64,000 bases of DNA from an uncultured archaeon. GTDB lineage: Archaea > EX4484-52 > JAADEF01. Of the stretch, positions 1-64,000 are shown piece by piece (within the stretch, counting starts at the first letter, position 1; every line of letters starts with the position of its first letter). The stretch is taken from contig CAYOWP010000001.1 in the NCBI GenBank assembly GCA_964407715.1, positions 1 through 64,000 on the forward strand. The letters are read 5' to 3'. The notes beneath the pieces are model-generated. The model made no database searches and had not been told where the DNA came from. It was given only the letters and a program-made list of their open reading frames with translations. Made by a program: the position numbers and the translations under genes.

Positions 1-190
<190 letters not shown>

Positions 191-283
191 CCACCGAAGA
201 AATTCCTTGGAGAGAGAGCGGGGATAGATAGGGACACCAAATATCCAAAATATCTGTGAGGTCAAAAAGAAAAGGAATGCTTT

Positions 284-2734
284 CTAATACTCTTCCTTTA
301 TTATCTTATCAGAGATCCATGCGATCAATATGCCTAATATAAATCCTATTGTTGCCCCTATAAATAGCAATATCCATTCGCTAATCTCTAATGGAATTAC
401 CTTGAAATAACCAGAGAGGGAGGTATAGAGTATCATTAATTGAAGGATAATGGATGCAAATAGCGAGAAGATGAGATATTTATTTTTGAGGTTCTCTTTT
501 ATGGAGAGAAGTTTCTCGTTATATCTTATCACTGCAATTCTGACAAATTCATATAATATGAAACTTGTGAAAAGAATTGTTCTTGCTTTTTCTTCTCCCC
601 ATAAATATAAGGCGATGAGAAAAGTAAAAAATAACACCATGGCTTTTTTGATTCCTATTGCTACTATTAAAAATCCGAGTTTTTTGTTTATTATTCCCTC
701 CTCTTTTTTTCTTGGTTTTCTTTTCATTACATCTGGTCGTGGGGGATCAACAGATAATGCAAGAGCAGGCAGACCATCTGTGATTAAATTTATCCACAAA
801 ATCTGTATGGGATAAAGTGAAATAAAAGGCATGAACATAGTTGCAATCAAGACAGTCACAACTTCTGCTACATTACATGTCAACAAATAATCAACAAACT
901 TCCTAATATTATCAAATATCCTTCTTCCTTCCTTTATGGCATTCCTTATGGATGCAAAGTTATCATCAAGTAAAATGATATCACTTGCTTCTTTAGCAAC
1001 CTCTGTCCCTTTGATGCCCATAGCAATTCCAACATTTGCTTTTTTTAATGCTAAAGAGTCATTTACTCCATCTCCTGTCATAGCCACGTTATGTTTTCTT
1101 TGCAATATCTCAAGGATTCTTAATTTATGGAAAGGATTTGTCCTTGCAAATATATTTGCTCTTTCAAGAGCTCTCTCAAGATCTTCATCACTCATCCTAT
1201 CAATTTCATCTCCTGTCACCACATTGCCTTCTCTCATCCCTATTTCTTGAGCAATTGCTTTGGCTGTTAAAGGATTATCTCCTGTGATCATGATCACATT
1301 TATACCAGCATCATAACACTCTTTTATTGCCTTTTTAACCTCTGGCCTTGGAGGATCGGAAAGAATAACAAGTCCAAGAAATGCAAGATCCTTTTCTTCA
1401 AGTTTATTGCTTTCTTTATATGCCAAACCCAACACTCTATATCCCTTAGATGCAAATTTTTTGTTTTCTTCAAGTATTTTCTCTTTTACTTCCTTAGATA
1501 AATCGCATTTCTCTATAATAACTTCTGGAGCCCCTTTTGAGAATACAAAGGAATTTCCATCTATTTTACATAGCACACTCATCATTTTTCTCTCAGATGA
1601 GAAAGGTATCTCATCTATTCTTTCACCTTTCCTATTTATATATCTCATTGAGAACTGCTTAAGCGCGATATCAGTTTCATCTCCAACCCATATCTCTTTA
1701 TTATCTTTCAATATTGTTTTAGCATCATTACAGAAATAACAACAGTTTAATGCCATTTCCTTATGCTTTTCATTGTTTTGGTCTATTAGCCAAATATCCC
1801 TTACTTTCATCTTTCCTTCTGTTAATGTACCTGTCTTATCAGTACATATGACATCCATAGCCCCTACGGATTCTGTGATTGCTAATTTTCTTATCAATGC
1901 ATTCTTCTTTGCCATTTCTCTTGCGCCTAAGGAGAGCGCGATAGTGATTACAGCAGGCAAATCTTCAGGCACAGCAGCTACAGCCAAGGAAATAGCAATC
2001 AACCCAGCATCTATTAAACCAAATTTCCTATATCCAACAATAAAGGTAATAAGAATTATGAGGAGTGTGAAGATCACCAGTTTTTTTGTGAATTTTTTCA
2101 TATGATGCTGAAATGGTGTCTCTTCTTCTCTTATCTCTTGCATTTTTGATGCTATTTTTCCTAATTGCGTGTTCATTCCAGTAGCAAAAACCTTGGCTAT
2201 GGCTTTACCAGTATAGACACTGCATCCTGAGAATATCTTATCCTCCTCTTTTTTCATCTCAGCTTTGGATTCTCCTGTCAGTATGGACTCGTTCACTTCC
2301 AATTCTCCCTCTATGATTATCGCATCTGCAGGTATTACATCTCCGCTTTCCAAAACAATCAAATCATCTGGAACAATTTCTGTTGCATCAATTTCCTGCT
2401 CCTTACCATCCCTTATCACCTTTGCCTTTGGCGTTGCAAGTTTCTTTAGCGATTCTATCGTTTTTTCTGCTTTCCATTCTTGGATAAATCCACATATACC
2501 CGCTGCTAAAACTATTATAAGAATCAATATTGAGTCAAAGTATCCTTCATGATTATAATAATTTACCAAAAACGAAACAATGCTTGCAGCTATTAGGAGC
2601 AATATGAGAGGAGATTTAAACTGAGAAAGAAACACGCTTAGCGGTGATATTTTCTTCTCTTCCTTAATTTCATTTTTTCCATATTTTATTAACCTTTCCT
2701 TTGCTTCTTGTGTCGTTAAGCCTTTATATTTCAT
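284..2734 (-). CDS. Cation-transporting P-type ATPase (P2A, Ca2+-ATPase-like)
   Basis: DKTGTLT phosphorylation motif, TGES, KGAPE, TGDGVND and multiple TM helices. Start placed at MKYKG (ORF track extends to 2749). Confidence 0.93.
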   Translation of the reverse strand: MKYKGLTTQEAKERLIKYGKNEIKEEKKISPLSVFLSQFKSPLILLLIAASIVSFLVNYYNHEGYFDSILILIIVLAAGICGFIQEWKAEKTIESLKKLATPKAKVIRDGKEQEIDATEIVPDDLIVLESGDVIPADAIIIEGELEVNESILTGESKAEMKKEEDKIFSGCSVYTGKAIAKVFATGMNTQLGKIASKMQEIREEETPFQHHMKKFTKKLVIFTLLIILITFIVGYRKFGLIDAGLIAISLAVAAVPEDLPAVITIALSLGAREMAKKNALIRKLAITESVGAMDVICTDKTGTLTEGKMKVRDIWLIDQNNEKHKEMALNCCYFCNDAKTILKDNKEIWVGDETDIALKQFSMRYINRKGERIDEIPFSSERKMMSVLCKIDGNSFVFSKGAPEVIIEKCDLSKEVKEKILEENKKFASKGYRVLGLAYKESNKLEEKDLAFLGLVILSDPPRPEVKKAIKECYDAGINVIMITGDNPLTAKAIAQEIGMREGNVVTGDEIDRMSDEDLERALERANIFARTNPFHKLRILEILQRKHNVAMTGDGVNDSLALKKANVGIAMGIKGTEVAKEASDIILLDDNFASIRNAIKEGRRIFDNIRKFVDYLLTCNVAEVVTVLIATMFMPFISLYPIQILWINLITDGLPALALSVDPPRPDVMKRKPRKKEEGIINKKLGFLIVAIGIKKAMVLFFTFLIALYLWGEEKARTILFTSFILYEFVRIAVIRYNEKLLSIKENLKNKYLIFSLFASIILQLMILYTSLSGYFKVIPLEISEWILLFIGATIGFILGILIAWISDKIIKEEY

Positions 2735-2763
2735 GAGACTTATCACCAAATCATGAAGATTTC

Positions 2764-2907
2764 TTACTTACCGCTTACTTTTAGCATGATCCATAAACTG
2801 AACATCAACAGTATTGCAATAACAATCAGCTTTATCACATCTCCAATACCAATGCGAATGTCGATTCTACTTTTTCTCTTTCCCTTTTTATTATCTTTCT
2901 TGTTCAT
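2764..2907 (-). CDS. Small single-TM protein (47 aa, not in ORF track)
   Basis: Hand translation MNKKDNKKGKRKSRIDIRIGIGDVIKLIVIAILLMFSLWIMLKVSGK: basic N-terminus plus one hydrophobic helix. It fills the gap between smc and the ATPase on the same strand. Confidence 0.6.
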   Translation of the reverse strand: MNKKDNKKGKRKSRIDIRIGIGDVIKLIVIAILLMFSLWIMLKVSGK

Positions 2908-5434
2908 TGAGCACCACCGAGAATACTTGACTTATTCCTCTTTGCATGGAGATTCCATAAACTCTTTGAGCCTTTTGCACAGTTATATCATTATGCGAAA
3001 TAACGATAAATTGAGAGTCTTTGCTATATTCTGCGATCATCTCTCCTATGAGTTCAGAGTTCCTCTTATCTAATGCAGCATCAACCTCATCCAACAAATA
3101 AAACGGCGCTTTTTTATAATGCATAATTGCAAATAGAAAAGTAAGAGAAACAAGCGTTTTTTCTCCACCAGATAACGAATCTATATTCTGTAATTTTTTC
3201 CCATATGGCTGAGATTTAATGATTAATCCGGAATCAATATCTCCTTCTCTTTCAAGCTCTAATTTTGCATAACCTTTTGCAATCTTTCTAAACAGCTCAG
3301 AGAAGTTTTTATTTATTTTTTCAAAAGCGTCCATAAATATGATCCTCCTTCTCTGTTCAATTTTCTCTATCATTTCCTCTATGCTTTTCTTTTCTTCATA
3401 TAGCTTCCTTACCTTTTCGTTATACTCATCAAATTCCTTTTTGAAGGTCTCATAATCCTCTATTGCTTTCATATTTACCAGCCCTATTTCTTTCAATGCA
3501 GAATCAATTTTTCTGATTAGACGCTCTATTTTTAATGGATCCTCTATCTTTAAATCCTGCAATGTTTCTTTATACTGCTCAAAATCTCTTTTTATGTTTT
3601 CAAATTCTGTTTCTAATCTTGCCTTTCTTATCTTAAGATTGTTTATCTCACTCTCTAATAGAAGCATTTTTTCATAACATCTTTTTCTTTCATCTTTAAT
3701 CTTTTTGAGCTTTTCTTCCAAAATCTTCTTTTTATCAAGCAGCGACGAGAGATCCTTACTCTGTTGTGATTGCTTTTTCTTTAAGTTCCTTAATAAATCT
3801 TTGAAATCCTTTACCTCTTGCTCAAGAATCTTATTTTCCTCATTCAATATCTTTATCTTCTTTTCAGCGTTCTTTATTTCAGATTGAATCGCATGAATTC
3901 TATCTTTTTCATGAGACTTCTTTATTGAACCTCCTATTATTGCTCCTCCTGGTTCAAACAGCTCACCATCTAACGTAACTATTCTTACACCTCTTATCTT
4001 CTTTGCATCCTCCATGCTCTCAGCAATTAAAGTGTCTCTAAATACATAATCCACAGCATTCTTATATCGCGAATCATACTCCACAATCTCAGATGCATAC
4101 CCTATAATGCCAGGATTTGACTTCAACATTTCAACATGTGGAGAATGTTTGAACTTTTCAAGTCTATCAAGTGGTAAGAATCTTGCTCTTCCAAGGTTGT
4201 TTCTTTTTAAGAATTCAATGCCTTTAAGCGCATCTTTTGTAGTCTCAACTACGATATCCTTGTCATGATTTCCCATTGCAATCTCTATTGCTGTAGAGAA
4301 CTTTGGATTGTGATGTATAATATCCCTAAAAAGCCCAATTACCCTTATGTTTTCCCTTTCAAGTAACTTTAAAAGCTCATATTCTTTTCTTTCTTTCTGT
4401 GCCTCAAGCATGCGTTTGTAATGTTCTATATTCTTAAGCAACATTGCAATTTCATTTTCGTTTTGTTTTATTTTGCTCTCCCTTTCATAAATCTTTTCCG
4501 CTATTTCATTGATTTGCTTGACTTCAGCATCTTGTATAAAAGCCGTTAACTTTTTATCTATACTGCTGATTTCTTTTTCAATTGCCTCTATTTCCAAATC
4601 ATAATTCTCTATTTTCTTTTTTGCATGTGCATGTTCCTTCTCTTTGAGATCCAAAGTCCCATTAACATTTTCCATCTCATTTTCTATGATTTTGTATCTG
4701 CTATAGCTTAATTGTGCTTTAAGGGCATTTTTCTTTTCTTCAAGTTCTTTTACTTTTAGTGCTAAGTCCCTATCATACTTCAACTTTTCAAGAAATTCTC
4801 TTTTTTGCTCAAGTACTATCTTTGCATCATTTAAATTTTTCTCTGCTACTTCTAATTCTTTTAAAGCATTTTCTTTCTTTTTATTGTACTCATCTATACC
4901 CGCAACTCTATCAATGATTTCTCTCCTTTCTTTTGGTTTCATTTTTAGCAATCCTATAATATCACCTTGTTGGATTATGTTATACATTCCTGGTCTTATG
5001 CCTATCTTATCAAGTATTTCCATCATTTCCTCTTTTGTGGCTACTTTATCATTTATTTTATAATACACATTACCTTTGCGAGTTACTTTTCGTGAGATAG
5101 TGATTGTATCTTCATCTATGTGATCAATCAATCTGTCTTTGTTGTTTATTACTATGCTTACCTCTGCATATTCAGCTGGTTTTCTTCCATAACCTCCATT
5201 ATAAATTACATGTTCTAACCTTCCTGCTCTAATATCACGTGAGGCACTTCCCAATACAAATACAAAGGCATCCACTATATTTGATTTACCAGCCCCATTG
5301 GGGCCTATTATGGCATTGAAGCCTTCATAAAAAGGAATAGATGTTTTATTAGCAAAACTTTTAAATCCATCTAAGGTCAGCATTATAATTCTCGCATTTG
5401 TATTTTCTTTTTTAATTTTCTGTTGAAGTTTCAT
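2891..5434 (-). CDS. smc: SMC-family chromosome segregation ATPase with short coiled coils (847 aa)
   Basis: Walker A GPNGAGKS, Q-loop IIQQG, hinge GRARFLPL...GGAIIGG, signature LSGGEK, Walker B LLDEVDAALD. Confidence 0.92.
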   Translation of the reverse strand: MKLQQKIKKENTNARIIMLTLDGFKSFANKTSIPFYEGFNAIIGPNGAGKSNIVDAFVFVLGSASRDIRAGRLEHVIYNGGYGRKPAEYAEVSIVINNKDRLIDHIDEDTITISRKVTRKGNVYYKINDKVATKEEMMEILDKIGIRPGMYNIIQQGDIIGLLKMKPKERREIIDRVAGIDEYNKKKENALKELEVAEKNLNDAKIVLEQKREFLEKLKYDRDLALKVKELEEKKNALKAQLSYSRYKIIENEMENVNGTLDLKEKEHAHAKKKIENYDLEIEAIEKEISSIDKKLTAFIQDAEVKQINEIAEKIYERESKIKQNENEIAMLLKNIEHYKRMLEAQKERKEYELLKLLERENIRVIGLFRDIIHHNPKFSTAIEIAMGNHDKDIVVETTKDALKGIEFLKRNNLGRARFLPLDRLEKFKHSPHVEMLKSNPGIIGYASEIVEYDSRYKNAVDYVFRDTLIAESMEDAKKIRGVRIVTLDGELFEPGGAIIGGSIKKSHEKDRIHAIQSEIKNAEKKIKILNEENKILEQEVKDFKDLLRNLKKKQSQQSKDLSSLLDKKKILEEKLKKIKDERKRCYEKMLLLESEINNLKIRKARLETEFENIKRDFEQYKETLQDLKIEDPLKIERLIRKIDSALKEIGLVNMKAIEDYETFKKEFDEYNEKVRKLYEEKKSIEEMIEKIEQRRRIIFMDAFEKINKNFSELFRKIAKGYAKLELEREGDIDSGLIIKSQPYGKKLQNIDSLSGGEKTLVSLTFLFAIMHYKKAPFYLLDEVDAALDKRNSELIGEMIAEYSKDSQFIVISHNDITVQKAQRVYGISMQRGISQVFSVVLNEQER

Positions 5435-5446
5435 GAGGCTTCACCA

Positions 5447-6052
5447 TTATAGTATGATAAACACAAATGTTGTTATCAATACAATGAGGATGGCATATAT
5501 AAAAGAATATAATATTATCTTTTTCTTTGAAAAATATATATTAGAGAGATCAGCATTGCTTATCTTGTTGATAGCATAACATATAGAAACAAAACTAATG
5601 ATGTTTATACAAAACAATTCTATAAAGAATATAATGGCATTTATAATTCCTTCTCCATTTCCTATGAGTATCGTATTAATGACTATAAACATAAATATCC
5701 CAAGATAATATGCTACACGAAATAATATATATGCTTTGATTTTACTTATGGTAGAGATGCCTTCAAAGATTTTTGATATGGAGATAAATAAAGGTATAAA
5801 AAGTAGTTCTATGATAAATGCTTCTTTTAAGTTTGGGATGGTTAATATGAATCCAAGCATTGCAAAAAATATAAAAGCTAGATATATCGATACTATATCT
5901 TTGTATCTATATGAGAAAAAATAACATCCAGCACCTATCAGGCTCAATAGCACATATTTTATATTGTTAAGATATAACGATATCAAAAGGCTCATTATGA
6001 TAATAACGTATATAACTCTTTTTAGATATCCTTCCAATTTTTCATCAATCAT
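5447..6052 (-). CDS. Hypothetical multi-pass membrane protein
   Basis: 201-aa hydrophobic ORF directly upstream of smc on the same strand. Confidence 0.7.
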   Translation of the reverse strand: MIDEKLEGYLKRVIYVIIIMSLLISLYLNNIKYVLLSLIGAGCYFFSYRYKDIVSIYLAFIFFAMLGFILTIPNLKEAFIIELLFIPLFISISKIFEGISTISKIKAYILFRVAYYLGIFMFIVINTILIGNGEGIINAIIFFIELFCINIISFVSICYAINKISNADLSNIYFSKKKIILYSFIYAILIVLITTFVFIIL

Positions 6053-6107
6053 AAATATTTTTAGTGATAGAGAATTATATATATGTTAAGGGGTCAAGCA
6101 AAGGATA

Positions 6108-6223
6108 GGCATTGTCCAATAATCCCTTATTAATAGAATTTTGTTAAGCGGAAAAGTAACCTCTTAAAGAAGCACATCAGAGCAGCAAATCCTGTAGAGC
6201 TAATGCAATTATTGGCCAATGCC
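6108..6223. mobile_element. MITE-like element, copy 1
   Basis: TIRs GGCATTGTCCAATAAT / ATTATTGGCCAATGCC; perfect 9-bp direct flank CAAAGGATA at 6099-6107 and 6224-6232. Confidence 0.85.
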
Positions 6224-6234
6224 CAAAGGATAGT

Positions 6235-6672
6235 TATAGGGTTTAGCCTCTTCATCAGGCATCTCACAGCATTCCACTTTAAAGGCCACCATGCTGCACT
6301 ATGCTAAGAAACAAGATATTTTCCCGTTAACCAATTATTTTAAAATAATGGTTAACGGAAGGAAATTCATTTCACACAGCATATTGCGACATGGTGGCCT
6401 TTTTTGAAGGTTAGCTGCTGTCCAACGGGTTTTTATATGTTACCATACTTCAAGACCTTTCGTAATAAGGATTTCTTCCTGTTAACCATATTTTATTTTT
6501 AAGATAACATGGTTAACGGGAGGAAATCGCTATCATAAGCGCATTGCAGCATGCTAACCTCTCCAAAAGGTTAGCTGCTTCTTAACCGCTTTAGAAAGGT
6601 TAGCTGCTTCGATATGCTGAATAATGAGGTTATGTTTTCCGTTAACCATTTACAAAAAACATTAGGGCAGCT
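6235..6672. repeat. Palindromic-unit array (about 3 units)
   Basis: One degenerate unit ending at 6333, then units 6349-6488 and 6510-6648 bounded by TGGTTAAC/GTTAACCA with inner TAACC-N9/10-GGTTAG. Confidence 0.88.
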
Positions 6673-6736
6673 AATATCATTACAGAGCTTTGTAAGATTG
6701 AAATTTTTTAAATTTTTATAGTGGAAGCATTTTTAT

Positions 6737-7606
6737 ATGAAATCAAGAGGTTTAGAGCTGTATATAAAGGATTATGCGAATCTTCTTAGAAAGATATCAA
6801 AATTTGCGAAGCATCCTGAGAAACTATACATAATTACAGATTTTGATAGAACACTAACGTATACTTGCATAAATAACAAAAAGATACCTTCTTTGATATC
6901 TGTTCTTAGAGATCCAAAATTTGGAATACTTGGTGAAGATTATATTAGAAGAGCACATGAGTTATTCAATAAATATCATCCATACGAGCATGATCCTTCA
7001 TTGAATATTGAAGAGAAAAATAGTTTGATGCAAAGATGGTGGAGGGAGCATTACTCTTTACTCATAGAGAAAGGATTAAGAAGACAAGATATTGATAAGG
7101 CAGTATCGTATTTTAAAGGTAAATTGCGTGAATATGTTAAGGAATTTTTTAGAGTTGCACATGAATATAAAGTTCCTATTATTATAATTTCATCTTGTGG
7201 TCTTGGAAGCTATGCTGTACATAAATACTTAGATGTGCATGGAATCAATTATGATAATGTGTATGTTATAAGCAATGAATTGGAATGGGATTCCAATGGA
7301 AAGATGGTTGGATGGAAAGAACCATTAATAACAGGCTTTTCAAAATATCTTATCAACCTTAAAGAATTTCGCGATATTTATGAAGTAATAAAGGATAAAG
7401 ATTACGGGTTAGTTTTTGGTGATAATGAGGATGATTATATTGTTGGAAAGAACAATTCACGTGATATGATAGCAATAGGATTTGTAATGAGAGATGTTCA
7501 GAATTTTGATATATTAGCTGAGGAATATAATGCCTTAATCACGAATGATGGAGATTTCAGTTTTGCATTTGATGTATTTAAAAGGATAATAAAGCAACCT
7601 TTTTAA
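6737..7606 (+). CDS. HAD-superfamily pyrimidine 5'-nucleotidase (cN-III/UMPH-1-like)
   Basis: Motif I DFDRTLT, MQRWW segment, VISNELEWD and motif IV GDNEDD, as in NT5C3-type enzymes. Confidence 0.8.
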   Translation: MKSRGLELYIKDYANLLRKISKFAKHPEKLYIITDFDRTLTYTCINNKKIPSLISVLRDPKFGILGEDYIRRAHELFNKYHPYEHDPSLNIEEKNSLMQRWWREHYSLLIEKGLRRQDIDKAVSYFKGKLREYVKEFFRVAHEYKVPIIIISSCGLGSYAVHKYLDVHGINYDNVYVISNELEWDSNGKMVGWKEPLITGFSKYLINLKEFRDIYEVIKDKDYGLVFGDNEDDYIVGKNNSRDMIAIGFVMRDVQNFDILAEEYNALITNDGDFSFAFDVFKRIIKQPF

Positions 7607-7640
7607 ATTAATACACGCCTTTAACACATATGGTGGTACA

Positions 7641-8219
7641 ATGAACACATTTGAAAAAATCAAGGAGTTAAAAGTGAAAGATGTGATGGATGAGAAATTT
7701 GTGATTAATGGAGTTAAGGATACAATAATAGATGTCTCAAGAGACATAACCAACTTAGGTGCATCAGAATCAATAATTGTTGAAGGAGAAGGAAATGTAA
7801 AGGGCATTGTTACTTTGAGAGATATTGTTTCTGCAATAGGAAAGGGCATATCTCCAAAAGAGCATATTGAGATAATTATGACTAAAAATGTTATTGTGGC
7901 CTATGAGGATGATCCTTTAGAGGATGCACTACTAAAAATGGCGAAATATAACATCTCCAGACTTCCTGTTTTAAATAATAAAAAAGAGGTTATTGGGGTG
8001 CTTGGCGAAAAGAAATTATTGAAAGTAATTCCAGCTTTATATGAATTGCTACAAGAAAACTTGATGGAAGAAAGACAAGACATAAGCTCACAGCCATCTA
8101 ATGAAGAGTCCATTACAAGGGAAGGAATATGTGAGAACTGTGAGCAGTATTCTGAGGAATTAATAAATGTTGATGGCAAATGGCTATGTAAAGAATGTTA
8201 TAAAGAAATCTATGGTTAG
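7641..8219 (+). CDS. CBS-domain protein with C-terminal zinc ribbon
   Basis: Tandem CBS motifs (GIVTLRDI, ISRLPV) and C-terminal CENC...LCKEC. Confidence 0.88.
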   Translation: MNTFEKIKELKVKDVMDEKFVINGVKDTIIDVSRDITNLGASESIIVEGEGNVKGIVTLRDIVSAIGKGISPKEHIEIIMTKNVIVAYEDDPLEDALLKMAKYNISRLPVLNNKKEVIGVLGEKKLLKVIPALYELLQENLMEERQDISSQPSNEESITREGICENCEQYSEELINVDGKWLCKECYKEIYG

Positions 8220-9223
8220 CTTTTATTTCTATAGGATTTTAGATGAGAAGACAAATATTGGAGAGAAAGTTTATCCAATTCTCTTTCCAATTCTGGCAAT
8301 CCTTCTCCTGTTATAGAAGATACAAAAAAGACATTTCTACGGCTTTTATCTTTTTTTAATGCTTTGATATCTTCATCACTTAGAAGATCAATCTTTGTAT
8401 AGACAATCAAGATGTTTTGTGGTTTAAAATGCCTTTTTATATTATTAAGAAGTTCCATTTGATCCTCTAACATATATCCTGATGTCATGGTAGAGTCTAT
8501 CACAAATATGATATTCTTGGAGAGATATTTTAATGCCAAATATCCTTTTTGTTCTATATCACTTAGCTTCTCAAAGTTTTTCTCCAATAGACCAGGCGTA
8601 TCTATGAGCATATAATGCTCCTTATTGCCTATTAAGATATCTTTTGTTGTAAATGGATATGGTTCTATCTTTATGTCTGCACGTGTTATTGCCTTTATTA
8701 ATGAGGATTTTCCTACATTTGGATATCCTGCCACAACAAAAGCCACTTTTGACTCATCTATCTCAGGAAATTTTCTAAGTATCTTAATTACATATATAAG
8801 ATAATCTAAGCATTCCTCTAAATCCTCTATTAAAGAGGAAACTCTCCCATAAAAACTTCTCATTTCCTTTTTTATTTCCTCCACTTTTCTATAAGTTTTT
8901 ATTTTTTTACGGGTTTTATTAGATAGCTGTCTTATCTTTCGATTTGTCCAGGAGATATGATAGAGACATTTTTTGTATGTGCTCATGCAAGCGTATGATT
9001 TAAAAAGTTCTTTATAGAAATCAGAAAAAGAATCTATCTTTGGAAGAGATTTTACTATCTTTGATAGCTCATTGTTTATAACATTTTCTACCGTTGAAAC
9101 TTTATTTAATGCTTTCTCTTTTTTATCTTCTATTCTCTTACCATGCGCTTTAATCTCTCTTGCTCTTCTAAAAGCCTTATCAAGAATCTCCTTTGGTTTT
9201 TTTATTGTAAAAGATATCTTCAT
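8216..9223 (-). CDS. NOG1-family GTPase
   Basis: GYPNVGKSS, YPFTT, DTPGLL and TKID motifs after a helical N-domain. Confidence 0.9.
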   Translation of the reverse strand: MKISFTIKKPKEILDKAFRRAREIKAHGKRIEDKKEKALNKVSTVENVINNELSKIVKSLPKIDSFSDFYKELFKSYACMSTYKKCLYHISWTNRKIRQLSNKTRKKIKTYRKVEEIKKEMRSFYGRVSSLIEDLEECLDYLIYVIKILRKFPEIDESKVAFVVAGYPNVGKSSLIKAITRADIKIEPYPFTTKDILIGNKEHYMLIDTPGLLEKNFEKLSDIEQKGYLALKYLSKNIIFVIDSTMTSGYMLEDQMELLNNIKRHFKPQNILIVYTKIDLLSDEDIKALKKDKSRRNVFFVSSITGEGLPELERELDKLSLQYLSSHLKSYRNKS

Positions 9224-9280
9224 AATATCTCCATATTGAAGGCTATTTAAAAAGAAATTAAATTTAAGAAATCTTTTCTT

Positions 9281-10165
9281 TTATTTTCTTTTTCTTCCTA
9301 TTAATATGTCCTTATAGATATGAGGTATTTCTTCCTCTTCTTCAATCATTTTTAACTCCTCAAAATACTTATTCTTTTCCTCTTTTATGATATCAATGTT
9401 AACTTTCATTAGGGTCTCCTTTAGCATTTTTGATGAAATTCCAAGAGGTATTGATACAGAACCTTCCTTTATAACCACATATTTTTCAATTTTTTTGATG
9501 TGATATTTTTCATTTTCACATTCTATACTTATTGCTGTAATAACTTCCTTTTTATTTAGCTCTTCTTTGTTTGATATATTGAGATCTTCAACCTTTTTTG
9601 CTACGGAGGTTTTCTTTTCAACAAACTGAGGAATACATGCAGCAAATATCATTCCGTTTTCTTTTAAAATTTCTGGGAGTAATTTCTCTATTCCCCCAAG
9701 GAAATATCTTCCAGTTTCATAATAATCTTTGACACCTCTAACATATTTATATTTCTCTTCCATATGTGGATTCATTCCTGGAGCAAAAAAGGTAATCAAA
9801 TCATATTTCTCTATCTTTGAAAATTTTATGAGATCTTTATAATTACATTCGCTTACACTCATAGGAATTATTGTAATCTCTATTCTAGGATGTGCGTTTC
9901 TTAGATAATCCTTAGATAATTTTTCTTTTAAATAAAAGAGATATGGAACATAGGGCTCTACACCCACGATATTAACCTTTTTAACTTTTTCTATCTGAGA
10001 GAAATATGAGATAAAGGCATCTAAGTATGGCATATATCCACATCCAAAGTCTAAGACATTTATTTCTTTTCTTTCTCCACCAAACACATCTTGTGGATTT
10101 CCTAAATAATTGATCAGCATTTTATATATAACTTCATTTAATCTTTTTTTATCTTCCCATATCAT
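9281..10165 (-). CDS. Putative class I SAM-dependent methyltransferase
   Basis: VLDFGCG motif I, GVEP and YDLIT. Confidence 0.6.
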   Translation of the reverse strand: MIWEDKKRLNEVIYKMLINYLGNPQDVFGGERKEINVLDFGCGYMPYLDAFISYFSQIEKVKKVNIVGVEPYVPYLFYLKEKLSKDYLRNAHPRIEITIIPMSVSECNYKDLIKFSKIEKYDLITFFAPGMNPHMEEKYKYVRGVKDYYETGRYFLGGIEKLLPEILKENGMIFAACIPQFVEKKTSVAKKVEDLNISNKEELNKKEVITAISIECENEKYHIKKIEKYVVIKEGSVSIPLGISSKMLKETLMKVNIDIIKEEKNKYFEELKMIEEEEEIPHIYKDILIGRKRK

Positions 10166-10226
10166 AAAATTAAGATATCATTATTTTAGTTAGATTTTTA
10201 AATATTTGCATATAGAAAACAAAACT

Positions 10227-10383
10227 GGCATTGTCCAATAATTCTTTATTGTTAAGCGGAAATTTAACGCGCAAATAGCACTTATAGCGGTAATTGCATT
10301 AGCTCTATAAGGTTTGCTACTTTAATGCGCTTCTTTAAGAGCTATTTTTCCGCTTAACAAATAGAAAATTATTGGACAATGCC
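10227..10383. mobile_element. MITE-like element, copy 2 (perfect TIRs, no visible TSD)
   Basis: GGCATTGTCCAATAATT...AATTATTGGACAATGCC with subterminal TTGTTAAGCGGAAA/TTTCCGCTTAACAA. Confidence 0.85.
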
Positions 10384-10494
10384 TAATGGTAGAGATTAAC
10401 AAAAATTTTTTAAATATATTGTGTGAAGATAGATAGTTTAATAGGGATAAATTTAAAAAATTATCTTCAATTATTCTCGCCATGAGGTGGTAAT

Positions 10495-11559
10495 GTGGAA
10501 AAAAAAGAAAAGGTTAAATGTCCTGAATGTGGGGGCACAGACTTTTTTAAGGATGAAACTACAGGGGAGATAATTTGTAAGAAATGCGGTACCATAGTAA
10601 AGGAGGAGAAAATAGTTACATCCCCAGAATGGAGGGCATTTGATGCAACACAACAAGAGAAGAAATCAAGAACAGGATCTCCTATCTCTTTAACAAAGCA
10701 TGATAGAGGTCTAGCAACTGAAATGGGAAAGGGAATAACGGATCTCTTTAAAGTACCTGCTAAAAAGAGAGCCCAGTATTATAGATTGAGAAGATGGAAC
10801 AAGAGATTAACAAAATCAAAGGAAAGGAATCTTTCATACTCCTTATCTGAGTTAGCAAGACAGGTAAGTTATTTAGGTTTACCTAAATCAGTATATGAGA
10901 AGGTTACGAGATTATATGAGAAGGCAGTTGAAATGGGATTGGTTAGAGGAAGATCCATGGAGACAATAATCACAGCATTGATTTATGCAGTGGCAAGAGA
11001 GGAAGGTACTCCTCGTACGCTTAATGAGATGAGCGCGGCTTCTGGAATAGAGAAAAGAGAGATAGGCAGAGCTTATAGATATATAGCAAGAGCTTTGGGT
11101 ATTAGAATATTACCAGCAAAGGCAGAAGATTACATTCCAAGATTTGCATCTCTTTTAGGTTTATCAGGAAGAGTACAGGCAAGGGCAAGGGAAATATTAA
11201 GAAAGACACAAGATGAAGACCTTACATCAGGTAAGGGGCCAACAGGTATTGCATCTGCTGCACTTTATATTGCTGCAGTATTAGAGGGAGAGAGAAGAAC
11301 ACAGCGAGATATTGCGGATGTTGTGGGGGTTACAGAGGTAACCATAAGAAATAGATATAAGGATTTAATAGAAAAATTGGGAATAGAGGAAGAGATTGAG
11401 AAGATAATAGAGGCTGATGAAGAATTAAAAGAAATAAGCAAGAAAGGCAGAAAGAAAAAAAGAAATGATCTCGAGAAAAGAATACTATCTGATGAGATAT
11501 CAGATGAGGAGTTAGAGGAATTGGAAAAGAGATTTAAGGAGTTGGAGGAGAAGGCGTGA
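10495..11559 (+). CDS. tfb: Transcription initiation factor IIB
   Basis: Zn ribbon CPECG...CKKCG, PEWRAF, cyclin repeats with GRS and GKGP, VTIRNRYK. Confidence 0.97.
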   Translation: MEKKEKVKCPECGGTDFFKDETTGEIICKKCGTIVKEEKIVTSPEWRAFDATQQEKKSRTGSPISLTKHDRGLATEMGKGITDLFKVPAKKRAQYYRLRRWNKRLTKSKERNLSYSLSELARQVSYLGLPKSVYEKVTRLYEKAVEMGLVRGRSMETIITALIYAVAREEGTPRTLNEMSAASGIEKREIGRAYRYIARALGIRILPAKAEDYIPRFASLLGLSGRVQARAREILRKTQDEDLTSGKGPTGIASAALYIAAVLEGERRTQRDIADVVGVTEVTIRNRYKDLIEKLGIEEEIEKIIEADEELKEISKKGRKKKRNDLEKRILSDEISDEELEELEKRFKELEEKA

Positions 11560-11598
11560 GAATAACAAATAAATATTCTACCCATCCAAATATATTTT

Positions 11599-13899
11599 AT
11601 GGTTGTATTTGAAAAGGGAAAAAAGAGCTCAGAGGAGAGTAGGAAAGAATCCATTGTTTCTTATGATAAGGATACAAGAACTATAATAATTGATGCAAGA
11701 ACTAGCATTTATCCTCCTTCTATAGAGGATTATGAAATTTGGATGTCAACTGCTATAGATGCTTTGCTTCAATATGAGGATGCTCAAACTATTGTAATAA
11801 GGCAATCACGGGATTTTGTATATGACAGTCAACAAGTAGAGCTTCTTAGGGAGATTGCCCATATCATAAAAAGATTTGTTAAAACAGAAAAGATAATATC
11901 GATTAACAAGCTCACTCCATACAAGGATGAAGATATTAGAGATAGAGTGGCATTTGTCCAAAGAATCCTTTTGAGAGAGTTGAGAACACATCCTTTAAAG
12001 GCATATATTGATTTGGAGAGAGAAATAGTAAAATATGAGGCATATGCTAAAACAGAAAAGGATGCAAAAAAGAGGTATAGCTATGAATACTATCTTGCAA
12101 ATGCTCTACTTCCTCTAAAAAAGGCATTACAACAAACAAAGCTTGTAGAATCTGTTAAAAGCAAATTAATAGGATATAAAGGCGAGCGTGATATATACAG
12201 GGAGATTTTCTATCCTCTCATAAGGCCAAATTTTATGATAACAAGATACATGCTTTTACCTCCAAAAAACGCAGAGAAAATAAGGGAATATAAGTTGAAA
12301 GATGCGAAGGTTGAGATTTATAGATTAAGAGACAAGGCAATGTATCATTATCATCTCATTCCAGATGAGTTCAATTTAGATGAAAAAAAATATGAGATAT
12401 TGGAAACTGCAAGGACATTTCTTTCTCAATATAAGCCAAAACAAAGTGATTTTGCAATGCCTGAGAGGATGAGAGAGGTATTCTATAACATTGGAAGGGA
12501 TCTAATAATAGAGATCGCGGACAACAAAAAGATTTCACTATCCTCAAAGGATATTGATTTCCTCGCAAATATCTTGGTAAGATATACTGCTGGCTATGGC
12601 ATATTAGAGGTTTTTCTTGAGGATGAAAATGTGCAAGATTTCTTCATAAATGCACCAATAGGCATTACTCCAATTTTTATAAATCATGCAGAATATGGAG
12701 AGTGCCAAACCAATATTATTCCAAGTAGGGAAGATGCAGATGTATGGGCAACACGTTTCAGAATAGAATCTGGGAGACCATTAGATGAGAGCTCTCCTGT
12801 GCTGGATACTGAGATTCTTCTAAAATATGCTCGAGCAAGAGTAGCTGCTGTTACACGCAATCTTTCACCTGATGGATTGTCATTTGCGTTTAGAAGACAT
12901 CGAGACAGACCTTGGACATTACCTTTGTTTATAAAATACAAGATGCTTAATCCTCTTGCGGCAGGGTTAATTAGCTTTATAGTTGATGGTGCTCGTACGT
13001 TATTGATCGCAGGCACGAGAGGTACTGGAAAAACATCGCTATTAGGTAGTGTAATGGTGGAGATTCCAAGAAAGCACAGGATAGTTACTGTAGAAGATAC
13101 ATTAGAATTGCCAGTAGAGTATCTTGTGAGATTGGGATACAATATTGAGCGACTAAAAGCAAGATCAGCATTAAGCAATGTTGAGAATGAAATGCCAGCA
13201 GATGAGGCAATTAGAACATCCTTAAGGCTGGGAGATAGTTGTTTGATTGTGGGAGAGGTTAGAAGTGTGGAGGCTAAGGCATTATATGAGAGCATGAGAA
13301 TTGGAGCTTTAGCAAATGTGGTTGCTGGAACTATACATGGCGATTCTCCATATGGTGTTTTTGATAGGGTAGTGAATGATTTAGAGGTTCCAAGGACAAG
13401 TTTTAAGGCTACTGATATTATAATAATAGCAAATCGATTAAGATCAGCGGATGGATTGAGATATTTTAGGAGAGTTTCTGAGATAACAGAGGTAAGAAAG
13501 GACTGGGAAGAGGATCCAATGAGGGAGAAAGGGTTTGTTAAATTGATGGAATATAATGCAAAAAAAGACGCTTTAGAGCCAACGGATACGCTTTTAAATG
13601 GCGAGAGCTTTATCCTTAACCAGATTATGCGAAAAATAAAAGATTTTAAGGATAATTGGGAGTTGGTATGGGAGAATATATTGCTTAGAGGGAAGATGAA
13701 GCAATATCTTGTGGAGATTAGCGAGAGATATAACAAACCAGAGATTTTGGAAGCTGATTTTGTGGTTATGGCAAATGAGAAGTTCCATGTAATTACAGGA
13801 GAAGTCATAGAAGATTTTGGAGGACTTGATCATGAAAGAATATTTGCGTTATGGAAGAATTGGGTGGATAATGCTGTGAGAGAATATGGAAAACAATAG
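11599..13899 (+). CDS. Type IV pilus assembly ATPase (VirB11/TadA/ArlI-like)
   Basis: Walker A GTRGTGKT, VEDTLEL, Walker B IVGEVR, GTIHG. Confidence 0.92.
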   Translation: MVVFEKGKKSSEESRKESIVSYDKDTRTIIIDARTSIYPPSIEDYEIWMSTAIDALLQYEDAQTIVIRQSRDFVYDSQQVELLREIAHIIKRFVKTEKIISINKLTPYKDEDIRDRVAFVQRILLRELRTHPLKAYIDLEREIVKYEAYAKTEKDAKKRYSYEYYLANALLPLKKALQQTKLVESVKSKLIGYKGERDIYREIFYPLIRPNFMITRYMLLPPKNAEKIREYKLKDAKVEIYRLRDKAMYHYHLIPDEFNLDEKKYEILETARTFLSQYKPKQSDFAMPERMREVFYNIGRDLIIEIADNKKISLSSKDIDFLANILVRYTAGYGILEVFLEDENVQDFFINAPIGITPIFINHAEYGECQTNIIPSREDADVWATRFRIESGRPLDESSPVLDTEILLKYARARVAAVTRNLSPDGLSFAFRRHRDRPWTLPLFIKYKMLNPLAAGLISFIVDGARTLLIAGTRGTGKTSLLGSVMVEIPRKHRIVTVEDTLELPVEYLVRLGYNIERLKARSALSNVENEMPADEAIRTSLRLGDSCLIVGEVRSVEAKALYESMRIGALANVVAGTIHGDSPYGVFDRVVNDLEVPRTSFKATDIIIIANRLRSADGLRYFRRVSEITEVRKDWEEDPMREKGFVKLMEYNAKKDALEPTDTLLNGESFILNQIMRKIKDFKDNWELVWENILLRGKMKQYLVEISERYNKPEILEADFVVMANEKFHVITGEVIEDFGGLDHERIFALWKNWVDNAVREYGKQ

Positions 13900-15991
13900 T
13901 ATTAGAGAGGAATATGTATCATCATTGGAAGATATCACATCTAAGGAGTATAGAGAATTCAAGAAAACCATAGATGAGAGCAGAAAAAGAAGACATTGGT
14001 ATGAGAAATTAGCAGGTTATGTTAGTGCTATTGATATTGAATTATCTCCAAAGGACAGAGAAAAAATAGAGAGAGGGATAAGATTCTCAGGATTGAATAT
14101 AAAGCCCAGAGACGTGTTTTTAATACCTTCTGCTTTCTTCTTAGTTTCCTTGCTCCTTCAAATAATTTTTTACATAGCAATCAAGGTTCTTGAGAGCAAA
14201 CTTAGTGAACCTCAAAATCTCATTGGGAAAATTCTATATCCAGGAAATTGGCCCGTTATTATAAAATTTCTCCCTATTTTAATAGGAGTAATAGGAGCAT
14301 ATTTTCTTTATAAATATCCTTTTATGATATCCACACGTAACAGATTGAGATATGGAGAGGAATTGTTGATGGCTATAGTGTATATGATAGTTTATCTTAG
14401 AACCTCTGGGAACTTAGAAGGTGCTTTAAGATATGCTGCTCAGAATACAAGAGGAAAAGTCTCTCAGGATCTCAATGAGCTTTTATGGAAGATTGAGATG
14501 AGAAGATATCTAAGTGCCTATGAAGCTCTCAATGATTATGCGAACTTATGGAAGGATTATATGAAGGAGTTCTCTCAGGCAATATATCTAATCAACGAAG
14601 CTATGATGGAGCCAGAGACCTCGCGTAGAGACATGCTTTTGGAGAAGGCATTGGGCGTTGTTTTGGATTCCTATAATGAGAAGATGAAGGCATATTCTCG
14701 TGCTTTGGAGTTGCCTATTCAGGTTATACATGCATTTGGTATTATTTTGCCAGTGTTGGGTATGGTTGTATTGCCTATCTTGACAATCTTGCTGAGTGAT
14801 TCAATAAAAAACTTATCATTTTATTTAATATCTTTCTATGATATTGTTCTTCCTATTGTTCTTATGTTCTTTATTAATAACACCTTAGAGAAGAGACCTC
14901 CTACTTTTGGGAGAGTAGATGTTAGCAGGCATCCATCACTGCCAAAAAAAGGGTATTTCAGAATGTGCTATAAAGAAAAAACCATTGACATTAAAATATC
15001 TCATGTGCTTTATGGCGCATTATTTTTCTTTCTCTTACCTTCTTCCATATTTTTCTTATATAATTATTATCTTGATGGCAATTCCTCTTTATCAATTACA
15101 TTTGCCTTGCTTTGTGTGATTTCTTTTGCGATAATGATCATGCTACATGGATTCTTAACGAGTGCAAATAGGTTATCTTTAAGAAAGGAGATAGAGGAGA
15201 TAGAGAAGGAATTTGAGGAGGCTTTGTTTGCATTAGGAAATTCACTTGCAGGAGGAGTGCCTGTAGAAAAAGGACTTGTTAGAGCGGTATCAGATATAGG
15301 AAATCTCAAAATCAAAAACTTGTTTGAGGATATCCTTAGGAATATGCATCAGTTTAGTTTGACTTTCAAAGGTGCTTTGTTCCATCCGCGGTATGGTGTC
15401 ATTAAATATTATCCCTCAGAGCTCATTAAGAATATTTTGAATATCTTATCATCTGTTATTGAGAAAGGAACTGAAAATGCTGCTTTGGCAATGATTACCA
15501 TATCAAGATATTTGAGAGACATAAGAACAACACAAGAAAAAATAGAGGATCTCCTAAGCTCTACGCTTTCAAGTATGAGATTTAATGCTTATGTTCTCAT
15601 ACCTATTGTTGGAGGTGTTATTGTTGCAGTAAGCAAATTAGTTTTGATTTTACTTCTTAAGATGTCAGGTGTTTATTCTGCTTTGTCATCCCAATTATCT
15701 GCAGAGGAGGCACAGAGCTTAATGGAAACAGGTTTTGTGTTTGATATTGAGCAAGCCATACCTTCCTCAATAACCCTCCTTATTATTGGAATATACATTG
15801 TTGAGATCTTATATATTCTTGGTATATTTATCTCGCGTACCCAATATGGATATGATGAGATAATGGAAAAACACGAGATTTGGAAGTTAACCTTGATTGG
15901 TACCTCTATGTTTGTAGCATCATATTTAGTTATTAATGGTATGTTCTCTGGTGTAATAGACAGCATCATTGATAGCTTAAGTAATGTATAA
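13886..15991 (+). CDS. Pilus membrane platform protein (TadC/ArlJ-like, two T2SSF domains)
   Basis: Multi-TM protein overlapping the ATPase stop, with two T2SSF-like segments (SGNLEGAL, GGVPVEKGL). Confidence 0.8.
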   Translation: MENNSIREEYVSSLEDITSKEYREFKKTIDESRKRRHWYEKLAGYVSAIDIELSPKDREKIERGIRFSGLNIKPRDVFLIPSAFFLVSLLLQIIFYIAIKVLESKLSEPQNLIGKILYPGNWPVIIKFLPILIGVIGAYFLYKYPFMISTRNRLRYGEELLMAIVYMIVYLRTSGNLEGALRYAAQNTRGKVSQDLNELLWKIEMRRYLSAYEALNDYANLWKDYMKEFSQAIYLINEAMMEPETSRRDMLLEKALGVVLDSYNEKMKAYSRALELPIQVIHAFGIILPVLGMVVLPILTILLSDSIKNLSFYLISFYDIVLPIVLMFFINNTLEKRPPTFGRVDVSRHPSLPKKGYFRMCYKEKTIDIKISHVLYGALFFFLLPSSIFFLYNYYLDGNSSLSITFALLCVISFAIMIMLHGFLTSANRLSLRKEIEEIEKEFEEALFALGNSLAGGVPVEKGLVRAVSDIGNLKIKNLFEDILRNMHQFSLTFKGALFHPRYGVIKYYPSELIKNILNILSSVIEKGTENAALAMITISRYLRDIRTTQEKIEDLLSSTLSSMRFNAYVLIPIVGGVIVAVSKLVLILLLKMSGVYSALSSQLSAEEAQSLMETGFVFDIEQAIPSSITLLIIGIYIVEILYILGIFISRTQYGYDEIMEKHEIWKLTLIGTSMFVASYLVINGMFSGVIDSIIDSLSNV

Positions 15992-16032
15992 AGAGTAAGT
16001 AGAAAAAATAAAGAATGCTTCAAAAAAGAATT

Positions 16033-17009
16033 TGGTTAACGGGAAGCATAGCCTTTTCATTTTGCGTATGGAAGCAGATAACCCTTAAAAAAGGTTAGAA
16101 TGCTATAATATGCTTGTGATAGGATATCCCTCCCGTTAACCATGTTTTATTTTAAAATAAAACATGGTTAACGGGAAGCATGGCCATTATCTCCACCATC
16201 TTGGAGCAGGTAACCCTTAAAAAAGGTTAGCATGCTGTGATGTGCTTTGGGAAAAGGAATTTCTCGCGTTAACCAAATTAAGAATGGTTAAGGGGAAGCA
16301 TAGCCATATCCAGAGCATATCAGAGCAGCTAACCATTGATAGAGGTTAGCATGCTGTAATATGATTGTGAGAGGGATTTCCTCCCGTTAACCATTTTTTA
16401 AAATAACTGGTTAAGTGGAAGCATAACCATTCATTTTGCGTATCACAGCATCTAACCTCTTCAAGAGGTTAGAGAGTACCTAACCTTTTGTAAAGGGTTA
16501 GCATGCTGCAATGTGGTTTGATAAGGGATTTCTTCCCGTTAACCATTTCATTTGATAAATAAAAATTGGTTAACTGGAAGCATACTTTCTTAAGAAAGCA
16601 CATTGGAGCAGCTAACCTTTTCAAGAGGTTACCATGCTGCAATGTGGTTGTGAAAGGAATTTCCTCCCGTTAACCATATTTTATCTTAAAATAACTGGTT
16701 AAGGGGAAGCATAGCCATTCATTCGGCGTATCACAGCATCTAACCTTTTCAAGAGGTTAGAGAGCATCTAACCTTTTAAAATGGTTACCATGCTGCAATG
16801 TGGTTTGATAAGAGTTTTCCCCTTAACCAGTTATTTTAAAAAATGGTTAACGGGAAGCGTAGCCTCTCAAGAGAGCATATCAAAGCAGCTAACTTTTCTA
16901 AGCGGTTGAGAAGCACCTATCCTTTTGAAGTGGTTACAATGCTGTGAGGTGGTTTGAAAAAGCATTTTTCCGTTAACCAAATTTTCAAAATACATTATTG
17001 GGCAAAATC
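16033..17009. repeat. Palindromic-unit array (7 tandem units) ending in a degenerate MITE terminus
   Basis: Units 16033-16142, 16165-16275, 16285-16393, 16408-16545, 16567-16676, 16696-16829 and 16844-16979; ATTATTGGGCAAAATC at 16994-17009. Confidence 0.95.
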
Positions 17010-17018
17010 GATGAGATA

Positions 17019-17612
17019 TCATGATAGCATGTTTTCTATATCTCTTTCGGTTTTTATTTTTATTTTTTTAAGAGTTTTTTCTTCATTAAAGGCATCTATC
17101 AGGTATACTCTTACGTTATAATCAATCTCCTTGAATCTGTTTTTTATTATCTCAAAGCTTGTTAATATGTTGATCAAGGAAGGGTTTTGGGTTTCATAAT
17201 AAGCATAGGAAAAAATTGTCTTTAGGAATAGCTTGTCAGTAAAGTGCTTGTTATATTCATATGAGGAAAATATCTTATCAAATAATTGTAGATGCTCTCT
17301 AAACAAACTCCTATAGTTTTTTATTTGCGAGATGAGTATGAATTTAAATTTTTCTCTATGCTTTTCAATCCATCTGAGTAGAGAGGTATCAAGATTTATA
17401 TATAGCTCTTCATATAGATTTCTCTTTAAAAGTACTCTATAATCATATCCCACGCTTTCCTCTGATGCTAAACCTTTAAATATTAGCTTTGTTTTCTCAT
17501 ATAAATATGAGGTCTCTGATGGAGAGACAGAGAAGATTTTTTTAAACTTCTCTTCAAGTGAGGACCAAGAGATAAGAAGTTCTGATGTCATTATAATGTA
17601 TGGTTTACTCAT
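17019..17612 (-). CDS. Hypothetical protein
   Basis: 197-aa ORF preceded by a GGGAGG SD-like motif. Confidence 0.65.
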   Translation of the reverse strand: MSKPYIIMTSELLISWSSLEEKFKKIFSVSPSETSYLYEKTKLIFKGLASEESVGYDYRVLLKRNLYEELYINLDTSLLRWIEKHREKFKFILISQIKNYRSLFREHLQLFDKIFSSYEYNKHFTDKLFLKTIFSYAYYETQNPSLINILTSFEIIKNRFKEIDYNVRVYLIDAFNEEKTLKKIKIKTERDIENMLS

Positions 17613-17669
17613 CTTATCCTCCCTTTGTGAAATTAAATTTAATATATTTTATCTCAATAAATATTATTT

Positions 17670-20600
17670 ATGTTAAACAAGTATAAATATTTAAATATTG
17701 TTTTTTATCTAATAGCGCTCTTTTTGTTATTTAAGTTTTCTTATTCTACTCCTGTTGTGATATCTGATGTTGAGGATTTCTATGATCCACTTCCATATAA
17801 TGATGGAAACATAACTATAACCGCGGTTATTAACAGAATAGATGCTGGGGAAAAGGAGGTATGGGTCTCCATACTTTCTCCGGTAGAAGAGAACCTTTCT
17901 TGGATAAAAAAGGAATTTATTGATAGCCAAACAAATAAATACTACTTTACATATAATCCTTCGCAGATAGGAACATATTTATATAAGGTATATGCTATTA
18001 ACACAAATAATGAGACATCAGAATCCCAAACACATACATTTGAAAGTGCTAAGTTCCCATATTTTGAGAGCATAGCCTACAACTCTTCTGTTAAATGGGA
18101 CAATGGAAGTGTTGAGTTCTATATTACAATGAGAAGATGGGTGGATTATAGAAATAATTCCATGATAGAATACAATGTTTCTTCAGTCATTGTTATGATT
18201 AAGGAACCTGAGATAGCAAATGTTTCTTTAACAAAGATTTCTGAGGAAGGGAATTTATCGCTATGGTATGGAAGTTTTGATCCTTCAATAATATCGCTCT
18301 ATAAATATGGAGTTTTTGATCCCATTTATAAATTTCAAGTTTTTTCAAATGATACCTATGGAAATGTATCAGTTAGTGAGGAGATGAGTTTTGTTTCAGA
18401 GGGATATTATCCAAAGATACTTGGTTCTTATATCTCTCATAAAGGAATATTGAGCGTAGGTGAAAACATAACAATATATGCAATAATAAACGATACCACA
18501 AATGCAACAAATTATTCCCCAAACATAAACAGCACAAAAATATATCTACTTAAACCAGATTTAAGTTTGATGATTTATAACATGACAAAGATAAATGATT
18601 CATATTATTATCTTAATTTTACTATAGATATTGAGGGAGATTATTTCTATAAAATCTTTGTTAGTGATGAGGAAGGAAATGAGGTGGAATCAGGATATTT
18701 TGGTTTTTCCTCTTCTCCACATATATATGATATTGTAAATATTAGTGTAAAGGTTGCCCCAAGTTGTCAGGCAAGTATTTTTCTATTGCCTGATGAGGAT
18801 AAGTTATTGGTTAATACTACTGTGATTTGGCTGAGCATATTTGAAAATCTTGGTAATGTGCCTCTTAACGAAACAACCAACATCTCAGTTGAAAAGGATG
18901 TCATATATCCAGGAGAGGAAAAGTTTGTTATTCTACCTCCAAATATTGTAGCGTATGCTCGTGATAAAGAGGAAGAGGTTGATCCTTTAGATGACACCTT
19001 TTTCTTCTTGATATGGTACACATACGGCTTACCTCTTGGGAACTATACAGCAAGAACATATTCCACATACTATGCAAATGTATCTTATGAAGGAGGATAT
19101 TTTACATGTAATGGTACTGTCAATGATACCGTGCATTTTGAATTGGTAGAAGCTATAGGTGAAACAACACCTTCTCCTATTCTTGTTATTCGTGAGATGC
19201 CGGAGCAAATATATCAGGATCCAGATTGTATAAACGATTCACAATCCTGTATAACAACAAAGGTTAGGTTGGTCTTATTTAATAGAGGAGACAAAGTTGC
19301 AGAGAACATAACATTAAAAGAGAGAATTTATTTGTATGATTGCGCATATTCCAATTCATCTCTTTGCGAGAAAATCTCACTTAAATGTGTAAATTCATCC
19401 CAGTATTCTTGTGCTGTTACCACAAATAAATCAACAGGTGAGATTGGATCATTGCAGTTTAATATGTCTGAGTCTCTTTCTCCAAGAGATTATGTAATTT
19501 TGGAGTATGAGCTTACACCACCTCCATATTTAGTGGTGTATAATGATTCGGTATATAAGTTTGAGGCAAAAGGTTCTCATAAATGTGAGGGAGATAAAAA
19601 GAAGTATGAGATTTCCGAGAATGACTTACATTATAACAAGGAGGAATACAAATTAATGCATCTTTCGCCTTTGCCTTCATTTATGTTTGATTTGACTGTT
19701 CTCTCATCTAATACAACTGAGAAAAGAAGGACATTCTCAGCAGAAAAAGACGAGGAATTTTTGATTTCAGCAGATTATATTTCCTCAATTTCCACATCAA
19801 ATTGGACCATAAACATATCATTCCCAGAGGTGTTTATAATAAAATCATGTTCATTTGTAGATGGTGTTCAATGTGAATGTCGCGTGGATAATGCGAGCAA
19901 TATTGTATATTGTGATGGCTCTTCTCTGATTTCAGAGAATGACAAGGTAGAGTTCAAAGTGACGGCTCGAACAAATATATATTCTGAATATATTCTTCCA
20001 GCATATTTCAACGATTCTATTTATATGGCAGATGAAGATTTCTTACCAGGTTTATTTATGATAAGCATACCGAAAACTGAGGTTGAAGTTCCTACTCCTC
20101 AGCCAGTTCCACAGCCAACTCCTCAGCCACAACCTGAGCCACAACCTGAAACTGGACCTGAGATTAGTGAATATCATCTTCCAAAGGTTGAGATAGTTTT
20201 GAGACCACTAAATGATACATATGTGGTATATCAAGGAGATACTTTTCCAACATATTTTGAGGTAGAGAATATAGGTAACTCAACAGCCAATAATATCACA
20301 ATCGAAGCGATACTTCCATCAGCATTATGGAATCAAAGCAAAGCATATATAGATGTTCTTAATCCTGGAGAAAAGGTTAATAGAACTTTGATGTTCTCTG
20401 TTGATGAGAATGTTGCTCCTGGTATATATGTGATACCAGTTAAGGCAATGATTGGAGATTCCATAGGGGATATAGCGTATATCACCATAAAAGTTTTATT
20501 TGCTAAGAAATTGGCTAAGATGAAGATTATTGAGATGGCACAGGAGATTGAGATCAGAGAGGATAGCAATCTTACTGTGCCTATTTTGATAAAAAACATA

Positions 20601-21050
20601 GGAAGAAAGGTGCTACATAATGTGAGTGTGAGAATAGAGAATGTGGAAGAGTGCATAGAAAAATATTCTTCTTCACGAGAAACATTAAATCTTAATGAGT
20701 CAAAGACAATATTCCTATACCTAAAATCAAAGCCTGTAAAATCAAAGGAATGCAAAGCAATAGTGATTGCATATTCTGATGAAGGAGCATATGATTTTAT
20801 GCCTGTAATCATTAAGGTATATCCAAAGCCTCCTTTATTGGCTTTGAGACGAAATCTTACGCCAATAATCTCTTTATTGTGGACATTAATATTTATACTT
20901 TATGCAGTAATAAGAAAGAGAAAGGCTATGCGTGGTGAGAGACCGAAAAGCAAGGTTCCAAGATTAATACTTTATCTTTTAATGTTAGGAGAATTATTAA
21001 TAATTATTTATGTAATTTTATGGTTAATTGGATTGGTGAGTTTGTTATGA
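17670..21050 (+). CDS. Large cell-surface protein with Ig-like/CARDB-type domains
   Basis: Signal peptide, many N-x-S/T sequons, ENIGN/KNIGR Ig-like strands, Cys-rich middle, Pro-Gln linker and two C-terminal TM helices. Confidence 0.8.
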   Translation: MLNKYKYLNIVFYLIALFLLFKFSYSTPVVISDVEDFYDPLPYNDGNITITAVINRIDAGEKEVWVSILSPVEENLSWIKKEFIDSQTNKYYFTYNPSQIGTYLYKVYAINTNNETSESQTHTFESAKFPYFESIAYNSSVKWDNGSVEFYITMRRWVDYRNNSMIEYNVSSVIVMIKEPEIANVSLTKISEEGNLSLWYGSFDPSIISLYKYGVFDPIYKFQVFSNDTYGNVSVSEEMSFVSEGYYPKILGSYISHKGILSVGENITIYAIINDTTNATNYSPNINSTKIYLLKPDLSLMIYNMTKINDSYYYLNFTIDIEGDYFYKIFVSDEEGNEVESGYFGFSSSPHIYDIVNISVKVAPSCQASIFLLPDEDKLLVNTTVIWLSIFENLGNVPLNETTNISVEKDVIYPGEEKFVILPPNIVAYARDKEEEVDPLDDTFFFLIWYTYGLPLGNYTARTYSTYYANVSYEGGYFTCNGTVNDTVHFELVEAIGETTPSPILVIREMPEQIYQDPDCINDSQSCITTKVRLVLFNRGDKVAENITLKERIYLYDCAYSNSSLCEKISLKCVNSSQYSCAVTTNKSTGEIGSLQFNMSESLSPRDYVILEYELTPPPYLVVYNDSVYKFEAKGSHKCEGDKKKYEISENDLHYNKEEYKLMHLSPLPSFMFDLTVLSSNTTEKRRTFSAEKDEEFLISADYISSISTSNWTINISFPEVFIIKSCSFVDGVQCECRVDNASNIVYCDGSSLISENDKVEFKVTARTNIYSEYILPAYFNDSIYMADEDFLPGLFMISIPKTEVEVPTPQPVPQPTPQPQPEPQPETGPEISEYHLPKVEIVLRPLNDTYVVYQGDTFPTYFEVENIGNSTANNITIEAILPSALWNQSKAYIDVLNPGEKVNRTLMFSVDENVAPGIYVIPVKAMIGDSIGDIAYITIKVLFAKKLAKMKIIEMAQEIEIREDSNLTVPILIKNIGRKVLHNVSVRIENVEECIEKYSSSRETLNLNESKTIFLYLKSKPVKSKECKAIVIAYSDEGAYDFMPVIIKVYPKPPLLALRRNLTPIISLLWTLIFILYAVIRKRKAMRGERPKSKVPRLILYLLMLGELLIIIYVILWLIGLVSLL
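20090..20160 (+). repeat. Pro/Gln/Glu/Thr-rich coding linker repeat
   Basis: Encodes PTPQPVPQPTPQPQPEPQPETGP. Confidence 0.8.
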
Positions 21051-21802
21051 GAAGATATGTAGATTTAATGATTTGTCCTGAAAGTAAGGATGCTCTGAGA
21101 GATATGCTCGCATTTATTGACAAAATAAAACTTGAGGTAATGGGGATTTGCGTTAATGAAGAGAGCGCTAAGGAAATGATCGAATACATGGTTAATGAGT
21201 CATTAATTGATAGATTCATAATTTTTTATATGATAAAGGCAGAGGAAATAGAGGAGTTCAGGGAGAAAAAAAAGAAATTTATAAATCAAATGAAAAAATA
21301 TAAAGGTGTTAAGGCATTGATCTTAGAATCTCGTAATTATAAAGTTTTGAGATATGCCGTTGATAAAAGAGAAGTTGATGCTTTATACAATCTTCCGCTA
21401 TCCTTTAAGATGTTTGGAGTTGATCAAGTGATTATAAAGTTATGCTCTGAGAAAAATATTGCATTGATTTTTGATTTTAATTCTTTCAAAAGGATGAGTA
21501 AAAATGAGAGAGTTGTTTATCTTAGAAATATGAGAAAGATATTGCAGATTGCCAAAAAATATGATACTATGAGCATAGCCGTATCTTGCGCTAGAAATGT
21601 AATGGAAATAAAGCATCCAAGGGATTTGGCATCTTTCTTCTATATCGTATACAGAAACCTCGAGTTTTCCCTTAAGTCCACATCAGATAATCCTTTACAG
21701 TTTTCTGATTTTATTAAAAAGTTAAATAATTCTAAGAGAGTATTACCAGGGCTATACATAATTGAGGATGATAGCAATGTTAAAGCCGAGTTTAAGAGAT
21801 AA
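21047..21802 (+). CDS. rnp3: RNase P subunit Rpp30
   Basis: RYAVDKREVD, VDQVIIKL, SCARNVMEIKHPRDL; adjacent to Pop5. Confidence 0.8.
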   Translation: MRRYVDLMICPESKDALRDMLAFIDKIKLEVMGICVNEESAKEMIEYMVNESLIDRFIIFYMIKAEEIEEFREKKKKFINQMKKYKGVKALILESRNYKVLRYAVDKREVDALYNLPLSFKMFGVDQVIIKLCSEKNIALIFDFNSFKRMSKNERVVYLRNMRKILQIAKKYDTMSIAVSCARNVMEIKHPRDLASFFYIVYRNLEFSLKSTSDNPLQFSDFIKKLNNSKRVLPGLYIIEDDSNVKAEFKR

Positions 21803-22136
21803 AAAAAGGTACATTATTGTGAAAATTTATGCGAAAGAGAAAGATGAAGAGATAAATATAGAGGACATTATCTCTGCTGTTTGGAAAAAGGCATATGAGT
21901 ATGGTGGTTATGCTTATGTCTCCCTAAGCAATATGAATGTAATAAAGGATTTATATTTTAAGGAGAAGCATATTTTTGTGATTAGTGTCATGCCAAAATA
22001 TGTGGAAGATTTAAGGTTTATATTGATGCAGGTTGATAAGATAAAGTCCTGGGATGTTACATTACATGTTCTTGGTGTGAGTGGCACAATAAAATCTGCT
22101 AAGGAGAAATATATAAATAAGGAGGAAGACATATGA
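21777..22136 (+). CDS. rnp2: RNase P subunit Pop5/Rpp14
   Basis: PSLRDKKRYI N-terminus and VLGVSGTIKSA C-terminus. Confidence 0.9.
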   Translation: MLKPSLRDKKRYIIVKIYAKEKDEEINIEDIISAVWKKAYEYGGYAYVSLSNMNVIKDLYFKEKHIFVISVMPKYVEDLRFILMQVDKIKSWDVTLHVLGVSGTIKSAKEKYINKEEDI

Positions 22137-23038
22137 TATTTCATTTTGGAAATTTGGAATCTCTATATTTTGGAATTATGTTGCTTATCGCTATTATTTT
22201 TTTATTGGTTGTTAGTTATTGTGATTTAAAAACATCTCTGATTGATATTAGAGCAGTTATTTTCTTTGATTGTTTAGCTTTAATTTGCCATGGTTTGTTT
22301 GCGTTCCTTCTTCATGAATATAAATATATTCTTTTTGGTATCTCCTCTCTTGCAATTTTTCTTTTTATGGGGTATCTGTTGTATTTCTTTTCTAAATGGG
22401 GAGAGGGAGATGCCATTGTTTTGGGAAGCATATACTTCATATATCCTTTTCCTTATTTTGTTCCGTTGCACTTTGTTATTATTAACAAGGTCATATATTA
22501 TTGGTATGTGCTATTTTTTAATATTGCCATTTTTGGTGTATTTTATTCATTGATGTATGCTTTTATATTTTCCTTAAGAAATAGAGAATTCTATGCGCAT
22601 CTTAAGAAAGAGCTTTCTTTAAAACATGCTTTTCTTGTGTTTCTTCTTGGAAGTTGTTTGGCTTTCGTGATGTATTTTTTTGTTGAATCATCTTATTATG
22701 TGATTGCTTTTCCGCTAATTTTATTTATATCTTACTTTTTTTATGTGTTTGCTAAGTTATCAGATGAGATATTATTTACAAAAAAAATAAAACTAAAAGA
22801 TGTGAAAGAGGGAGATACTGTTCTTGGAACATTTAAAAAAGCAAATTTTGAATGCAAGAGATTAGATGCTATTAGTAAAGAAGAGATTGATGCCCTTATA
22901 AAGGCATATGGGCCAAATAAGGTAGTTGAGGTAAAGGATATGGTTAGATATATTCCCTCTTTTCTTTTTGGATTCATCTTTACTGTTCTCTTTGGGGATG
23001 CAATACTCTATTATCTTTCCTCCTTAATTATCGTTTAA
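22133..23038 (+). CDS. Prepilin peptidase (A24 family, PibD/EppA-like)
   Basis: Catalytic aspartates in SYCDLK and WGEGD; C-terminal VKEGD...RYIPSF. Confidence 0.85.
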   Translation: MIFHFGNLESLYFGIMLLIAIIFLLVVSYCDLKTSLIDIRAVIFFDCLALICHGLFAFLLHEYKYILFGISSLAIFLFMGYLLYFFSKWGEGDAIVLGSIYFIYPFPYFVPLHFVIINKVIYYWYVLFFNIAIFGVFYSLMYAFIFSLRNREFYAHLKKELSLKHAFLVFLLGSCLAFVMYFFVESSYYVIAFPLILFISYFFYVFAKLSDEILFTKKIKLKDVKEGDTVLGTFKKANFECKRLDAISKEEIDALIKAYGPNKVVEVKDMVRYIPSFLFGFIFTVLFGDAILYYLSSLIIV

Positions 23039-23071
23039 TTTAAAATATTTTTGAAATAAAAATACTAAATT

Positions 23072-23752
23072 ATGATATCAAGCTTAAGGATTGTATCTAA
23101 TAGAAAAGGATCAAATCCAGGAGGTTTTGCATATCTTAATGATCTCTATGTTTATGTGAAATACTCTTTTATTGGAGAAAATCTTACAGGTACTCCTTTA
23201 AAGGTTGAGCATCAACCAATCTATGAGTACATTACAGGGGAAATCTTGAAATTTTATGGGTTTAAAGTACCGAAGAGATATGTTATTGAGGGAGAGAGAA
23301 TAAAGATAATTAATGAGATTAACAATCCTGATTTCTATAAAAAGAGACCTTATTATTTATTATCTGTATATGTTAAATACGAGCCTAATGGCAAATTTGA
23401 TATATCTCAAAAATGTATGCTAGATAAATTGGGGATGTGTGATATTATAGGAAAGGGAGATAATTATGGCATGATTGAGGAAGGATCCTTTATAATTATT
23501 GATTGCGGTTGTTCTTTTGTTGAGAGTGTAAACGGAAGAATGAGAGTTAAAGAGGAATATAAAAGAGCATATAATGAACAAAAAATAAAAATTAAATCAA
23601 GAAAGATAAAAAAGGAAATCTCAAAAATTATTAAATATATAGGGGATATCACAATAGATACCTATTTCTCAAACATTCCAATAAATAAGATTTTGAACAA
23701 AGACGAAATTGAATTTATCAAATCCTACTATATATGGAAAATGTGCCAATAA
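23072..23752 (+). CDS. Hypothetical protein, possibly atypical kinase fold (HipA/PI3-4K-like)
   Basis: GSNPGG Gly-loop, YVKY, DNY and IIDCG. Confidence 0.55.
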   Translation: MISSLRIVSNRKGSNPGGFAYLNDLYVYVKYSFIGENLTGTPLKVEHQPIYEYITGEILKFYGFKVPKRYVIEGERIKIINEINNPDFYKKRPYYLLSVYVKYEPNGKFDISQKCMLDKLGMCDIIGKGDNYGMIEEGSFIIIDCGCSFVESVNGRMRVKEEYKRAYNEQKIKIKSRKIKKEISKIIKYIGDITIDTYFSNIPINKILNKDEIEFIKSYYIWKMCQ

Positions 23753-24367
23753 TCTTGATAAAGAGTTTGTTAACGCAATAAGAATTTCTCCACCTATCAA
23801 CCTCTTTATAATGTTACCATGCTACGATATGCTCTCTAGAGGAGGTATATTTTGCGTTAACTAAATTTTTATTTAAAAAATCTGGTTAACGCAAGAAATC
23901 GCTTTCCAATGCACATAGCAGCATGCTAACCGCTTTCAATGGTTAGCTGCTTCAATATGTTTTCTTGATGATATGCAGTTCTCCTTAACCAAATTTTCAA
24001 AAATAAAAAATGGTTAACGGGAAGCATAACCATCACTAAAAGGTTTGCAGCATTCTAACCTCTATCAATGGTTAGCTGCTGTGATGTGCTGAATGAATAG
24101 GTTATGCTTCCCCTTAACCATTTTAAAAAATAATAAGATATGGTTAACGCGAGGAAATCCCTCTCATAAAAGGTTTGCAGCATGCTAACCTCTTGAAAAG
24201 GTTAGCTGCTTCCATACGCAAAATGAAAAGGTTATTTTTCCCCTTAACCATTTTATTTTATTTAAAAAATCTGGTTAACGCGAGGAAATCGCTTTTACAA
24301 CCATATTGCTTTAAAATGGGTTAGCATGCTCCAAGGTGCTTGTGGAAGCGATTTTCTTCCGTAACCA
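23742..24367. repeat. Palindromic-unit array (5 units, mostly reverse orientation)
   Basis: Degenerate terminus TGTGCCAATAAT, then units starting near 23768, 23883, 24011, 24141 and 24272. Confidence 0.93.
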
Positions 24368-24380
24368 ATTAACAAATTCA

Positions 24381-24469
24381 GGCATTGTCCAATAATTCTT
24401 TATTGTTAAGCGGAAATTTAACGCGCAAATAGCACTTTTTTTGTTAATAGAGAATTATCGGACAATGCC
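24381..24469. mobile_element. MITE-like element, copy 3 (internally deleted, 89 bp)
   Basis: TIRs GGCATTGTCCAATAAT / ATTATCGGACAATGCC; flanks ACAAATTCA and ACCAATTCA (8/9 match). Confidence 0.85.
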
Positions 24470-24516
24470 ACCAATTCAGTTAATTAAAATGTATTTTTAA
24501 ATTTTACTTTTTTATA

Positions 24517-25362
24517 ATGGTATTAATTATGGAAGAAAAACCTCCTATTGAGTATGAGAGGATTTTGAATTCTTTTTTGGAGTTGTATGAGGATAAAAGA
24601 GGAGGAAAAATTGTACGTAAGGTATGTGATAAAGCATATGATTTCATGCTTAAAATTTATGGTATGGGAGCAGCACCAGGATTGTTCTTAAATTATAAGC
24701 AAATAGATGGAATAATGAACAAGGCTGAGGCATTTGTAAAAAGCAATCTCTATTTTTGGCAAGAAACTTTCAAGTTTGTTACTGATCCTCAAACATATAA
24801 AATGGCTAGTCATTTCTTATACAATCTTTATCATAATAAACATTTCACAATGTTCGATGTTTTGCCATATCAAGCTCAAATAGAAAAGATAGGAAAGGTG
24901 TTCTATCATATTGATAAGGGATGGAAGAACATAATATATAACTTTCCGATATATATGGGCTTAGGATTATTAGTGATAGGTTTTGCATTGATTACTACAG
25001 AGACATTGAATGGCATAGTAAGAGGTTTCATCTCCAAGAAAGAGATACATATAGAAGATTTAAAAGAAAGGGAAAAAGAGATTATTATAGGACATATTCT
25101 TTTAGGATACGAGAGATGGGCAAGCTATGAGGAAGGAGAATGGAAAAAGCTTAAAGAAGAATATGATGAAATCATTAACAGATTGGGAGAACTTATTTTT
25201 AAAAGAGAGAATTGGAAAGAAGAAGGAGAACTTTTGAGGTTTTTATATATAAGAGAAACAATTAAAAAGGAGAGAAAAGTGAGAAAGGCTGATAAGTTCT
25301 TTATGAATGTTTATAGAGAGATAAAAGATGAGATAATAACTCAACCAAAAATCTCATCTTAA
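24517..25362 (+). CDS. Hypothetical protein with one TM segment
   Basis: 281-aa ORF; alternative start ATG at 24529. Confidence 0.7.
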   Translation: MVLIMEEKPPIEYERILNSFLELYEDKRGGKIVRKVCDKAYDFMLKIYGMGAAPGLFLNYKQIDGIMNKAEAFVKSNLYFWQETFKFVTDPQTYKMASHFLYNLYHNKHFTMFDVLPYQAQIEKIGKVFYHIDKGWKNIIYNFPIYMGLGLLVIGFALITTETLNGIVRGFISKKEIHIEDLKEREKEIIIGHILLGYERWASYEEGEWKKLKEEYDEIINRLGELIFKRENWKEEGELLRFLYIRETIKKERKVRKADKFFMNVYREIKDEIITQPKISS

Positions 25363-26192
25363 ATCTTTGATATCTTTGTTATTTCATAAAGCGCATAAAA
25401 TATATCTCTTTGCGATGTTTTTGCTTTTAATATTGCGATATCTTTATCTGGGTTATTCAAAATTATGTTTGTTACTTTTTTCTTTAGTTTTTTATAAAAA
25501 CTCTCGTGTAGGTTGCTTCCTATTCCTCCTCCAAAAATGAATGTTTTTATTCCTAATATTTGATATATTGTGGCTAACAAACATGAAAGGGCATCGAGAG
25601 TATATTCCTCGAACAATTCTTCATTCTCTCTATATATCTGCAAAGGATACCTAACAGCATTGTATTTCTTTTTGTACTCTTTCATGATACCCTCTGTTCC
25701 AAGCAATTGCTCATATGTTTTTTTAGTTTTGTAATCGCATATCGCATGCCCAATCTCACCAGCAAACAAGTTTTCTCCTTTAAAAATTTTTCCTTTATGG
25801 ATTATTCCTGCACCTATTCCAGTTCCCCACACAATACCTACTAAGTTTTCAATTTTGGTTTTAAGAAACTGCGAAAAAGCAAACACATTTGCATCATTTT
25901 CAACATATATCTCTTTTATTGGAAATATCTTCGCAAAATCTAAATTATTCATCCACATAGCATTTGGAGAAATTAAAATGGTTGTATTCTTCACGAATCC
26001 TGCAATAGAGATTGAGATTTTATTTGGAGAATATCTAATAAATAAATCATTTAGCGTGTTGATAAACACCTCTTTATCAAAGATGTTATGTTCATCGTAA
26101 TATATCTTTTCCTCAAATAAAAGATTCCCTTCTTCTATAAGAGCATATGCTATTTTACTGCCGCCTATATCAAGACACAGGACTTTTTGCAT
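25359..26192 (-). CDS. ROK-family sugar kinase
   Basis: LDIGGSK, ENDAN, GTGIGAG and AGEIGH. Confidence 0.92.
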   Translation of the reverse strand: MQKVLCLDIGGSKIAYALIEEGNLLFEEKIYYDEHNIFDKEVFINTLNDLFIRYSPNKISISIAGFVKNTTILISPNAMWMNNLDFAKIFPIKEIYVENDANVFAFSQFLKTKIENLVGIVWGTGIGAGIIHKGKIFKGENLFAGEIGHAICDYKTKKTYEQLLGTEGIMKEYKKKYNAVRYPLQIYRENEELFEEYTLDALSCLLATIYQILGIKTFIFGGGIGSNLHESFYKKLKKKVTNIILNNPDKDIAILKAKTSQRDIFYALYEITKISKI

Positions 26193-26204
26193 TGTTTCAC
26201 TTTA

Positions 26205-26333
26205 TCAATAACTTTCCACCCTTTTTAACATCTCTTCAAGTGCTGCCTTTTTTGGATCCTGAAGTTGAGATTTCTTTCTTTTATTTTCTGGCTTATATTC
26301 TGACAGCATTTTTATCTTGTCATATAAATCCAT
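26205..26333 (-). CDS. Small hypothetical protein (42 aa, not in ORF track)
   Basis: MDLYDKIKMLSEYKPENKRKKSQLQDPKKAALEEMLKRVESY, preceded by a strong SD (GAGGTGAT). Confidence 0.55.
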   Translation of the reverse strand: MDLYDKIKMLSEYKPENKRKKSQLQDPKKAALEEMLKRVESY

Positions 26334-26351
26334 TGTGATCACCTCTTTATG

Positions 26352-26909
26352 CTATTCCTCCGATTCTCTTCCTACAATATCAGTCACGCTAACAATAATA
26401 AACCCTATTGTTACTAATGTTATAGTTATTGCAACAGTATATGGATCTATAACTATCCAGAAATCTCTAAACATATATCCTAAGGTTTCATAAAACAATA
26501 TGAAAATCACAATCGTTATAATACCTGCTATCACATATTTCAGCGTGTTATTCTGTTTAACAATATCTGTACCAAATTTTACTCCCAATATTGATAAGGT
26601 TAAAGGTATTAATAACAAAGTTACAGCCAATACACCCCACTTTGTAAATAACTCAGATAAGAACTCAGTTATTGTTCTTGTTTGAGGAGCATAATAAATA
26701 ATCAAAGTAGCCATTGTTATTGCAAGTAATCTATTAATTCTCTCTACATTCTTTCCTTTCTCTTTACCAAATATGTTTACCCTTGATAATAAACCATAGA
26801 TAATAACAAAATACAATAACCAAGGTAAAGCATAATCAAACAAGCCCATATCTTCAAAAATATAAAGCACATTCCCAATTAAGGATGAATCAAACCACCC
26901 ATGAAACAT
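26352..26909 (-). CDS. Multi-pass membrane protein, copy B
   Basis: 185 aa, identical in protein sequence to the first 185 aa of 27389-27988. Confidence 0.85.
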   Translation of the reverse strand: MFHGWFDSSLIGNVLYIFEDMGLFDYALPWLLYFVIIYGLLSRVNIFGKEKGKNVERINRLLAITMATLIIYYAPQTRTITEFLSELFTKWGVLAVTLLLIPLTLSILGVKFGTDIVKQNNTLKYVIAGIITIVIFILFYETLGYMFRDFWIVIDPYTVAITITLVTIGFIIVSVTDIVGRESEE

Positions 26910-26918
26910 TTTTACACC
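26374..26918. repeat. 545-bp direct repeat (copy 1; copy 2 at 27453-27997)
   Basis: Appears identical by eye at an offset of 1079 bp. Confidence 0.92.
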
Positions 26919-26920
26919 TT

Positions 26921-27382
26921 TTATCCTGTCACAATTTCATAACTTTCAATTTCTATGCTGTTTTCTGGACATTCTTTGACTGTTATGGTAATGAGATCTA
27001 TTTTATCTATTATACTTGAATTTATTTTAAATGAAATTCTTTTTGTTACTCCTATATCCACTCTATAAGTGTTGTTTATCTCTTGTATATTTCCATTATG
27101 CCCAAATACCGAGATATTTGATAATGTGAATGGTATTCTTCCTTGATTTTTAATGTACATCCTGAAATAGTTATCTCCTGTAACATTGAACTCCATTCCA
27201 TAATATGAAAAATCAATCTTTTCACATTGCCTAATTTTGGTATATTGATTTTCATATTCCTCTGTTTTTCCTTTAACTAATGTTGAGTACCAACCTGAAA
27301 GAAAAAACCCAACACTTACAGCTATAACTACTAGCATTACAGCACCAACGTATGGTGAGATTCCTTTCATAGATGATTTCAT
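26921..27382 (-). CDS. Archaeal type IV pilin
   Basis: Class III signal peptide KG/ISPYVGAVMLVVIAVSVG. Confidence 0.88.
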   Translation of the reverse strand: MKSSMKGISPYVGAVMLVVIAVSVGFFLSGWYSTLVKGKTEEYENQYTKIRQCEKIDFSYYGMEFNVTGDNYFRMYIKNQGRIPFTLSNISVFGHNGNIQEINNTYRVDIGVTKRISFKINSSIIDKIDLITITVKECPENSIEIESYEIVTG

Positions 27383-27388
27383 GATATC

Positions 27389-27988
27389 TCACTCTGTTTC
27401 TTTCTTTTCTTCCTCTTCTCCCTCCTCTTCACTTTCTTCTGATTCCCTACCCACAATATCAGTCACGCTAACAATAATAAACCCTATTGTTACTAATGTT
27501 ATAGTTATTGCAACAGTATATGGATCTATAACTATCCAGAAATCTCTAAACATATATCCTAAGGTTTCATAAAACAATATGAAAATCACAATCGTTATAA
27601 TACCTGCTATCACATATTTCAGCGTGTTATTCTGTTTAACAATATCTGTACCAAATTTTACTCCCAATATTGATAAGGTTAAAGGTATTAATAACAAAGT
27701 TACAGCCAATACACCCCACTTTGTAAATAACTCAGATAAGAACTCAGTTATTGTTCTTGTTTGAGGAGCATAATAAATAATCAAAGTAGCCATTGTTATT
27801 GCAAGTAATCTATTAATTCTCTCTACATTCTTTCCTTTCTCTTTACCAAATATGTTTACCCTTGATAATAAACCATAGATAATAACAAAATACAATAACC
27901 AAGGTAAAGCATAATCAAACAAGCCCATATCTTCAAAAATATAAAGCACATTCCCAATTAAGGATGAATCAAACCACCCATGAAACAT
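27389..27988 (-). CDS. Multi-pass membrane protein, copy A (acidic tail)
   Basis: 199 aa, same as copy B plus a Glu-rich C-terminal extension. Confidence 0.85.
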   Translation of the reverse strand: MFHGWFDSSLIGNVLYIFEDMGLFDYALPWLLYFVIIYGLLSRVNIFGKEKGKNVERINRLLAITMATLIIYYAPQTRTITEFLSELFTKWGVLAVTLLLIPLTLSILGVKFGTDIVKQNNTLKYVIAGIITIVIFILFYETLGYMFRDFWIVIDPYTVAITITLVTIGFIIVSVTDIVGRESEESEEEGEEEEKKETE

Positions 27989-27997
27989 TTTTACACC
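27453..27997. repeat. 545-bp direct repeat (copy 2)
   Basis: Matches 26374-26918. Confidence 0.92.
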
Positions 27998-28005
27998 CTA
28001 TCTAA

Positions 28006-28560
28006 TTAACTTACAGGCAAAAGATCAGAGATTGTGGCTACAGGAGTATCAAATGCAGGCCATCCACCATAAGGTTTAGCTATAAGTGCGGTGATGCCTT
28101 CACATTCTGTATATAATCTGATTTTATCTAAATCATTATCATCTGAGATTTTCAACTCATCATATGGAAGAGTAATATTTACATCTATATATTTGCTTTC
28201 ATCTTTGTTCAAAGAAATTGGATTTTTGAGATTATACACCCTTGATCCCTTTCCTGATGTGTCATATATTTGTATTTGGGTTATTGCAATAGGTTCAAGA
28301 CCGTTATTAACAACATAAGCCTCTACTATTACATCTCCATTATATGAGGAATTAAGCCGAGAGAATTCGTTTCTCACATCTATACTTGCATAGCTACACT
28401 CTATTTTCTTCTGCCCTTCTTCAACCTTCTCCTTACTTGATTTCGTGATATTTGTTACCCATGCTGTTATAAGAGCCCCTACTGCCATAGTAAATGCTAT
28501 TAAAAGCACAGCAGCAACCAATGGAGATATAGCCTTATATATGTTTTTTTCCCTTAACAT
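28006..28560 (-). CDS. Archaeal type IV pilin
   Basis: Class III signal peptide KA/ISPLVAAVLLIAFTMAVG. Confidence 0.9.
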   Translation of the reverse strand: MLREKNIYKAISPLVAAVLLIAFTMAVGALITAWVTNITKSSKEKVEEGQKKIECSYASIDVRNEFSRLNSSYNGDVIVEAYVVNNGLEPIAITQIQIYDTSGKGSRVYNLKNPISLNKDESKYIDVNITLPYDELKISDDNDLDKIRLYTECEGITALIAKPYGGWPAFDTPVATISDLLPVS

Positions 28561-28671
28561 TTCCTATCACCTTTTCATACATTTTGAATTGAATTGAAAT
28601 TTTTAACTAATACATTAAATATAATTAAGTTTTTCCACATATATATAATTAATTCTTATTGAGGCGTTTTA

Positions 28672-28832
28672 AGTATGCTCAATAATTCTTTATGGTTAAG
28701 CGGAAAGTATACCTTATCAATAGCACATCAAAGCAGCCAACACTCTTGAAAAAGGTTAGCATACTGCAAAACTTTAGGTAAAGATATGATTTCTGTTAAC
28801 CAAATTTTTAAAATACGTTATTGGACAAAACT
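28672..28832. repeat. Single palindromic unit with degenerate MITE termini
   Basis: AGTATGCTCAATAATTCTTTATGGTTAAGCGG...GGTTAGCATACTG...GTTAACCA...TTATTGGACAAAACT. Confidence 0.8.
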
Positions 28833-28991
28833 GGAATTGTCAAAAAATTTTTGATGAAGGTCTGTTAACAAGAAAACTTATTCTTGCAATCGCATTAGCT
28901 CTCTAAGGTTTGCTTTCTCTAATACGCTTCTTTAAAAGGTTACTTTTCCGCTTAACAAAATTTTGTTAATAGAGAATTATTGGACAATGCC
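28833..28991. mobile_element. MITE-like element, copy 4
   Basis: GGAATTGTC...ATTATTGGACAATGCC; perfect 9-bp flank GACAAAACT at 28824-28832 and 28992-29000. Confidence 0.87.
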
Positions 28992-29046
28992 GACAAAACT
29001 GGCTTTTCATAAAAATATATAACTATGTGTGAAATAAATTATTAAT

Positions 29047-29586
29047 ATGGGTAAATTTGAAATTATAGAACATCTTTATCCTGAGAGAAGATGGATATCC
29101 TTCACAATTAAAGGGCATAACCCTTGGGCTTGGGTTTTTAAAAAATATGTTAAATTAGTTGCCCATATTTTTGAGATTTCAAGTTCAAAGATATATTTGC
29201 GTTTTTTGATGGTTGATGATTTTGAGACATATAAAGGAGGAAGCACTATATATTATAGATATCATGTTGATTTCGTTAAGCCTTGGGATAATTTCACAAA
29301 GTTTTGGGTAGAGACACGTCTTAGTGGTTCACAGGATATAAAGACAAAAGAAGGGGTTGTGGAATTTAAATTTCATCCATATCTAAGAACTAAATTTGAG
29401 TATGTAAATCAAATTCAAAAGAGTTTGATAGATTTATATTGGCTTGGCTATTACCAGAAAAGAGTTAATACATTAAAAGAACAAAATAAGGCATTATTTG
29501 AAAAAACCATGTTGGAGATCAAATCTGCATTGGGTGTGAAGTTAGTAGAGGAAAAAGTAGAAGAGGGATGGAAGGAAGGTTTCTAA
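29047..29586 (+). CDS. Hypothetical protein
   Basis: 179-aa ORF with a TATA-like box about 30 bp upstream. Confidence 0.75.
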   Translation: MGKFEIIEHLYPERRWISFTIKGHNPWAWVFKKYVKLVAHIFEISSSKIYLRFLMVDDFETYKGGSTIYYRYHVDFVKPWDNFTKFWVETRLSGSQDIKTKEGVVEFKFHPYLRTKFEYVNQIQKSLIDLYWLGYYQKRVNTLKEQNKALFEKTMLEIKSALGVKLVEEKVEEGWKEGF

Positions 29587-29639
29587 AAATTTTTAGTTTT
29601 TTATATGTTTATTTATATTCTATGAGGACAAGTTATTAT

Positions 29640-29714
29640 GGGACCGTGGGGTAGCCTGGACTAGCCTTCCACCTTGGGGTGGTGGCGACCCGCGTTCAAA
29701 TCGCGGCGGTCCCA
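29640..29714 (+). tRNA. tRNA-Pro(GGG)
   Basis: Acceptor GGGACCG/CGGTCCC-A, anticodon arm CCACC-TTGGGGT-GGTGG, T arm CCGCG-TTCAAAT-CGCGG; CCA is not encoded. Confidence 0.95.
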
Positions 29715-29851
29715 TCATTCGAATTTGTGAAATTTTTATCTAAAGAGCAATCGATTTATTTTTGTTTTAATGAAATCTATCCTCAATCTTCTTTGATAGA
29801 TCAATAGACCCTTTCATTTTGCAATATCTTCAACTAAAGCAAATAAAATTT

Positions 29852-31246
29852 TTAATAACCGATTGCAATAAAACTCCATTTACTAGGACCAGCACGTTGG
29901 AATCCATTGTAAAATCTAAATTGTGATAAGGAGGTAGGATAATATACCCAATTATCTTCGTATTCATCTGCGTCATAAGGTTTACCGGTAAAATCAGAAT
30001 TTGTTTTAGGAGTCACAACTAATGAAAAAAATTGGTGAGTAAAAGAAATCGGCAGATTAATTAATCTAACCGATGATATAGGACAATAGAATTCCCCCCA
30101 CTGAATGATTAAACCATTTGAAAACTTTATATATCCATTGGTAGATAAAGAAGAATCTATAATCCCTCCTCCTTCCGGCCAGCTAGTTCGACAATCATTG
30201 CCAATACATAAGCCATCTCTTCCTTTGACATAACCAGCAACATCTAATTTCGCTTGTGGATTTGTTGTACCTATACCTACATTACCATTTCCTTTTATAA
30301 TTACTTTATCATCCCCAGCAATTTGAAATCGAATATTGTCGCTATCTTGTTCGTTATTAATTACCACATCTTTTCTATCAGATCCATAATCACGTAATCC
30401 AAACATTGCTAAATCTGAATCCCAATGAACAGTGAAACCTCTAAATTTACCAGAGGGAATTTGGCTTCCACCACAACATGTAGGATCATATCGACCGATA
30501 TATTGATGTGCATTTTGATCAAAAATCTCTAATTTTGACTGTGGATTTGGCGTCCCTATGCCAACATTACCATTATTTTTAATAACAAACATATCCCACT
30601 GAGTAACTCCGCTATCAGAAGTATATCCAATAGTAATCCTCTCCTGACCACTTGGATTTCGAATATGCCAATATCCAGAACCAGCAGTTCTTTCTAAGGT
30701 AATCCAATCTCCATTTCCTTGTTTGATTCCAAGTTTACCATGTGGAGATGTTGTTCCTATACCTACTTTACCTGTGCTAACATCCACAAACAATTTCCCA
30801 CTTCCAATGTTAAGATTTCCTGATCCTGTAATAGAACCAGAGATTTTTATATCTCCACTAACATCCAACTTTGCTGTTGGTGAAGCTGTCCCTATTCCAA
30901 CTCTTCCAGTGCTAACATCCACAAATAACTTTCCACTACCGATGTTCAAGTTACCTGATGCGATAATAGCGCCAGCAGAGTTTAATCCGCCTACATTGAT
31001 TGTGTGCGTAGTGGTGGCTCCATTGTTTGTTATGTCTTGTAATGTATCTTCTATGATTCCAGCATCTATCCTTCTATTCTCGTCTGCATCAATGGTTGTT
31101 AAATCACTTTTAGTTTTTGCGATTTGCGAGAGATAATGCCATGGTCTTGTTATGTCAACTTTTACAGCTAATGCTATGGAATATAAAAGCATAAGCGTTA
31201 TCAAAACCTGAATTCCTATTGATATGAGTTTTTGTGAGCGTTTCAT
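29852..31246 (-). CDS. Secreted fibre/adhesin-like protein with GNVGIGT repeats and a phage tail-fibre-like C-terminal domain
   Basis: Signal peptide, four G(N/R/K)VGIGT repeats and C-terminal NGYIKFSNGLIIQWG. Confidence 0.8.
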   Translation of the reverse strand: MKRSQKLISIGIQVLITLMLLYSIALAVKVDITRPWHYLSQIAKTKSDLTTIDADENRRIDAGIIEDTLQDITNNGATTTHTINVGGLNSAGAIIASGNLNIGSGKLFVDVSTGRVGIGTASPTAKLDVSGDIKISGSITGSGNLNIGSGKLFVDVSTGKVGIGTTSPHGKLGIKQGNGDWITLERTAGSGYWHIRNPSGQERITIGYTSDSGVTQWDMFVIKNNGNVGIGTPNPQSKLEIFDQNAHQYIGRYDPTCCGGSQIPSGKFRGFTVHWDSDLAMFGLRDYGSDRKDVVINNEQDSDNIRFQIAGDDKVIIKGNGNVGIGTTNPQAKLDVAGYVKGRDGLCIGNDCRTSWPEGGGIIDSSLSTNGYIKFSNGLIIQWGEFYCPISSVRLINLPISFTHQFFSLVVTPKTNSDFTGKPYDADEYEDNWVYYPTSLSQFRFYNGFQRAGPSKWSFIAIGY

Positions 31247-31281
31247 ATATTTTTATAGAGGTTAAAGTGGTATATATAGGT

Positions 31282-32487
31282 TTATCTTCCAAAGATTACC
31301 TCCAATACATCTCTATGCTTTAATATATAATCCTTTCCATGTGCTCTTTTGGTTCTTGCATCTATTACCTTAATGAAATTTTTGGCAAAATCTTCATGAA
31401 TAGCCCGAGCAAAATCCAAGGCTGTTGATCCAGTTGGCAAAAGAAAGCAATCAGGCAATACTCTTCCCTCTTTATCAGCCAATTTGTTTACTCCAGCAGG
31501 GAATACAGCAATATATTTTAACACATCAAATACTACTTTATCCAATATATTTTGTACTCCTGTATTTCCATACACCTTCAACACCTTTTCCTCTATATAT
31601 TTTAAACCCTCTTTTTGTTTTTCATTTAGTTTTGAGTCATCAATTATTTTGAAATGACCCTCTCCCGGAATGTATTCTATAATTCCATTTTTATCAGCTT
31701 TTCTAAGTGCTATCTCTGCTACTGCAGATGTAGGAACTATTAACATTTCCTTATATTTCTTCTTTAACATTTCTATGTTCTCCTTTGCAGATGGCAAATC
31801 TGCTTTGTTAGCAGCAATAGCTATCTTTTTTGATACCTCTCTAACCATTGATGCAAATCTTTTTTTATCATCATTACTCCAGTTTTGCATACTTTTATCT
31901 TCCAATCCTAATTCAATAAGAGAGCATTTTATATCTTTTTCACTGATTTTTAATCCAGAAAGTATTTCATGAAGTATTGTTTCTTTTGGCTTTATCTTTT
32001 GAACATCTAATCTGACGCTTTTATTCCAATTCCTTTCTAAGATTGAGTATATCCACATATCCAATTCCCTTATAAGGAAATCAATATCTTTTGAGGGATC
32101 ATAATTTCCATAGCCTATAAATTCTCCTTCTTCATTTGTGGAACCTGAGGCGTCTATTACTAAGATGAGAGCATCAGCTTGACGCAAATTATCTAAGAAT
32201 TTATTTCCTAAGCCTCTTCCTTCATGGGCTCCCGGAACTAGGCCTGGTACATCTATTATCTCTATTGGCACAAATCTATACTTTCCTTTAAGGAAACCAT
32301 ATCGAGGATTAGAAGCAACACCAAATTCATATCCTGGATCCTCAACTCTTACATATCCAATTCCTTTATTTGCCTCTATAGTTGTAAAAGGATACTCTGC
32401 TATAGCAACATCCACGAGTGTCATTGCCTTAAACAAACTGCTTTTTCCCACAGAAGGTTTCCCTACTAATCCTATAGTAATGCTCAT
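31282..32487 (-). CDS. ychF: Obg-family YchF-related GTPase/ATPase with TGS domain
   Basis: GKPSVGKS, YPFTT, DVPGLVPGAHEGRGLGNKFL, ANKAD and a C-terminal TGS domain. Confidence 0.92.
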   Translation of the reverse strand: MSITIGLVGKPSVGKSSLFKAMTLVDVAIAEYPFTTIEANKGIGYVRVEDPGYEFGVASNPRYGFLKGKYRFVPIEIIDVPGLVPGAHEGRGLGNKFLDNLRQADALILVIDASGSTNEEGEFIGYGNYDPSKDIDFLIRELDMWIYSILERNWNKSVRLDVQKIKPKETILHEILSGLKISEKDIKCSLIELGLEDKSMQNWSNDDKKRFASMVREVSKKIAIAANKADLPSAKENIEMLKKKYKEMLIVPTSAVAEIALRKADKNGIIEYIPGEGHFKIIDDSKLNEKQKEGLKYIEEKVLKVYGNTGVQNILDKVVFDVLKYIAVFPAGVNKLADKEGRVLPDCFLLPTGSTALDFARAIHEDFAKNFIKVIDARTKRAHGKDYILKHRDVLEVIFGR

Positions 32488-32532
32488 AAAAGTAAATTTT
32501 ATATTGAATTAATTTTTTAAAAAGACACAAAA

Positions 32533-32814
32533 TGGATAGGTTATGTTTTCCGTTAACCATTTTTAAAATAATTGGTTAACGGGAAGCATAACCTATCCAA
32601 AGCATATTGCAGCAAGGTATCCTTTCAAAAAGGTTAGCTGCTTCAGTCTGCTGGATAAAAGGGTTATGTTTTCCGTTAACCAAATTTTTATTTTAATGAA
32701 AAATGGTTAACGGGAGGAAATCGCTTTCTCAAGGCACATTAGAGCATGCTAACCCTCTACAAAAGGTTAGCTACTTCAATACGCCAAATGAAAGGGTTAT
32801 ACTTCCCGTTAACC
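32533..32814. repeat. Palindromic-unit array (2 units plus a partial)
   Basis: Units 32573-32682 and 32704-32814, with a partial arm upstream. Confidence 0.9.
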
Positions 32815-32875
32815 GATTATTTTGCATAAATAAAAAATAGAAAAATTTTTTAATTTATGTGAGAAAGGAAGATTT

Positions 32876-34192
32876 ATGCCATTAAAGAGATCTTTGGGTT
32901 TGTTTGAGGTTACTCTTTATGGTGTGGGAATGATTATAGGAGCTGGTATCTATGTTCTTATAGGTAAAGTTGCTGGATTGGCTGGTTATGGAATATGGCT
33001 AAGCTTTCTACTCTCCTCGTTCATCGCTATTTTTACAGGTTTAAGTTATGCTGAGCTATCTAGCATATTTAAAGAGGATGGAGCAGAGTATGTGTATGTT
33101 AGAGAGACAATACAAAAAGAATATCTGGCATATCTTGCAGGTTGGTTTGTGCTTTTTGGGAGTATTATATCAGCATCTGTTGTAGCATTGGGTTTTGCTG
33201 GATATATGAGTGGCATACTAAATATAAATTATATAACTCCCATAGCTATAGGGATGATTTTTCTATTAACATATATTAATTATCGCGGAATAAATCTCTC
33301 TGCAAAGGTAAATGATATCGCTACTTTTTTAGAAATAGGCGGTTTACTTTTTCTTATTATAGGTATCTCGGCTATAACACTAAAAGAAAACATTTCAATA
33401 CCAGACTTTACTTCCTTTCATATTGGAGGAGTTCTTAATGGTGTCATTTTAGCTTTCTTTGCTTATTTAGGTTTTGGAAGTATAGCAAAGATAAGCGAGG
33501 AAGTCAAAAATCCTGGAAAAACTGTGCCTCTTGCCATTATATTATCCATCTTAATAACCACTTTATTATATGTTTCTGTAGCCTTGATAAGTGTAATTGC
33601 TGTTCCTCCCGAGGAGTTAGCTAAATCGAATGAACCTGCTTCTTTAATAGCATCAAAAATTCATCCTTCATCAGCATTTCTACTCTCCATTATTGCTTTA
33701 TTTTCAACAGGAAATACTCTACTACTTATCTTAGTCTCGTCATCGCGTATGCTTTATGGATTATCAAAGTATGGTGTGTTTCCAAGATGCTTTACCAAGA
33801 TAAGTAAGAGCACCTCAACCCCATATTTGGCTGTTTTAATGGTTGGGCTAATCAGTGCTATATTGTCGCTATTTAAAAAGATTGAAATTGTAGCATCAGT
33901 AACCAATATATGGGTCTTCATAGCTTATATCTTTGTAAATCTTTCAGTAATATTTCTCAGAATAAAAGAAAGACCTTTTAAAGGATTCAGAGCACCTATG
34001 AACATTGGAAAATTTCCTGTGTTTGCGGTATTGGGGATTATCTCTTCATTAATAATGATTATATACCATTTTGCTTATACTCATACAAGCATTAAACATC
34101 CAGATGTATATCTAACAATTTTGCTTATTACAGCTGCAACAATATATTATCTCTATAAGAGGAAAACCGCGATTACACATTCCACTCATTGA
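32876..34192 (+). CDS. APC-family amino acid permease
   Basis: GMIIGAGIY, YAELSS, FFAYLGF and EEVKNP. Confidence 0.93.
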   Translation: MPLKRSLGLFEVTLYGVGMIIGAGIYVLIGKVAGLAGYGIWLSFLLSSFIAIFTGLSYAELSSIFKEDGAEYVYVRETIQKEYLAYLAGWFVLFGSIISASVVALGFAGYMSGILNINYITPIAIGMIFLLTYINYRGINLSAKVNDIATFLEIGGLLFLIIGISAITLKENISIPDFTSFHIGGVLNGVILAFFAYLGFGSIAKISEEVKNPGKTVPLAIILSILITTLLYVSVALISVIAVPPEELAKSNEPASLIASKIHPSSAFLLSIIALFSTGNTLLLILVSSSRMLYGLSKYGVFPRCFTKISKSTSTPYLAVLMVGLISAILSLFKKIEIVASVTNIWVFIAYIFVNLSVIFLRIKERPFKGFRAPMNIGKFPVFAVLGIISSLIMIIYHFAYTHTSIKHPDVYLTILLITAATIYYLYKRKTAITHSTH

Positions 34193-34820
34193 AGAATCTT
34201 CTTAAGAACTCCTCCATAAATCTATACCTTTCCTGAGCCATCTCTTTTGCAGTAGGTGTGTTCATCAAATCCTTGAGTTTTAATAGTTTCTCATAGAAAT
34301 GATTGATACTTGTGGATTTGGCTTTCTTGTATTCCTCAAATGATTTGAATTCCTTTGGATGTATATCAGGATCATATATTGCTCTACCTAATTTACCTCC
34401 TGTAGCAAAGCATCTTGCTATGCCTATTGCACCCATTGCATCTAATCTATCTGCATCTTGAACTATTTTTCCTTCCTTTGAGGATGGAACACTTTTACCA
34501 GTGCCTCTAAATGAGATGTCCTTTATGATCTCAAGAACCTTTTGTGTTGTTTCCTTATCAACGCCAAATTTTTTTAGTATCTTGCGTGCATTTTTCAACT
34601 CTTTGCTTTTTTCATTTAATTTCCAATCATCTAAGTCATGCAAAAGAGCTGCCAATTGCAGAACTCTTAAGTTTACATTTCCTTCTTTTTCAGCAATCTT
34701 CAAGGATAGTTTCCATACCCTATAGATATGCCACCAATCATGACCGCTACTTTCATTATAGGTTATTTTCTTTATGTGTTCAGCTATCTCATTGATAAGA
34801 GAATCGTTGCTGAGCTTCAT
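34173..34820 (-). CDS. HD-domain phosphohydrolase
   Basis: GHDWWHIYRV, LLHD and VQDADRLDAMGAIG; start placed at MKLSND. Confidence 0.92.
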   Translation of the reverse strand: MKLSNDSLINEIAEHIKKITYNESSGHDWWHIYRVWKLSLKIAEKEGNVNLRVLQLAALLHDLDDWKLNEKSKELKNARKILKKFGVDKETTQKVLEIIKDISFRGTGKSVPSSKEGKIVQDADRLDAMGAIGIARCFATGGKLGRAIYDPDIHPKEFKSFEEYKKAKSTSINHFYEKLLKLKDLMNTPTAKEMAQERYRFMEEFLRRFFNEWNV

Positions 34821-34879
34821 AAAAACAAAAATAAGAGAGGATAAATTTAAAAACTTTACTAAATTATATCTACTTATAG

Positions 34880-35119
34880 GTGGTTGCAGTGGAGAATAAA
34901 GAGAGATTATCAAGAGCATTAATGTTTGAATTTGAGAAGATAGATTCAAATGAAGGAATAGTAAAGGAACTTATGATAGTTGAGAATCCGTTAGCGGGAA
35001 GTTTTAAGGTAAGTAATGGAGAGATTACAGCATACATTTATATGCACAATAAAACTGTAGAGGTCTTTGTGATAGACGAGAATGGAAACATAAAGAATAA
35101 AGAAATTTCCTTAGAGTAA
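34880..35119 (+). CDS. Small hypothetical protein
   Basis: 79-aa ORF filling the gap between flanking genes. Confidence 0.5.
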   Translation: MVAVENKERLSRALMFEFEKIDSNEGIVKELMIVENPLAGSFKVSNGEITAYIYMHNKTVEVFVIDENGNIKNKEISLE

Positions 35120-35125
35120 AAAGAT

Positions 35126-35329
35126 TCAACCTCTTGATGCTATTCTAAAAATTTTTATTTCATCCTCATCATTTATTAAATCTTCATCAGTTACTATCTT
35201 ATTATTTCTTTTCACTATCACTTCTTCAGGATTAATGCCGAGGTTTAAAAGTAGTTCTTTGAGTTTTATTTTCTTTTCTATCTTTATTTTATCAATGCCT
35301 TTTTTATAATTATAGGATATCTTTACCAT
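35126..35329 (-). CDS. ThiS/MoaD/SAMP-family ubiquitin-like protein
   Basis: LLLNLGINPEEVIVKRN...DEDEIKIFRIASRG beta-grasp pattern. Confidence 0.8.
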   Translation of the reverse strand: MVKISYNYKKGIDKIKIEKKIKLKELLLNLGINPEEVIVKRNNKIVTDEDLINDEDEIKIFRIASRG

Positions 35330-35373
35330 GACTTTATTTAACAAACTTAAGATTTTAAATATGTTGACCTTAT

Positions 35374-35495
35374 AGTATTGAGCAGCAAACTTTGTTAACG
35401 GGAAGCATAGCTTTATACAAAGGGTTAACTGCTCTCATACACTTCTTTGAGAGGTTATGTTTCCGCTTAACAATAAAGAATTATTGGACAATGCC
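35374..35495. mobile_element. MITE-like element, copy 5
   Basis: Perfect right TIR ATTATTGGACAATGCC and degenerate left end; direct flank TGACCTTAT at 35365-35373 and 35496-35504. Confidence 0.83.
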
Positions 35496-35549
35496 TGACC
35501 TTATATAACTGCAGAAACTTATTTAAATATGGTATATTTTATTCCTTAT

Positions 35550-36788
35550 ATGCATACAAAAACTAAGGAAGATCTAAAGGAAATTGATTTACCTGTGATG
35601 AATATAGGCATAGTAGGGCATGTGGATCATGGAAAAACAACTCTTACACAGATGCTTACAGGAAAGTTCACTGATGAACATAGCGAGGAGTTAAAGAGAG
35701 GGATATCAATAAGATTAGGATATGCTGATTTAAAAATAAAAAGATGTCCAAAATGCGGGACATATACTACATTGGATATATGCTTCAATGATAACACTCC
35801 AACACAACTATTGAGAACATATTCTATAATTGATGTACCTGGACACGAGACATTGATAGCTACAGTATTAACAGGAACAGCCCTGATAGATGCTGCTATC
35901 TTAGTAATAGCAGCAAATGAGCCATGTCCTCAACCACAAACAGAAGAGCATTTAACAGCATTAGAAATTGCTGGCATTGACAAAATAATCATTGTACAAA
36001 ATAAAATAGATTTAGTAACAAAGCAACAAGCAATTGAACATTACAAACAGATAAAGGAATTTATAAAAGGCACAATTGCAGAGAATGCTCCTATTATTCC
36101 TGTATCAGCTCATCACAATACCAACTTAGAAGTCCTTTTGGAGTACATTTATAATCTCTTTGTTCCTCCAAAGAGAGATGAAACCTTATCACCAATAATG
36201 TATGTTGCGAGGAGCTTTGATGTCAATAAACCCGGAACAAGAATAAAGGATTTGGTTGGAGGTGTATTAGGTGGTGCTATAAGGCAGGGAATATTTAAGA
36301 TTGGTGATGAAATAAAGATACTTCCCGGTATAAAGAAAGGAGAAAGGTTTATGCCTGTATATACAAAGATAGAGAATATGATGCAGTCTAATAGGAAAAT
36401 AAAAATAGCGAGACCAGGCGGCTTGATAGCTATTTCCACTCTTTTGGATCCTTATTTTACAAAGGGAGATAGTATGGTTGGAAATATAGTGGTCAAGAAA
36501 GATAATGAGGAAGTAGAGGTATATGAGGTGTTACGAGTTAAATATACTCTTATTGAAAGAATTATAGAAAATGAAAGAAAGAAAATTGTTGAGGATATCA
36601 ATGTAAATGATGTGATTTTAATAAACATAGGAACAGCAAGAACCATTGGGATATGCACAAAAAAAGAAAGGGACGTTATTGAATTAAAACTGAAATTGCC
36701 TATTGCAGCTTTTAAGGGAGATAGATGCGTATTATCAATGCAAGTAGATGGTAGGTGGAGATTAATAGGCTATGGAGAGGTGGTGTAG
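35550..36788 (+). CDS. eif2g: Translation initiation factor 2 gamma subunit
   Basis: GHVDHGKTT, RGISIRLGY, DVPGHE, PQPQT, NKID and RWRLIGYG. Confidence 0.97.
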   Translation: MHTKTKEDLKEIDLPVMNIGIVGHVDHGKTTLTQMLTGKFTDEHSEELKRGISIRLGYADLKIKRCPKCGTYTTLDICFNDNTPTQLLRTYSIIDVPGHETLIATVLTGTALIDAAILVIAANEPCPQPQTEEHLTALEIAGIDKIIIVQNKIDLVTKQQAIEHYKQIKEFIKGTIAENAPIIPVSAHHNTNLEVLLEYIYNLFVPPKRDETLSPIMYVARSFDVNKPGTRIKDLVGGVLGGAIRQGIFKIGDEIKILPGIKKGERFMPVYTKIENMMQSNRKIKIARPGGLIAISTLLDPYFTKGDSMVGNIVVKKDNEEVEVYEVLRVKYTLIERIIENERKKIVEDINVNDVILINIGTARTIGICTKKERDVIELKLKLPIAAFKGDRCVLSMQVDGRWRLIGYGEVV

Positions 36789-36789
36789 A

Positions 36790-37134
36790 ATGGCAGAGAA
36801 GCAATTTGATAAATTAAAGAATCATTATTGTGAATCTTTTATTAAGGATATTGATGATACATTCCTTAGATGCAGGATATTGGGAAAAATTATAGAGATT
36901 AAAGATGTCTCTCTTATTATTGATGATGGTACAGGTATTATTGAGGTTATATTTAATGAGGACATAACCAAGAATCGAACATCTTTTGAGGTTGGTAAAG
37001 ATGTGTTAATTTTTGGTAAGGTGATAAATATAGATAATCAATATAAGATATTTGCTGATATAATAAGGGATGTTGATGATTTGAGTTTAAAGCATTATCG
37101 TAAGATTGTTAAGATATGGAAAGACTTTGTTTAA
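36790..37134 (+). CDS. OB-fold protein (RPA small-subunit-like)
   Basis: IIDDGTGIIEV and VLIFGKV OB-fold pattern. Confidence 0.7.
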   Translation: MAEKQFDKLKNHYCESFIKDIDDTFLRCRILGKIIEIKDVSLIIDDGTGIIEVIFNEDITKNRTSFEVGKDVLIFGKVINIDNQYKIFADIIRDVDDLSLKHYRKIVKIWKDFV

Positions 37135-37165
37135 AATATTAGAAGTGTTTTCTTGGTGTTAGGCT

Positions 37166-37702
37166 ATGAGGATTGCAGTATGTGGATTATCATCTTCAGG
37201 GAAATCTACATTGGCAAAAAGAATAGCAAAAGAATTTAACCTTGAGCTGTATTCCTCTGGTGAAATTTTTAGGGAAATTGCTAAACAGAGAGGCTTGAGG
37301 TTGGAGGAATTGAGCAAAGCAACCGAGAAGGAAATAGATATAGAAATAGATGAAAAAACAAAAAGAATATGCAAAGAAAAAGATAATTTTGTTATTGAAG
37401 GAAGATTACCATGTTTTTTTTGTAAAGATTCCTTTAAGATATATTTACATGCTCCTTTGAATGTAAGAGTTAGAAGATGTGCCTTAAGGGATGGAATATT
37501 GTATGAAGATGCCTTAAAATTGGTTGAGGAGAGAGATATGAATGATTTGAGAAGATATAAGATTCTGTACGGAATAGATGACTATGACAAAACAATGAAG
37601 GAAATTGCTGATTTGGTTATAGATACTGAGCGCTATTCCATAGAGGAGATGTGCTCTTTAGCGTTTGAAGCTATAAGAGAGCATATCTCATTTAATCCTT
37701 AA
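37166..37702 (+). CDS. cmk: Cytidylate kinase, archaeal type
   Basis: GLSSSGKST, SSGEIFREIA, EGRL and RRYKILYGID. Confidence 0.9.
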   Translation: MRIAVCGLSSSGKSTLAKRIAKEFNLELYSSGEIFREIAKQRGLRLEELSKATEKEIDIEIDEKTKRICKEKDNFVIEGRLPCFFCKDSFKIYLHAPLNVRVRRCALRDGILYEDALKLVEERDMNDLRRYKILYGIDDYDKTMKEIADLVIDTERYSIEEMCSLAFEAIREHISFNP

Positions 37703-38243
37703 TTGGCTTAACATGTCTTAATGTAGTGATATACCATATCATTATTACTATGAAGGAATTAAGAATTGCTAAAAGGATGTGGTCGTATATTCTATAAAAT
37801 TGTGCATTTGTCATCATTACCAATATTAAAGCAAGAGAAATTCTGCAGATGTTTATGAATAAAGCAAGAAAGGGAGAGATAGCAAGCAAGACAATTTTTC
37901 TTTTGATGGAGACATTTGGAGTGGCTAATATTAAAGCAAAGAGAAATGCAAATGTTTTGAAACCTATGCATTCCTTTGTAATTGAGATGTATAACCCTTG
38001 GTCGTGCATTTGTAATGTGTTACCTAATCTTTCCAAATTGAATATATACGATAGTATAAGAGCTTCATATATCTGGAAATTATAAAAGTCATGCTTATAA
38101 TAAATCCAAAACATAAAAGAAAGCGAAGAAAACAGGATTATTGAGAATTTAAATAATGCAAGTAGCTTTTTATTTCTTATGTTGTTAACCTGCAATCCCC
38201 TCTTCGCTTTTCTTTTCATCTTTAACTCCTTCTTGCGTTTCAT
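37692..38243 (-). CDS. Archaeosortase/exosortase-family protein
   Basis: Membrane protein with ECIG (catalytic Cys), NICRI (Arg) and a downstream His. Confidence 0.75.
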   Translation of the reverse strand: MKRKKELKMKRKAKRGLQVNNIRNKKLLALFKFSIILFSSLSFMFWIYYKHDFYNFQIYEALILSYIFNLERLGNTLQMHDQGLYISITKECIGFKTFAFLFALILATPNVSIKRKIVLLAISPFLALFINICRISLALILVMMTNAQFYRIYDHILLAILNSFIVIMIWYITTLRHVKPIKD

Positions 38244-38362
38244 TTACTAAAGACTCTATATCAAGTTTCTCTTCTTTTTTGCTTTTTTTCTTTACTATCA
38301 CCATAAAATCCCCTATTATCTTATATGTTTGTGGTTATATATATAATTTAAAGTAAAAATTT

Positions 38363-38862
38363 TGGTTAACAGGAAAAATCCATTTTACAACCACATTGCA
38401 GCGTGATAACCTTTTTATTTTTGGTTATCTGCTTTGCAATGAGCTTTTTAGCAGATCCTGTTTCCTGTTAACCATTTTTGTTTTGGTTAACGGGAAACAT
38501 ACCTTATCGAGAAACCACATTACAGCATCTAACCATTCTAAAGAGGTTAGCATGCTGTAATTTGGCTTTGAAAAGCGATCTCTTCCCGTTAACCATTTTT
38601 GTTTTGGTTAACAGGAAACATACCTTATCGAGAAACCACATTACAGCAGCTAACCCTTTAAAGCGGTTAGCATGCTGTAATGTGCCTCGGAAAAGTGATT
38701 CTCTCCCGTTAACCAATTTTTATTATTTTTTAAATTGGTTAACTGGAAACATACCTTTTTCATTTGAGGTATTAGAGCAGCTAACCTTTCACTTGGGTTA
38801 GCATGCCGCAAGAGCTTTATGATAGCGATTTCTTCCCGTTAACCATTTATCTGCGTTAACCA
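38363..38862. repeat. Palindromic-unit array (4 units)
   Basis: Units start near 38363, 38484, 38605 and 38736; the second and third share a near-identical left half. Confidence 0.93.
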
Positions 38863-38946
38863 TTATCTTTAAAATAAATCAAGAGATTGTTTCAGAGAAG
38901 CAGAGATATTGTGGTATCAAAGAAATTTGTGTAAATATGAAGAGAA

Positions 38947-39891
38947 TCAATACTGTATTTCGCCTTCTTTATGGAGCCTATCAAGAACATTGAACATCAT
39001 CAATGGAAAGAGGATTGTGGCATCTCCTCTAATTGTAATGCTGTCTGCATCACTGCTTATTTTACCCCAGCTCTTACCTTCATTTGTTGTGGCTCCGCTT
39101 AAACTTCCAGAGTACTCGCTTGAAGTTGTGATATATACAGCATAATCAGTTCCGCCATTTATTAATGTAGCAAGAAGAGCATAGTGCTTGCTTACTCCTC
39201 CACCTAATGCAATTAGTCCTTTTTTGTCATCATAAGTTAAATAAGAAATCATCCTACCAAAATCATCTATCACATCCACAATAAAATCTTTATGATCCTG
39301 CTTTAACATAAAAAGGTGAAAGCCAATAGCACCATCTGCAATTGCTGGACAGAAAATGGGCACTTTCTTAAGATATGCCTGCCTAAGTATGCTATTCTTA
39401 TCATTTAATCTTTTTCCTATTTCCCATAATAAATCGCAAGTTGCCATATGTTTTCTTTCTTTATAAATTTCCTCTAAAACCCTATGCATGAACCCTTCAA
39501 GTTTCATATAGGAATCTGTAGTAATATAAAGGTTTCCTATTCTATTATATCCCTTTTCATAAAGATCAATATCATCAGCCTCGAAACGCGTAATATAAAA
39601 TCTTTCACCTATTGCTTTCATAATATCTTCTTCTATGCTTCCTGCTGTGGTAACAACCATATCAACAAAACCTAGGGAAATAAGTTGTGCAAAGAAACCT
39701 CTCAAACCTGTGGTAACAAGGTTAGATGGAAAAGACAAGATTATCTTAGCATTTTCTTTTTTCATTTTATACACTATATCAGCGCCCTTTCCAAGATGTA
39801 TGCTTTGAAATCCTACATTTTTGAGAGATTCAACAAGAGATGATGCTGAGGAATTAGGAGACCAAAGAACATCTTTAACATAATCAGACAT
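38947..39891 (-). CDS. dys: Deoxyhypusine synthase
   Basis: VTTAGSIEEDIMK, NRIGN, GGGVSKH and GSLSGATTNEGKSWGKI. Confidence 0.95.
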   Translation of the reverse strand: MSDYVKDVLWSPNSSASSLVESLKNVGFQSIHLGKGADIVYKMKKENAKIILSFPSNLVTTGLRGFFAQLISLGFVDMVVTTAGSIEEDIMKAIGERFYITRFEADDIDLYEKGYNRIGNLYITTDSYMKLEGFMHRVLEEIYKERKHMATCDLLWEIGKRLNDKNSILRQAYLKKVPIFCPAIADGAIGFHLFMLKQDHKDFIVDVIDDFGRMISYLTYDDKKGLIALGGGVSKHYALLATLINGGTDYAVYITTSSEYSGSLSGATTNEGKSWGKISSDADSITIRGDATILFPLMMFNVLDRLHKEGEIQY

Positions 39892-39960
39892 AAAAATAAT
39901 AAATAGGAAAAAATTTAAAATAGTTGATATAAGTATAATTTAATTTAAAAGGTGCTTAAA

Positions 39961-41139
39961 ATGATGCGACATTATCAGGATAAAAAGAAAATTGCTTTTC
40001 ATTTTGTTCTTCTTATGGGTATTGTTAGCCTCTTTGGAGATATAACATATGAAGGAGCAAGAAGCATCATAGGCCCTTATCTGGCTATATTAGGTGCAAG
40101 CGCTACTGTAGTAGGTTTGGCATCAGGTTTAGGGGAATTTGTTGGATATGGATTACGATTAATTTCTGGTTATATTGCAGACAAAACTAAAATGTATTGG
40201 CTATTCACCGTTATAGGTTATGGATTAATTCTCTCGATACCTTTATTAGCCTTTGCTGGTCATTGGGAGATTGCTGTTCTCCTTATTATCTTAGAACGAA
40301 TGGGAAAAGCCATAAGAACACCTGCCAGAGATGCTATCTTATCACATGTAACAACGCAAATAGGAAGAGGCTTAGGCTTTGGCATTCACGAGGCTTTAGA
40401 TCAAGTTGGTGCTTTCATTGGTCCGCTGGTTTTTTCTGTGCTACTTATGTTGGGTGGTGAATACAGGTATGGATTTATTGCCCTGTTGATACCTGCTATT
40501 TTGACATTGATTTTTCTTATGATAGCAAAAAGTAAAGTACCTTTGCCAGAGAAATTTGAAAGAACTCATAGTACAAAGACCAATAAACTTCCAAAGGTTT
40601 TTTGGTTCTACATGTTGTTCACTATTCTAAGTGTCATAGGATTTGCTAACTTTCCATTGATTTCATATCATCTTAAGGTTCAATCAATTCTTTCAGATTT
40701 CCAGATTCCCATACTCTATGCGATTGCAATGGGCGTAGATGCTTTAATCGCGGTTTTTATAGGCAGGATATACGATAAGATAGGATTGGCATCTTTGATA
40801 ACAATACCTCTATTATCTCTTTTTATTCCTTTCTTTGCTTTTTCTCATAGCTTGACCTTTGCAGTTATAGGAATGATATTATGGGGATCAGCAATGGGCA
40901 TCCAAGAAACAATAATGCGAGCAGCCATCGGAGATATAACGCCAATTGCACATAGAGGGTTTGCATACGGTATATTTAACGCGGCATATGGAGCATCTTT
41001 ATTTGTTGGGAGCACAATTATGGGGTTGCTATATGATGTCTCTATAAAGTATATTATTGTTTTTGTAATTTTTATGGAAATGCTCTCCATATTTGTGTTC
41101 CTCTCACTTAAATGGCAATATAACAAGAGAGCATTTTAA
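39961..41139 (+). CDS. MFS transporter
   Basis: About 12 TM helices; SGYIADKT and ERMGKAIRTPARD. Confidence 0.9.
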   Translation: MMRHYQDKKKIAFHFVLLMGIVSLFGDITYEGARSIIGPYLAILGASATVVGLASGLGEFVGYGLRLISGYIADKTKMYWLFTVIGYGLILSIPLLAFAGHWEIAVLLIILERMGKAIRTPARDAILSHVTTQIGRGLGFGIHEALDQVGAFIGPLVFSVLLMLGGEYRYGFIALLIPAILTLIFLMIAKSKVPLPEKFERTHSTKTNKLPKVFWFYMLFTILSVIGFANFPLISYHLKVQSILSDFQIPILYAIAMGVDALIAVFIGRIYDKIGLASLITIPLLSLFIPFFAFSHSLTFAVIGMILWGSAMGIQETIMRAAIGDITPIAHRGFAYGIFNAAYGASLFVGSTIMGLLYDVSIKYIIVFVIFMEMLSIFVFLSLKWQYNKRAF

Positions 41140-42089
41140 AGTTTTCTTTTTAAAATAACCTGAGTATCTCCCCAACTATAAGCATTAGCAATGAACCCAT
41201 ACTTTTGAAAACCTAATCCTCTATAAAATCTCAGTGCTCTCTCATTTTTGCTTGATGTTTTTGCAACTACAAAATCCTTATTTTTCTTTTTTGCAAGATA
41301 TAAAGCATGCTCAACCATGGCACTTCCAATACCTCTATTCTGATAATCCCTATGTACAGCTAACCATTCAATCTCGATCTCATGTGCTCTTTCAATCAAA
41401 CTCATAAAACCAACTTCTTTTCCTTCATAATAAGCAAAATACATCTCTCCTTTCAATGCTTCTATCTCCTGTTTTGATGGATTATAAAATTTAAAATTTA
41501 TAGAACCACAGTTCTTATGTATTTCAAATGCCTTATTCACATCTCGAGACCTTTTTATTTCTATCTTAGCATGCTTTTTTCTTTTAACTCTCTTAAAATC
41601 AAACACATATTCCATTTTAAGGTTATTTCTCCATCTATTGGAGTATTTTATTTCTCTCTCCTCAAATGCCGAGTATTCAAATCCTACACTTTCATAGCAT
41701 CTTCTAGCCCTAATATTTTCCTCATCTACATCCAAGCATACTTTATAAAATCCTTTTTCTTTTGCTATGTTTATAAGTTTTCTAACAATCTCTTTGCATA
41801 ATCCCTTACCCCAAAATTTCTTTCTTATCCATAATCCTATTTCTGCATATCTTTCCTTAAATCTTATTTCTCCTATGCCTGCAGGTTCACCATTGTAAAG
41901 GATTATTATATTTTTAGATGTCTTCTCCCTCAACTTTTTTCTGATCCATTCTTTTTCATCTTCTATACTGAACTTTTTATTACACAATTTAGCAAAATTC
42001 AAAAGGTGTTCTCTTATTTCTCTATCATTTATCTCTATCAACCACTCCGCATCTTTTACATGTAAATCGCGAAATGATATCTTTTTCAT
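41136..42089 (-). CDS. Tandem GNAT acetyltransferase
   Basis: Two GNAT domains (FWGKGL...NIRARRCYESVGF and YQNRGIG...ALRFYRGLGF). Confidence 0.88.
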   Translation of the reverse strand: MKKISFRDLHVKDAEWLIEINDREIREHLLNFAKLCNKKFSIEDEKEWIRKKLREKTSKNIIILYNGEPAGIGEIRFKERYAEIGLWIRKKFWGKGLCKEIVRKLINIAKEKGFYKVCLDVDEENIRARRCYESVGFEYSAFEEREIKYSNRWRNNLKMEYVFDFKRVKRKKHAKIEIKRSRDVNKAFEIHKNCGSINFKFYNPSKQEIEALKGEMYFAYYEGKEVGFMSLIERAHEIEIEWLAVHRDYQNRGIGSAMVEHALYLAKKKNKDFVVAKTSSKNERALRFYRGLGFQKYGFIANAYSWGDTQVILKRKL

Positions 42090-42178
42090 TTTTATACCTC
42101 TTCAACTCTTATTCTTTAGGGTGACATTAACATCCCTACCCCATTAAGCCACCTCATGCGTAGGCTCAGTGACTATCG

Positions 42179-43507
42179 CTATCCCTTCAATAGCCATTTC
42201 CATAATGGAACAAATCTTATCTTCCCGCGTTTCCTCCGCCACTCCACTTCGCGAGTATCCTCATAATCCCATGTTATCACTGTTAGAGGTACATTATCAC
42301 CAAGCTTTAGTTCTTCTTTAGCATGTAATAAAGCGCGTATCTCTCTTTCAGGTATTTCCTCATAGGAATTTGCATAGCATACCTGCATCAATTCCTTTAT
42401 TTTCATACCTTCCTTAATCAAGAAATCTACCTCATAACCTTCGCGTGTTTCGTAAAAATAATATTCATAGAAAGGATGATTGTTTTGCTGTCTAAGTAAC
42501 TCAACAAATACCAAATTTTCCATTATTCTTTCTTTGCTTAGTTCAAAATTAAAGTAATGTGATAGTCCTAAATCAACAACATAAATCTTCTTTGGCCAAT
42601 TCTTTCTGATATATATTTTCTGAGAATATCTCTCTAAAAAGAAAATACATAATGTATCTTCTATGAGTGATAAATACTCATATAATGTTTTTTTGGATAA
42701 TGGAACTTTTGATTTCAAATAAGATTCCACTTTTGAGATGCTCAATTTTGTTGAATAATTCTGAAAACAAAACTCAAAAAGAAATCTGCTGAGATCTACA
42801 CTTTTAATTTTATGTCTTTCAATAAAATCCTTTAAGAAAATCTCATCAAGGTATGTCTTCAAAATTTTTTTCTTTATTTCTTCTTGATTAGAAATCACAA
42901 CTTCTGGATATCCACCATATTTTATGTATTCTTCTAAAAGTTCAAGTATAGATAACTTTTCTGATAAAGATAAAAAAGGAAACTTCTCTAATAATGATTG
43001 ATCTTTATATTTTATGAATTCTCTAAAACTAAAAGGCAAAAGAAAGTACCATAAAGATCTTCCTCTCAATTGAGTTGCAATTTCTTTGCTTGAAAGTTTA
43101 GAAGATGAGCCAGTAATCACAATGTTATACTCCCTATCAATTAAACTTCTTAAAACAGACTCCCAATCCTTAATCTCTTGAATTTCATCTAATAAGAGTA
43201 AAGAAGGCTCCTTTCCTTTAATTTTTTTAAAAAGAAAGATTATCTCAATTAAGTCCTTAAAACTTATGTTTTTTAAAAACACTTCTTCAAAATTCAAATA
43301 CAATACTTCTTTATCTTTGTATTTATTTAGAAGATAAATCATATAAAAGGTTTTCCCTGCCCTTCTTGGACCAAGCAAAGAAATTATTTTATGTGGTATA
43401 ATTTTTATATTAAGTTCTCTTAATACACCTTCAAATTTTCTTTCTTTTTTTAAATACTCCACGATAATTTCCTTATCTATCATAATATCATATAATGATA
43501 TTTTCAT
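42179..43507 (-). CDS. AAA+ ATPase (AAA_14 / DUF4143-type)
   Basis: GPRRAGKT, LLDEIQ, TGSSS, YGGYP and C-terminal EVDF. Confidence 0.9.
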   Translation of the reverse strand: MKISLYDIMIDKEIIVEYLKKERKFEGVLRELNIKIIPHKIISLLGPRRAGKTFYMIYLLNKYKDKEVLYLNFEEVFLKNISFKDLIEIIFLFKKIKGKEPSLLLLDEIQEIKDWESVLRSLIDREYNIVITGSSSKLSSKEIATQLRGRSLWYFLLPFSFREFIKYKDQSLLEKFPFLSLSEKLSILELLEEYIKYGGYPEVVISNQEEIKKKILKTYLDEIFLKDFIERHKIKSVDLSRFLFEFCFQNYSTKLSISKVESYLKSKVPLSKKTLYEYLSLIEDTLCIFFLERYSQKIYIRKNWPKKIYVVDLGLSHYFNFELSKERIMENLVFVELLRQQNNHPFYEYYFYETREGYEVDFLIKEGMKIKELMQVCYANSYEEIPEREIRALLHAKEELKLGDNVPLTVITWDYEDTREVEWRRKRGKIRFVPLWKWLLKG

Positions 43508-43560
43508 TTTAAAAAGTTTCTTGAGGAAACTATTTTCATAAATTTTAGTTCCCTAAGGGG

Positions 43561-44499
43561 TCAAAAATTTTTACTTTTATGTAATTCAGAAATTTTTTGC
43601 AAATATTTCTTTATCTCTCTTTTATCTTCATAAAATGTAATAGCAAAATATTTATTATCATCCTTTTTTCTAATATAAAATTCTTCATGCTCTTTCTGGA
43701 GGAGAAGAGGAGCATTATATCCTAAGAATAGACTATCCACTAACCAGTTATCAGTTGCTTCATTAGGTTGTGGAGAAAGTTTAATATAAATCTTTGAAAG
43801 ATTTTCAGCTATGTTTTTTACTCCTACAGATTGAACAAATCTCTTTGCAGTACAATAAGCCTTTTCTAATTCTTTTTTATTTTCATGAAGCTTGTAAAAA
43901 TGATATCTAAGCAATTCTAAATGTTCTGGAAACTTTTCTGGTTCAGCACGACAAAGTCCAAGGAAAGCCAATGGTGCAAGAGAAAACTCGAATTTTGAGC
44001 TATTAACAAGATCTCGAAGATAATCTGCTACTCTATACCCCGAAGACATTTCCGATATAATATATAATCCAATAGGGAACAATTCTTTATCTTTTTCTTC
44101 TTTAATAGTATCACAAGTGATACTTTCAACTATAGCGGGAATAGTTTCAACAGCTTTGACTTCAAGAACTAAAAATAACAGGTACTTTAAAATTTTCTTG
44201 GAAAATTTTTCTTCTGGAATGTTGAGAATAGCAATTTTCAGTCCTTCTCTGAATTTTTTCTTTCCTCTATATGACAGCGATTCATAAATACTCTTTAAAA
44301 TTTCTATCATATCTTCATATTTCTGACTTAAGATATATCTTTGTTGAGATGTTCTTAATTCTGTTACCAGCCATTTACTAATTTCTTTGCTATTCATATT
44401 TTCTATCTTCTTTTTTTCTTCTTTAATGATAATATAATCATATATATCCTTAAGCATGCTATTTTGTTTTTTACCTTCAATTTTTTCTTTAAATTCCAT
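43561..44499 (-). CDS. Hypothetical helical protein
   Basis: 312-aa ORF with SD-like GGAGGGAG upstream. Confidence 0.7.
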   Translation of the reverse strand: MEFKEKIEGKKQNSMLKDIYDYIIIKEEKKKIENMNSKEISKWLVTELRTSQQRYILSQKYEDMIEILKSIYESLSYRGKKKFREGLKIAILNIPEEKFSKKILKYLLFLVLEVKAVETIPAIVESITCDTIKEEKDKELFPIGLYIISEMSSGYRVADYLRDLVNSSKFEFSLAPLAFLGLCRAEPEKFPEHLELLRYHFYKLHENKKELEKAYCTAKRFVQSVGVKNIAENLSKIYIKLSPQPNEATDNWLVDSLFLGYNAPLLLQKEHEEFYIRKKDDNKYFAITFYEDKREIKKYLQKISELHKSKNF

Positions 44500-44591
44500 T
44501 TTGTTCTCCCTCCTATCTTCATATTAACAAGTTTTTGATATACTGGAAAACCGTTAAATATATATATAAGTTTGAACTATAATATATTTTA

Positions 44592-44651
44592 CTCTTGGTT
44601 CATTTAGAACCAAGAGGGTTCCCCTAGGAAGGTCCTTTATAGGACCTTCCT
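44592..44651. other. Twin perfect hairpins in a divergent intergenic region
   Basis: CTCTTGGTTC-attta-GAACCAAGAG (44592-44616) and AGGAAGGTCCT-ttat-AGGACCTTCCT (44626-44651). Confidence 0.8.
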
Positions 44652-44707
44652 TTATGCTCTTTCTATTATACAATAATTTTAAAATTTTTAGTCTTATATT
44701 TGACTAT

Positions 44708-45763
44708 ATGAAAAAATTTAAGAGATGTGTACTTTATGAGAAATTGGAAAATAAGAAAGTGAGATGTTTCGCATGTAGGCATAGATGTGTAATCAATGAG
44801 AATCACACAGGTATTTGTGGTGTAAGAGCGAATTTTTCTGGTGATCTCTATCTCATAGTGCATTCTAAACCTTCAGCATATCACATAGATCCCATAGAGA
44901 AAAAACCTTTCTATCACTTTCTACCATCAGAACAAGCATTATCCTTAGGTACAGTAGGATGTAATTTTAGATGTGCATGGTGTCAAAATCATGATTTGAG
45001 CCAAGGAATTAAGGAATACTCTATGTTTAATGCAGAAAAGGCAGTGAAATTTTTAGAGCACAATTCATTTGAAGGTTTAGAACCAGAGAGGATTGTTGAA
45101 GATGCTATTAATTTTGGAGTGAAAATAATAGCATATACATATAATGAGCCTACGATATGGATGGAGTATGCGATAGATATTGCGAAACTTGCGAAAAAGG
45201 AAGGTATAAAAAATGTATTTGTTTCATCAGGATATGAGAGCGAGGAAGGATTAAAGTTTATCTCGCGCTACATAGATGCCTTTAACATTGATCTCAAGGC
45301 ATTTAGAGATGAAACCTACAGGAAATACATAGGAGCAACATTAGATGGTGTGTTAAAAACCATAAAGGAGATAAAGAAAAAAGGAAAATGGTTGGAGATA
45401 ACAACACTTTTGATACCTGATATAAATGATAGCATTGAGGAAATAGAGGAGATAGCAGATTTTATATGTTCAATAGATAAAGATATTCCTTGGCATATAT
45501 CAAGATTTTTTCCACATTATAAGATAACAAACAAACCTCCAACACCAATATCTAAATTAGTAAAAGCAAGAGAAATAGGAATAGAACATGGTTTAAGACA
45601 TGTGTATTTGGGCAATATTATCGATAAAAAATATGAGAGCACATACTGCCCAGAATGCAAGAATATAGTAATAGAGAGAGAGGGATATTTTGTAAAGAAC
45701 TACCTTGATGAAAACGGAAAATGCCCTTATTGTGGTTATAAAATAAAAGGAGTTTGGAAATAA
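44708..45763 (+). CDS. AmmeMemoRadiSam-type radical SAM enzyme
   Basis: N-terminal CFACRHRC...GICGVR, DPIEKKP, CNFRCAWCQN, YTYNEP and C-terminal CxxC pairs. Confidence 0.92.
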   Translation: MKKFKRCVLYEKLENKKVRCFACRHRCVINENHTGICGVRANFSGDLYLIVHSKPSAYHIDPIEKKPFYHFLPSEQALSLGTVGCNFRCAWCQNHDLSQGIKEYSMFNAEKAVKFLEHNSFEGLEPERIVEDAINFGVKIIAYTYNEPTIWMEYAIDIAKLAKKEGIKNVFVSSGYESEEGLKFISRYIDAFNIDLKAFRDETYRKYIGATLDGVLKTIKEIKKKGKWLEITTLLIPDINDSIEEIEEIADFICSIDKDIPWHISRFFPHYKITNKPPTPISKLVKAREIGIEHGLRHVYLGNIIDKKYESTYCPECKNIVIEREGYFVKNYLDENGKCPYCGYKIKGVWK

Positions 45764-45770
45764 AAATCTC

Positions 45771-46172
45771 CTATCTTTTTACTTCCTTTACCACATATAT
45801 ATCTCCTTTTTCATCTCTAGCACCAACTCCAATCGTATCAAGACCGTCTATCACTGGAATATCTTGAAATACCTTTCTAAGAGAAAAGCTACCTGCTGCA
45901 CATCCAAGAGAGACAATAGCATCAATATCTCCTTCTAAGTTTATTTGCTTTTTTATCATATCTATATCGCACATTATTGGAATAACATTTTTGTATGCTA
46001 TATTAAAACCCTCTTTCTTTAAAGCCTCACTAACCTCTTCTAATCCTTTATCTCCACCAGTACCACATATCCTTGCACAAGCGTTACATGCGATTACAGC
46101 AATTCTTTTGGCATTTATTTCCTCTAATTGTGCCTTTATTACGCCGAGAGGTTTTCTGTCGGTTACTATCAT
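45771..46172 (-). CDS. Cys-rich MetV / MTHFR-C-terminal-like protein
   Basis: CNACARICGTGG, MC and GCAAG. Confidence 0.7.
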   Translation of the reverse strand: MIVTDRKPLGVIKAQLEEINAKRIAVIACNACARICGTGGDKGLEEVSEALKKEGFNIAYKNVIPIMCDIDMIKKQINLEGDIDAIVSLGCAAGSFSLRKVFQDIPVIDGLDTIGVGARDEKGDIYVVKEVKR

Positions 46173-46241
46173 AATCTCACCTCACATAATTATTATAAAA
46201 TCTTAAAATTATATATAATTTAATTTTGTTTTTATAGGGTG

Positions 46242-46375
46242 AGCATTGTCCAATAATGTGTTTTGAGAAATTTTGTTAACGGGAAACATAGCTATATTTA
46301 AAGGATTAAACTGCTATAAGTGTTATTTGCGCGTTAAGTTTCCACTTAACAAATGGAGGATTATTGGACAATGCC
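46242..46375. mobile_element. MITE-like element, copy 6
   Basis: AGCATTGTCCAATAAT...ATTATTGGACAATGCC; flanks TATAGGGTG and TATAAGGTG (8/9 match). Confidence 0.85.
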
Positions 46376-46391
46376 TATAAGGTGCAAATTT

Positions 46392-47375
46392 ATGGTAACA
46401 TCCATAGAAAAGAGTATAAATCACTTTGTAGATTATTTCAAAGAAGCGTTTGAGATGTATAAAAACATAGATGTGGAAGATATTAAAAACAAATTCTCTT
46501 CAAATAAAGAGATTATCATTTGTGGTATGGGAGGTTCTGGAATAGCAGGCATGATTGTTGAGCGTTTATTCGAAGATAAAAATATCATAGGAATGACAAC
46601 AGATGAAATACCTAGCAAATATAAAGACGCAAATTTTATATTGGTCAGCTATTCTGGGAATACACATGAGGTATTAAATGCGTTTGATAAATATAAAAAT
46701 AATGTAGTGTGTGCTATAACAACAGGAGGTAAATTAAAAGAAAAATGTGAAAACAATGGAATAAAAGCTTTTGAATTACCTTCGGGATTTATCCCCAGAA
46801 GTACATTACCCCATATGATCGTATTGCTCTCTTATATTCTTAATAGACTAGGCGTAATTTCTGAATCAGACATAGAGAAAATAAGGGAAGCTATTAATGA
46901 ACTTGAAGTTGTGAAAGATATGCTTTTGAATAATGCTAAAGAGATTGCAAAAAACATAAATCATGATGATATTTTAGTATTTCTTACATCCTATACCTTA
47001 TATCCTGCAGCATACCGAACAAAAACTCAAATAAATGAAACTTGCAAAATGCATTCATATGCAGAGTTTTTTTCTGAGCATAATCACAATAGTATAATGG
47101 CTATAAAGCAACATGTTAAAAATGTTTTCTATGTAATATATAAAGATCCATTTGATAATCAACTCAAAAAAAGGTTTGAGTTCTTTATTAACAAACTTAG
47201 AGGATTTAGATATAGATATGTGGATATAGAGATAGAGGCAAAAAGCAGAGAAATGGCTATGCTATCATATATACTATATGGAGATTATTTAAGCGTTGAA
47301 ATAGCAAAAAGGTTTAATATAGATATGGAAACAGGAGATATTATCAAGGAGTTAAAAGAATTTTTGAATGGATAA
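46392..47375 (+). CDS. Bifunctional phosphoglucose/phosphomannose isomerase (SIS)
   Basis: CGMGGSG, SYSGNT, TTGG, PRS, KTQINE and EHNHN. The start is moved downstream because the ORF-track start lies inside the MITE. Confidence 0.9.
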   Translation: MVTSIEKSINHFVDYFKEAFEMYKNIDVEDIKNKFSSNKEIIICGMGGSGIAGMIVERLFEDKNIIGMTTDEIPSKYKDANFILVSYSGNTHEVLNAFDKYKNNVVCAITTGGKLKEKCENNGIKAFELPSGFIPRSTLPHMIVLLSYILNRLGVISESDIEKIREAINELEVVKDMLLNNAKEIAKNINHDDILVFLTSYTLYPAAYRTKTQINETCKMHSYAEFFSEHNHNSIMAIKQHVKNVFYVIYKDPFDNQLKKRFEFFINKLRGFRYRYVDIEIEAKSREMAMLSYILYGDYLSVEIAKRFNIDMETGDIIKELKEFLNG

Positions 47376-47379
47376 ATAT

Positions 47380-47486
47380 TTGATTAACCTAAAAATTGCT
47401 CTCAAAAAGGATAGTGTGCTATGATATGCTTTTTGGGATATTTAATCTTTCAAGTTTTACTAATAGAAAGCTATTGGACGATGTTC
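47380..47486. repeat. Degenerate remnant of the MITE/unit family
   Basis: TAATAGAAAGCTATTGGACGATGTT resembles the right end TAATAGAGAATTATTGGACAATGCC. Confidence 0.5.
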
Positions 47487-47709
47487 ATTTTTGAAAGGAA
47501 GAATAGAAGAACTGGGGCGTTATAATAAAAATTTTGAAGGATATATCATAAAGATAGATAACATCGCCTCTTTTATTTCTCCTAAATTAAAGGATTTCTT
47601 ATGGAGAAGAGGAGAGAAATATAGAGATATTGACCCTCGAATACCATATAACTATAAAAGATATGGAAATGAGCTAAATGAAATCTATTGGAAAATTCTA
47701 TCTGAAAAG

Positions 47710-47980
47710 AAATATTCTTCTGTTAACCAAAAATAAAAAATGGTTAAAGGGAAGCATAGCCTATTCATTTGGCATGTTGAAGCAACTAACCTTTCATAGA
47801 GGTTAGCATGCTGTAATGTGCCTTGTAGAAGGGATATTCTTCCGTTAACCTTTTATTTTAAATAAAAAATGGTTGGGTGAAACATAACTTCTTAAGAGAG
47901 TATGTAACAGCAGCTAACCTGCTTAGAAAGGTTAGCTGTCTTGATATTCTGAATGAAGGGAGTAGCCTTTTCGTTAACCT
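47710..47980. repeat. Palindromic-unit array (2 units plus a partial)
   Basis: Units at about 47741-47850 and 47870-47979. Confidence 0.88.
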
Positions 47981-48001
47981 TTTTCATCAAATTTTTTGAT
48001 G

Positions 48002-48868
48002 TTAGGATAAAAGTTCATCTATCATGGCCTCGCATAGATCTCTTAGAAGTCTTACTGGTTCTGTGGTGTAGGAGTATTTTGTTTTTCTCAATTTTATATT
48101 CAATTTTTTTAAATCTTGGGTTATTGAAGAAAGCTCCTTAATATTTCTGTATGTATAGTATTGTACAGCTAAGGAAAACTTTTCTTCTAATATTTGAAGT
48201 ATGGTACTTATAGTTTCTTTATCTTTTTTTGAAAGTCTTTTTAACTCTCCTATATTTATGAGAGAATCTGCCATGTTTTCTATTATGGTTGCATATCTTG
48301 AGAGATATTCATTTGGATAGAGTCTCATTGAAAGATAATAGTATTTATCAACCTCTTTGTCCATTTCATCCATTTGCGAAAGTTTCTTTTTAGAGAATTT
48401 TGTGGTAATGCTATCACGTGAAATTTTCAAAAACCATTCTACCAAATAAAAGAGATGATATAAGATTTTGTGCCTGCTGAGTGAATATTCATCTGTTATA
48501 AAAAATATCTCCAATTCCTTCTGAGATGGTTTATATTCTATAAAACTTCCAAATAGACATTCTTCAACGAATTTTTTTATCTCAGGAAGTTTTTCTTTGG
48601 TTAGATTCGTAAGTACTATTTTGTCTATATTTCTTATATAAGCGCCTATTATTATCTGCTCTATTAAATGTTTTGGATATTTTTCAACATTCTTTTCTAT
48701 TTTTGTTTTTTCCATATCCTTTGGTTTTATTATAAGAAAGTTATTGAAATCCTCAATTAACACATCTTCATTTTTTTGTAAACTACATTTTCTGATCCAA
48801 TCTATAGGTAAACTTACGGTGTATGTGGTTTTACTTGTCTTTTGAATTTTTCTTTCATATTTTATCAT
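48002..48868 (-). CDS. AbrB-domain / PhoU-like regulator
   Basis: RKIQKTSKTTYTVSLPIDW AbrB motif; DKEVDKYY and IENMAD PhoU-like helices. Confidence 0.82.
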   Translation of the reverse strand: MIKYERKIQKTSKTTYTVSLPIDWIRKCSLQKNEDVLIEDFNNFLIIKPKDMEKTKIEKNVEKYPKHLIEQIIIGAYIRNIDKIVLTNLTKEKLPEIKKFVEECLFGSFIEYKPSQKELEIFFITDEYSLSRHKILYHLFYLVEWFLKISRDSITTKFSKKKLSQMDEMDKEVDKYYYLSMRLYPNEYLSRYATIIENMADSLINIGELKRLSKKDKETISTILQILEEKFSLAVQYYTYRNIKELSSITQDLKKLNIKLRKTKYSYTTEPVRLLRDLCEAMIDELLS

Positions 48869-48956
48869 TTTATCACCTTCTTAATGTGGGTATATACATG
48901 TATATACATAAAAAACATAACATTTAAATAATTTATTGATATGTTATTATATCCTT

Positions 48957-49292
48957 ATGGTAGAAAAAAGAGACGTGATTAAGGAAATCTCTGAATATGA
49001 AAAGAAGGCGAGGGAGATTGTAGAAAAAGCAAAGAAGGATGCTTCTAAGGAAATAGCGAGATATGAGGAAAACTTAAAGAAAAGAAGAGAAAAAATGAAG
49101 AAGGAGTGTGATGAGAGGCTTGAAAGATATGAAAAAGAGAGATATAAAGATATAGAAAGAAAAATAAAAGAGTATAAAAAGAAGATGGATAAAGAAATAA
49201 AAACATTTAGAGCATTGCTCGATTCAAATTCTGAAAAAATTAAGAAAAGTCTTTCCTCGATTATATTAGAAACTCTTAAAGAAATTCAATGA
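48957..49292 (+). CDS. atpH: A-type ATP synthase subunit H (peripheral stalk)
   Basis: Charged coiled coil at the head of the operon. Confidence 0.7.
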   Translation: MVEKRDVIKEISEYEKKAREIVEKAKKDASKEIARYEENLKKRREKMKKECDERLERYEKERYKDIERKIKEYKKKMDKEIKTFRALLDSNSEKIKKSLSSIILETLKEIQ

Positions 49293-49311
49293 GATATTTT
49301 GGTGATCTTCA

Positions 49312-51195
49312 ATGATTATACCTGAGAAAATGTGTAGGGTAACAATCATTGGATTAAAAGATAATATGAATAAAATTATAAATTATTTATATGCAAACTC
49401 TGTTATGCATTTAGAAAAGGTTAAAGTTGAGGGAAAAAGCATATCTCTTGCGGATGATGAATTAAGATATTTGGATTTGGATTCTAAGATAAATTCTTTA
49501 TTCTCAAATTTAGAGAAGGTTATAGAGATAAAGGAGCCTAAAACTTTTAAGAGAATAAATGATAAAGAATTGAAAAAAGGAGAGAAATTAATTGAAAGAT
49601 TTGCAAATTTATTTAGGGAACTTGATGAAATGGAAAAAGAGATGTCTTGTTTGAAAGAAGATTATGAAATCATCAATTTATTGGTTAGGATGGGCATCTC
49701 AGATTTGGGATATATGAAAGACATAGTGAAGCATCTTATTGTTGTTGGAACAATTTCCAAGGATAAAACATCAAAATTTATAGATACATTAACATACCTC
49801 AAAAAGAAGGAAAATATAGAGGTGTATCTAAAAAGAGGAAGGAACAGGGATTATGCTTTAGTTATTACACTAAAAGATAATCCTTACATAGGAGAGATCT
49901 TTTCATTGATGGATACTCATTATATCTTAGAGGAAGTATATAAAAGGTTTAAAACTAAACAAAGAAATGTACAAGCGTTGTTCAAGGAGATTTCAAATAA
50001 AATCTCAAGAATTGAAGAGAAATATAAAAGAACTCTTTCTGAGATTTGTATGCTATATAATAGTAATAAAGAACTGCTTTGGAATATGAGATATGACCTC
50101 GCTAATAAAGTAAACAAGATTAGAGGTTATGATAAGTTCAAAGAAAGGGAATATGTATACATCATTAAAGGATATATTCCTTCAAACAGAACAAAAAGCA
50201 TAATTAACGGAATAAAAAAAATAGATCCAAATGTAATGATAGAGATTGAGGAAATAGATGAAGGCGATGCTCCTGTGAGCTTAAAATATCCAAAGATTCT
50301 TAAAGGCATACATTTTCTCCTTGAGGCATATGGTTTACCGGCATATGGATATATAGATCCAAGCATCATTATGCTCTTTACTTTTCCTTTGTTTTACGGA
50401 TTTATATTGGGGGATATTGGATATGGTCTTTCTTTGCTTATTGCTTCTCTACTTCTTCGCAGAGTTATTAAATCTCAAGGCATAAAACTCTTAAGTAATG
50501 TTTTAATTTTGTCATCGATTTCTTCTATTATTTTTGGAATAATTTTTGGGGAGTTCTTTGGTGCTGAAGAAATTTTTGGATATAAAATGCATCCTTTGCT
50601 ACATAGAATGCATGAGATAAATGAGTTAATCATCATAAGCATAGTTATTGGAGTTCTTCACATAAATATGGGTTTGATTCTTGGAGTTATTCAGGATATC
50701 ATTCATAAAAAATATCTTCATGCATTAACACATAGAATTAGTTGGATGCTTCTTCAGTGTGGTGTTGCATGTCTAGGTTATGGGTATTATAGCAATATTT
50801 CTTTATATGTTCTTATGGGATATTTTCTCTTGATTTTTGGAATTGGAATGATTTATTATGCAGAGAAATTGAAAGGTATATTTGAGTTGCCTAGTATTTT
50901 CACTAACATTCTTTCGTATGTTAGGTTGGGTGCTGTTGGGTTGAGCTCTGTTTCAATTGCTTATGTTATTAATCTTTTTGTTGAGATGTTCTTTGAAAAA
51001 CATGCATTGTGGGGATATCTTATTGGCATGCTTATCTTTTTGATAGGACATGTTTTTAATCTTATATTAGGTGTTATTGGTCCTTTTCTTCACAGTTTAA
51101 GGTTGCATTATGTTGAGTTCTTTACAAAGTTTTATAAATCAGGTGGTGAAAAGTATACTCCTTATGGGTGGATAAAATACTTGAACACAAAATGA
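49312..51195 (+). CDS. atpI: A-type ATP synthase subunit I (a)
   Basis: PEKM, GDIGYG, SYVRL and LRLHYVEFFTKFY. Confidence 0.95.
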   Translation: MIIPEKMCRVTIIGLKDNMNKIINYLYANSVMHLEKVKVEGKSISLADDELRYLDLDSKINSLFSNLEKVIEIKEPKTFKRINDKELKKGEKLIERFANLFRELDEMEKEMSCLKEDYEIINLLVRMGISDLGYMKDIVKHLIVVGTISKDKTSKFIDTLTYLKKKENIEVYLKRGRNRDYALVITLKDNPYIGEIFSLMDTHYILEEVYKRFKTKQRNVQALFKEISNKISRIEEKYKRTLSEICMLYNSNKELLWNMRYDLANKVNKIRGYDKFKEREYVYIIKGYIPSNRTKSIINGIKKIDPNVMIEIEEIDEGDAPVSLKYPKILKGIHFLLEAYGLPAYGYIDPSIIMLFTFPLFYGFILGDIGYGLSLLIASLLLRRVIKSQGIKLLSNVLILSSISSIIFGIIFGEFFGAEEIFGYKMHPLLHRMHEINELIIISIVIGVLHINMGLILGVIQDIIHKKYLHALTHRISWMLLQCGVACLGYGYYSNISLYVLMGYFLLIFGIGMIYYAEKLKGIFELPSIFTNILSYVRLGAVGLSSVSIAYVINLFVEMFFEKHALWGYLIGMLIFLIGHVFNLILGVIGPFLHSLRLHYVEFFTKFYKSGGEKYTPYGWIKYLNTK

Positions 51196-51217
51196 TGTCT
51201 TTTAGGAGGTGTTTTGT

Positions 51218-51439
51218 ATGGTAGAGGAGATTGGAATGAAAGCATTGGCTGCTTCATTAGCGCTGGGTATAAGTGCTTTGGGAAGTGGTATTGCAGAAGC
51301 AAAGATAGGTGCATCTGCTGTTGCCGCTATGGCAGAGGATGAGAAATTCTTTGGAAAGGGATTGTTGATGACTGTGATTCCTGAAACATTGGCAATATTT
51401 GGTTTTGCAGTAGCGTTGTTAATATTGTTTGTGATGTAG
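51218..51439 (+). CDS. atpK: A-type ATP synthase subunit K (c, proteolipid)
   Basis: Single hairpin with PET carboxylate; SD AGGAGGTG. Confidence 0.93.
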   Translation: MVEEIGMKALAASLALGISALGSGIAEAKIGASAVAAMAEDEKFFGKGLLMTVIPETLAIFGFAVALLILFVM

Positions 51440-51496
51440 CAGTAGAGATTTATTTTTTGATTTTGTTTCATTAATATGTCATTTGTGGTGATGATA

Positions 51497-52042
51497 ATGA
51501 ATAAAGGAGAAAGGTTAAAAGAAATCATATTGCTAAAGGCTGAGAAAGAAGCATTAAAGATTGAGGAAGACATTAAGAGAGAGATAAGTGAAAGAAAGAA
51601 GAAAGATGAGAAGGAGCTTAAAAAAGAGATGAAAGATTATGAGGAATCAAAAAAGAGAGAGATTGATAAAAGGATTGAGGAGGAATATTACAGAAGAATT
51701 TATGAAATAAAAAAATCTGTTAATCTAGAGAAAAAGAGATATGTTGAGGAGAAAATTGAAGAAATTTTGGGAGAGGTATTGAATATAAAAGATAAAGACA
51801 AAAGGAAGATATATGAGGAGATGAGAAGAATAATAGAAAGTTCATCGTTAAGAAATCCTGTAATTGTTTATCCTGAAAAAGATAAGGAAATTGTTGAGGA
51901 TGTCTTTCAAGGATATCAATTGAGATCCTCAAATGAAATAAAATTTGGTGTTATGGCTGTTGAGAAGAATGAAATCATAGATTTATCATTAACAGGAATA
52001 AGGGAGATTTTAGATGAGAAGATAAAGGCGATGTTAATATGA
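51497..52042 (+). CDS. atpE: A-type ATP synthase subunit E
   Basis: Operon position, N-terminal coiled coil and IKFGVM...IDLSL. Confidence 0.78.
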   Translation: MNKGERLKEIILLKAEKEALKIEEDIKREISERKKKDEKELKKEMKDYEESKKREIDKRIEEEYYRRIYEIKKSVNLEKKRYVEEKIEEILGEVLNIKDKDKRKIYEEMRRIIESSSLRNPVIVYPEKDKEIVEDVFQGYQLRSSNEIKFGVMAVEKNEIIDLSLTGIREILDEKIKAMLI

Positions 52043-53022
52043 TGGAGCATATTTACACAAGGATGAGGAGCAGGAGTGTTAGATTATTAAGGAAAGAGGA
52101 TTGTGAGATGTTATTAGAAAAATCTGCTCCAGAAATCATAGAATTTTTGAAACCACACAGTAGATTCTATCGCATTTTCTCGCAGGAATATGCTTTGTTC
52201 TATTCTTCTGAGGATTTAATAAGCATAATAAGTAAAGGAAGGTATCTTTCACCTTTACTTGAATTTAAAGGATATGCTGAGCTGCTTAATGATGACAAAG
52301 CTAAGGTTCTGTTGGATTCTTATCTATATCAGTTCAAATCTAAGATTCTTATGGTATTGCTTGCAGGATTATATTCAAATAAGCCATTTGAGGAGATCAA
52401 ATCACTAATTATTACAACTCCTGCAATTAATAAGGTTTTAGAAGCAAGATATGCTCCTGCTCATGTATATGACTTAACATTTATGCTTTTGGACAATAAG
52501 GAGATAAGCATAAAAGTGCAAGATTTCTTTAATAAAGGAGATTTTGATGCTCTTACCAAGCTACTTCAAATGAGCAGATTAGAGAAATTGAATATCCTGT
52601 ATGATACCTTTAAAGAAGAAGATTTCATTAGAGCATATATTTATTATGAGATATTAGATATTTGTTTGAAATTAGAGAATCTCCATCTTGAATTAGAGTC
52701 AAATCATCTTCACATCATTAGGGAGATTAACAAATTTATGAAGGATAAGGGATATGCTTATAAGATACTCAAGAGATTCTTTGGAGAAGATATAGGAGGT
52801 GATGCCAATAAGAGAGTTCTTGATAAATTAAAAAGCATGCTTTATAAAAAGGCTCGAGATGTATTTATGAGACATCCATTTACATATAGCGCTTTATTGG
52901 GATATGTGCTCTTACTTGAAAGGGAATTTAGGGTTGTAAATTTGATTGCTAAATATAAGATATATGGAGAGAAGATAGGAGAAGAAAAAATAAGAAAGAC
53001 GATAAGTGAGTGCTATGATTAA
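52039..53022 (+). CDS. atpC: A-type ATP synthase subunit C
   Basis: YTRMRS...LL start and PFTYSALLGYVLLLERE; operon position. Confidence 0.8.
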   Translation: MMEHIYTRMRSRSVRLLRKEDCEMLLEKSAPEIIEFLKPHSRFYRIFSQEYALFYSSEDLISIISKGRYLSPLLEFKGYAELLNDDKAKVLLDSYLYQFKSKILMVLLAGLYSNKPFEEIKSLIITTPAINKVLEARYAPAHVYDLTFMLLDNKEISIKVQDFFNKGDFDALTKLLQMSRLEKLNILYDTFKEEDFIRAYIYYEILDICLKLENLHLELESNHLHIIREINKFMKDKGYAYKILKRFFGEDIGGDANKRVLDKLKSMLYKKARDVFMRHPFTYSALLGYVLLLEREFRVVNLIAKYKIYGEKIGEEKIRKTISECYD

Positions 53023-53311
53023 GATTGTTGGTTATGGAGACTTTGTGAGAGGGTTTAGATTGATTGGGGTTAAAAACATTATGCTTATCAAAATAGGTTC
53101 AGAGAGCCATGTGGAGTCATTATTAGAGGAGGATATTCCACTAGTGATATTAGATGGAAGGGTCTTTGAGAAATTAAAACCATATATCAAGGATAAGATT
53201 ATTACCTCAAAAAAACCTTTGTTTTTTGTGTTAAATCCAGAGAAAAGTGATGATGAGAGCATGAGATTAATGATTAAGAGAGCATTAGGTGTTGAGATAG
53301 AGAACATATAA
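53015..53311 (+). CDS. atpF: A-type ATP synthase subunit F
   Basis: GFRLIGV and IKRALGVEI. Confidence 0.9.
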   Translation: MIKIVGYGDFVRGFRLIGVKNIMLIKIGSESHVESLLEEDIPLVILDGRVFEKLKPYIKDKIITSKKPLFFVLNPEKSDDESMRLMIKRALGVEIENI

Positions 53312-53329
53312 AATATGTGGGTGATTAAT

Positions 53330-55081
53330 ATGCCAAAAAAGGAGGGAAGGATTTATAGAGTATCTGGTCCTGTAATTATAGCAGAGAATTTGGATGCTAA
53401 TATGTATGATGTTGTCTATGTAGGGGAGGAAGAGCTTATAGGAGAGGTTATCCAGATTGATGGTAATAGAGTTACTGTTCAGGTTTATGAGGACACATCA
53501 GGCTTAAAACCTGGAGAAAAGGTTATAACTTATAATCAACCTTTGACAGTAGAGTTGGGCCCAGGGATATTAAAGAGTATTTATGATGGAATTCAAAGAC
53601 CACTAGATGTACTTAAGGGCTTGCAGGGAGATTTCATTAAAAGAGGAGCAAGAGTTAATGCCTTAGATAGAAAAAAGAAATGGAAGTTTAAGCCATTAGT
53701 CAAAAAGGGAGATGTAGTGAAGGCAGGAGATATTATAGGAGAGGTCAAAGAAACGGATCTCATTACTCACAAAATACTTGTGCCTCCTAACTATCGTGGA
53801 GGTAAAGTGGTTGAGATTAAAGATGGATCCTTTAGTGTTGAGGAGGTTATTGCAAAGTTGGATAGTGGTGAAGAAATAAAGATGATGCATATATGGCCAA
53901 TTAGAAAACCTAGACCTTATAAAGAAAAGTTACCTCCAGTTGTGCCAATGATTACTGGCATGAGAATTTTGGATGCTCTCTTTCCTATTGCAAAAGGAGG
54001 AACTGCAGCCATACCTGGGCCATTTGGTTCTGGTAAGACAGTCACACAACAAAGTTTGGCAAAATATTCGGATGCCCAGGTTATTGTTTATATTGGATGT
54101 GGGGAGCGTGGCAATGAGATGACAGAAGTGCTTGAGGAATTTCCTGAATTAATAGACCCTAATAGCGGTAAGCCATTAATGAATCGTACTGTCTTAGTGG
54201 CTAACACATCAAACATGCCTGTTGCAGCAAGAGAGGCAAGTATCTATACTGGGATTACGCTTGCTGAGTACTATAGGGACATGGGATATGATGTTGCTCT
54301 TATGGCTGACTCAACTTCAAGATGGGCAGAGGCTATGAGGGAGATAAGCTCTAGGTTGGAGGAGATTCCTGGAGAAGAGGGATATCCTGCAAAGCTTTCA
54401 TCTAAATTATCAGAGTTCTATGAAAGAGCAGGAAGAGTTGTGACTTTAAGCGGGAAAAAAGGATCTGTTACGGTTATTGGTGCTGTTTCTCCTCCTGGGG
54501 GAGACTTTTCAGAGCCTGTCACTCAAGGTACCTTGAGAATAGTAAAAGTATTCTGGGCTTTGGATGCAAAATTAGCAAGAAGAAAGCACTTTCCAGCCAT
54601 AAATTGGTTGCAAAGCTATAGCTTATATAAGGAAACCTTGTCAGAGTGGTTTGCTGAGAATGTTGCGAAGGATTGGGATAAGAAAATTAACCGAGCTATG
54701 AGCATACTTCAAGAAGAGGAGAAATTACAGGAGATTGTGCAGCTTGTTGGAAGTGATGCACTTCCTGATAAGGAGCAAGGAATTCTCTTAACTGCAAGGC
54801 TTTTAAGGGAGTTCTTTTTACAACAAAATGCATATGATGAGAATGATGCTTATAGCAATGTACAAAAGACAAACTTAATATTAGATGTTATATTGCAGGT
54901 TGATGACCTCATTAGAGATGCCATTTCTAAAGGCATAAAAGCCAAGGATCTTACTGGAATGAGGTCGCTTAGCAGAATAGCAGAGATAAGATATTCCAAG
55001 GATTATGCGAAGATTGCAAAAGAGGTAATGGAAGAGATAAAGGGAGAGATAGAAAATATAGAGAAATTATATGCTCAATGA
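53330..55081 (+). CDS. atpA: A-type ATP synthase subunit A
   Basis: GPFGSGKT, GCGERGNE, DSTSRWAEA and PAINWLQSYS; no intein. Confidence 0.97.
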   Translation: MPKKEGRIYRVSGPVIIAENLDANMYDVVYVGEEELIGEVIQIDGNRVTVQVYEDTSGLKPGEKVITYNQPLTVELGPGILKSIYDGIQRPLDVLKGLQGDFIKRGARVNALDRKKKWKFKPLVKKGDVVKAGDIIGEVKETDLITHKILVPPNYRGGKVVEIKDGSFSVEEVIAKLDSGEEIKMMHIWPIRKPRPYKEKLPPVVPMITGMRILDALFPIAKGGTAAIPGPFGSGKTVTQQSLAKYSDAQVIVYIGCGERGNEMTEVLEEFPELIDPNSGKPLMNRTVLVANTSNMPVAAREASIYTGITLAEYYRDMGYDVALMADSTSRWAEAMREISSRLEEIPGEEGYPAKLSSKLSEFYERAGRVVTLSGKKGSVTVIGAVSPPGGDFSEPVTQGTLRIVKVFWALDAKLARRKHFPAINWLQSYSLYKETLSEWFAENVAKDWDKKINRAMSILQEEEKLQEIVQLVGSDALPDKEQGILLTARLLREFFLQQNAYDENDAYSNVQKTNLILDVILQVDDLIRDAISKGIKAKDLTGMRSLSRIAEIRYSKDYAKIAKEVMEEIKGEIENIEKLYAQ

Positions 55082-55110
55082 TTAATTAGGTGGATAAAGA
55101 GGTGATTATT

Positions 55111-56520
55111 ATGGGAAAAGCAGAAACCTTAAAGGAATACAAAACAATTGAGGCAATTAAAGGTCCACTATTATTTGTTAAGAAAACTCATGCTGTTGGA
55201 TATGGAGAAATTGTCAAGATAAAGTTGGATAATGGTGAAGTAAAACTTGGGCAGGTATTGGATACTAGCAAGGATCTTGTGGTTGTTCAGAGTTTTGAGG
55301 AAACCACAAGTATGAGCTTAACCACATCTGTTAGATTCCTAGGAGAGGTTTTTAGATTTAAGGTTAGTGATGAAATCATTGGCAGAATCTTTAATGGAAG
55401 AGGAGAATTAATAGATAAGGGTTTGGATATTGTAAAGGGAGAAAAATGGGATATTATAGGAAGTGCTATTAACCCTTATGCTCGTGCAAAACCTCAGGAT
55501 TTTATACAGACAGGTATCTCCACTATAGATGTGATGCATACTTTGGTAAGAGGACAGAAATTACCGATCTTCTCTGGCAGTGGTTTGCCTCACAATGATA
55601 TTGCTTTGCAGATTGCAAGACAAGCGCAAGTGCCAGGAAAGGAAGAGGATTTTGCAGTGGTTTTTGCTGCAATGGGTATTACTCATGAGGAGGCATATAA
55701 GTTCATAAATGAATTTGAGAAGACTGGTGCCATTGAAAGAGCAGTTGTGTTTTTGAATCTTGCAAGTGATCCAGCATCTGAGAGATTGCTAACTCCAAGA
55801 TTGGCTTTAACATCAGCAGAGTATTTGGCATATGAAAAAGGAATGCATGTTCTTGTTATTTTGACAGACATGACCAATTATGCTGAATCTCTAAGAGAGA
55901 TTGCATCTGCACGTGAAGAAATTCCTGGAAGGAGAGGATATCCAGGTTACATGTATACTGATTTTGCAACGATTTATGAAAGAGCAGGGATGATAAAAGG
56001 CAAGAAGGGTTCTATTACTCAGATGCCTATCTTAACTATGCCTGGAGATGACATTACACATCCAATTCCTGATCTTACTGGATACATAACTGAAGGACAA
56101 ATTGTGCTTGGTAGAGAGCTACACCGCAAAGGCATATATCCACCTGTGGATGTATTGCTTGGTTTGAGTAGATTGATGAATAATGGAATTGGTAAAGGCA
56201 AAACAAGAGAGGATCATAAGGAAGTTTATGAGCAGCTTTATTCTGCATATGCTGAAGGTAAGGATTTAAGGGGATTGGTTGCCATTGTTGGTAGGGATGC
56301 TCTTAGTGAGAGAGATATAAGGTTCTTAGATTTCGCTGATGCATTTGAGGATAAATTTGTAAGACAAGGAATGTATGAGAACAGAAGCATAGAGGAGAGT
56401 TTAGATTTAGCATGGGATTTGTTTAGTATGATTCCAGAGCATGAGTTGGTTAAGTTGAAGCCAGAGACAAAGAAGAAGTATTATAAGGGCTTCAAGGGTG
56501 ATTTTAGAGGGACAGCATGA
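55111..56520 (+). CDS. atpB: A-type ATP synthase subunit B
   Basis: [26 protein letters not shown] and [16 protein letters not shown]. Confidence 0.97.
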
Positions 56521-57134
56521 AAGATATAAAGCCTACACGAATGGAGCTTTTGGAGTTAAAGAAAAAGCTAAATTTAGCTATAAATGGCCATAGGCTCTTA
56601 AAGAAGAAGAGAGACGGCTTGATTATGGAATTGAGAAGTATGCTTAAAGATGTTAGGCATATCAAGGCTCAGCTTGTTGAGAAGTTACGCATGGCTAATG
56701 AGCTAATACTTAACATAGAGATGAATGAAAGTCCTGAGGAGATTGAGTTAGTGAGTGGTATAATGATGAAAAGTGCGCATGCAGAGGTGCTAATTAGGAA
56801 TGTCATGGGTGTGCCATTGCCAAAGATAAAGGGAGAAATTTCTGGTAGGGAATTTGAGAAAAGTAAATATGCCTTGACATTTTTTTCTTTGGATGTTATT
56901 AGGGCTGTGAGATTATATGAGGAGATATTCCTTGAGATTCTCAAAACGGCAGAGATAGATATGAGCATAAGAAATCTCCTTGAGGAGATTGAAAAAACAA
57001 AGAGGAGAGTTAATGCCTTGGAGAATAAAGTAATTCCTGAAATACAAGAAAGTATTGCGTGGATTAAGATGATGCTTGATGAAATGGAAAGGGAGAATCT
57101 CATCAGATTAAAAAGGATTAAAGGAAAAAGGTGA
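56517..57134 (+). CDS. atpD: A-type ATP synthase subunit D
   Basis: [16 protein letters not shown] and [10 protein letters not shown]. Confidence 0.95.
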
Positions 57135-57167
57135 TGTTTCACATCAACAAATTTCTCAAGAGAAATT

Positions 57168-57435
57168 TGGTTAACGAGAAAGCATCTTTTCCAAGAGGTT
57201 TAGAGCATGCTAACCATTGAAAAAGGTTATGTGCTGCAAGTCGGTTTTTGATATTGGGCATCTTCCCATTAACCAAATTTTCTAATAAAAAACAATTGTT
57301 AACAGGAAAATATCGATATTCTCCAGTGAATGCGGCATGCTAACCTTTTGATAAGGCTAGGTGCTGTAAATGTGCCATTTGAATGGCTATACTTTCCCTT
57401 AACCAATTTTAAATAAAAATTGTTAACGAGAAATA
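57168..57435. repeat. Palindromic-unit array (2 diverged units plus a partial)
   Basis: TGGTTAAC...GCATGCTAACC-N9-GG(T/C)TA...TTAACCA twice, between convergent atpD and hjc. Confidence 0.85.
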
Positions 57436-57440
57436 TCATT

Positions 57441-57785
57441 CTAACAAAACTCTGTTAGATCTATAAGATATATATCACCTTTCTTAATGATATTCGTTAA
57501 AGGTACAAAGTGAATTTTTGTATTATATTTGATTGCGTACATTCCTTCTCCATTAAATGCCTTGCTCACGTTTTCTAAGTTTTTAACTTCTTCTTTTTTT
57601 AGATAGAGTTGTGGTTTTGATGTTACTTTGCACTCCATTACCATTATTTTGCCATCTTTTCCAGCAATCAAATCAGGCTTCTTACTCCCTGCTGACCTTA
57701 TAACATACCATCCTTCCTTTTCAAGCATCTCTTTAACCTTTCTCTCAAGCTTGTACCCTTTAAAGTATTTTTTTCTGAGAGGCAT
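57441..57785 (-). CDS. hjc: Holliday junction resolvase
   Basis: GYKLER, GWYVIRSAGS, PDLIA and MECK. Confidence 0.9.
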   Translation of the reverse strand: MPLRKKYFKGYKLERKVKEMLEKEGWYVIRSAGSKKPDLIAGKDGKIMVMECKVTSKPQLYLKKEEVKNLENVSKAFNGEGMYAIKYNTKIHFVPLTNIIKKGDIYLIDLTEFC

Positions 57786-58072
57786 ATATAAGATATAGGA
57801 TGATGAGGAATATATTATTAAGTGTTAGGTTTCACCGATAATACTTTAAAAAATGAAAATTTTTGTGTTTTTGCATTTTCATTTATTGGAAGCAAACTTC
57901 GAAAATTTATCTCAACTTTTTTAAGGTAGCCGTTTGTAAGATACTGAAAATATCTTCTCCTTCTTTTAACTTTTTAAGTAAGTTTTGAAACAGTTGACCT
58001 TCAGGATAATTTGTCTTCTCTTGAAGCATGAGTGTTTGTTCCCCTTCGTTAATCTTTAACATGTGTTTAATC

Positions 58073-58315
58073 TCATTCGTCCTCAGCGGCTTCAAGAATT
58101 AGTTTTAAGTATTTCATAATTATAGCCTTACATTTATCATCTACTTTTGGTAATATTTGTAGTATTTGGCATATCCCATTACCTCCATCCCAATAAATTA
58201 CATCACACTCTTTACCCTCTGCTATCCAAACTCTCTCCCCAAGATATGGAATTTTTCTATGAGGTGTCCTATTGCCAATAATTTCTGATAAAGTATTCAC
58301 ATCAACTTCTACCAT
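58073..58315 (-). CDS. Small hypothetical protein
   Basis: 80-aa ORF overlapping the nuclease stop, with a GAGGTG SD. Confidence 0.5.
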
Positions 58316-59276
58316 TTTGCATCACCTCAAGATTCAAAATATTAAATAAACCCTCAAAAGTATACTCTGATTCCTGCTCTATATTTTCAAATGAATATTT
58401 CATTACCATGATATTATCAGAGAAATTTATTCTTCGTGGAAAATCTTTTGCTACGAGTATTCCACCTTTACATTCATTTCCATATTCCTGTATATAATTT
58501 TGAAGTTGCTGAAAATCTTTTATAGAAGCTTTTCCCTTTTTCACTTCTACTAGCAGATAAATATTACTTGTCTGTGGATGCTTTAACTTAATGAATATAT
58601 CTACAAAACCTTCTGGAAGAGCTTTTTCCCCTAAAATCTCAAAATCATCTGGTTTGTTGTTGATATCAAAATAATCCAATATATCCTCTATTTTTTCACT
58701 AAGTTTTTTGCGAACTAGTGATTGAAGAATTAACTCATGGAAACAGAATTTCTCTGGAATATTTTGCTTATCTTTTCTAAAGACAATTTTTGGAGTAAAA
58801 GTGTCCCTATTTAGATCTAATGACTCGCATTTTCCAGTAAAAACAGAACCCATAGTGGATACATTATAAAGGGTAATGGTGTCAGCTTGAAAATGTGTTT
58901 TTCTGTATCCACCCCTTAACAATAGATTTTCTGCAACATAAGCAAATTCAGGTCTAATCATAGGTTCATCTAAAGTCCTTTCCTGTTTTAAATATAATCT
59001 GAACGGAAAATAATAGGTTTTTCCTGACATTCTAAAAGTTACCGGTGGCCAAGGTGGAAGATTTTCAGCATCCTTGTAAGCTACCTTTTTAATGACCTTG
59101 TATAGGTTTCTCACTCTTGCTCCATAGAGAAAGGAGATATAATCTCCTTCTTCTATATCAAAATATGTCCATAGTCCATTTATACTGTTAGTAAATCCTG
59201 CAAGCGCGTATTTTATACATAATTCAAGATTTTTACGATTTGAAACAGATATGAGGAAATAATTTGGTGTTTTCAC
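58302..59276 (-). CDS. Putative endonuclease: EVE/PUA-like N-domain plus PD-(D/E)XK (NucS/Mrr-like) C-domain
   Basis: N-terminal [11 protein letters not shown]; C-terminal E...VDI...LVEVKK...QLQNY. Confidence 0.7.
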
Positions 59277-59278
59277 AT

Positions 59279-59701
59279 TTATCCCCCTACTCTCAAAATT
59301 TTCTTTAGAATATTCTCTAACCTATCCAAAGTTAGCATTACAGCATCTATGTTTATATCAATACCAATTGCATTTCTAAAAAGTAATTTTGCTTCGATCA
59401 AAGTCGTTCCAGATCCTACAAATGGATCTAAAATTATATCTCCTTCATTTGAATACCTTAATATCAAATTCCTTGCAACTTGAGGTGCCCAATTTCCCCG
59501 ATATTTTGCATTGAGATAATGTGTAGCCCAATCACCACGCCTGGGAAAGCTCCAAACATTAGTTGCTTCCAACTCGAATTTTTCAGGTTGTAATGTTTTT
59601 ATTTTCCAATTTTTACCTATTTCAAGTTTTGTATCTTCTATTACCACGAATTTATGTTCTTTGATGAATTTAAGATACTCTTCATAGGTTACCTCTTTCA
59701 T
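59279..59701 (-). pseudogene. Truncated N4C/N6A DNA methyltransferase
   Basis: WATH..YRGNWAPQ and SAM motif DPFVGSGTT are present, but the ORF stops before any (D/N/S/H)PPY catalytic motif. Confidence 0.7.
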
Positions 59702-59971
59702 GGAAAGGCATTTTTTAGTCATCTTACTTCCTCCAACTGTATTTCTTTTACCTTTTTATTCATCCCTGATCTCAAACTTTTCATGCAAACATTTTATTTT
59801 CGCTTTTAGTAATCCCCATAAGAATAGTATGATAAGTTTTAATAAAATCATTTATTTAAAATTTTAAATTTTTTACTTTATAATCTTGTGAAAAATGACA
59901 TTATAAAAAAGTACACATAATATCTAACTGAAATGATGCTTAACTGAAGATACTCTTTTTATATTGTTAAT

Positions 59972-60505
59972 TCAAGTACCATTCCCCTCAACAACCTTAA
60001 TGCAATACTCTCCTTTCGGTAATTTCATCATGGCTCTTCTCAGAGCTTCCTTTGCTATCTCTACTTTGTCATTGTCAACTCTAATGAAATAAATTCCTTG
60101 ACCTTTTGCAACTCTTGCTGCTCTTGCTTTAGGCTTACCAAATGGATGGCTCATACCTTGATAAAATCTATCAGCCTGTGCAACAGCAGCCTGGGCATGT
60201 TCCCTCAATACATGATGAGGATAAACCTTAACCTTTAAAAAGAAGCTTTTATCATCCATCTTCTTTTTGAGATAATTCACAGCAGCCACTCTTCCTGCCT
60301 CTAATGCATTATGCCTTATCTGCACATTTTTCTTTGCTATTAAATATAATGTCTTATCAAACTCTTTTTCTTTATTTCCTATCTCAAATACTACTAATTT
60401 CATTCCAGGAACTCCCTTTATATATGCCTTTCTTGGAACCCTTACCGCGGTTCTTGTATAGGGTCTTTTCCATTTTCTATACACACGTGCAGGTCTTAAA
60501 CCCAT
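59972..60505 (-). CDS. rpl10e: 50S ribosomal protein uL16 (L10e)
   Basis: LRPARVYR, QIRHNALEA, YPHHVLRE and GMSHPFGKP. Confidence 0.96.
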   Translation of the reverse strand: MGLRPARVYRKWKRPYTRTAVRVPRKAYIKGVPGMKLVVFEIGNKEKEFDKTLYLIAKKNVQIRHNALEAGRVAAVNYLKKKMDDKSFFLKVKVYPHHVLREHAQAAVAQADRFYQGMSHPFGKPKARAARVAKGQGIYFIRVDNDKVEIAKEALRRAMMKLPKGEYCIKVVEGNGT

Positions 60506-60551
60506 AACCATCACCTATAAAAGAGATTATATTGATAGATTTTAAAAAGTT

Positions 60552-61544
60552 TCAAATATCAAAGGCATCTTCAATCCTCCATCTACTTTTTATTTTTGCT
60601 TTATAAGGATCCCCTTTAAAGCCATGTTTGTAGTAATGATATCCTGCTATCGCGATCATGGCACCGTTATCACCAAGATACTCATCTTGAAGTTTGTACC
60701 ACTTTGCACCTCTTTCTTTTGCCATGATCCTTATCATTTCCTGTAATCTGCTATTCATTCCAACCCCACCAACCACACATACCTCATCCTTTTTTGCATA
60801 TGCCAATGCTCTTTCCACTGTTTCTGTGAGCATCGCAAAAGCATGTTCTTGAAATGAATATGCTATATCTTCTTTCTTATGTCCTTTTTTTAACATATTT
60901 ATAGCATATGTTAATATTCCTGAAAATGCCACATCCATTCCCTTAACTGTATATGGCATGCGAATATAATTTCCTTGTTTTGCTAAATTCTCTATTATTT
61001 TTCCACCAGGAAAACCATATCCTATCTCCCTTGCTAATTTATCTATTGCATTCCCTATAGCAATGTCCTCTGTTTCTCCATAAACAATAAATCTTGTGTT
61101 ATTCTCTAAGGATATTATTTGTGTATTTCCTCCAGATACATAAAGATAGATAGCATCATTTATGTTGCAAAGATATTTTGCTATTAATATGTGTGCTGCT
61201 CCATGGTGCACGGGTATCACAGGCAAATTATATTTTTTACCTATTGCCTTTGAAAAGATTGATGCTATTTGCAAACCACTCCCAAATCCTGGGCCATGAG
61301 AGTATGAGAGCATATCAATATCCTTTATTGATATGCCTGCTTTTTTCAAAGCTAACAGCGTTAAAGGTTTGATTTTACTTGCATGGTGCTCAGCTATTTG
61401 AGTTGGTATGAGCCCAGTTTGAGATGTTTTAACCACATCCTTCTCATTAGATAATATATTTACCTTTTTTTTCTTTATTTCTACTATTCCAACACCTATT
61501 GTATGGGCCGTGCTCTCTATACCAAGAATTCTCATATTTTTCAT
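60552..61544 (-). CDS. kae1: t6A tRNA threonylcarbamoyltransferase Kae1
   Basis: LGIESTAHT, GPG, HHGAAH, YVSGGNTQ and DNGAMIA. Confidence 0.95.
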   Translation of the reverse strand: MKNMRILGIESTAHTIGVGIVEIKKKKVNILSNEKDVVKTSQTGLIPTQIAEHHASKIKPLTLLALKKAGISIKDIDMLSYSHGPGFGSGLQIASIFSKAIGKKYNLPVIPVHHGAAHILIAKYLCNINDAIYLYVSGGNTQIISLENNTRFIVYGETEDIAIGNAIDKLAREIGYGFPGGKIIENLAKQGNYIRMPYTVKGMDVAFSGILTYAINMLKKGHKKEDIAYSFQEHAFAMLTETVERALAYAKKDEVCVVGGVGMNSRLQEMIRIMAKERGAKWYKLQDEYLGDNGAMIAIAGYHYYKHGFKGDPYKAKIKSRWRIEDAFDI

Positions 61545-61592
61545 TATATTGTAGAAATAATTTTTTAAAACTATAATGATGTACCTTCTTTT

Positions 61593-62198
61593 ATGAAAGT
61601 GCTCTTTAGTTCTGATTTACATCTACGCAAGGAATTGGCAGAAGAGACTATTAAAATAGCATTAAGAGAGGATGTAGAGGTAGTGGTTAATACAGGTGAT
61701 TTTTTGTCATCTGATTTCGCAAATTATTTTGCTAAGTTAATTCATGATAGCGGAATGATTGGCTATTTTGTAGAAGGCAATTGGGATAATAACATTGAGA
61801 TAAAGTTTGATAGCGTAAAAGTATTAAGATATACTTGTGAGAAATACAAAAGGTTCTATTTCTTTGGAGTTTATGAAAAAGTATTGTTATCTTATGAGGA
61901 TTTGCTTGAGATTACTAAGCATATTAACAATAACAAACTAATCTTTCTAACCCATGAGCCACCATATGGTATTTTGGATATCATATGGAGTGGTAAGAGC
62001 ATAGGTAACGAGATATATCTGAAATTTGATATCATAAAACAACCAAAGATACATGCATTTGGTCATGTGCATGAAGGGAATGGATATCTTAAAAAGGAAA
62101 ATACGCTTTTTATAAATGCTGCCATGAATGATATTCCTTTTTGTTATGTTGTTGATTTAAAAAATGATGAGATAAAAAGGATAAAGGCAAAGCATTGA
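61593..62198 (+). CDS. Calcineurin-like metallophosphoesterase
   Basis: SDLH, TGDF, GNWD, THEPP and GHVHE. Confidence 0.9.
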   Translation: MKVLFSSDLHLRKELAEETIKIALREDVEVVVNTGDFLSSDFANYFAKLIHDSGMIGYFVEGNWDNNIEIKFDSVKVLRYTCEKYKRFYFFGVYEKVLLSYEDLLEITKHINNNKLIFLTHEPPYGILDIIWSGKSIGNEIYLKFDIIKQPKIHAFGHVHEGNGYLKKENTLFINAAMNDIPFCYVVDLKNDEIKRIKAKH

Positions 62199-62213
62199 GA
62201 TAAAACTTTCATT

Positions 62214-62837
62214 TTAGATTCTATAAATATGCACATACATGATATCTTTTATCTTTTTTACATTCTCTTTGTTAATTTTGCCAGATGATATGAGATCTTT
62301 AACAATATTGTTACCCACAATGTTTGCAGTATAGCAACTCTCAATAGCTTTTATTACTTCTCTAAATGTGCTTTCTTTTCCTTTATAAAAAGGAGAGGTT
62401 AAATCCAATACTTTGTTTTCTTCTTCATAATATTTTCCTAAGATTTCTTTATCCACCACTCCTACAATATCTCCCTTATGGGATTCGTGAACCGCTAAAA
62501 TATATTTTTTGTTTAATGATTTCTTTAAGACATTCAAGCATAGTGTTGCACATCCCATGGAAGAAGGAGAAATCTCTGTTCCAATAAGCTTTTTTATTGT
62601 TTCTTCATCAATCTTTTTTATTTCCTCTAAGGATTTTCCTTTTATATAATCAATCAATAAAGAAGCGCTTACCTGACTTATTACACATCCTTTTCCATCA
62701 AAACATGCATCCACAACAGTATCATTATGCACATCCAAAAATATCTCAACCTCATCCCCACACAGATTGTTAGTATCTTTTGCGTGATAATCCCATATTT
62801 CTTTTCGTCTTTTATTTTTCTTTATTAACTCTTCCAT
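62214..62837 (-). CDS. SufU/IscU-like scaffold fused to a DUF424-like domain
   Basis: NNLCGD, GCVISQVSAS and GCATL, followed by VVDKEILGK...FYKG...ANIVGN. Confidence 0.75.
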   Translation of the reverse strand: MEELIKKNKRRKEIWDYHAKDTNNLCGDEVEIFLDVHNDTVVDACFDGKGCVISQVSASLLIDYIKGKSLEEIKKIDEETIKKLIGTEISPSSMGCATLCLNVLKKSLNKKYILAVHESHKGDIVGVVDKEILGKYYEEENKVLDLTSPFYKGKESTFREVIKAIESCYTANIVGNNIVKDLISSGKINKENVKKIKDIMYVHIYRI

Positions 62838-62935
62838 TTAAACACCTCTGATATTTATCTTGGAAGTACTATTTTCAAAAATTTTTTAAAATCAAAAATT
62901 TTTAATTTTTATTAAAAACTAAAAAGGGAATCTAT

Positions 62936-63439
62936 ATGGAGGAAAAAGAATTAGGTTTAAAAGTTTTATCCTTATTAGAAAAAATTGCTAAGCAATGGGG
63001 CTTAGGAAAACCTGTTGGTAGGGTATGGGGTTTTTTGGTATTTGAATCAAAACCTGTAACTCAAAAGAGAATAGAGGAATGTGTAGGATATAGTAGAGGT
63101 TTGGTTAGTATATGCTTGAAGAAGTTGAGAGAAGTAGGGCTAATCAATGTAAAAAAAGAAGGTAAGGAAATGCTATATGAAGCAAATACATCTTTAATTG
63201 ATGGATTTGAAAAGGTAGTGATGTATTTTCTTGAAAATGAGATTAAACCTTTAATTAAGTATCTCTCTGATAACATAGATAAGATAAAAGATCCTGCATT
63301 AAAATCCAGAGCAAGTAATGCGATTCAGGAGTATGAAAAATTAAAGATAGGAATCATGATTTTCTCGCGTAAAATGAAAAAGGTTTCTTCGTTTAGTGTT
63401 GAAACCTTAAAAGACATAGCCAAACTTCATGATCAATAA
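62936..63439 (+). CDS. GbsR/MarR-family HTH regulator
   Basis: WGLGKPVGRVWG...GYSRGLVSICLKKL. Confidence 0.85.
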   Translation: MEEKELGLKVLSLLEKIAKQWGLGKPVGRVWGFLVFESKPVTQKRIEECVGYSRGLVSICLKKLREVGLINVKKEGKEMLYEANTSLIDGFEKVVMYFLENEIKPLIKYLSDNIDKIKDPALKSRASNAIQEYEKLKIGIMIFSRKMKKVSSFSVETLKDIAKLHDQ

Positions 63440-63454
63440 AAGGAGGTGTTAAGG

Positions 63455-64000
63455 ATGAGGGAAAGTAAAGAAATGTTGCTCAAGGGAATGGTGGTGCTAA
63501 TAATAGCAGTGGCATTTTTTGGGTGTCTTTCCATGCATACAGCATATGCTGATACTGAAGATTATGGAGATGCTGATATAATTGTCGAGGACATATATCC
63601 TAATATCATATATCCTGGAGATATGTTTGATATCTATTTTAGGATCATCAATGAGGGCACGGATGACATTACTTTAAAAGATGTGAACATTACTCTTCCT
63701 GCAGGATTTGAGGTAATCTCCAAGGATCCGCTGGATGTTTCAAGGGTTTTGTGTGGTAAATGTTCATTACAAATGCATTACTCTCTTAAGACCTTGCCTT
63801 CAATAGATGTTGGCAAGCATACCATTGAATTTAATATCATCACAAAGGATTATACTTTAAAGAAGGAATATCTCATTGAGATACAAGGCGATGAAGACAT
63901 TTTTGTGAGTGTGTTATCTGCAAAAGGAAAAATTAATGGAGATGGAGAGATAGAGTTGGTTTTGTCTAACATAGGAGATGTTGATTTAAAGGATATTAAA
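63455..64000 (+). CDS. Secreted S-layer-domain (COG1361-like) protein, partial
   Basis: SD AGGAGGTG, signal peptide and P..IYPGD.F.I.F.I.N.G Ig-like start; runs off the window end. Confidence 0.7.
   Translation, partial: MRESKEMLLKGMVVLIIAVAFFGCLSMHTAYADTEDYGDADIIVEDIYPNIIYPGDMFDIYFRIINEGTDDITLKDVNITLPAGFEVISKDPLDVSRVLCGKCSLQMHYSLKTLPSIDVGKHTIEFNIITKDYTLKKEYLIEIQGDEDIFVSVLSAKGKINGDGEIELVLSNIGDVDLKDIK

Follow-up and report, generated by a model that had tools for sequence, protein, structure and literature searches.

The window, the whole 64,000-nt stretch of DNA that was analysed, contains six short elements with related inverted ends, all of which lie where an earlier note had placed them. 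A pattern search of the window with the 16-bp end GGCATTGTCCAATAAT, allowing ≤3 mismatches, returned 11 matches where 1.06 would be expected; the largest count in shuffled windows was 5, and 11 was reached in 0/100 shuffles. The 11 matches form the boundaries of all six elements, none of which is assigned a strand. The copy at 6108-6223 (116 bp; 6099..6232 with flanks) has one mismatch in its right end and is flanked on each side by CAAAGGATA, a perfect 9-bp duplication read directly from the sequence. Perfect 9-mer duplications also bound the 159-bp copy at 28833-28991 (GACAAAACT; 28824..29000 with flanks), whose left end carries three mismatches, and the 122-bp copy at 35374-35495 (TGACCTTAT; 35365..35504 with flanks), which combines a perfect right end with a degenerate, partly deleted left end. 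Duplications matching at 8/9 positions flank an internally deleted derivative of 89 bp at 24381-24469 (ACAAATTCA/ACCAATTCA; 24372..24478 with flanks) and the 134-bp copy at 46242-46375 (TATAGGGTG/TATAAGGTG; 46233..46384 with flanks); an in-frame ATG at 46392, within ORF 46353..47375, lies 16 nt downstream of the latter. Both ends of the 157-bp copy at 10227-10383 are perfect, and it belongs to a size class of 148-181 bp with 13 copies; its directly read flanks, AACAAAACT and TAATGGTAG, show no target duplication. The 9-bp flanks that had been claimed for five of the elements are thus present at 5/6, three perfect and two at 8/9.

The interiors of the elements are related to hairpin modules of ∼106 nt, which also occur throughout the window on their own. 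An array at 16033..17009 on the + strand consists of seven modules arranged head-to-tail with AT-rich spacers; its modules are about 106 or 134 nt long and GTTAAC-bounded, and a degenerate MITE end with four mismatches lies at its right edge (16994-17009). Three full modules and one partial module on the - strand (23883..24362) adjoin the MITE at 24381, degenerate and partial modules (6242..6646) directly adjoin the MITE at 6108, and a single module on the + strand (28693..28802) precedes the left end of the MITE at 28833 by 31 bp. Four modules form an array at 38363..38845, one on the - strand and three on the + strand, and pairs are found at 32573..32815 (-), 47741..47978 (+), and 57168..57405 (-). 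The membership of the element interiors in this larger hairpin-module system had not been described in the earlier note.

The searched assembly comprises 0.9 Mb in 16 contigs with archaeal rRNA and is 92% complete; the host genome is very small (0.9 Mb), archaeal, and DPANN-like. Across the whole assembly, 91 ends match the 16-bp pattern with ≤1 mismatch, compared with 0 matches for a reversed control pattern. At ≤3 mismatches the number rises to 146 ends, of which 50 are perfect 16-mers. Forty-nine two-ended copies of 89-390 bp were recovered (48 from genome-wide pairing plus the element at 35374), a density of ∼55 per Mb, and the end consensus derived from 98 ends shows agreement of 82-98/98 at each of its 16 positions. 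When left and right flanks of the 49 copies were compared in register, a length of 9 bp gave 10 perfect pairs and 22 with ≤1 mismatch, whereas 8 bp gave 0 and 2, and 10 bp gave 2 and 4, respectively. The direct repeats beside the copies therefore peak solely at exactly 9 bp. Permuting left and right flanks at 9 bp gave expectations of 0.0 perfect pairs and 0.02 with ≤1 mismatch, and flanks offset by 12 bp gave 0 and 0. In 19/49 copies no more than 7/9 flank bases match even with a boundary shift of 2 bp allowed, which may reflect decay or recombination between copies.

The exact 9-bp duplications, different at each locus, are a footprint of transposition. Inverted repeats are common to many copies (91 ends against 0 for the control), the duplication has a fixed length of exactly 9 bp and differs between loci, and the elements are small (89-390 bp), lack transposase coding capacity, and have interiors made of hairpin-module sequence. 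The earlier note had taken the inverted ends and fixed-length duplication as evidence for DDE-type transposition and had named duplication frequency against chance as one refuting test; the 91 ends, the 9-bp peak, and controls near zero bear this out, with 22/49 copies far above the chance value of 0-0.02. We conclude that the MITE family is real and arose by DDE-type transposition with a staggered cut. Known archaeal MITEs include those of Sulfolobus, Halobacterium, and Haloquadratum, and the MITEs of archaea and DPANN genomes in general are, as here, non-autonomous and intergenic with inverted ends. A census of MITEs (PMC11602168) gives its highest archaeal densities, 146 and 105 per Mb, for DPANN genomes. 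A MITE is in itself an ordinary kind of mobile DNA.

None of the 49 copies lies inside an ORF of ≥150 aa. By gap type, 21 copies occupy divergent, 25 tandem, and 2 convergent gaps, in a genome with 124, 356, and 121 gaps of these types, respectively. The copies carry no gene, sit only between genes, and favor gaps containing gene starts. There are three main size classes (about 135, 150-180, and 250 bp); in the 250-bp class two shorter types have fused, and the fused form was later mobile as a single unit. Identity between nearest neighbors among the copies is 89.9% at the median and 93.2% at most; since, in round figures, no copy is >93% like another, the family appears to have been immobile for a long time and is probably an old, immobile orphan. 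The family is also lineage-specific. It was not found among 40 relatives of the same order, which together yielded 2 single end matches with ≤1 mismatch, and a genome of the same genus gave 0 ends at that threshold. The sole true metagenome contig that carries the family is 99.77% identical to contig C8 of the assembly itself.

The earlier note's observation that the window lacks a transposase was confirmed and extends to the assembly. No match was obtained in the assembly with the Pfam profiles PF01609, PF13737, PF12762, PF03400, PF00872, PF01797, PF13358, PF00665, and PF13610, and PF07282, the tenth family tried, gave only sub-threshold matches. Transposases from three relatives gave E > 0.5 by tblastn, and none of the multi-copy ORF families in the assembly is transposase-like. 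None was thus found in the whole 0.9-Mb assembly, an absence that applies to a genome that is 92% complete and in which repeats often fail to assemble. The genome search proposed in the earlier note, for MITE ends flanking a transposase ORF, recovered no such element, and searches of the assembly, the 40 relatives, and the sequence collections turned up no autonomous element that shares these ends. The missing autonomous element lowers the case for an active family, not the case for a MITE family; orphan MITEs are a known phenomenon.

We consider it likely that this is a lineage-specific, non-autonomous MITE family, long immobile, whose trans-acting DDE partner has been lost or was not assembled. 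Since none of the searches revealed an autonomous element carrying these ends, mobilization in trans is something that we infer: an insertion sequence with the same ends, since lost or never assembled, would have supplied a DDE transposase in trans. The inserting enzyme cut the target with a 9-bp stagger, and repair left a 9-bp direct repeat, different at each locus. Mobile DNA is thought to be scarce in reduced symbiont-type genomes, and the family provides a clean orphan case in a genome of this type, with the repeats of the MITE/module system making up ∼4-5% of the sequence.

It is rather improbable that the family is still active, with an autonomous element residing in the unassembled 8% of the genome, extrachromosomally, or in the cell that hosts the presumed symbiont. 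Such an element might have escaped the 92% complete assembly, since repeats break this assembly and several contigs end in module arrays, and the 50/146 perfect 16-mers could point to recent movement. However, the fraction of perfect ends is roughly that predicted by 5% decay per copy (hand arithmetic), no two copies are >93.2% alike, no outward-facing end is present at a contig end, and the viral contigs searched gave 0 matches. Finally, it is most improbable that the elements, rather than being transposons, represent genes for structured RNAs or regulatory hairpins of the REP kind that spread by another route: their interiors fold into long hairpins, related modules have a mean folding energy of -32.6 kcal/mol versus -19.3 for shuffles, and the elements lie near gene starts, but their exact 9-bp duplications are locus-specific, no Rfam family reached its gathering score in the window, folding energy has no strand bias (73/146), module arms show no compensatory signal (55/111), and no Y1/RAYT gene (PF01797) was found in the genome.

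With an orphan MITE family as the preferred reading, the partner could tentatively be an IS5-family element of the IS903 group, a candidacy that we draw from the fit of the 9-bp duplication and the GGC tip. GGC tips are typical of the IS903 group (ISfinder), and the MITE end consensus starts with GGC, as the ends of this group do. IS903 makes simple insertions, with occasional cointegrates possible. The MITEs resemble those derived from the IS903 group, which have inverted ends of 15-27 bp and a fixed 9-bp duplication and are small, non-coding, and multi-copy; interiors made of hairpin modules, as here, are not known from IS903. All of the group's elements in Table 2 of PMC3281130 (9/9) make 9-bp repeats. 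Among the relatives, PF13737 is present in 4/41, and an element of G011 contains an IS5-type ORF, ends starting with GGC/GGT, and a 9-bp duplication at 8/9. The MITE end is identical to IS903-type elements of G011 and another relative, G032, at 8-10/16 positions. An IS903-type transposase (DDE_Tnp_1_5 plus DDE_Tnp_1) was not found in this genome by profiles or tblastn. The IS903 group was absent from the partners listed in the earlier note, though it is the best fit to the 9-bp duplication and GGC tip.

We regard as doubtful, on present evidence, the alternative of an IS6/IS1-like partner resembling the element found in relative G009, with the MITEs moved by copy-in cointegrates or translocatable units in the manner of IS26. 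The G009 element, from a relative of the same order, is 963 bp long and contains a 302-aa frame that scores 39 bits with PF13610, 78.5 bits with NCBIfam IS6, and 44.7 bits with IS1, and that has a hint of a zinc-binding N-terminus. Two of its ends match the MITE consensus at 13/16 positions, the closest end sequence found, and a third, read by eye, at 11/16; the chance of an end match with ≤3 mismatches is 1.1e-5 per position and strand (499 kb of loci). PF13610 occurs in 6/41 relatives. According to a review of the IS6 family (PMC7986276), its ends conserve a GG tip along with TGT and A-rich motifs, two IS6 MITEs are known, passenger segments can be flanked by direct copies, and the repeats are generally 8 bp. 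Read against that description, the MITE end consensus contains the motifs, with a GG tip, TGT, and an A-rich stretch. On the other side, the link comes from one element in one genome, and the G009 transposase falls under the NCBIfam IS6 cut-off of 125 bits. An IS6-like partner would moreover require that this clade make 9-bp rather than 8-bp repeats: the MITE flanks include 0 perfect repeats at 8 bp versus 10 at 9 bp, whereas the repeat of the G009 composite itself is 8 bp (7/8 match). The DDE_Tnp_IS240 (PF13610) transposase was not found in this genome by profile or tblastn.

Movement of the IS26 kind is also suggested by a ParE toxin cassette on contig C7 of this genome (G000), which lies between two MITEs in direct orientation. 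Its flank pattern, a-E-b...b-E-a, with a perfect 8-mer on the outside (a) and a 9-mer on the inside (b), is what a cointegrate would leave, and this cointegrate-type arrangement favors an IS6-like partner. A second copy of the cassette, on C15, is 78% alike and has the same inner junctions. The outer flanks of the C7 composite are the sole 8-bp exception to the 9-bp rule of the MITEs. The direct copies flanking a passenger cassette are as in the MITEs, pseudo-compound transposons, and translocatable units of IS6/IS26; the duplication of that family is 8 bp, in contrast to 9 bp for the MITEs here, and the genome has no PF13610. The flank pattern is, however, not exclusive to IS6, as IS903 can form cointegrates too. 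Of the earlier note's proposal of IS6, then, the end sequence (13/16 in G009) and the cassette flanks speak in favor, and the 8-bp hallmark was not observed. The duplication length favors one IS family and the end sequence another, a conflict that bears on how reliably duplication length can assign MITEs to families. The MITE pair around a toxin-antitoxin cassette may be a sign that, in this lineage, passenger genes were carried by non-autonomous elements.

An IS1595-family or IS256/Mutator-like partner, also proposed earlier, is very unlikely and gained no support. Some IS1595 groups end in GGCnnTG and IS256 makes 8-9-bp repeats (ISfinder family table), and one IS1595-type ORF is present, in 1/41 relatives. 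Against this, the genome has no match to PF12762 or PF00872, a Transposase_mut domain protein (IS256/Mutator-like) was not found in it, the 8-bp repeats of IS1595 are not seen at the MITEs, and no end of such elements in the loci examined resembles the MITE end. The remaining probability for the partner falls to other or unknown families.

Beyond the MITEs, the hairpin modules form 73 loci without MITE ends, including head-to-tail arrays, and the module repeat fills many gaps between genes. For 70/86 modules the best match lies outside their own array, and the arrays seem to have grown by accretion and not through duplication in place. We think it unlikely, though worth stating, that the ∼106-nt GTTAAC-bounded module is a self-standing mobile unit without a known enzyme, or that the modules are some 300 small structured RNAs of a lineage-specific family. 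Apart from its own palindrome, a mobile module would lack classical inverted ends, and it would leave no target duplication. Head-to-tail insertion beside existing copies would have given rise to about 70 intergenic loci and arrays that make up 4-5% of the genome, and the MITEs would be such units with transposase ends added as caps. If true, a DPANN archaeon would possess a REPIN-like system that lacks RAYT. Like the modules, REP/REPIN-RAYT sequences are short palindromic hairpin units that are intergenic and occur singly or in higher-order or tandem clusters, which, according to parts of PMC3116915, form via insertion into or beside existing copies. They differ in that REPs are ∼20 nt and occur in doublets, whereas the modules are about 106 nt, and in being mobilized by the RAYT tyrosine transposase, a Y1/RAYT gene being absent here; the modules, in turn, occur in an archaeon and are also found within elements that have inverted ends and a 9-bp duplication. 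REP/REPIN sequences are the nearest known counterpart of the hairpin modules, though not of the MITEs.

At a tolerance of three mismatches, the 16-bp pattern GGCATTGTCCAATAAT was found 11 times in the window, as compared with a mean of 1.06 matches in 100 dinucleotide-preserving shuffles, none of which reached 11. These 11 matches exactly bound the six elements described in the earlier note, and the flanking repeats claimed for them were borne out by the sequence: the elements at 6108, 28833 and 35374 are flanked by perfect 9-bp direct repeats, those at 24381 and 46242 have repeats matching at 8 of 9 positions, and the MITE at 10227 is without a flank repeat. The left end of the element at 35374 is partly deleted, yet it still abuts the duplication. 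The MITE at 28833 is inserted directly before a segment (28992-29016) that resembles a decayed MITE end (11/16 by eye), and its duplication has 8 bases in common with the left flank (10219-10226) of the MITE at 10227; the two features may reflect insertion beside an older end or flank exchange between copies.

Over the whole assembly, the end repeat occurs 91 times at no more than one mismatch, whereas the reversed control pattern does not occur, and 146 times at up to three mismatches, with 50 perfect occurrences. Joining each + end to the next - end within 600 bp generated 48 elements, which together with the element at 35374 give 49 two-ended MITEs of 89 to 390 bp. Duplications were scored by comparing, in register, equal numbers of bases from the left and right flanks of each element. 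At 9 bp, 10/49 elements have perfect duplications and 22/49 have at most one mismatch; the corresponding values are 0/49 and 2/49 at 8 bp and 2/49 and 4/49 at 10 bp. These 9-bp frequencies are far over those of the permuted and offset controls: left flanks compared with the right flanks of other elements gave expected values of 0.0 perfect and 0.02 at one mismatch or fewer, and flanks shifted 12 bp outward gave none in either class. When boundary shifts of 0-2 bp were tolerated, 15 elements had perfect repeats, 15 had 8/9, 7 had 7/9 and 12 had six or fewer matching positions. The target duplication is real, exactly 9 bp long and different at each locus, and is therefore the footprint of a staggered-cut, DDE-type insertion. 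Taken together, we conclude that the MITE family is true and well supported, as another instance of the known archaeal MITEs. The interpretation in the earlier note thus stands for the MITE and its DDE-type footprint, and only in part for the partner families that it proposed.

Single-linkage clustering of full-length relatives separated the copies into classes of 21 (247-307 bp), 13 (148-181 bp) and 6 (133-146 bp), with two pairs and five singletons remaining. Members of the ~250-bp class are fusions, in which one short type breaks off at a GTTAAC site and gives way to a second type, the end of which is without its first three bases. The fusion moved as one unit, since several fused copies carry good duplications. 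Identity between nearest neighbors has a median of 89.9% and a maximum of 93.2%; judged from these comparisons, recent copies are absent and the family is old. None of the 49 MITEs falls within an ORF of at least 150 aa. By counts that rest on a crude ORF set, with gap lengths that include the elements themselves, 21 are in divergent, 25 in tandem and 2 in convergent gaps, as compared with 124, 356 and 121, respectively, in the genome. ORF 46353..47375 begins inside the MITE at 46242-46375 and has an in-frame ATG at 46392, 16 nt beyond the element, so that the MITE has a TATA-like stretch on one side and the likely start codon on the other; the insertion may have changed the promoter of this gene.

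The assembly comprises 898,521 bp in 16 contigs at ~32% G+C and is 92% complete. Window positions 1-190 belong to an archaeal small-subunit rRNA gene, of which the contig start leaves just the 3' end (RF01959, 181.8 bits). Genomes in the host's order, which in the collection searched is its entire phylum (42 species genomes), range from 0.5 to 2.2 Mb. One window protein has its closest protein clusters in Nanobdellota and Aenigmatarchaeota, which is a lead only, and we infer that the host is a DPANN-like archaeon.

A six-frame search of the assembly detected no DDE_Tnp_1 or DDE_Tnp_1_5, no DDE_3 or rve, and no transposase of the IS1595, IS1, IS256, IS240/IS6 or Y1 types; the TnpB zinc-ribbon model generated just two sub-threshold matches, and none of the multi-copy ORF families encodes a transposase. 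All + ends were also joined to all - ends located 400-15000 bp away and a duplication was sought, but no such pair encloses a transposase-like gene. This test yielded just a composite on contig C7, described below, and a pair on contig C12 around ordinary genes. The terminal repeats surrounding a transposase ORF by which the earlier note had proposed to find the partner were not found in the assembly.

The end repeat is nearly absent from 40 relatives, with two single matches at one mismatch or fewer, and there is no match in the genome of the same genus. A 16-mer scan of the genome collection gave at least 105 loci; those listed are all single matches in unrelated taxa and are judged to be chance. 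Among the matches listed, a second match (up to three mismatches) is present at 5 loci, and the 16-mer lies outside an ORF with an ORF adjacent in 6 of 105, none of these ORFs being a transposase; the sole inverted pair at IS-like spacing among them (L078) is inside a gene. Scanning metagenomes for the end plus GTTAA gave three loci, one from the same organism and 99.77% identical to contig C8, and two chance matches of 39-46% GC. Viral contigs gave no matches to either pattern. The MITE family is an orphan across everything searched, in an assembly that is 92% complete.

Evidence on the partner comes from elements in relatives and from published families. IS903-group ends typically begin with GGC. 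IS903-type transposases (PF13737) were matched in 4 of 41 relatives and IS6-type transposases (PF13610) in 6. An IS5/IS903-type element of 1097 bp in G011, a relative of the same order, (L124:1137-2233) has an IS5-type transposase ORF broken into two frames (154 + 182 aa), ends that begin GGC/GGT, and a 9-bp duplication matching at 8 of 9 positions. In the consulted table of elements captured in Paracoccus, 9/9 IS903-group members give 9-bp repeats, and IS6 members give 8 or 9 bp (PMC3281130). The IS903-type ends in G011 and in a second relative, G032, differ from the MITE consensus, however, with just 8-10 of 16 positions alike.

The ends of an IS6/IS1-like element in the relative G009 (L131:1120-2082, 963 bp, 24-bp inverted ends) are closer to the MITE consensus, agreeing at 13/16 positions at two ends. 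In 499 kb of loci, matches this good arise at a rate of 1.1e-5 per position and strand, so an end match exactly on the tip of the element is not chance. Its 302-aa frame scores 39 bits with PF13610, 78.5 bits with the NCBIfam IS6 model (below the cut-off of 125) and 44.7 bits with the IS1 model. A second copy, diverged, truncated and inverted, is located 2.5 kb away on G009 contig C54 (up to 54654), and the outer flanks of the element and a third, outlying end carry an 8-bp duplication matching at 7/8 positions; the arrangement suggests a 3.5-kb composite transposon with passenger ORFs. Clear inverted repeats were not found for the IS6-like homologues in G040, G035 and G041. Excerpts of an account of the IS6 family describe it as widely present in archaea, with GG tips and conserved TGT and A-rich motifs, 8-bp repeats as the rule, and two known MITEs (PMC7986276).

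The sequence features themselves thus conflict: the end sequence would favor an IS6-like partner, and the duplication length and GGC tip would favor the IS903 group. The IS6 candidacy raised in the earlier note is sustained by the 13/16 likeness of the ends and weakened by the 8-bp repeat, the family hallmark, from which the MITEs depart. Because the 8 bp of IS6 fails, whereas none of the IS903-group features that were tested does, we tentatively place an IS903-like partner first; an IS6/IS1-like partner comes second and is somewhat doubtful. The IS1595 and IS256 candidates of the earlier note find no support, since neither type was found in the six-frame search of the assembly and IS1595 was matched in just 1/41 relatives.

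IS903 and IS1 are both able to form cointegrates. At C7:54162-55078 (L110:2163-3079), two MITEs in direct orientation surround a 512-bp segment in which a small ORF lies upstream of a gene for a ParE-family toxin (PF05016, 47.3 bits). The outer flanks have a perfect 8-mer in common that abuts both ends (as a 9-mer, a one-base slip is needed), and an identical, directly oriented 9-mer is found at both inner junctions, where one tip has one or two additional G. A second copy, at C15:14144-15152 (L111), shares these inner junctions and is 78% identical across the cassette, but its outer flanks are unrelated. Separate insertions of two MITEs next to the cassette would not yield identical inner flanks, which argues for cointegrate-type movement of a passenger unit. 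The flank pattern a-E-b...b-E-a would be the trace of a copy-in cointegrate, and the same pattern would also be expected from integration of a circle carrying one element and the cassette. From these two loci, the ParE passenger unit probably moved by a cointegrate-type route.

The MITE interiors are related to a hairpin module of ~106 nt, or ~134 nt with an extra arm, which has GTTAAC-GGGAAG and its complement at its borders and a conserved apical stem. A profile search of the assembly collected 437 pieces that do not overlap, including 187 of nearly full length, for a total of 36.3 kb in 135 loci; element-related sequence as measured by BLAST amounts to 42.2 kb, or 4.7% of the assembly. Both MITE ends are present at 37 loci (all 400 bp or shorter), one end at 25 and no ends at 73 (27.5 kb), counts that are too high by about six because the 44-kb contig C9 repeats most of C8 (~7 to 51 kb) as a 100% identical reverse complement. 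This duplication, probably an assembly or binning redundancy, touches 0 of the 49 two-ended MITEs. The end-less loci include 34 arrays longer than 400 bp, in most of which the units all run in one direction. Eight of the end-less loci are in the window, as arrays or single copies with AT-rich spacers: 16033-17009 (seven units), 23883-24362, 38363-38845, 32573-32815, 47741-47978, 57168-57405, 28693-28802 and 6242-6646. With 93 candidates scored per genome, a covariance model of the module gave 93 matches in the host and 0 in 40 relatives.

Modules fold at a mean of -32.6 kcal/mol, as compared with -19.3 for shuffles. A role for them as RNA gained no support: folding energy is equal on both strands (73/146) and complementarity between the two arms of a module is no higher than between arms taken from different modules (55/111), so there is no sign of selection on RNA structure. 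The RNAalifold consensus keeps just the base and apical stems, with compensatory changes in 2/18 pairs. Neighboring units in arrays are 74% identical, as compared with 70% between loci; just 16/86 modules have their best match within their own array and just 2/43 adjacent pairs are collinear with another array, which argues against recent local duplication or whole-array copying. Single units appear to have settled beside one another to build the arrays. The arrays have no shared termini, and single modules have no duplication. The nearest published picture is that of REPIN/REP clusters, which, in the portion of the account consulted, arise by insertion beside existing copies (PMC3116915); unlike those systems, the host assembly has no Y1 transposase in six frames.

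Excerpts of a census of 8,220 archaeal genomes place the highest archaeal MITE densities in DPANN (PMC11602168), and the present family may already be among those of the census. Among the papers listed in literature searches, none was relevant to comparable arrays of hairpins in archaea, DPANN included.

Insertion polymorphism was sought in a relative and in public DNA runs. The same-genus genome has only ~65-77% DNA identity to the host even within genes, so intergenic sites cannot be aligned between the two. Five DNA runs cover part of the window, all as contigs, and no RNA run is listed as doing so. Against 27000-46999, none of the 15 of 32 joints listed from four runs exactly skips 28833-28991, 35374-35495 or 46242-46375, in contigs that cannot show absence and in a comparison where copies from other loci can align to a MITE at 90% likeness; the joints listed connect one repeat to another.

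GTTAAC, which the modules carry at both ends and which HpaI-type restriction enzymes recognize, was counted 591 times in the assembly, as compared with 99-244 times for four other AT-rich palindromic hexamers. Multi-copy genes are located at 29852-31246 and 42179-43507 in the window, with paralogues on other contigs; the families comprise tail-fibre-like proteins (Gp53-like_C, 5 copies), AAA_14/DUF4143 ATPases (6 copies) and beta-helix/NosD surface proteins (8 copies). Several of the beta-helix genes adjoin MITEs.

Follow-up and report, generated by a model that had tools for sequence, protein, structure and literature searches.

MITEs in the tiny genome of an uncultured archaeon (0.9-Mb assembly G000, 92% complete) were found to lie mostly at a fixed distance upstream of archaeal promoters, with an element end 24 to 27 nt from the TATA box. 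Insertion at a fixed distance is strongly supported by the positions observed across the genome, as is the proposal of an earlier note on this DNA that the elements occupy a safe harbour upstream of the promoter, and we consider it highly probable that targeting is anchored to the promoter as such. These positions suggest that the element directs its own insertion to a site immediately upstream of promoters, where it does no harm. Such a promoter-docking habit is known in bacteria and yeast, and we found no report of it for archaea.

The elements and their IS5-family partner

The family comprises about 70 copies, and 48 paired, complete elements of 89 to 390 bp were identified genome-wide. The terminal repeat is GGCATTGTCCAATAAT, and the ends begin with GGCATTG. 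Matches to the repeat numbered 146 in G000 at up to three mismatches, with 91 matches to GGCATTGTCCAATAAT at no more than one, and the window, which is the whole stretch of 64,000 nucleotides analyzed, held 11 occurrences compared to 1.06 expected. The 9-bp flanks of an element agreed within two mismatches in 24 of the 48 pairs, compared to 1.2% of shuffled partners, and the duplications directly adjoined the GGCATTG ends in 24 pairs, or in 32 when an offset of 1 nt was allowed. The elements are thus short and multicopy, have terminal inverted repeats and flanking target duplications, contain no internal transposase gene (they are too short to encode one), and share their ends with an autonomous element. 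No transposase gene for them, including one of the type described below, was found in the 0.9-Mb, 92% complete G000 assembly.

A full 1,114-bp insertion sequence with the same ends as the MITEs was located on a metagenome contig (L098:905-2018), where it encodes P0001, a 316-amino-acid DDE transposase. The test for an IS5-family transposase was run on this partner and not on a G000 protein, and gave 199 bits against NCBIfam transpos_IS5_2 (cut-off, 140), with 85 bits for Pfam DDE_Tnp_1 and 42 bits for DDE_Tnp_1_5. Residues D130, D200, E277, and K284 were invariant among 52 homologous sequences. Alignments covering 88% of P0001 showed 28% identity with IS903B transposases (E value, 1e-17). The 25 plasmid records listed were spread over at least 5,000 that matched; most of those with a specific name were annotated as IS903B or IS903 family (27 to 28% identity), the top one was ISAav2, and the remainder were named simply as IS5 family. 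The IS903B terminal repeat taken from its record, GGCTTTGTTGAATAAATC, shared 14 of 18 positions with the MITE repeat, GGCATTGTCCAATAATTC. Members of the IS903 group, as defined in ISfinder, have a 9-bp target duplication, ends starting with GGC, and a length of approximately 1 to 1.1 kb. Here the duplications were 9 bp, the ends began with GGCATTG, and the full copy was 1,114 bp, compared to 1,057 bp in the IS903B record; as in IS903 and IS903B, there was a single DDE transposase of about 310 amino acids with DDE_Tnp_1_5 and DDE_Tnp_1 domains. The elements are MITEs, nonautonomous derivatives of an IS5-family, IS903-like insertion sequence.

Promoter boxes in the window and across the genome

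In the window, all six elements with canonical repeats had a TATA-like box 24 to 27 nt from an end. The 116-bp MITE at 6108..6223 carries GGCATTGTCCAATAAT and, at its other end, a repeat with one mismatch, between copies of the duplication CAAAGGATA at 6099-6107 and 6224-6232. At 25 nt out from end 6108, TATATATAA begins; the first T of the TATA-like box TATATATA (6076..6083, minus strand; a weak matrix score of 3.6 bits) lies there, facing the minus-strand gene at 5447-6052, whose start codon at 6052 is 31 nt beyond. The 157-bp MITE at 10227..10383 has perfect terminal repeats and stands between two divergent genes, 9281-10165 on the minus strand and tfb, 10495-11559, on the plus strand. No matching target duplication was found at this element (8 of 9 flank positions differ), and a promoter box was present 25 nt from both of its ends. 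A distance of 25 nt separates end 10227 from the first T of the BRE/TATA match TTTAAAAA (10195..10202, minus strand; 8.1 bits), and the start codon at 10165 follows 37 nt downstream of that T; TTTTAAAT (10408..10415, plus strand; 10.8 bits), upstream of tfb, has its first T 25 nt from end 10383. In G001, a MITE-free genome of the same genus, a similar ATTAAC...TTTTTAAA stretch is found upstream of tfb.

The shortest element, 89 bp at 24381..24469, is flanked by ACAAATTCA and ACCAATTCA (one mismatch); TTTTAAAT at 24495..24502 (plus strand; 5.2 bits) has its first T 26 nt from end 24469, and an in-frame ATG at 24529 follows 34 nt downstream. The 159-bp MITE at 28833..28991 is a nested insertion: an older MITE-like copy lies at approximately 28676-28832, and the target duplication of the newer one, GACAAAACT, falls within the degenerate right terminal repeat of that copy. 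The first T of the BRE/TATA match TATATAAC (29016..29023, plus strand; 5.4 bits) is 25 nt from the newer end, 28991, and the ATG at 29047 follows 31 nt downstream of it, while the older end is 16 nt from the same box. The 122-bp MITE at 35374..35495 has a degenerate left end, a perfect right repeat, and the duplication TGACCTTAT at 35365-35373 and 35496-35504. Its box, TTTAAATA (35522..35529, plus strand; 5.6 bits), starts at a distance of 27 nt from end 35495 and precedes the eIF2-gamma gene, the probable start of which is the ATG at 35551, 29 nt downstream of the box. Lastly, the 134-bp MITE at 46242..46375, with target duplications TATAGGGTG and TATAAGGTG (one mismatch), has the palindromic TATA box TTATATATAA (46208..46218, minus strand) 24 to 27 nt from end 46242 (6.9 bits at 27). 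This box faces the minus-strand gene at 45771-46172, which has a short leader with a Shine-Dalgarno-like stretch, GGTGAGGTG; before the insertion, it lay 37 to 40 nt upstream of the ATG at 46392 of a PGI-like gene across the MITE.

No such box was found at the other window ends, 6223, 24381, 28833, and 46375. All seven end-to-box distances quoted in the earlier note were recovered from the sequence, as was the gap of 15 to 17 nt between target duplication and box, the 9-bp duplications (for example, CAAAGGATA, GACAAAACT, and TGACCTTAT) directly flanking the repeats. Its statement that every element with terminal inverted repeats sits near a TATA-like box held for the canonical elements, but the window also contains arrays of hairpin modules and fragments related to the MITEs, which lack canonical terminal repeats and had been left uncounted.

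Distances were then considered genome-wide, each measured from an element end to the first T of an outward-facing BRE/TATA box, using a promoter matrix learned solely from 277 upstream regions without a MITE. An outward-facing match at 24 to 27 nt was present at 47 of 122 ends (mode, 25), compared to 3.2% of random intergenic positions (p ~1e-37). Neither of two concerns raised in the earlier note, that its boxes had been picked by eye and that the genome is AT rich, explains the pattern: a matrix from MITE-free regions reproduced it, and the random positions came from the same genome. Once near-duplicate flanks had been removed, such a match scored at least 6 bits at 46 of 120 ends and at least 5 bits at 51 of 120. 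At least one end at this distance was found for 36 of the 48 complete elements, and the other 12 pairs had no box at 24 to 27 nt at the 5-bit threshold. The distance was 25 nt for 24 ends, 27 for 14, 26 for 8, and 24 for 6. When best matches were considered, 37 of 72 fell within the 4-nt interval from 24 to 27, compared to 13 in the twelve positions from 12 to 23 and 8 in the twelve from 28 to 39.

Information content was approximately zero at flank positions 1 to 16, covering the duplicated 9 bp and the spacer, and the only signal came from an A-run at 20 to 22 and TTTWWAAA at 25 to 32; the ends away from the promoter were flat. The center of the box was about 23 bp from the center of the duplicated 9 bp, on one side only. 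The end-to-TATA distance had a standard deviation of 1.06 nt, compared to 3.8 nt for the end-to-ATG distance, and in two nested cases (28833 in the window and C13:20753) the newer copy had inserted within the terminal repeat of the older one, 25 nt from the box. These results demonstrate that insertion position tracks the TATA box and not the start codon. A gene pointing outward was faced by 35 of 37 boxes, compared to 55 of 84 at other ends (Fisher p 5e-4), and an open ATG lay 24 to 42 nt downstream of 34 of 52 boxes, with a mode of 31 to 32 nt that equals the genome-wide peak for genes without a MITE. In this genome, an A-run, TTTWWAAA, and a T-run make up a nearly palindromic BRE/TATA motif, so that promoter direction is read from the arrangement of the genes, on which selection could also act.

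A constant spacing alone would also be expected if the elements were wrongly delimited, with the true element reaching further and carrying the TATA-like box, or if the flanks were copies of one larger repeat. This explanation is hardly credible and was refuted by the duplications abutting the GGCATTG ends, by the uninformative flank positions 1 to 16, and by the 122 flanks falling into 120 distinct clusters; in addition, most elements have a box at only one end.

Selection as an improbable source of the spacing

Insertion might instead be random or AT biased, with only those copies surviving that lie in a narrow neutral strip upstream of promoters. The compactness of the genome is in keeping with such survivorship: about 87% is coding (crude gene caller), intergenic regions without a MITE have a median length of 92 nt, and a conservative model leaves no other neutral position for 12 of 46 elements. 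The counts nevertheless exceeded what survivorship predicts. When the elements were re-placed uniformly within their own intergenic regions, 4.9 of 46 were expected to have such an end, compared to 35 observed. Under the conservative selection-only model, which lets an insertion survive only if it is upstream of a promoter, 15.1 of 46 were expected; the maximum in 200,000 simulations was 23, and none reached 35. Space was also available elsewhere, since, of the 31 elements for which exactly one end is on the promoter side, 14 have 100 nt or more of free space beyond the other end. Selection sets only a lower bound on the distance and so cannot yield the sharp upper edge seen in the best matches (37 at 24 to 27 nt and 8 at 28 to 39 nt), and the 1.06-nt spread argues against it as well. 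These results demonstrate that chance or survivorship fails to explain the pattern. The short-gap caveat of the earlier note is thereby answered, and this already disfavored explanation is very improbable.

Selection could also act through a benefit gained after insertion, if the MITE end acted from upstream as a regulatory site, either operator or insulator, and copies were kept only at a working distance from the TATA box. The terminal repeats are indeed highly conserved, with no more than one mismatch in most copies, and would occupy a constant position, about -55, at many promoters. However, the same exact spacing would have to be selected independently at approximately 50 unrelated genes, and a high rate of insertion near promoters would still be required. 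Furthermore, there was no orientation bias, either end type being able to face the promoter (4 to 4 among the A/B elements), and the newer nested insertions were still at 25 nt. We therefore regard a regulatory benefit as an improbable source of the spacing.

The proposed promoter landmark and known systems

We propose that the transposase chooses its targets without regard to the sequence at the cut site and inserts upstream of an archaeal promoter at a constant spacing, the element end coming to lie 24 to 27 nt (mode, 25) from the first T of TATA. The duplicated 9 bp would thus be about 8 to 10 bp upstream of the BRE and roughly 46 to 54 nt upstream of the transcription start. Insertion would leave the BRE, the TATA box, and the gene intact and would therefore be tolerated, so that the family could reach about 70 copies in 0.9 Mb of approximately 87% coding DNA. 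In line with the positioning by TBP-TFB suggested in the earlier note, the landmark may be a promoter that TBP-TFB has bound and bent, and the transpososome would contact or sense it from upstream. The full account, in which IS5/IS903-like MITEs target a promoter distance and, as the step we infer, use the TBP-TFB complex as a host-factor landmark, is plausible and is put forward tentatively.

Alternatively, the transposase itself may read the DNA, without a host protein, by way of an AT-rich, TATA-like segment that bends easily and lies at a constant offset from the active site; one subunit or surface of the transpososome would recognize the segment, and in an archaeon such segments would happen to be promoters. 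Direct reading is a real but doubtful possibility. It fits the fixed-distance data equally well, and the sensitivity of IS903 and Tn10 to the deformability of target-flanking sequence counts in its favor. The closest P0001 homologue with a source name, 52% identical, is labeled as a bacterial MAG (Rhabdochlamydiaceae); to our knowledge bacteria lack TBP and TFB, and homologues of about 50% identity under a bacterial label therefore favor a property intrinsic to the transposase or the DNA. In a sister family on other metagenome contigs, including the only full-length copy found, the box starts 14 to 17 nt from the end, with one at 21 (7 of 8 elements). The duplicated 9 bp there abuts the BRE and leaves little room for TFB, which counts against the host-factor landmark and is easier to picture for direct reading than docking beside TFB.

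Other observations weigh against direct reading, and the first two also point, indirectly, to a host factor. The box is one-sided, with its center about 23 bp from that of the duplicated 9 bp, and Pfam domains fill residues 21 to 311 of the 316 of P0001, leaving no spare DNA-binding domain. The box sequences vary widely (for example, TTTAAAAA, TATATAAC, TTTCTAAA, and TCTAAAAT), and their common feature is promoter context, 35 of 37 facing a gene. By analogy, passages of PMC11335895 in which the targets of ISAba13, IS903, and IS5 are set by the DNA-bound host protein H-NS and not by sequence, together with the promoter offset of TnGBS, ISLre2, and ISKra4 in passages of PMC3942029, would also be indirectly consistent with a host-factor landmark.

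Unlike IS903, the present family has an archaeal host and is represented in this genome only by MITE derivatives. We know of no fixed-distance promoter targeting by IS903, which favors a symmetric pattern about its 9-bp duplication; here the duplicated sequence carries no information and the sole signal is one-sided, 15 to 17 nt away. Ty3, a eukaryotic LTR retrotransposon with the Pol III start site as its target, a safe harbor in a compact genome, has its integrase positioned in yeast by a promoter complex with TBP- and TFIIB-like (Brf1) components. This TFIIIB tether has been demonstrated for Ty3, whereas a tether is only inferred here. Hotspots of IS903 depend on H-NS-bound regions, and H-NS capture as portrayed in those passages of PMC11335895 is regional over AT-rich bound DNA, with neither a single-nucleotide ruler nor promoter specificity.

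At sigma-A promoters, TnGBS, ISLre2, and ISKra4 insert 15 to 17 bp upstream of the first promoter element, the -35 box, and such elements with symmetric terminal repeats do so in both orientations, according to passages of PMC3942029; similarly, the gap between the 9-bp duplication and the TATA box is 15 to 17 nt here, and there is no orientation bias. Their transposase is Mutator-like and their promoters are bacterial, compared to an IS5/DDE_Tnp_1 transposase and archaeal BRE/TATA promoters in the present case. Membership in ISLre2/TnGBS was rejected, the partner transposase being of the IS5 family and not Mutator-like (UPF0236 type); a PF06782 search gave no match in G000 but none in the control genomes either and so carries no weight by itself. 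The analogy to ISLre2/TnGBS drawn in the earlier note thus stands for the fixed promoter distance and fails for the Mutator-like family, and the likeness to TnGBS/ISLre2 and to Ty3 is one of behavior only. For the archaeal ISH6 family, a preference for an AT-rich motif has been suggested to favor promoter regions (passages of PMC3942029). Unlike the elements described here, ISH6 duplicates the AT-rich motif itself, AANATNTT being its target duplication, whereas the 9-bp duplication in G000 is sequence neutral and the TATA box stands undisturbed 15 to 17 nt away.

A family of short elements related to IS903

Copies of the terminal repeat GGCATTGTCCAATAAT with up to 3 mismatches numbered 11 in the window, the first 64 kb of contig C1 of the archaeal assembly G000, compared to 1.06 expected, and 146 in the whole genome (898,521 bp in 16 contigs, 32% G+C, estimated to be 92% complete). 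Inward-facing pairs of the repeat delimited 48 complete elements of 89 to 390 bp (median, 248), and there were 26 single ends. The 9-bp outer flanks differed at no more than 2 positions in 24 of the 48 pairs, or in 32 when an offset of 1 nt was allowed, while pairs with shuffled partners stayed within this limit in 1.2% of cases. Because the flank match was so far above the shuffled control, these elements are short non-autonomous elements (MITEs) with a 9-bp target duplication that directly abuts the terminal repeat. At no more than 1 mismatch, the repeat occurred 91 times in G000 and once each in 2 of 60 other genomes drawn from relatives and wider archaea, and the MITE family is essentially private to G000. 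Long stretches were duplicated between contigs of this assembly, with identical MITE flanks (C8 versus C9, and C7:54162-55078 versus C15:14144-15152); they are probably assembly redundancy or strain variants and were removed before element ends were counted.

The enzyme that mobilised the G000 copies is absent from the assembly: searches with PF01609 and PF13586, and tblastn with the transposase P0001 described below, gave no significant match. A search with PF06782 (ISLre2-type) likewise returned zero matches, but so did the control genomes. When public metagenome contigs were scanned with the 18-nt element end, 67 loci were recovered, a handful of them real elements and the majority single chance matches. 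One of these contigs, L098, carries at positions 905-2018 a 1114-bp element between the same repeats, with a single ORF encoding P0001 (316 aa). This protein scored 199 bits against the NCBIfam model transpos_IS5_2 (cut-off, 140), contains the Pfam domains DDE_Tnp_1_5 and DDE_Tnp_1, and has residues D130, D200, E277, and K284 that were invariant across 52 aligned homologues. Many of its matches in plasmid records were annotated as IS903B or IS903 family, and these were 27 to 28% identical over 88% of P0001; the MITE end GGCATTGTCCAATAATTC was identical at 14 of 18 positions to the IS903B terminal repeat GGCTTTGTTGAATAAATC taken from a plasmid record. On the strength of the transposase, the repeat, the 9-bp duplication, and the 1.1-kb size, the elements were placed in the IS5 family, probably close to its IS903 group, and this evidence excludes a Mutator-like ISLre2/TnGBS identity. 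Within the phylum, for which the collection searched held only 42 species genomes, P0001-like genes were present in 7 of the 42 at identities of 34% or lower, and one relative, at 31% identity, was found among the viral contigs scanned.

Several other candidates were set aside. A repeat pair 1.2 kb apart (L070) was rejected as an autonomous copy because its ORFs do not encode a transposase, and locus L036 was dropped as an independent locus because it is G000 C8:4276-4446. Thirty-two single matches to the 18-nt end in public genome contigs, mainly of high-GC bacteria, were taken as chance.

Distance from element end to TATA box

So that boxes would not be chosen by eye, a 16-nt promoter matrix was trained by EM on 277 upstream regions with no MITE within 500 bp; its consensus, AAA-WW-TTTWWAA-WTT, describes a TATA box preceded by a BRE-like A-run. 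We scored with this matrix the 80 nt beyond each of 122 non-redundant element ends, taking distance from the element end to the first T of an outward-facing TATA. The best match reached at least 6 bits at 72 of the 122 ends, and in 37 of the 72 the first T lay at 24 to 27 nt (3 at 24, 17 at 25, 7 at 26, and 10 at 27), compared to 13 best matches across the twelve positions 12-23 and 8 across the twelve positions 28-39. An earlier note had claimed, from seven ends in the window, that the elements end 24 to 27 bp from a TATA-like box. This genome-wide test bore the claim out, with a peak at 24-27 where any match of at least 6 bits was present at 47 of 122 ends, compared to 3.2% of random intergenic positions (binomial p ~1e-37; 20,000 positions within 353 MITE-free intergenic regions). 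All seven window distances were reproduced as well, six of them with boxes scoring at least 5 bits; the box of the seventh, TATATATAA beyond end 6108, scored 3.6 bits and lies 31 nt upstream of the start codon it faces. The enrichment was stable for thresholds from 4 to 8 bits and after near-duplicate flanks were clustered (46 of 120 ends). At least one end of a pair had a box at 24-27 in 36 of the 48 pairs with the threshold set to 5 bits (39 at 4 bits and 33 at 6 bits), both ends did so in 4 pairs, and 12 of the 26 single ends qualified.

The main caveat of the earlier note was survivorship, in that short intergenic gaps might leave only promoter-adjacent insertions to be seen. Uniform re-placement of the elements in their own reconstructed intergenic regions, using coordinates only, predicted 4.9 of 46 elements at this distance, with a maximum of 15 in 200,000 runs, compared to 35 observed. 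We also built a deliberately generous selection-only model, in which insertions were allowed solely upstream of the outermost promoter match and 12 elements with no room were scored as certain hits. It predicted 15.1 of 46, and its maximum in 200,000 runs was 23, so survivorship falls well short of the 35 observed. Among elements with exactly one promoter-side end, 14 of 31 had 100 nt or more of unoccupied DNA beyond the opposite end. The peak at 24-27 has a sharp upper edge and is therefore not the product of a lower bound set by selection. We infer that the position was very probably chosen by the transposase at the moment of insertion.

When 52 promoter-side flanks were aligned at the element end, information content was approximately zero over the 9-bp duplication and the 7 nt beyond it, and rose at an A-run at positions 20-22 and at TTTWWAAA at positions 25-32; the 70 other ends used for comparison were flat at every flank position. 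Since the signal was restricted to the A-run and TATA of the promoter-side flanks, the sole recognisable target feature is one-sided, and the box is centred ~23 bp from the midpoint of the 9-bp duplication. The standard deviation of the distance was 1.06 nt from element end to TATA, compared to 3.8 nt from element end to start codon, and the anchor is therefore the BRE/TATA rather than the gene start. These results demonstrate that IS903-like copies sit at a set distance upstream of BRE/TATA, whatever the sequence at the insertion point.

The boxes near MITE ends look like working promoters, judged from the genes around them. Boxes faced a gene pointing away from the element in 35 of 37 cases, compared to 55 of 84 among the remaining ends (Fisher p 5e-4), and an open ATG was present 24 to 42 nt past the box in 34 of 52 (mode, 31-32). 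Promoter direction was assigned here from gene arrangement, because the motif is nearly palindromic, and genes came from a simple longest-ORF caller, so that start codons are approximate. At MITE-free genes, the first T peaked 30 to 34 nt ahead of the start codon (58 of 277 regions fell within these 5 nt), a spacing which suggests that many G000 transcripts may be leaderless.

The promoter as a probable landmark

In two nested cases, window 28676-28991 (newer copy, 28833-28991) and G000 C13:20742-21069 (C13:20753), the newer copy ends 25 nt from a box and its duplication lies within a terminal repeat belonging to an older and degenerate copy, whose own end is 15 to 16 nt from the same box. This spacing fits a ruler, and the older copies hint at another docking register, nearer to the box by one helical turn. 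The sister family, made up of the L098 element plus seven 82-bp MITEs with the same ends as that element, all on other metagenome contigs, had a strong TATA-like box outward from one end in 7 of 8 elements, with the first T at 14, 15, 15, 16, 17, 17, and 21 nt, approximately one helical turn closer than in G000. This suggests that promoter-adjacent insertion may be a property of the clade, with a register that could vary by ~10 bp (n = 8 elements). Within G000, secondary registers at 14-17 and 33-36 nt were not significant alone; 5 of 69 non-peak ends fell at 14-17, compared to ~5% of control positions when a window of the same 4-nt width was measured at 24-27. Four elements have a box beyond each end, and a matching duplication was absent from three of them; recombination between two copies docked at divergent promoters would give such ends.

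What the transposase measures from could, with slightly less than even confidence on our part, be the promoter as bound and bent by TBP-TFB. That the transpososome reads TATA-like DNA directly is somewhat less likely. In favour of direct reading, P0001 homologues ~50% identical carry a bacterial label, and at the register of the sister family the 9-bp duplication and the BRE have no space between them. A host factor is favoured, in contrast, by the long one-sided offset between insertion and box, by the compactness of P0001, which has no spare domain, and by the IS5 family in bacteria, where a passage of PMC11335895 has H-NS, not sequence, setting target choice. With TBP-TFB as the landmark, we tentatively picture an IS5-family transposase that would dock on the upstream face of the promoter complex, mainly about two helical turns from TATA; the older nested copies at 15-16 nt and the sister family at 14-17 nt are the reason for adding a possible second register one turn closer. 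If the transcription start site lies ~30 nt past the first T, insertion would fall at about -46 to -54, and all that the promoter needs would be downstream. A safe harbour is the outcome under either landmark.

Fixed-distance promoter targeting by transposons is rare, and the targeting of Ty3 through TFIIIB is functionally similar. The G000 elements are closest in function to TnGBS, ISLre2, and ISKra4 and to Ty3/TFIIIB, but by family they are IS5/IS903. For prokaryotes, passages of PMC3942029 describe such targeting as unique and unusual and assign it to Mutator-like elements (TnGBS, ISLre2, and ISKra4), whose insertions lie 15-17 bp upstream of the -35 box. No bias in MITE orientation toward the promoter was seen (A/B elements split 4 to 4), which matches what Guerillot et al. 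state there for promoter-targeting elements with symmetric repeats (PMC3942029). Searches of the openly readable literature for archaeal or promoter-directed targeting turned up no fixed-distance promoter targeting in archaea or the IS5 family; the nearest statement found, also in PMC3942029, concerns ISH6, whose duplicated AT-rich motif might bring it to promoters. The words "promoter" and "TATA" are both absent from the text of a 2026 survey of archaeal insertion sequences.

Should docking on TBP-TFB prove true, archaea would have an equivalent of the eukaryotic Ty3-TFIIIB and bacterial TnGBS-sigma-A systems, and safe-harbour targeting through the basal transcription machinery would have arisen independently in all three domains, here in a third transposase superfamily. 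If real, the targeting would account for how a gene-dense 0.9-Mb genome bears ~70 copies of one mobile element, and would provide ~50 sequence-independent promoter markers for an uncultured lineage as well as a natural probe for the archaeal pre-initiation complex on its upstream face. It would also suggest a candidate tool for inserting DNA at defined, non-disruptive sites beside archaeal promoters.

Individual insertions, hairpin arrays, and genome context

The region upstream of tfb (window 10384-10500) contains two TATA-like boxes, at 10408 and ~10447-10460. The box at 10408 adjoins the MITE, 87 nt before the GTG start, which is preceded by the Shine-Dalgarno-like GAGGTGGT. A stretch resembling ATTAAC...TTTTTAAA, similar to this distal box, is also present upstream of tfb in the same-genus, MITE-free genome G001, which is in line with a working promoter. 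In the interval 46208-46392 of the window, the leftward gene 45771-46172 is served by a palindromic TATA box, TTATATATAA, and its short leader includes a Shine-Dalgarno-like stretch. Prior to the MITE insertion, this box also stood 37 to 40 nt upstream of the ATG (46392) of a PGI-like gene on the opposite side. The MITE may thus have separated the PGI-like gene from a bidirectional box that both genes shared, and now occupies the 5' region of the PGI-like gene, whose longest ORF begins within the element, at 46353. No pre-insertion site was definable in the orthologous upstream regions of G001 or the same-family genome G003, which are ~70-77% identical to G000 even in coding sequence, with broken synteny. 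Among the joints listed for DNA runs, no joint skipped just a MITE; stored contigs break at repeats.

Tandem arrays with a period of 121 to 149 bp are present at window positions 6313-6652, 16022-16992, 23799-24309, 32525-32838, and 38459-38852, and the same arrays are found on many other contigs and at several contig ends. Each unit contains a pair of palindromes able to form hairpins, CCCGTTAACC...GGTTAACGGG and GCAGCTAACC...GGTTAGC. Canonical terminal repeats are absent from the arrays, which have modules in common with MITE interiors and gave zero Rfam matches in the window. MITEs and hairpin arrays together make up ~60 kb, or ~7%, of G000.

The genes of G000 include those for an archaeal TFB, eIF2-gamma, A-type ATPase subunits, and two TBP paralogues. 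The paralogues, at C5:45365-45901 and C5:71394-71927, encode proteins of 179 and 201 aa that are 41% identical, and most genomes of the order likewise have two TBPs. Runs labelled as hydrothermal vent metagenomes contained 91% and 81% of the sampled words from a 10-kb stretch. The window opens with the 3' end of an archaeal 16S rRNA gene (1-190; Rfam RF01959, 182 bits), truncated by the contig start.

Follow-up and report, generated by a model that had tools for sequence, protein, structure and literature searches.

The intergenic region that starts at position 16033 of the window (the whole 64,000-nucleotide stretch analysed here) raises the question of what kind of DNA is repeated there: a small RNA gene, a platform for a host protein, or a mobile element? 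An earlier note, made from the letters of the DNA alone, had placed seven tandem units of 109–111 or 134–138 bp at this site, and about 26 units at eight places in the window. All seven have now been recovered (Table 1). A profile built from the units returned 34 non-overlapping matches in the window, and the family-1 count by profile is 26 units (one of them partial), at 6241, 16033, 23799, 28693, 32573, 38363, 47741 and 57168, in agreement with the places first reported. Three further profile matches, at 6143, 10264 and 35411, belong to a related family (family 2). Tandem Repeats Finder gave arrays starting at 16033, 16606, 23918 and 38462. The 21-nt left terminus of the unit, with up to three mismatches, occurs 19 times in the window and never in 100 shuffles, and the 11-nt right terminus (up to one mismatch) 41 times against a shuffle mean of 0.14. 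Terminus counts so far above the shuffles exclude a chance origin of the window repeats.

Table 1. Repeat features of the window, positions being counted from its first nucleotide
Feature	Position	Strand	Details
Family-2 miniature element	6108–6223	.	terminal inverted repeats at both ends; perfect 9-bp target-site duplication (9/9)
Family-1 array, divergent intergenic region	6241–6648	-	one partial and two long units (6349–6488, 6510–6648)
Family-2 element, single internal unit	10227–10383	.	termini TTGTTAAG...
Family-1 array, seven co-oriented units	16033–16979	+	between convergent genes 13886–15991 (+) and 17019–17612 (-); short units 16033–16142 (110 bp), 16165–16275 (111), 16285–16393 (109), 16567–16676 (110); long units 16408–16545 (138 bp), 16696–16829 (134), 16844–16979 (136)
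Degenerate family-2 terminal inverted repeat	16988–17009	-	adjoins right end of the 16033 array
Family-1 array, about five units	23799–24367	-	complete units 23883–23991, 24011–24120, 24141–24250
Short family-2 element abutting the 23799 array	24381–24469	.	inverted-repeat pair with 83-bp spacing; flanking 9-mers agree at 8/9
Solitary family-1 unit	28693–28802	+	degenerate family-2 repeat-like sequence at both ends
Family-1 array, divergent intergenic region	32533–32815	-	partial unit, then 32573–32682 and 32704–32815
Truncated family-2 element	35392–35495	.	one unit and right inverted repeat at 35478–35495
Family-1 array, four units and terminal fragment	38363–38868	+	38363–38474, 38484–38595, 38605–38715, 38736–38845
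Family-2 element, single unit	46242–46375	.	flanking 9-mers match 8/9
Family-1 pair, convergent intergenic region	47741–47979	+	profile matches
Family-1 pair, then degenerate unit	57168–57405	-	units 57168–57275, 57296–57405

Architecture of the array and its units

The interval first assigned to the array has to be shortened at its right end: the last 22 nucleotides are not a unit and represent the degenerate family-2 repeat of Table 1, which scores 10.4 against 0.86 for the 99th percentile of 3000 control windows. The linkers between the seven units are AT-rich and 9–22 nt long. That linkers are AT-rich had already been noted, and this holds; that they are often palindromic holds only to a moderate degree (mean self-complementarity 0.48 over 90 linkers). 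A perfect inverted repeat is found at 28974–28991, near the solitary unit at 28693–28802.

What is a unit made of? Each family-1 unit consists of two homologous arms of 50–51 nt, head to head, with a loop of 9–10 nt between them; the term 'nested palindrome', first applied to it, is better replaced by that of two homologous arms in inverted orientation. Left arms are 59% identical to reverse-complemented right arms. Every arm opens with TGGTTAA[CG]GGGAA and closes with GCTAACC; as both carry the motif, a short unit has four copies of GGTTA[AG]C in alternating orientation, and a long unit has six because the inner motif and the loop are duplicated. This duplication, previously described as a doubled central hairpin, is present in the consensus of 65 distinct long units, in which inner motif and loop occur twice, and in the profile matches, which run through model positions 1–66 and then 39–110. 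Similarly, the consensus proposed at the outset agrees with that of an alignment of 54 units. Among 172 units (contig C8 included, see below), 100 measure 105–114 bp and 69 measure 133–142 bp. In alignments the units begin with TGGTTAA[CG]... and finish with ...TTAACCA, and their terminal inverted repeats are about 14 nt long (TGGTTAA[CG]GGGAA and its complement).

Arm junctions are of two types, the 9–10-nt loop and a T-run/A-run linker of 18–21 nt, which is also the modal linker length. The linkers are AT-rich, the same ones recur in different arrays, and as a rule a T-run precedes an A-run in them. T-runs flank the units on both strands: at least four T are found within 10 nt past the unit end, on the outward strand, at 198 of 314 ends, compared with 51 ends for at least four A. 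Adjacent units are mostly co-oriented (81 of 90 pairs). Genome-wide, 78% of GTTAAC sites lie within repeats (460 inside, 129 outside). Restriction-site avoidance was considered and dropped, GTTAAC outside the repeats standing at 0.81 of expectation, which is no notable avoidance. A CRISPR array was likewise dismissed: the units are 110 or 138 bp long and about 67% alike, and the 'spacers' are recurring AT-rich linkers of 8–30 nt.

Abundance and restriction to one genome

The repeat is real, abundant and intergenic, as the earlier note had claimed. In the non-redundant genome (about 0.85 Mb) the complete units number 157, spread over about 120 intergenic loci; the repeats take up some 4–5% of the DNA. 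The count of 157 drops contig C8 (43,696 bp duplicating C9), while the profile total of 458 matches (38,154 bp, 130 loci) and the 172 units measured above include it. Array bases overlap open reading frames of at least 80 aa at 1302 of 40,705 positions, and 84 of the 117 intergenic regions of at least 300 bp hold a copy. One repeat system takes up such a share of the length and of the longer spacers, although non-functional DNA should tend to be lost from archaeal genomes reduced to this size. Of 114 loci that could be placed, 60 stand in divergent spacers, on the promoter side, an enrichment over the 144 such spacers among 728 genome-wide; arrays have no orientation bias with respect to genes (8 co-oriented, 11 anti-oriented).

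How far does the family extend beyond this genome? BLAST found it in one of 41 genomes, and a covariance model in one of the 42 genomes of a phylum-wide set that includes the same genus. Scanning the genome and its relatives, as had been suggested, leaves the 157 complete units without a counterpart in the 41 other phylum genomes, and an 82-kb sample of a same-genus genome held no abundant repeat. The same-genus ortholog of gene 13886–15991 is 66% identical, and the orthologous gene end is followed by a spacer of only 81 bp; the downstream neighbour is not homologous in the same-genus genome, and synteny is therefore broken at the 16033 array. Among public genome contigs, the exact junction pattern gave only single matches, in 35 stretches, and in metagenomes every multi-copy match came from sequence at least 99% identical to this genome. 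Three junction-pattern matches in a Chromatiales bin were set aside, the bin having an unrelated repeat of its own. In viral contigs, single matches numbered 11 for the 17-nt family-2 repeat and one for the 18-nt family-1 terminus; from the approximate size of that collection, we judge these to be probable chance matches.

An Rfam search, also advised at the outset, places the repeat in no Rfam family. The sole match above threshold in the window is the 3' end of 16S rRNA, and in permissive mode all matches stayed far under threshold (best 29.8 bits against 80) and were to generic hairpin (microRNA precursor) models. We found no account of the repeat in the published literature, the supplementary MITE lists of PMC11602168 lying outside that search. 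'Apparently undescribed', as the earlier note had it, is right in that nothing was found in print; 'categorically undescribed system' is too strong, since bacterial REPINs/BIMEs and MITEs are built in the same way.

Folding and conservation of the units

Could the unit encode a small structured RNA, or act in cis as an RNA hairpin, transcribed from a promoter in the linker to the next T-run? Every unit folds into a long hairpin, and as RNA these hairpins have z-scores of -5.0 to -9.2 against shuffled controls; units within arrays share one orientation in most cases, and T-run/A-run linkers could hold TATA-like boxes and oligo-T terminators, which are archaeal signals. However, DNA folding parameters give the same hairpins, neither strand folds better than the other (difference 0.51 kcal/mol, p=0.39), and chimeric units fold as stably as native ones (-36.29 versus -36.39 kcal/mol, p=0.30). 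The check for compensatory covariation that had been recommended found none: in a hand-built 36-pair structure, 77.9% of cells were paired, compared with 78.4% when partners were shuffled, 441 of 500 shuffles being as high, and RNAalifold gave no consensus pairs for 54 units. Array orientation is independent of gene direction, and no Rfam family reaches threshold. With no covariation, strand asymmetry or orientation bias, the structured-RNA option raised in the earlier note is therefore not supported, and we consider it very improbable. The hairpin stems come from conserved inverted motifs and not from compensating changes.

The motifs themselves are strongly held. Close unit pairs differ at 6.6% of conserved columns versus 33.5% of variable columns, and arms at least 85% alike at 4.9% versus 19.6%; in a held-out half of the data, close copies included, motif columns change 4–5 times slower than variable ones. 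This is conservation beyond the neutral decay of one master copy, the contrary case that had been put forward with the original proposal. Furthermore, there has been reshuffling of arms, from unit to unit and from locus to locus. Of 89 units, 5 have left and right arms with the same nearest neighbour, and of 62 units, 11 have their nearest neighbour inside their own array. Units of one array are 73% identical, those of different arrays 67%. Arm subfamilies, analysed in the 55 of 89 units that a motif rule split into arms (the other 34 being left out), are scattered over many loci. Over short times the arrays are not visibly unstable, since contigs of a second sample tile 16139–16716 without differences; flanking coding contigs have up to 5 differences per 281 bp. 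DNA contigs of three runs compared with 13900–18900 represent mostly cross-mapping from other arrays, with exact tiling in two samples.

One explanation for such conservation would be a host function: the motifs may bind a host protein (a chromatin or nucleoid organizer, or a boundary factor), or the units may be bidirectional terminators or insulators, in either case kept by selection on the host. The slow motif columns, close copies included, the tightly kept unit lengths, the outward T-runs, the concentration of GTTAAC sites in the repeats and the identity of the 16033 array in the second sample all argue for this. However, slow motif change also fits selfish copies, because only intact copies get copied again, and the repeat occurs in none of the 41 other phylum genomes, with only the 81-bp spacer at the one orthologous end in the same genus. 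The loci are also enriched in divergent spacers, where terminators are unneeded, and no binding-protein candidate emerged. We regard a host-selected lattice as unlikely.

A related mobile element and the nature of the arrays

Family 2 is a textbook MITE: non-coding and multicopy, 110–380 bp long, with terminal inverted repeats of 18–22 nt and a 9-bp target duplication. It is related to family 1 and younger. Its elements hold one to three units of the same module, and its copies are 88–93% alike over about 250 bp; the internal units have variant termini (TTGTTAAG) and reach 20–56 bits against the family-1 profile. Flanking 9-mers agree at 8 or more of 9 positions in 16 of 42 elements, compared with 0.16% of mismatched controls at 7 or more, and these target duplications mean that real transposition took place in this genome. 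The family-2 inverted repeat (up to two mismatches) is found 100 times here and 0–1 times in each of 41 relatives; in a genome of the same family, a lone family-2-like repeat proved to lie upstream of an ordinary phosphatase-like gene and not in an insertion sequence. The 'enzymatic spread' proposed in the earlier note thus gains indirect support from a related family with a 9-bp target duplication. No such duplication was detected at the family-1 units themselves (11 of 67 versus 18% in controls at k=4; 5 of 67 versus 6.3% at k=6), where array ends are blurred by degenerate units.

Are the arrays, then, swollen interiors of family-2 elements, each a BOX-like single insertion in which the unit was amplified in place while the terminal repeats decayed? 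Both inverted repeats surround two or three units at C14:110–493, C5:23528–23859, C7:52449–52796, C2:102065–102429 and C4:53818–54187, degenerate repeat-like sequence flanks the solitary unit at 28693, and 11 of 94 large-array flanks, including the right flank of the 16033 array, score above the control 99th percentile (about 1 expected). However, the other 83 flanks score like controls, no large array has both ends, and 42 of 48 lack the inverted repeat on either side (up to three mismatches). With 83 of 94 flanks lacking it, most arrays are therefore not simply swollen family-2 elements. The variant termini and 20–56-bit scores of the internal units also speak against this origin, as do the arm subfamilies common to many arrays, which purely local amplification leaves unexplained, and we hold it to be improbable.

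Which enzyme could have moved the units? Nine Pfam transposase families had no match at E<=0.01 in the assembly, which is 92% complete. One of the nine is Y1_Tnp (PF01797, the RAYT type), for which all six frames were searched and a control search was positive in 6 of 14 reference genomes. A tenth family, the TnpB zinc ribbon, reached 16.9 and 16.4 bits, under the 26.3-bit cut-off. No autonomous element with family-2 ends is present in the assembly. At a spacing of 450–5000 bp only two pairs of family-2 inverted repeats occur; they enclose genes for a HAD hydrolase, a DUF4325 protein and two unknowns, none with transposase features. Ten genes between neighbouring arrays were also rejected as candidates; they are housekeeping or unannotated, one being a winged-helix protein at C6:11124–11852, and none looks transposase-like, though four carry no annotation. 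Of the genes that the earlier note advised looking for, no transposase above cut-off in the ten Pfam families and no candidate binding protein came to light.

The earlier note had pointed to REP/BIME-type elements as analogues, and rightly so: inverted arms, alternating palindromic modules and extragenic arrays are common to both. Passages of 10.1101/2021.07.10.451892 and PMC3116915 describe REPINs as ~100 bp long, with hundreds of extragenic copies, two inverted repeats that make one hairpin, conserved ends, a variable interior and, in some cases, ordered tandem clusters. Set beside those passages, family 1 is similar in that its inverted arms form one ~100-bp hairpin and its copies are extragenic and number in the hundreds (157 complete units); nor was a target-site duplication detected at its units, whose array ends are blurred. 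However, its arms are 50 nt long versus about 20–25 nt, its copies stand mostly in arrays and not singly, its arms are heavily reshuffled, and its ends are TGGTTAAC, where part of PMC3733652 gives GTAG or CGTC as REP tags. One passage of 10.1101/2021.07.10.451892 states that REPINs were not detected in archaea. Unlike a REPIN-RAYT system, in which the RAYT is usually single-copy and repeat-flanked, the 92%-complete assembly has no Y1/RAYT gene.

Enterobacterial BIMEs are REP mosaics of alternating orientation with conserved linkers, and their binding by IHF, DNA gyrase and DNA polymerase I is a bacterial feature. As BIMEs do according to sections of PMC3116915, the arrays have palindromic modules that alternate in orientation, recurrent linker types and an extragenic tandem arrangement. 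They differ in having no sequence similarity to BIMEs and in being enriched in divergent spacers and not at 3' gene ends. BOX elements have a modular boxA-boxB(n)-boxC structure, and a handful of small elements here similarly consist of two terminal modules around n internal units, as in BOX of Streptococcus pneumoniae; unlike BOX, most large arrays are without terminal modules (42 of 48 have no terminal repeat), and there is no sequence similarity. Part of PMC10969869 reports that BOX, RUP and SPRITE elements cluster and insert next to or into each other, and in this the elements here resemble them. Like MITEs, family 1 ends in inverted repeats (about 14 nt) and family 2 has both 18–22-nt inverted repeats and a 9-bp target duplication; unlike MITEs, family-1 units lie in tandem arrays, no target duplication was detected at their blurred array ends, and the assembly contains no autonomous partner with the same ends. 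Prokaryotic MITEs include archaeal ones (Sulfolobus, Haloquadratum and others). According to PMC11602168, MITE density among archaea peaks in small DPANN-type genomes, at 146 and 105 per Mb. Features that are usually separate, namely REPIN-like hairpin doublets, BIME-like arrays and a true MITE with the same module, are united here in one system.

On balance, we lean towards the reading that family 1 consists of non-coding, DNA-level palindromic repeats of REPIN/BIME-like kind, confined to one lineage and, we infer, selfish. A DNA enzyme, either transposase or recombinase, would have recognized the GGTTA[AG]C motifs and copied the units. A copy whose motifs had been damaged would leave no descendants, so that the motifs stay conserved and the remainder drifts. 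Arrays would grow and become scrambled by unequal or ectopic recombination and by template switching at the conserved motifs; the co-orientation of neighbouring units and their higher identity inside arrays speak for such local growth. The enzyme may have been lost, may be unassembled or may come from an unrecognized family. Since a T-run stands past the hairpin on either strand, a terminator or insulator role for the arrays is conceivable too, as a by-product.

A more daring version, which we think doubtful, is that the arrays form a REPIN-like replicator population, the first from any archaeon, maintained without a RAYT. Here a DNA enzyme or binding protein of a novel class would recognize GGTTA[AG]C, copy the 50-nt arms and shuffle them among some 120 loci; its gene may be one of the array-flanked unannotated ones, or it may be supplied by a partner organism or an extrachromosomal element. 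The arrays may then be co-opted as bidirectional terminators or chromosome-organizing sites in a genome of less than 1 Mb. A mobilizing or binding protein, if found, would be a new transposition activity or a new archaeal DNA-organizing protein.

Finally, the arrays of these REPIN/BIME-like repeats have a practical consequence, as the assembly is interrupted at them: contigs stop inside arrays, and the assembly contains one contig in duplicate. This makes the arrays useful for marking strain-level structure. At one array, L065 runs beyond the array end of contig C11 with different units, which may be strain variation or mis-assembly.

The array in the window and its copies in the genome

The array at window 16033-16979 consists of seven units arranged head to tail (110, 111, 109, 138, 110, 134 and 136 bp) and joined by AT-rich linkers of 9-22 nt. 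Chance is excluded as the origin of this repeat, because the 21-nt left terminus (at most three mismatches) has 19 copies in the window and none in 100 shuffles, and the 11-nt right terminus (at most one mismatch) occurs 41 times against a mean expectation of 0.14. Arrays at 16033, 16606, 23918 and 38462 were called independently by Tandem Repeats Finder. A unit-derived profile has 34 matches in the window, which we read as 26 units of this family (family 1) at eight places and three matches of a second, related family (family 2). The repeat is real and was well described in an earlier note made from the sequence alone: the 26 units fall at the eight places listed there, and its unit consensus is that of our 54-unit alignment. 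A separate 12-nt tandem repeat at window 20094-20149 (period 12 and 24, two to three copies) lies within a 1126-aa ORF (17670-21050) and is presumably a low-complexity coding repeat.

The window opens contig C1 of an assembly of 898,521 bp in 16 contigs (about 32% G+C, 92% complete). C8:7161-50856 is the exact reverse complement of C9:262-43957 over 43,696 bp, so this stretch is present twice and the non-redundant genome is about 0.85 Mb; counts that include both contigs are therefore inflated, and C8 was left out of later counts. A strict search for both termini, at most two mismatches each and 80-200 bp apart, puts the number of complete units at 172 with C8 and 157 without it. The lengths of the 172 are 105-114 bp in 100 cases, 133-142 bp in 69 and other values in three. 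With C8 included, the profile gives 458 non-overlapping matches over the whole assembly (38,154 bp, 130 loci, the longest 1008 bp), and the repeat makes up about 4-5% of the DNA. The arrays are a cause of assembly breaks, since many contigs start (C9, C12, C14) or end (C1, C3, C5, C11) within them. At the start of the window, the 3' end of a 16S rRNA gene (1-190) is followed by no 23S gene and an ORF on the opposite strand starts at 284, so the rRNA genes appear to be unlinked; in one contig from a metagenome (L065), the starts of C1 and C11 are joined across the 16S region.

The repeat is confined to this lineage among the genomes searched. BLAST with three units matched one of 41 genomes, the window's own, and a covariance model of the unit, a scan of this and related genomes that the earlier note had proposed, likewise matched one of 42, the available genomes of the whole order and phylum. 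In a public collection with one genome per species, the exact junction pattern was found in 35 stretches, once in each, none of which the unit model recognised except for one 32-nt match (28.6 bits). Three contigs from one Chromatiales bin (L023, L027, L032) share an unrelated multicopy element that contains the junction pattern and is not recognised by the family-1 model. A metagenome scan gave two contigs with several copies, each matching this genome at 99% identity or more. The locus is present in two further DNA samples, and in one of these contigs tile 16139-16716 without a difference. No abundant repeat was seen in an 82-kb sample of a same-genus genome; as orthologs there are only about 66% identical in protein (one gene only), 'lineage-specific' need not mean 'recent'.

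Unit structure, exchange between arrays and known repeats

When split at the central loop (which succeeded for 55 of 89 units, the others being missed by the motif rule), a family-1 unit resolves into two homologous, inverted arms of 50-51 nt. The identity of left arms to reverse-complemented right arms is 59%; both ends are common to the two, and a sub-terminal signature and a 1-3-nt bulge beside the inner motif distinguish them. Each arm starts with TGGTTAA[CG]GGGAA and ends with GCTAACC, so that a short unit has four GGTTA[AG]C motifs whose orientation alternates. GGTTAAC has 364 copies within the repeats and 55 elsewhere, and GGTTAGC 328 and 29. The long form contains one further inner motif pair and loop (about 28 bp); as this module is conserved over 65 distinct long units, the long form is a propagated variant and not a recurrent accident. 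The 12 nt beyond each unit end are T-rich on the outward strand (positions 3-5 are 74-85% T), with at least four T within 10 nt at 198 of 314 ends and at least four A at 51, and thus the linkers are a T-run followed by an A-run in either unit direction.

Family-1 units have a mosaic make-up. Both arms share one nearest relative in only five of 89 units, and for 11 of 62 units the nearest relative of the unit belongs to its own array; mean unit identity is 73% inside an array and 67% from one array to another. Subfamilies of arms (85% identity) occur at as many as nine loci, and the segments that family-1 arrays share at 88% identity or more mostly measure 50-150 bp, roughly the size of an arm to that of a unit. 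Of 90 adjacent pairs of complete units, 81 are co-oriented, and identical linkers recur with periods of one to three units. Arm mosaicism, shared subfamilies, co-orientation and linker periods point to a history in which units would be duplicated locally in tandem and loci would often exchange sequence at the conserved motifs.

Placement was scored on 770 ORF-based genes (86% coding), which only 1302 of 40,705 array bases overlap. Of the 114 placed loci, 60 are in divergent, 39 in tandem and 15 in convergent spacers, the genome-wide spacer counts being 144, 438 and 146, and 84 of the 117 spacers of at least 300 bp hold a copy. Bacterial REPs are located at the 3' ends of genes; the arrays here are enriched on the opposite, promoter side, which argues against a primary role as terminators.

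In architecture, the closest match is the bacterial REPIN. It measures about 100 bp, has hundreds of copies outside genes and consists of two inverted repeats that form a hairpin, with conserved ends and a variable interior; at times the copies lie in ordered tandem clusters (10.1101/2021.07.10.451892; PMC3116915). However, two defining features of REPINs are absent: no RAYT gene was found in this assembly, and the family-1 ends lack the GTAG or CGTC tag (described in PMC3733652). The alternating orientation with recurrent linkers is that of BIMEs. Family 2 fits the definition of a MITE, whereas no target-site duplication was detected at family-1 runs. We lean towards regarding family 1 as a lineage-specific, REPIN/BIME-like family of selfish DNA, related to a true MITE, whose arrays were built and scrambled by recombination. 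High MITE densities have already been reported in small DPANN-type archaeal genomes (PMC11602168), and the supplementary MITE lists of that paper may include the present elements. A full-text literature search gave no description of the terminus motif or of archaeal REPIN/RAYT or MITE arrays. What sets the present case apart is the repeat load on a genome under 1 Mb, the archaeal host and the lack of a recognisable mobilising enzyme.

RNA folding and constraint on the motifs

A long imperfect hairpin is the fold of every unit, whichever strand is taken and whether the parameters are those of RNA or DNA (z -4.6 to -9.2), and structured RNA was among the functions suggested in the earlier note. 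This pairing stems from the conserved inverted motifs alone. Chimeras of one unit's left half and another's right half (n=600) are as stable as native units (n=89; -36.29 and -36.39 kcal/mol, p=0.30), and neither strand folds better than the other (mean difference 0.51 kcal/mol, p=0.39). In a 36-pair structure, 77.9% of cells are paired against 78.4% with partners shuffled among sequences (441 of 500 shuffles equal or exceed the observed pairing), and the covariation score is 0.083 against 0.091. RNAalifold found no consensus pair in the unit alignment. Rfam gave no family at threshold for the repeat; the permissive matches were generic hairpin models far under their cut-offs. For arrays between tandem genes, orientation follows gene direction in eight cases and opposes it in 11. 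On these results selection on an RNA fold is not supported, and it is very improbable that the units are RNA genes.

Neutral decay of one master copy, which the earlier note had set as the alternative to its reading, does not account for the conservation of the motifs. Column classes (conserved, at least 85%; variable, below 60%) were set on a random half of the units and close pairs scored in the other half, over 200 random splits. Differences fell at 6.6% of conserved and 33.5% of variable columns, a ratio of 5.1 (5-95% range 3.8-7.4), so that conserved columns change about five times less in the held-out half. Single arms at least 85% alike gave 4.9% and 19.6%; for arms at least 90% alike the ratio was 2.7 (range 0-14.7), the few pairs allowing no firm figure. 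The repeat is more than a decaying one. Slow motif change fits host function and selection among copies alike, because re-copied lineages must have kept their recognition motifs, and we consider a host function for the conserved motif lattice rather unlikely.

Family 2 and candidate mobilising or binding proteins

Family 2 comprises about 50 elements, 110-380 bp long, whose boundaries are formed by a terminal inverted repeat of 18-22 nt; this repeat (at most two mismatches) has 100 copies here and 0-1 in each of 41 other genomes. The elements hold one to three units, recognisably homologous to family 1 and with variant termini. After removal of internal repeat copies, the flanking 9-mers of 42 elements match at eight or more of nine positions in 16 cases and at seven or more in 19, the latter level being reached by only 0.16% of mismatched controls; several further elements match after a one-base shift. 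Family 2 is a classical MITE that shows real transposition, and the 88-93% identity of its copies over about 250 bp makes it younger than family 1.

Family-2 copies in the window
Feature	Window positions	State
Family-2 copy	6108-6223	
Family-2 copy	10227-10383	
Family-2 copy	24381-24469	
Family-2 copy	35392-35495	truncated
Family-2 copy	46242-46375	

The arrays might be swollen family-2 elements, and the right flank of the array at 16033 (16988-17009) does carry a degenerate copy of the family-2 inverted repeat. It is one of only 11 of 94 large-array flanks that exceed the 99th percentile of controls, however, and 42 of 48 large family-1 arrays lack the repeat (at most three mismatches). Most large family-1 arrays are not bounded by it, and such an origin is improbable. 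In a same-family genome, a 1.5-kb contig (L130, G003:C94) carries at 34-54 a 21-nt sequence that agrees with 20 of 22 consensus positions of the family-2 inverted repeat, about 200 bp upstream of an inositol-monophosphatase-like gene and with no partner repeat on the contig.

A six-frame search of the assembly (E at most 0.01) gave no match to Y1_Tnp (RAYT/IS200 type), DDE_Tnp_1, Transposase_mut, rve, DDE_3 or the IS1595, IS240, IS1 and ISL3 transposase domains, and only sub-threshold matches to the TnpB zinc ribbon. The one tyrosine recombinase in the assembly (C1:72424-72912) is probably the chromosomal Xer. The genes in intervals between distant family-2 repeats, and those that arrays flank, have housekeeping roles or no annotation. 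Since the assembly breaks at arrays and is 92% complete, a mobilising enzyme may have been missed. Four ORFs of 245-627 aa between neighbouring arrays (C3:20076-21290, C7:10807-12693, C4:54518-55312 and C10:259-999) have no Pfam or NCBIfam match, and the two longest match no solved structure. Although most long spacers hold arrays anyway, a possible repeat binder is the 241-aa protein at C6:11124-11852, which has family-1 arrays on both sides and a C-terminal winged helix-turn-helix (DUF7343, with weak TrmB/Lrs14-like matches).

Follow-up and report, generated by a model that had tools for sequence, protein, structure and literature searches.

Related palindromic repeats

MITEs are defined, in the part of one survey drawn on here (PMC11602168), by terminal inverted repeats of at least 10-15 bp, and the same part describes DPANN archaea as MITE-rich, the two archaeal genomes that rank highest having 146 and 105 per Mb. 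The hairpin at 16324-16355 of the window (the whole 64-kb stretch of DNA that was analysed) belongs to a repeat family that fills the gene gaps of its host, a small hydrothermal-vent archaeon. Units of this family share with MITEs a small size (108-136 nt), non-coding sequence, multiple copies, a location between genes, a palindromic layout of the whole unit and the lack of a transposase of their own, and their 13-nt terminal inverted blocks, GGTTAACGGGAAG and CTTCCCGTTAACC, provide the terminal inverted repeats of the definition, with the first 6 positions 99-100% paired across 99 units. MITE copies are, in addition, flanked by a target-site duplication (TSD) of 2-10 bp and have a related autonomous element or transposase with matching ends. 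The present units differ from MITEs in having no TSD, in standing in head-to-tail arrays of up to 7 units (a count that includes contig C9, a duplicate of part of contig C8) and in that no DDE transposase was found in the assembly.

REPs accompany a RAYT (Y1/HUH) gene, and IS200/IS605-type elements make no target duplication. In the section of PMC3733652 used here, REPs are 20-40 bp long and carry a GTAG or CGTC tag. REP, BIME and REPIN-RAYT systems resemble the present family as short imperfect palindromes that are arrayed between genes, abundant in one lineage and given a hairpin polarity by asymmetry, but the 32-nt hairpin here starts with AGCAG, ends with CATGCT, carries neither tag and sits in a 108-nt unit, whose neighbours are placed head-to-tail and not alternating, and no Y1 gene was found. 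Integron attC sites and the subterminal hairpins of IS200/IS605 are likewise imperfect hairpins in which just one arm has an unpaired base, so that the strands can be told apart. The stem here differs from both in being conserved as sequence and not as structure. There is, unlike at attC sites, neither an integron integrase nor gene cassettes, the units being stacked without ORFs between them; unlike in IS200/IS605, the hairpin is central, terminal inverted blocks are present and a Y1 gene was not found, and as whole elements the two have in common only the absence of a TSD.

ERIC/IRU and Correia elements are bacterial and occur mostly as single copies rather than arrays, the latter with TA duplications. 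Compared by description only, the 127-bp ERIC/IRU and the Neisseria Correia elements share with our family the form of imperfect palindromes of 100-150 bp between genes, in size classes that differ by an internal block; the excerpt of PMC2759123 used here gives the RU-1 repeat as 127 bp. The MJRE1-3 elements of Methanocaldococcus jannaschii and the Rickettsia palindromic elements, also compared by description only, are likewise lineage-specific, measure about a hundred bases and stand in small archaeal or reduced bacterial genomes, and no enzyme is known for either; they differ from the present repeats, which have 97% of their bases outside ORFs. MJRE1-3 were reportedly presented by Suyama, Lathe and Bork in FEBS Lett in 2005 as palindromic repetitive elements with coding potential that occur inside genes.

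On balance, the hairpin is probably the sequence-conserved core module of a lineage-specific, non-coding palindromic selfish repeat that is related to a MITE family in the same genome. As the evidence stands, the finding is an ordinary one: the core of a selfish repeat.

Anatomy, copy number and genomic location of the repeat

The following members of the family were found in the window.

16286..16392, + strand: repeat unit holding the hairpin, 107 nt, an imperfect palindrome with terminal inverted blocks GGTTAAGGGGAAG and CCTCCCGTTAACC
16324..16355, + strand: central hairpin; left arm AGCAG-CTAACC (16324-16334), spacer ATTGATAGA (16335-16343), right arm GGTTAG-C-A-TGCT (16344-16355)
16033..16980, + strand: array of 7 head-to-tail units that share one orientation, four of them short (at 16034, 16166, 16286 and 16568) and three long (at 16409, 16697 and 16845)
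16409..16544, + strand: example of a long unit (~136-nt class) with the 28-nt module twice; hairpins at 16452-16472 and 16480-16501
6350..6647, no strand assigned: two long units (6350-6487 and 6511-6647); hairpin of the query pattern at 6548-6579, minus strand
23884..24249, - strand: array of three short units; hairpins at 23920-23951, 24049-24080 and 24179-24210
28694..28801, + strand: single short unit flanked by remnants of sister-family ends, CAATAATTCTTTAT upstream and TTATTGGACAA downstream
32574..32814, - strand: two short units
38364..38844, no strand assigned: four short units, of which those at 38485 and 38606 stem from a recent tandem duplication (period 121, 90% matches)
47742..47850, + strand: short unit; hairpin at 47781-47812
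57169..57404, - strand: two short units; hairpins at 57204-57235 and 57334-57365

Aligned, the 99 short units give a consensus of 108 nt that forms an imperfect palindrome centred on the hairpin. Its plan comprises the two terminal inverted blocks, two poorly conserved inner arms of ~26 nt and a central module, in which two inverted GGTTAGC half-sites flank a T/A-rich loop. These half-sites are similar to the GGTTAAC motif of the termini, and the same type of half-site closes both the central hairpin and the unit junctions. The ~136-nt long class carries the 28-nt hairpin module twice, and where both copies were recognised (25 of 73 long units) the distance from one hairpin start to the next is 28 nt in 20 units and 29 nt in 5. 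The unit at 16286..16392 folds as ssDNA with -18.1 kcal/mol (z -4.2) and scores 107.6 bits against model R1; the linkers of its array are A+T-rich and 8-21 nt long.

Units were picked by their termini, and the central block played no part in the selection. Contig C9 was excluded from copy-number and rate counts and is included in some others, as indicated. Within 854,509 bp of an assembly that is 92% complete we identified at least 172 complete units (99 short and 73 long) together with 572 terminal motifs, and nhmmer returned 360 non-overlapping matches that cover 30,863 bp in 120 arrays, the family making up 3.6% of the DNA (C9 excluded throughout). Judged by crude gene calls (longest ORFs of at least 90 aa), 911 of 32,750 repeat bases lie inside ORFs (C9 included), which is the basis of the 97% quoted above. 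The units are old and diverged, with a mean identity between loci of 0.644 (C9 excluded) as compared with 0.708 on average for adjacent units, and the nearest relative lies in the same array for 12 of the 73 units having an array partner; local duplication does occur, but on a small scale. The orientation of the units varies between arrays along the window, and in co-directional gaps we found no bias relative to the neighbouring genes (7 arrays in the same sense, 13 in the opposite; C9 included).

Comparison of the flanks of 191 loci (C9 included) gave no sign of a TSD of the units: at k = 9 the two sides share 3.32 matching letters as against 3.13 for re-paired flanks, and a scan of the 191 loci over k = 4-12 and offsets 0-3 reached at best a z of 3.2, with 2.89 letters vs 2.69 in controls. 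The flanks share a family consensus, AAAwwT before the unit and AwwTTTT after it (C9 included). Several candidate insertion scenarios were considered and discarded. The motif GGTTAACC, taken as the empty target of a TTAA-type insertion, is present in 9 copies only, none of them in the flank context of the family. A permuted unit, in which the hairpin arms would be the ends of the element and the 9 nt a shared copy of the target, was rejected since arrays start and end on GGTTAAC termini and the two loops within one long unit are unlike. The same-genus genome G001, tried for an empty-site comparison, has ~70% identity and is not syntenic at this gap, the gap that follows its orthologue of the upstream gene ending at another neighbour, and no borders were derived from it. 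Contigs of four public DNA runs over 5500-25400 break at the repeats, none bridges any array, and no presence/absence variants are seen in them. The species occurs in two vent metagenomes (runs X1 and X2), and no RNA run is listed as containing it.

The central hairpin and its bulged base

The original prediction described arms that pair perfectly apart from one extra A, around a 9-nt spacer, and both the sequence and the ssDNA fold at 16324-16355 agree with this anatomy: the 11-bp stem consists of 7+4 bp, A16351 (+ strand) is the single bulged base, and the loop has 9 nt. The fold has an energy of -8.8 kcal/mol (z -3.65 against 200 shuffles), and the opposite strand folds as well, at -8.5 kcal/mol. 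With up to 3 mismatches allowed, the pattern with bulge and N9 occurs 15 times in the window, as opposed to a mean of 0.00 in 100 shuffles, and all five spacers that had been quoted for the repeat were found in the window, two of them on the opposite strand.

The side of the bulge and the length of the spacer were counted in the 73 short units whose hairpin could be recognised (C9 excluded), and each unit was oriented from its outer 40-nt arms only (a median of 29 bits separates the two strands). Among the units in which both flanks are canonical, the 3' arm carries the extra base in 36 and the 5' arm in 0, which bears out the claim that the asymmetry defines the orientation of the unit; 8 of the 73 have no extra base, and in the remainder one flank is mutated. 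The bulge column of the 99 aligned short units holds A in 83, T in 5, C in 1 and G in 1, and is absent from 9.

We used 49 phylogenetically independent pairs of nearest-relative units (C9 excluded) for rates of change. The bulge column differs in 9 of these (0.184), a rate that is lower than that of the variable arms (0.337 per site, P = 0.014) and that shows no difference from the surrounding stem (0.129 per site, P = 0.17). The bulge thus lies within a constrained block, yet is not singled out there, and we found no sign that it acts as a special enzyme signal. It would go back to a founder copy with unequal arms (AGCAG in the 5' arm, CATGCT in the 3' arm), an asymmetry that every descendant inherited. 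Being common to all copies by inheritance and lying inside the constrained block, it marks polarity. A repeated polar bulge in a repeat family is, first of all, an inherited founder sequence.

The spacer

The spacer had been presented as fixed at 9 nt, variable in sequence and equal in length to the TSD, and none of these descriptions survives as it stood. Nine nucleotides is the mode, found in just 46 of the 73 units, the others having 10 nt (13 units), 8 nt (9), 11 nt (2), 12 nt (2) and 6 nt (1); lengths other than 9 nt therefore account for 27 units (37%), over a range of 6-12 nt. The length differs in 19 of 36 nearest-relative pairs, and its variance is 0.76 over 9 nt, as compared with 0.59 and 0.63 for the arms over 43-44 nt, which makes the spacer the most length-variable segment per base. 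Its sequence follows a loose consensus, TTTTAAAGA, with T81 T67 T77 T52 A45 A63 A85 G66 A56 percent in 110 nine-nt spacers (C9 included), though the segment changes fastest of all. The units show no TSD to be equal to, and the 9-bp duplications belong to the sister family described below. Nine nucleotides would be the loop length of the founder, which has drifted by indels. The loop was also considered as a continuation of the palindrome and rejected, unit-specific complementarity being 1.63 pairs as against 1.86 in the control (C9 included).

Constraint on the core

Differences per site in the 49 pairs amount to 0.108, 0.166 and 0.122 in the stems, 0.334 and 0.339 in the arms and 0.408 in the spacer, so that change in the core is 2.6-fold slower than in the arms (0.129 vs 0.337 per site). 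Measured on these kinship-independent pairs, the proposal that bulge and spacer length are both conserved beyond the neighbouring variable positions divides: the bulge holds, as it is slower than the arms, and the spacer fails, as the fastest-changing and most length-variable segment. This quantitative test separates constrained parts (stem arms and bulge) from unconstrained ones (loop length and loop sequence).

The contrast could in principle be an alignment or mutational artefact of A+T-rich arms and loop, with bulge and stem as founder sequence that decays neutrally under no constraint at all. Arms and loop are indeed rich in A and T and contain short homopolymer runs, in which alignment errors and slippage raise the apparent number of differences; insert columns are concentrated in the loop and in one T-run (C9 included), and the terminal blocks are biased by the selection of units on their termini. 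We nevertheless consider this explanation very unlikely: the central block was not used in the selection and yet differs from the arms by the factor given above, and some columns of the arms are well conserved too in the 99-unit alignment, which indicates that the contrast is not merely one of G+C against A+T. Neutral decay predicts uniform change, and a core that is 2.6-fold slower therefore needs either constraint on master copies or selection after insertion.

Selection on the core after insertion would favour a host function. Under such an explanation the core would be the duplex site of a dimeric host regulator or chromatin protein that binds inverted GGTTA(G/A)C half-sites, and the arrays would act on promoters or on chromosome structure. 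This fits arms that are conserved independently of pairing, a slow core in copies that are otherwise ~65% identical, and a half-site type common to the central hairpin and the unit junctions. It also fits the location of the arrays, 54 of 116 with both neighbours called lying in divergent gaps, as compared with 19% of all gene pairs, and gene 5' ends being faced on 160 of 242 array sides, with a 10th percentile of the distance to the start codon of 63 bp (C9 included in all of these). Tolerated insertions would, however, give the enrichment in divergent gaps as well, half-site spacing varies (6-12 nt in the centre, with a mode of 9 nt, and 8-21 nt in the junction linkers), no candidate protein was identified, and the gene calls are crude. 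The same-genus genome and 40 further genomes of the order moreover lack the family, and a host function would therefore be very young. Overall, we regard a host regulatory or structural site as unlikely.

With the hairpin read as the core of a selfish repeat, core and termini would persist because the repeat requires them in cis in order to multiply, and each arm may be read as sequence by a protein or recombination process that copies the units.

Pairing and covariation

We looked for covariation of the stem both in the window and genome-wide, as the original prediction had proposed, and found none. Paired cells make up 88.2% of the window alignment vs 87.9% after shuffling, and 85.8% in both cases genome-wide (C9 excluded); the covariation score in the window is 0.067 vs 0.060 shuffled and was matched or exceeded by 97 of 500 shuffles, and the covariation term of RNAalifold is +0.4. 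Common variants break pairs without compensation, as in pair 45-65 (CG 48, CC 26, GG 5, GC 3), and summed over the central helix 6 cells are compensated vs 155 broken. Pairing is fully accounted for by the separate conservation of each arm.

These results bear on the possibility of transcribed units whose hairpin would belong to a structured RNA, such as a small RNA, a UTR element or a terminator. Although the consensus folds as RNA with -44.2 kcal/mol and the terminal stem is followed by T-runs (positions +4 to +7 of the 3' flank are 65-87% T; C9 included), the stem does not covary, the units have no orientation bias relative to neighbouring genes, and arrays face 5' ends more often than 3' ends. 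No Rfam match reached its gathering score, and those at E <= 1 were sub-threshold, microRNA-like generic hairpins, the best with 29.8 bits against a cut-off of 80. A structured RNA is thus extremely improbable.

Candidate enzymes and distribution of the family

A search for HUH nucleases and tyrosine recombinases, which the original prediction had suggested, yielded no HUH gene and only a housekeeping XerA. There is no match to PF01797 (Y1_Tnp) at E <= 0.1 in the 92%-complete assembly, the same search being positive in 7 of 14 reference genomes used as a control, and the sole PF00589 match is XerA, which scores 261.2 bits against the equivalog NF040815 (cut-off 220) and falls below the integron-integrase cut-off (200.3 vs 265).

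An enzyme of the attC-integrase or Y1/HUH type (IS200/IS605 TnpA, RAYT) might multiply the units by recognising the core as a folded ssDNA hairpin, with the extrahelical A as determinant of strand and orientation. Both strands do fold well, the bulge is always on the same arm and is conserved like the stem, and the units are without target duplication, as in IS200/IS605-type elements. The absence of a PF01797 match and the presence of XerA as the only PF00589 match speak against such an enzyme, as do the lack of stem covariation, with frequent pair-breaking variants, and a loop length that departs from 9 nt in 37% of units. Array orientations that vary along the window are, in addition, unlike the strand bias that would be expected for insertion into one replication template. 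We therefore give recognition of a folded strand only a slim chance. The core is possibly recognised by an enzyme or protein: of the claim that it is a recognition site, the general part stands, as constraint on the block fits some recognition site, and nothing points to recognition as a folded single strand. Missing covariation is compatible with a cis-acting site in a copy-and-decay element, and the recognition claim is hence weakened by it and not refuted.

Insertion sequences are often left unassembled. In the assembly we found no match to the DDE transposase models PF01609 or PF00665 and no PF07282 match above cut-off, and none of the pairs of termini 350-4000 bp apart encloses a transposase-like gene. 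With no transposase of any searched family in the assembly, mobility of the units themselves is putative. A 3,041-bp stretch bounded by termini and seen twice was considered as an autonomous partner and rejected, as it encodes a glycosyltransferase and a GH57 enzyme and is an assembly duplicate.

Among 42 genomes of its order, the repeat family occurs in this genome only. The exact central-hairpin pattern has 0 matches in the public genome, metagenome and viral contigs scanned; a 17-mer of the terminus has 28 single matches in unrelated bacteria and a looser hairpin pattern has 1 match, in a G+C-rich coding region, all of which we read as chance. A literature search brought up no work on this repeat family, nor any on hairpin repeats in DPANN archaea from vents.

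The sister MITE family and the possible spread of the units

The genome holds a second family (family 2), a sister MITE family, with the following examples in the window, no strand being assigned to any of them.

10227..10383: 157-bp MITE with 17-bp ends GGCATTGTCCAATAATT and a related palindromic core TGTTAAGCGGAAA...TTTCCGCTTAACA
6108..6223: 116-bp element with a perfect 9-bp duplication, CAAAGGATA, on both sides
35377..35495: half-length element with a direct repeat, TGACCTTATA, at 35367-35376 and 35496-35505

The core of family 2 is homologous to the hairpin-repeat units, whose inner core corresponds to the cargo of the sister MITE. It differs in lacking the central CTAACC-N9-GGTTAG hairpin, which is the best-conserved inner feature of the hairpin units. 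Duplications flanking family 2 are perfect over 9 bp in 7 of 38 paired elements and over 10 bp in 1, with several more near-perfect, and this family is the source of the 9-nt TSD to which the spacer had been likened. Single family-2 end matches with one mismatch occur in the relatives G003 and G022, where they adjoin ordinary genes and one 326-aa ORF without a family; no transposase was found beside them.

The hairpin units may have spread as cargo of the sister MITE, moved by a transposase that makes 9-bp duplications. A family-2 end is touched by 40 of the 120 hairpin-repeat arrays, and because the other 80 have none nearby, such hitch-hiking cannot explain most arrays. Slippage or unequal exchange among the many GGTTA/TAACC motifs could be a second route and occasional local tandem duplication a third.

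Alternatively, the 28-nt module could be the cis site of a lineage-specific enzyme or DNA-binding protein, neither HUH nor tyrosine recombinase, that copies or maintains it independently of the sister MITE ends. This is quite unlikely; if true, it would explain the slow core in old copies, the in-register doubling and the single polarity of arrays. A core that proved to be a protein site would suggest a repeat-multiplying activity not known so far.

At 201 or more complete units per Mb (at least 172 in 854,509 bp), the density of the family is unusual for an archaeon under 1 Mb, and the genome lends itself to asking how very small archaea of the symbiont type tolerate selfish repeats or put them to use.

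An abundant repeat unit with a hairpin at its centre

Most economically, the hairpin is read as the conserved core of a selfish palindromic repeat specific to this lineage. In single-stranded form its DNA forms 7-bp and 4-bp helices with an unpaired A (16351) between them and a 9-nt loop (-8.8 kcal/mol; z -3.65 relative to 200 shuffles), and the complementary strand takes the same fold with an unpaired T on the opposite arm. With the nine loop positions free and up to 3 mismatches allowed, the bulged pattern has 15 matches in the window and none in any of 100 dinucleotide-preserving shuffles of it; the predicted bulged hairpin is therefore real and far exceeds chance.

16324-16355: hairpin, AGCAG-CTAACC-ATTGATAGA-GGTTAG-CATGCT, sequence read directly
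16033-16980: array of seven units in a single orientation

The hairpin occupies the centre of a unit bordered by GGTTAACGGGAAG and CTTCCCGTTAACC, whose short class has as its consensus an imperfect palindrome of 108 nt. The long class (about 136 nt) carries a 28-nt module (GCAG-CTAACC-N9-GGTTAG-GAA) in two copies, and the distance between its two hairpin starts is 28 nt in 20 units and 29 nt in 5, as measured in the 25 of 73 in which both were recognised. Units lie head to tail with A+T-rich linkers of 8-21 nt; within the window their orientation is uniform inside arrays and varies from array to array, and relative to genes the arrays show no orientation bias. The linkers are themselves A+T-rich palindromes, e.g. 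ATGTTTTATTTTAAAATAAAACAT (window 16144-16164; seen in unit flanks genome-wide), so unit junctions form a second hairpin type, CCCGTTAACC-linker-GGTTAACGGG, which alternates with the central one every ~65 bp.

The window covers the initial 64 kb of contig C1, and its start truncates an archaeal 16S rRNA gene, of which the 3' end is present (1-190; 181.8 bits; model positions 1287-1478). The source assembly is 0.9 Mb, 32% G+C and 92% complete, and DNA of this archaeon is found in hydrothermal-vent metagenomes. Part of contig C9 (262-43957) is a reverse, 100% identical copy of C8:7161-50856 (43,696 bp), an assembly redundancy that adds about 5% to every genome-wide count unless removed. Without C9, the genome (854,509 bp) holds 572 terminal motifs, and its complete units number 172 (99 of the short and 73 of the long class). 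With nhmmer, 360 non-overlapping hits in 120 arrays account for 30,863 bp, 3.6% of the DNA. Only 911 of 32,750 repeat bases fall inside ORFs of at least 90 aa (C9 included; gene calls crude). Where both neighbouring genes were called (116 arrays), 54 arrays lie in divergent gene gaps, compared with 19% of all gene pairs; 160 of 242 array sides face gene 5' ends, and the 10th percentile of the array-to-start-codon distance is 63 bp.

The terminal 16-mer (at most 1 mismatch) occurs 93 times in the source genome and is absent from 40 relatives, a same-genus genome among them, and a covariance model of the unit, run on 42 genomes of the order, detects the family in the source genome alone. Exact hairpin patterns had no true match across genome, metagenome and viral collections, and Rfam gave nothing at gathering score and merely generic hairpin matches, far under the cut-off, at E <= 1. 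The kind of repeat is already known, and the family is a new member of it.

Conservation of the bulge, the loop and the fold

Orientation of each unit was set by its outer 40-nt arms only (median strand difference 29 bits), so that the hairpin could not bias the outcome. The extra base was found on the 3' arm in 36 units and in the mirror arrangement in none, which bears out the prediction that the asymmetry is recurrent and sets the orientation of a unit. Over all 99 aligned short units, the bulge column holds an A in 83, is a gap in 9 and has another base in the remaining 7 (5 T, 1 C, 1 G).

Hairpin flanks (5' / 3') in short units whose hairpin could be recognised (73 units, without C9)
GCAG / CATG (extra base on 3' arm): 36 units
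GCAG / other: 15 units
other / CATG: 13 units
GCAG / CTGC (without extra base): 6 units
other / CTGC: 2 units
other / other: 1 unit
CATG / CTGC (mirror arrangement): 0 units

Conservation was assessed in 49 independent pairs of nearest-relative units (median pair identity 0.76), which removes shared ancestry. Change at the bulge was slower than in the variable arms (P = 0.014) and did not differ from that of the stem (P = 0.17); the conservation of the bulge thus stands without its being singled out, and it is a member of a constrained block with no special status inside it.

Differences per site in the 49 pairs
Stem segments: 0.108, 0.166, 0.122; pooled 0.129
Bulge: 0.184 (9 of 49 pairs)
Inner arms: 0.334, 0.339
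Loop: 0.408
Termini: 0.148, 0.118 (biased, as termini were used to select units)

The loop had been described as fixed in length at 9 nt and variable in sequence, which does not match the data. Nine nucleotides is the mode (46 of 73 units), with 6 nt in 1 unit, 8 in 9, 10 in 13, 11 in 2 and 12 in 2, and length is unequal in 19 of 36 nearest-relative pairs. Length variance is 0.76 over these 9 nt as against 0.59 and 0.63 in the 43-44-nt arms, and alignment insert columns concentrate in the loop. Its sequence follows a loose consensus, TTTTAAAGA, and hence is not free; the loop halves are no more complementary within units than between them.

Pairing is a side effect of sequence conservation in each of the two arms, since it is no better than in shuffled partners and pair-breaking variants are common. 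From the 17 window units, RNAalifold retains no pairs beyond the terminal 6 bp and those of the hairpin (covariation term +0.4). With the full helices imposed, 88.2% of cells are paired against 87.9% after partner shuffling (152 of 500 shuffles at or above the observed value), with a covariation score of 0.067 (0.060 when shuffled). Genome-wide, the central helix of 99 units is paired in 85.8% of cells, shuffled or not, with 155 cells broken versus 6 compensated. Pair 45-65 occurs as CG 48, CC 26, GG 5 and GC 3, its common variants thus breaking pairing, and terminal pair 7-102 as CG 45 and as the pair-breaking GG 36. Such a pattern is expected of copies from a palindromic founder, and is compatible with the presence or absence of a cis-acting role.

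Target duplications belong to a sister family

The original prediction equated the loop length with that of a 9-nt target-site duplication (TSD) of the units. Flanks of 191 units contain no direct repeat above control (k = 9: 3.32 matching letters versus 3.13), and share the family consensus AAAwwT upstream and AwwTTTT downstream. Self-comparison of the genome revealed a second family, a sister MITE with 17-bp ends (GGCATTGTCCAATAATT; 81 in the genome), to which the 9-bp duplications belong: its 38 paired elements (89-390 bp) include 7 with perfect 9-bp duplications, 1 with a 10-bp one and several more near-perfect. On present evidence, the match between TSD length and modal loop length is a coincidence. 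The core of these elements is homologous to the hairpin units and lacks the right hairpin arm. Ends of this family touch 40 of 120 arrays; the other 80 are without one. Copies in the window include the following.

6108-6223: sister MITE copy, duplication CAAAGGATA
10227-10383: sister MITE copy
24381-24469: sister MITE copy
28833-28991: sister MITE copy
35377-35495: sister MITE copy
46242-46375: sister MITE copy

No transposase of the sister family was found. In a same-family genome, G003, a 326-aa ORF without a Pfam family (C94, 248-1228) lies 200 bp from a one-mismatch end of the MITE; as no second end was seen beside it, this proximity is probably coincidental.

Candidate enzymes

The core had been interpreted as an enzyme or protein recognition site. 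The 92%-complete assembly has no match to PF01797 (Y1/HUH), PF01609 or PF00665 and only sub-threshold zinc-ribbon matches to PF07282, and no gene-bearing element bounded by unit termini was found in the genome. The single PF00589 match, a 285-aa protein, scores 261 bits as a XerA equivalog (cut-off 220) and falls under integron-integrase cut-offs. Insertion sequences are often left out of assemblies, and at this completeness the absence of an enzyme is unproven. The proposed enzymes were thus not found and it is sequence, not fold, that is conserved; yet the constraint on the core keeps the interpretation alive, and the core is possibly a recognition site of some kind.

Age and multiplication of the units

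The hairpin units are old: identity averages 0.644 across loci and 0.708 among neighbours, and of 35 adjacent pairs just 1 reaches 85% or more. The nearest relative lies within the same array for 12 of the 73 units having an array partner. Copies of the sister MITE of ~250 bp are 80-93% identical and therefore younger. No empty site was recovered from the same-genus genome or from contigs of DNA runs.

Multiplication would be a mixture of three routes. Units may hitch-hike within copies of the sister MITE; the numerous GGTTA/TAACC motifs may allow slippage or unequal exchange, which would also account for the in-register 28-nt doubling; and local duplication would contribute rarely, units 38485 and 38606 being a recent tandem duplicate.

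Two 564-bp stretches of the window (26355-26918 and 27434-27997) are 99.1% identical. Across contigs, stretches of 0.6-1.6 kb that are 80-93% identical (C2:111155-113072, C14:18515-21389, C10:34968-36023, C3:37246-39507 and C8:5662-7939) probably represent either gene paralogues or another class of repeat.
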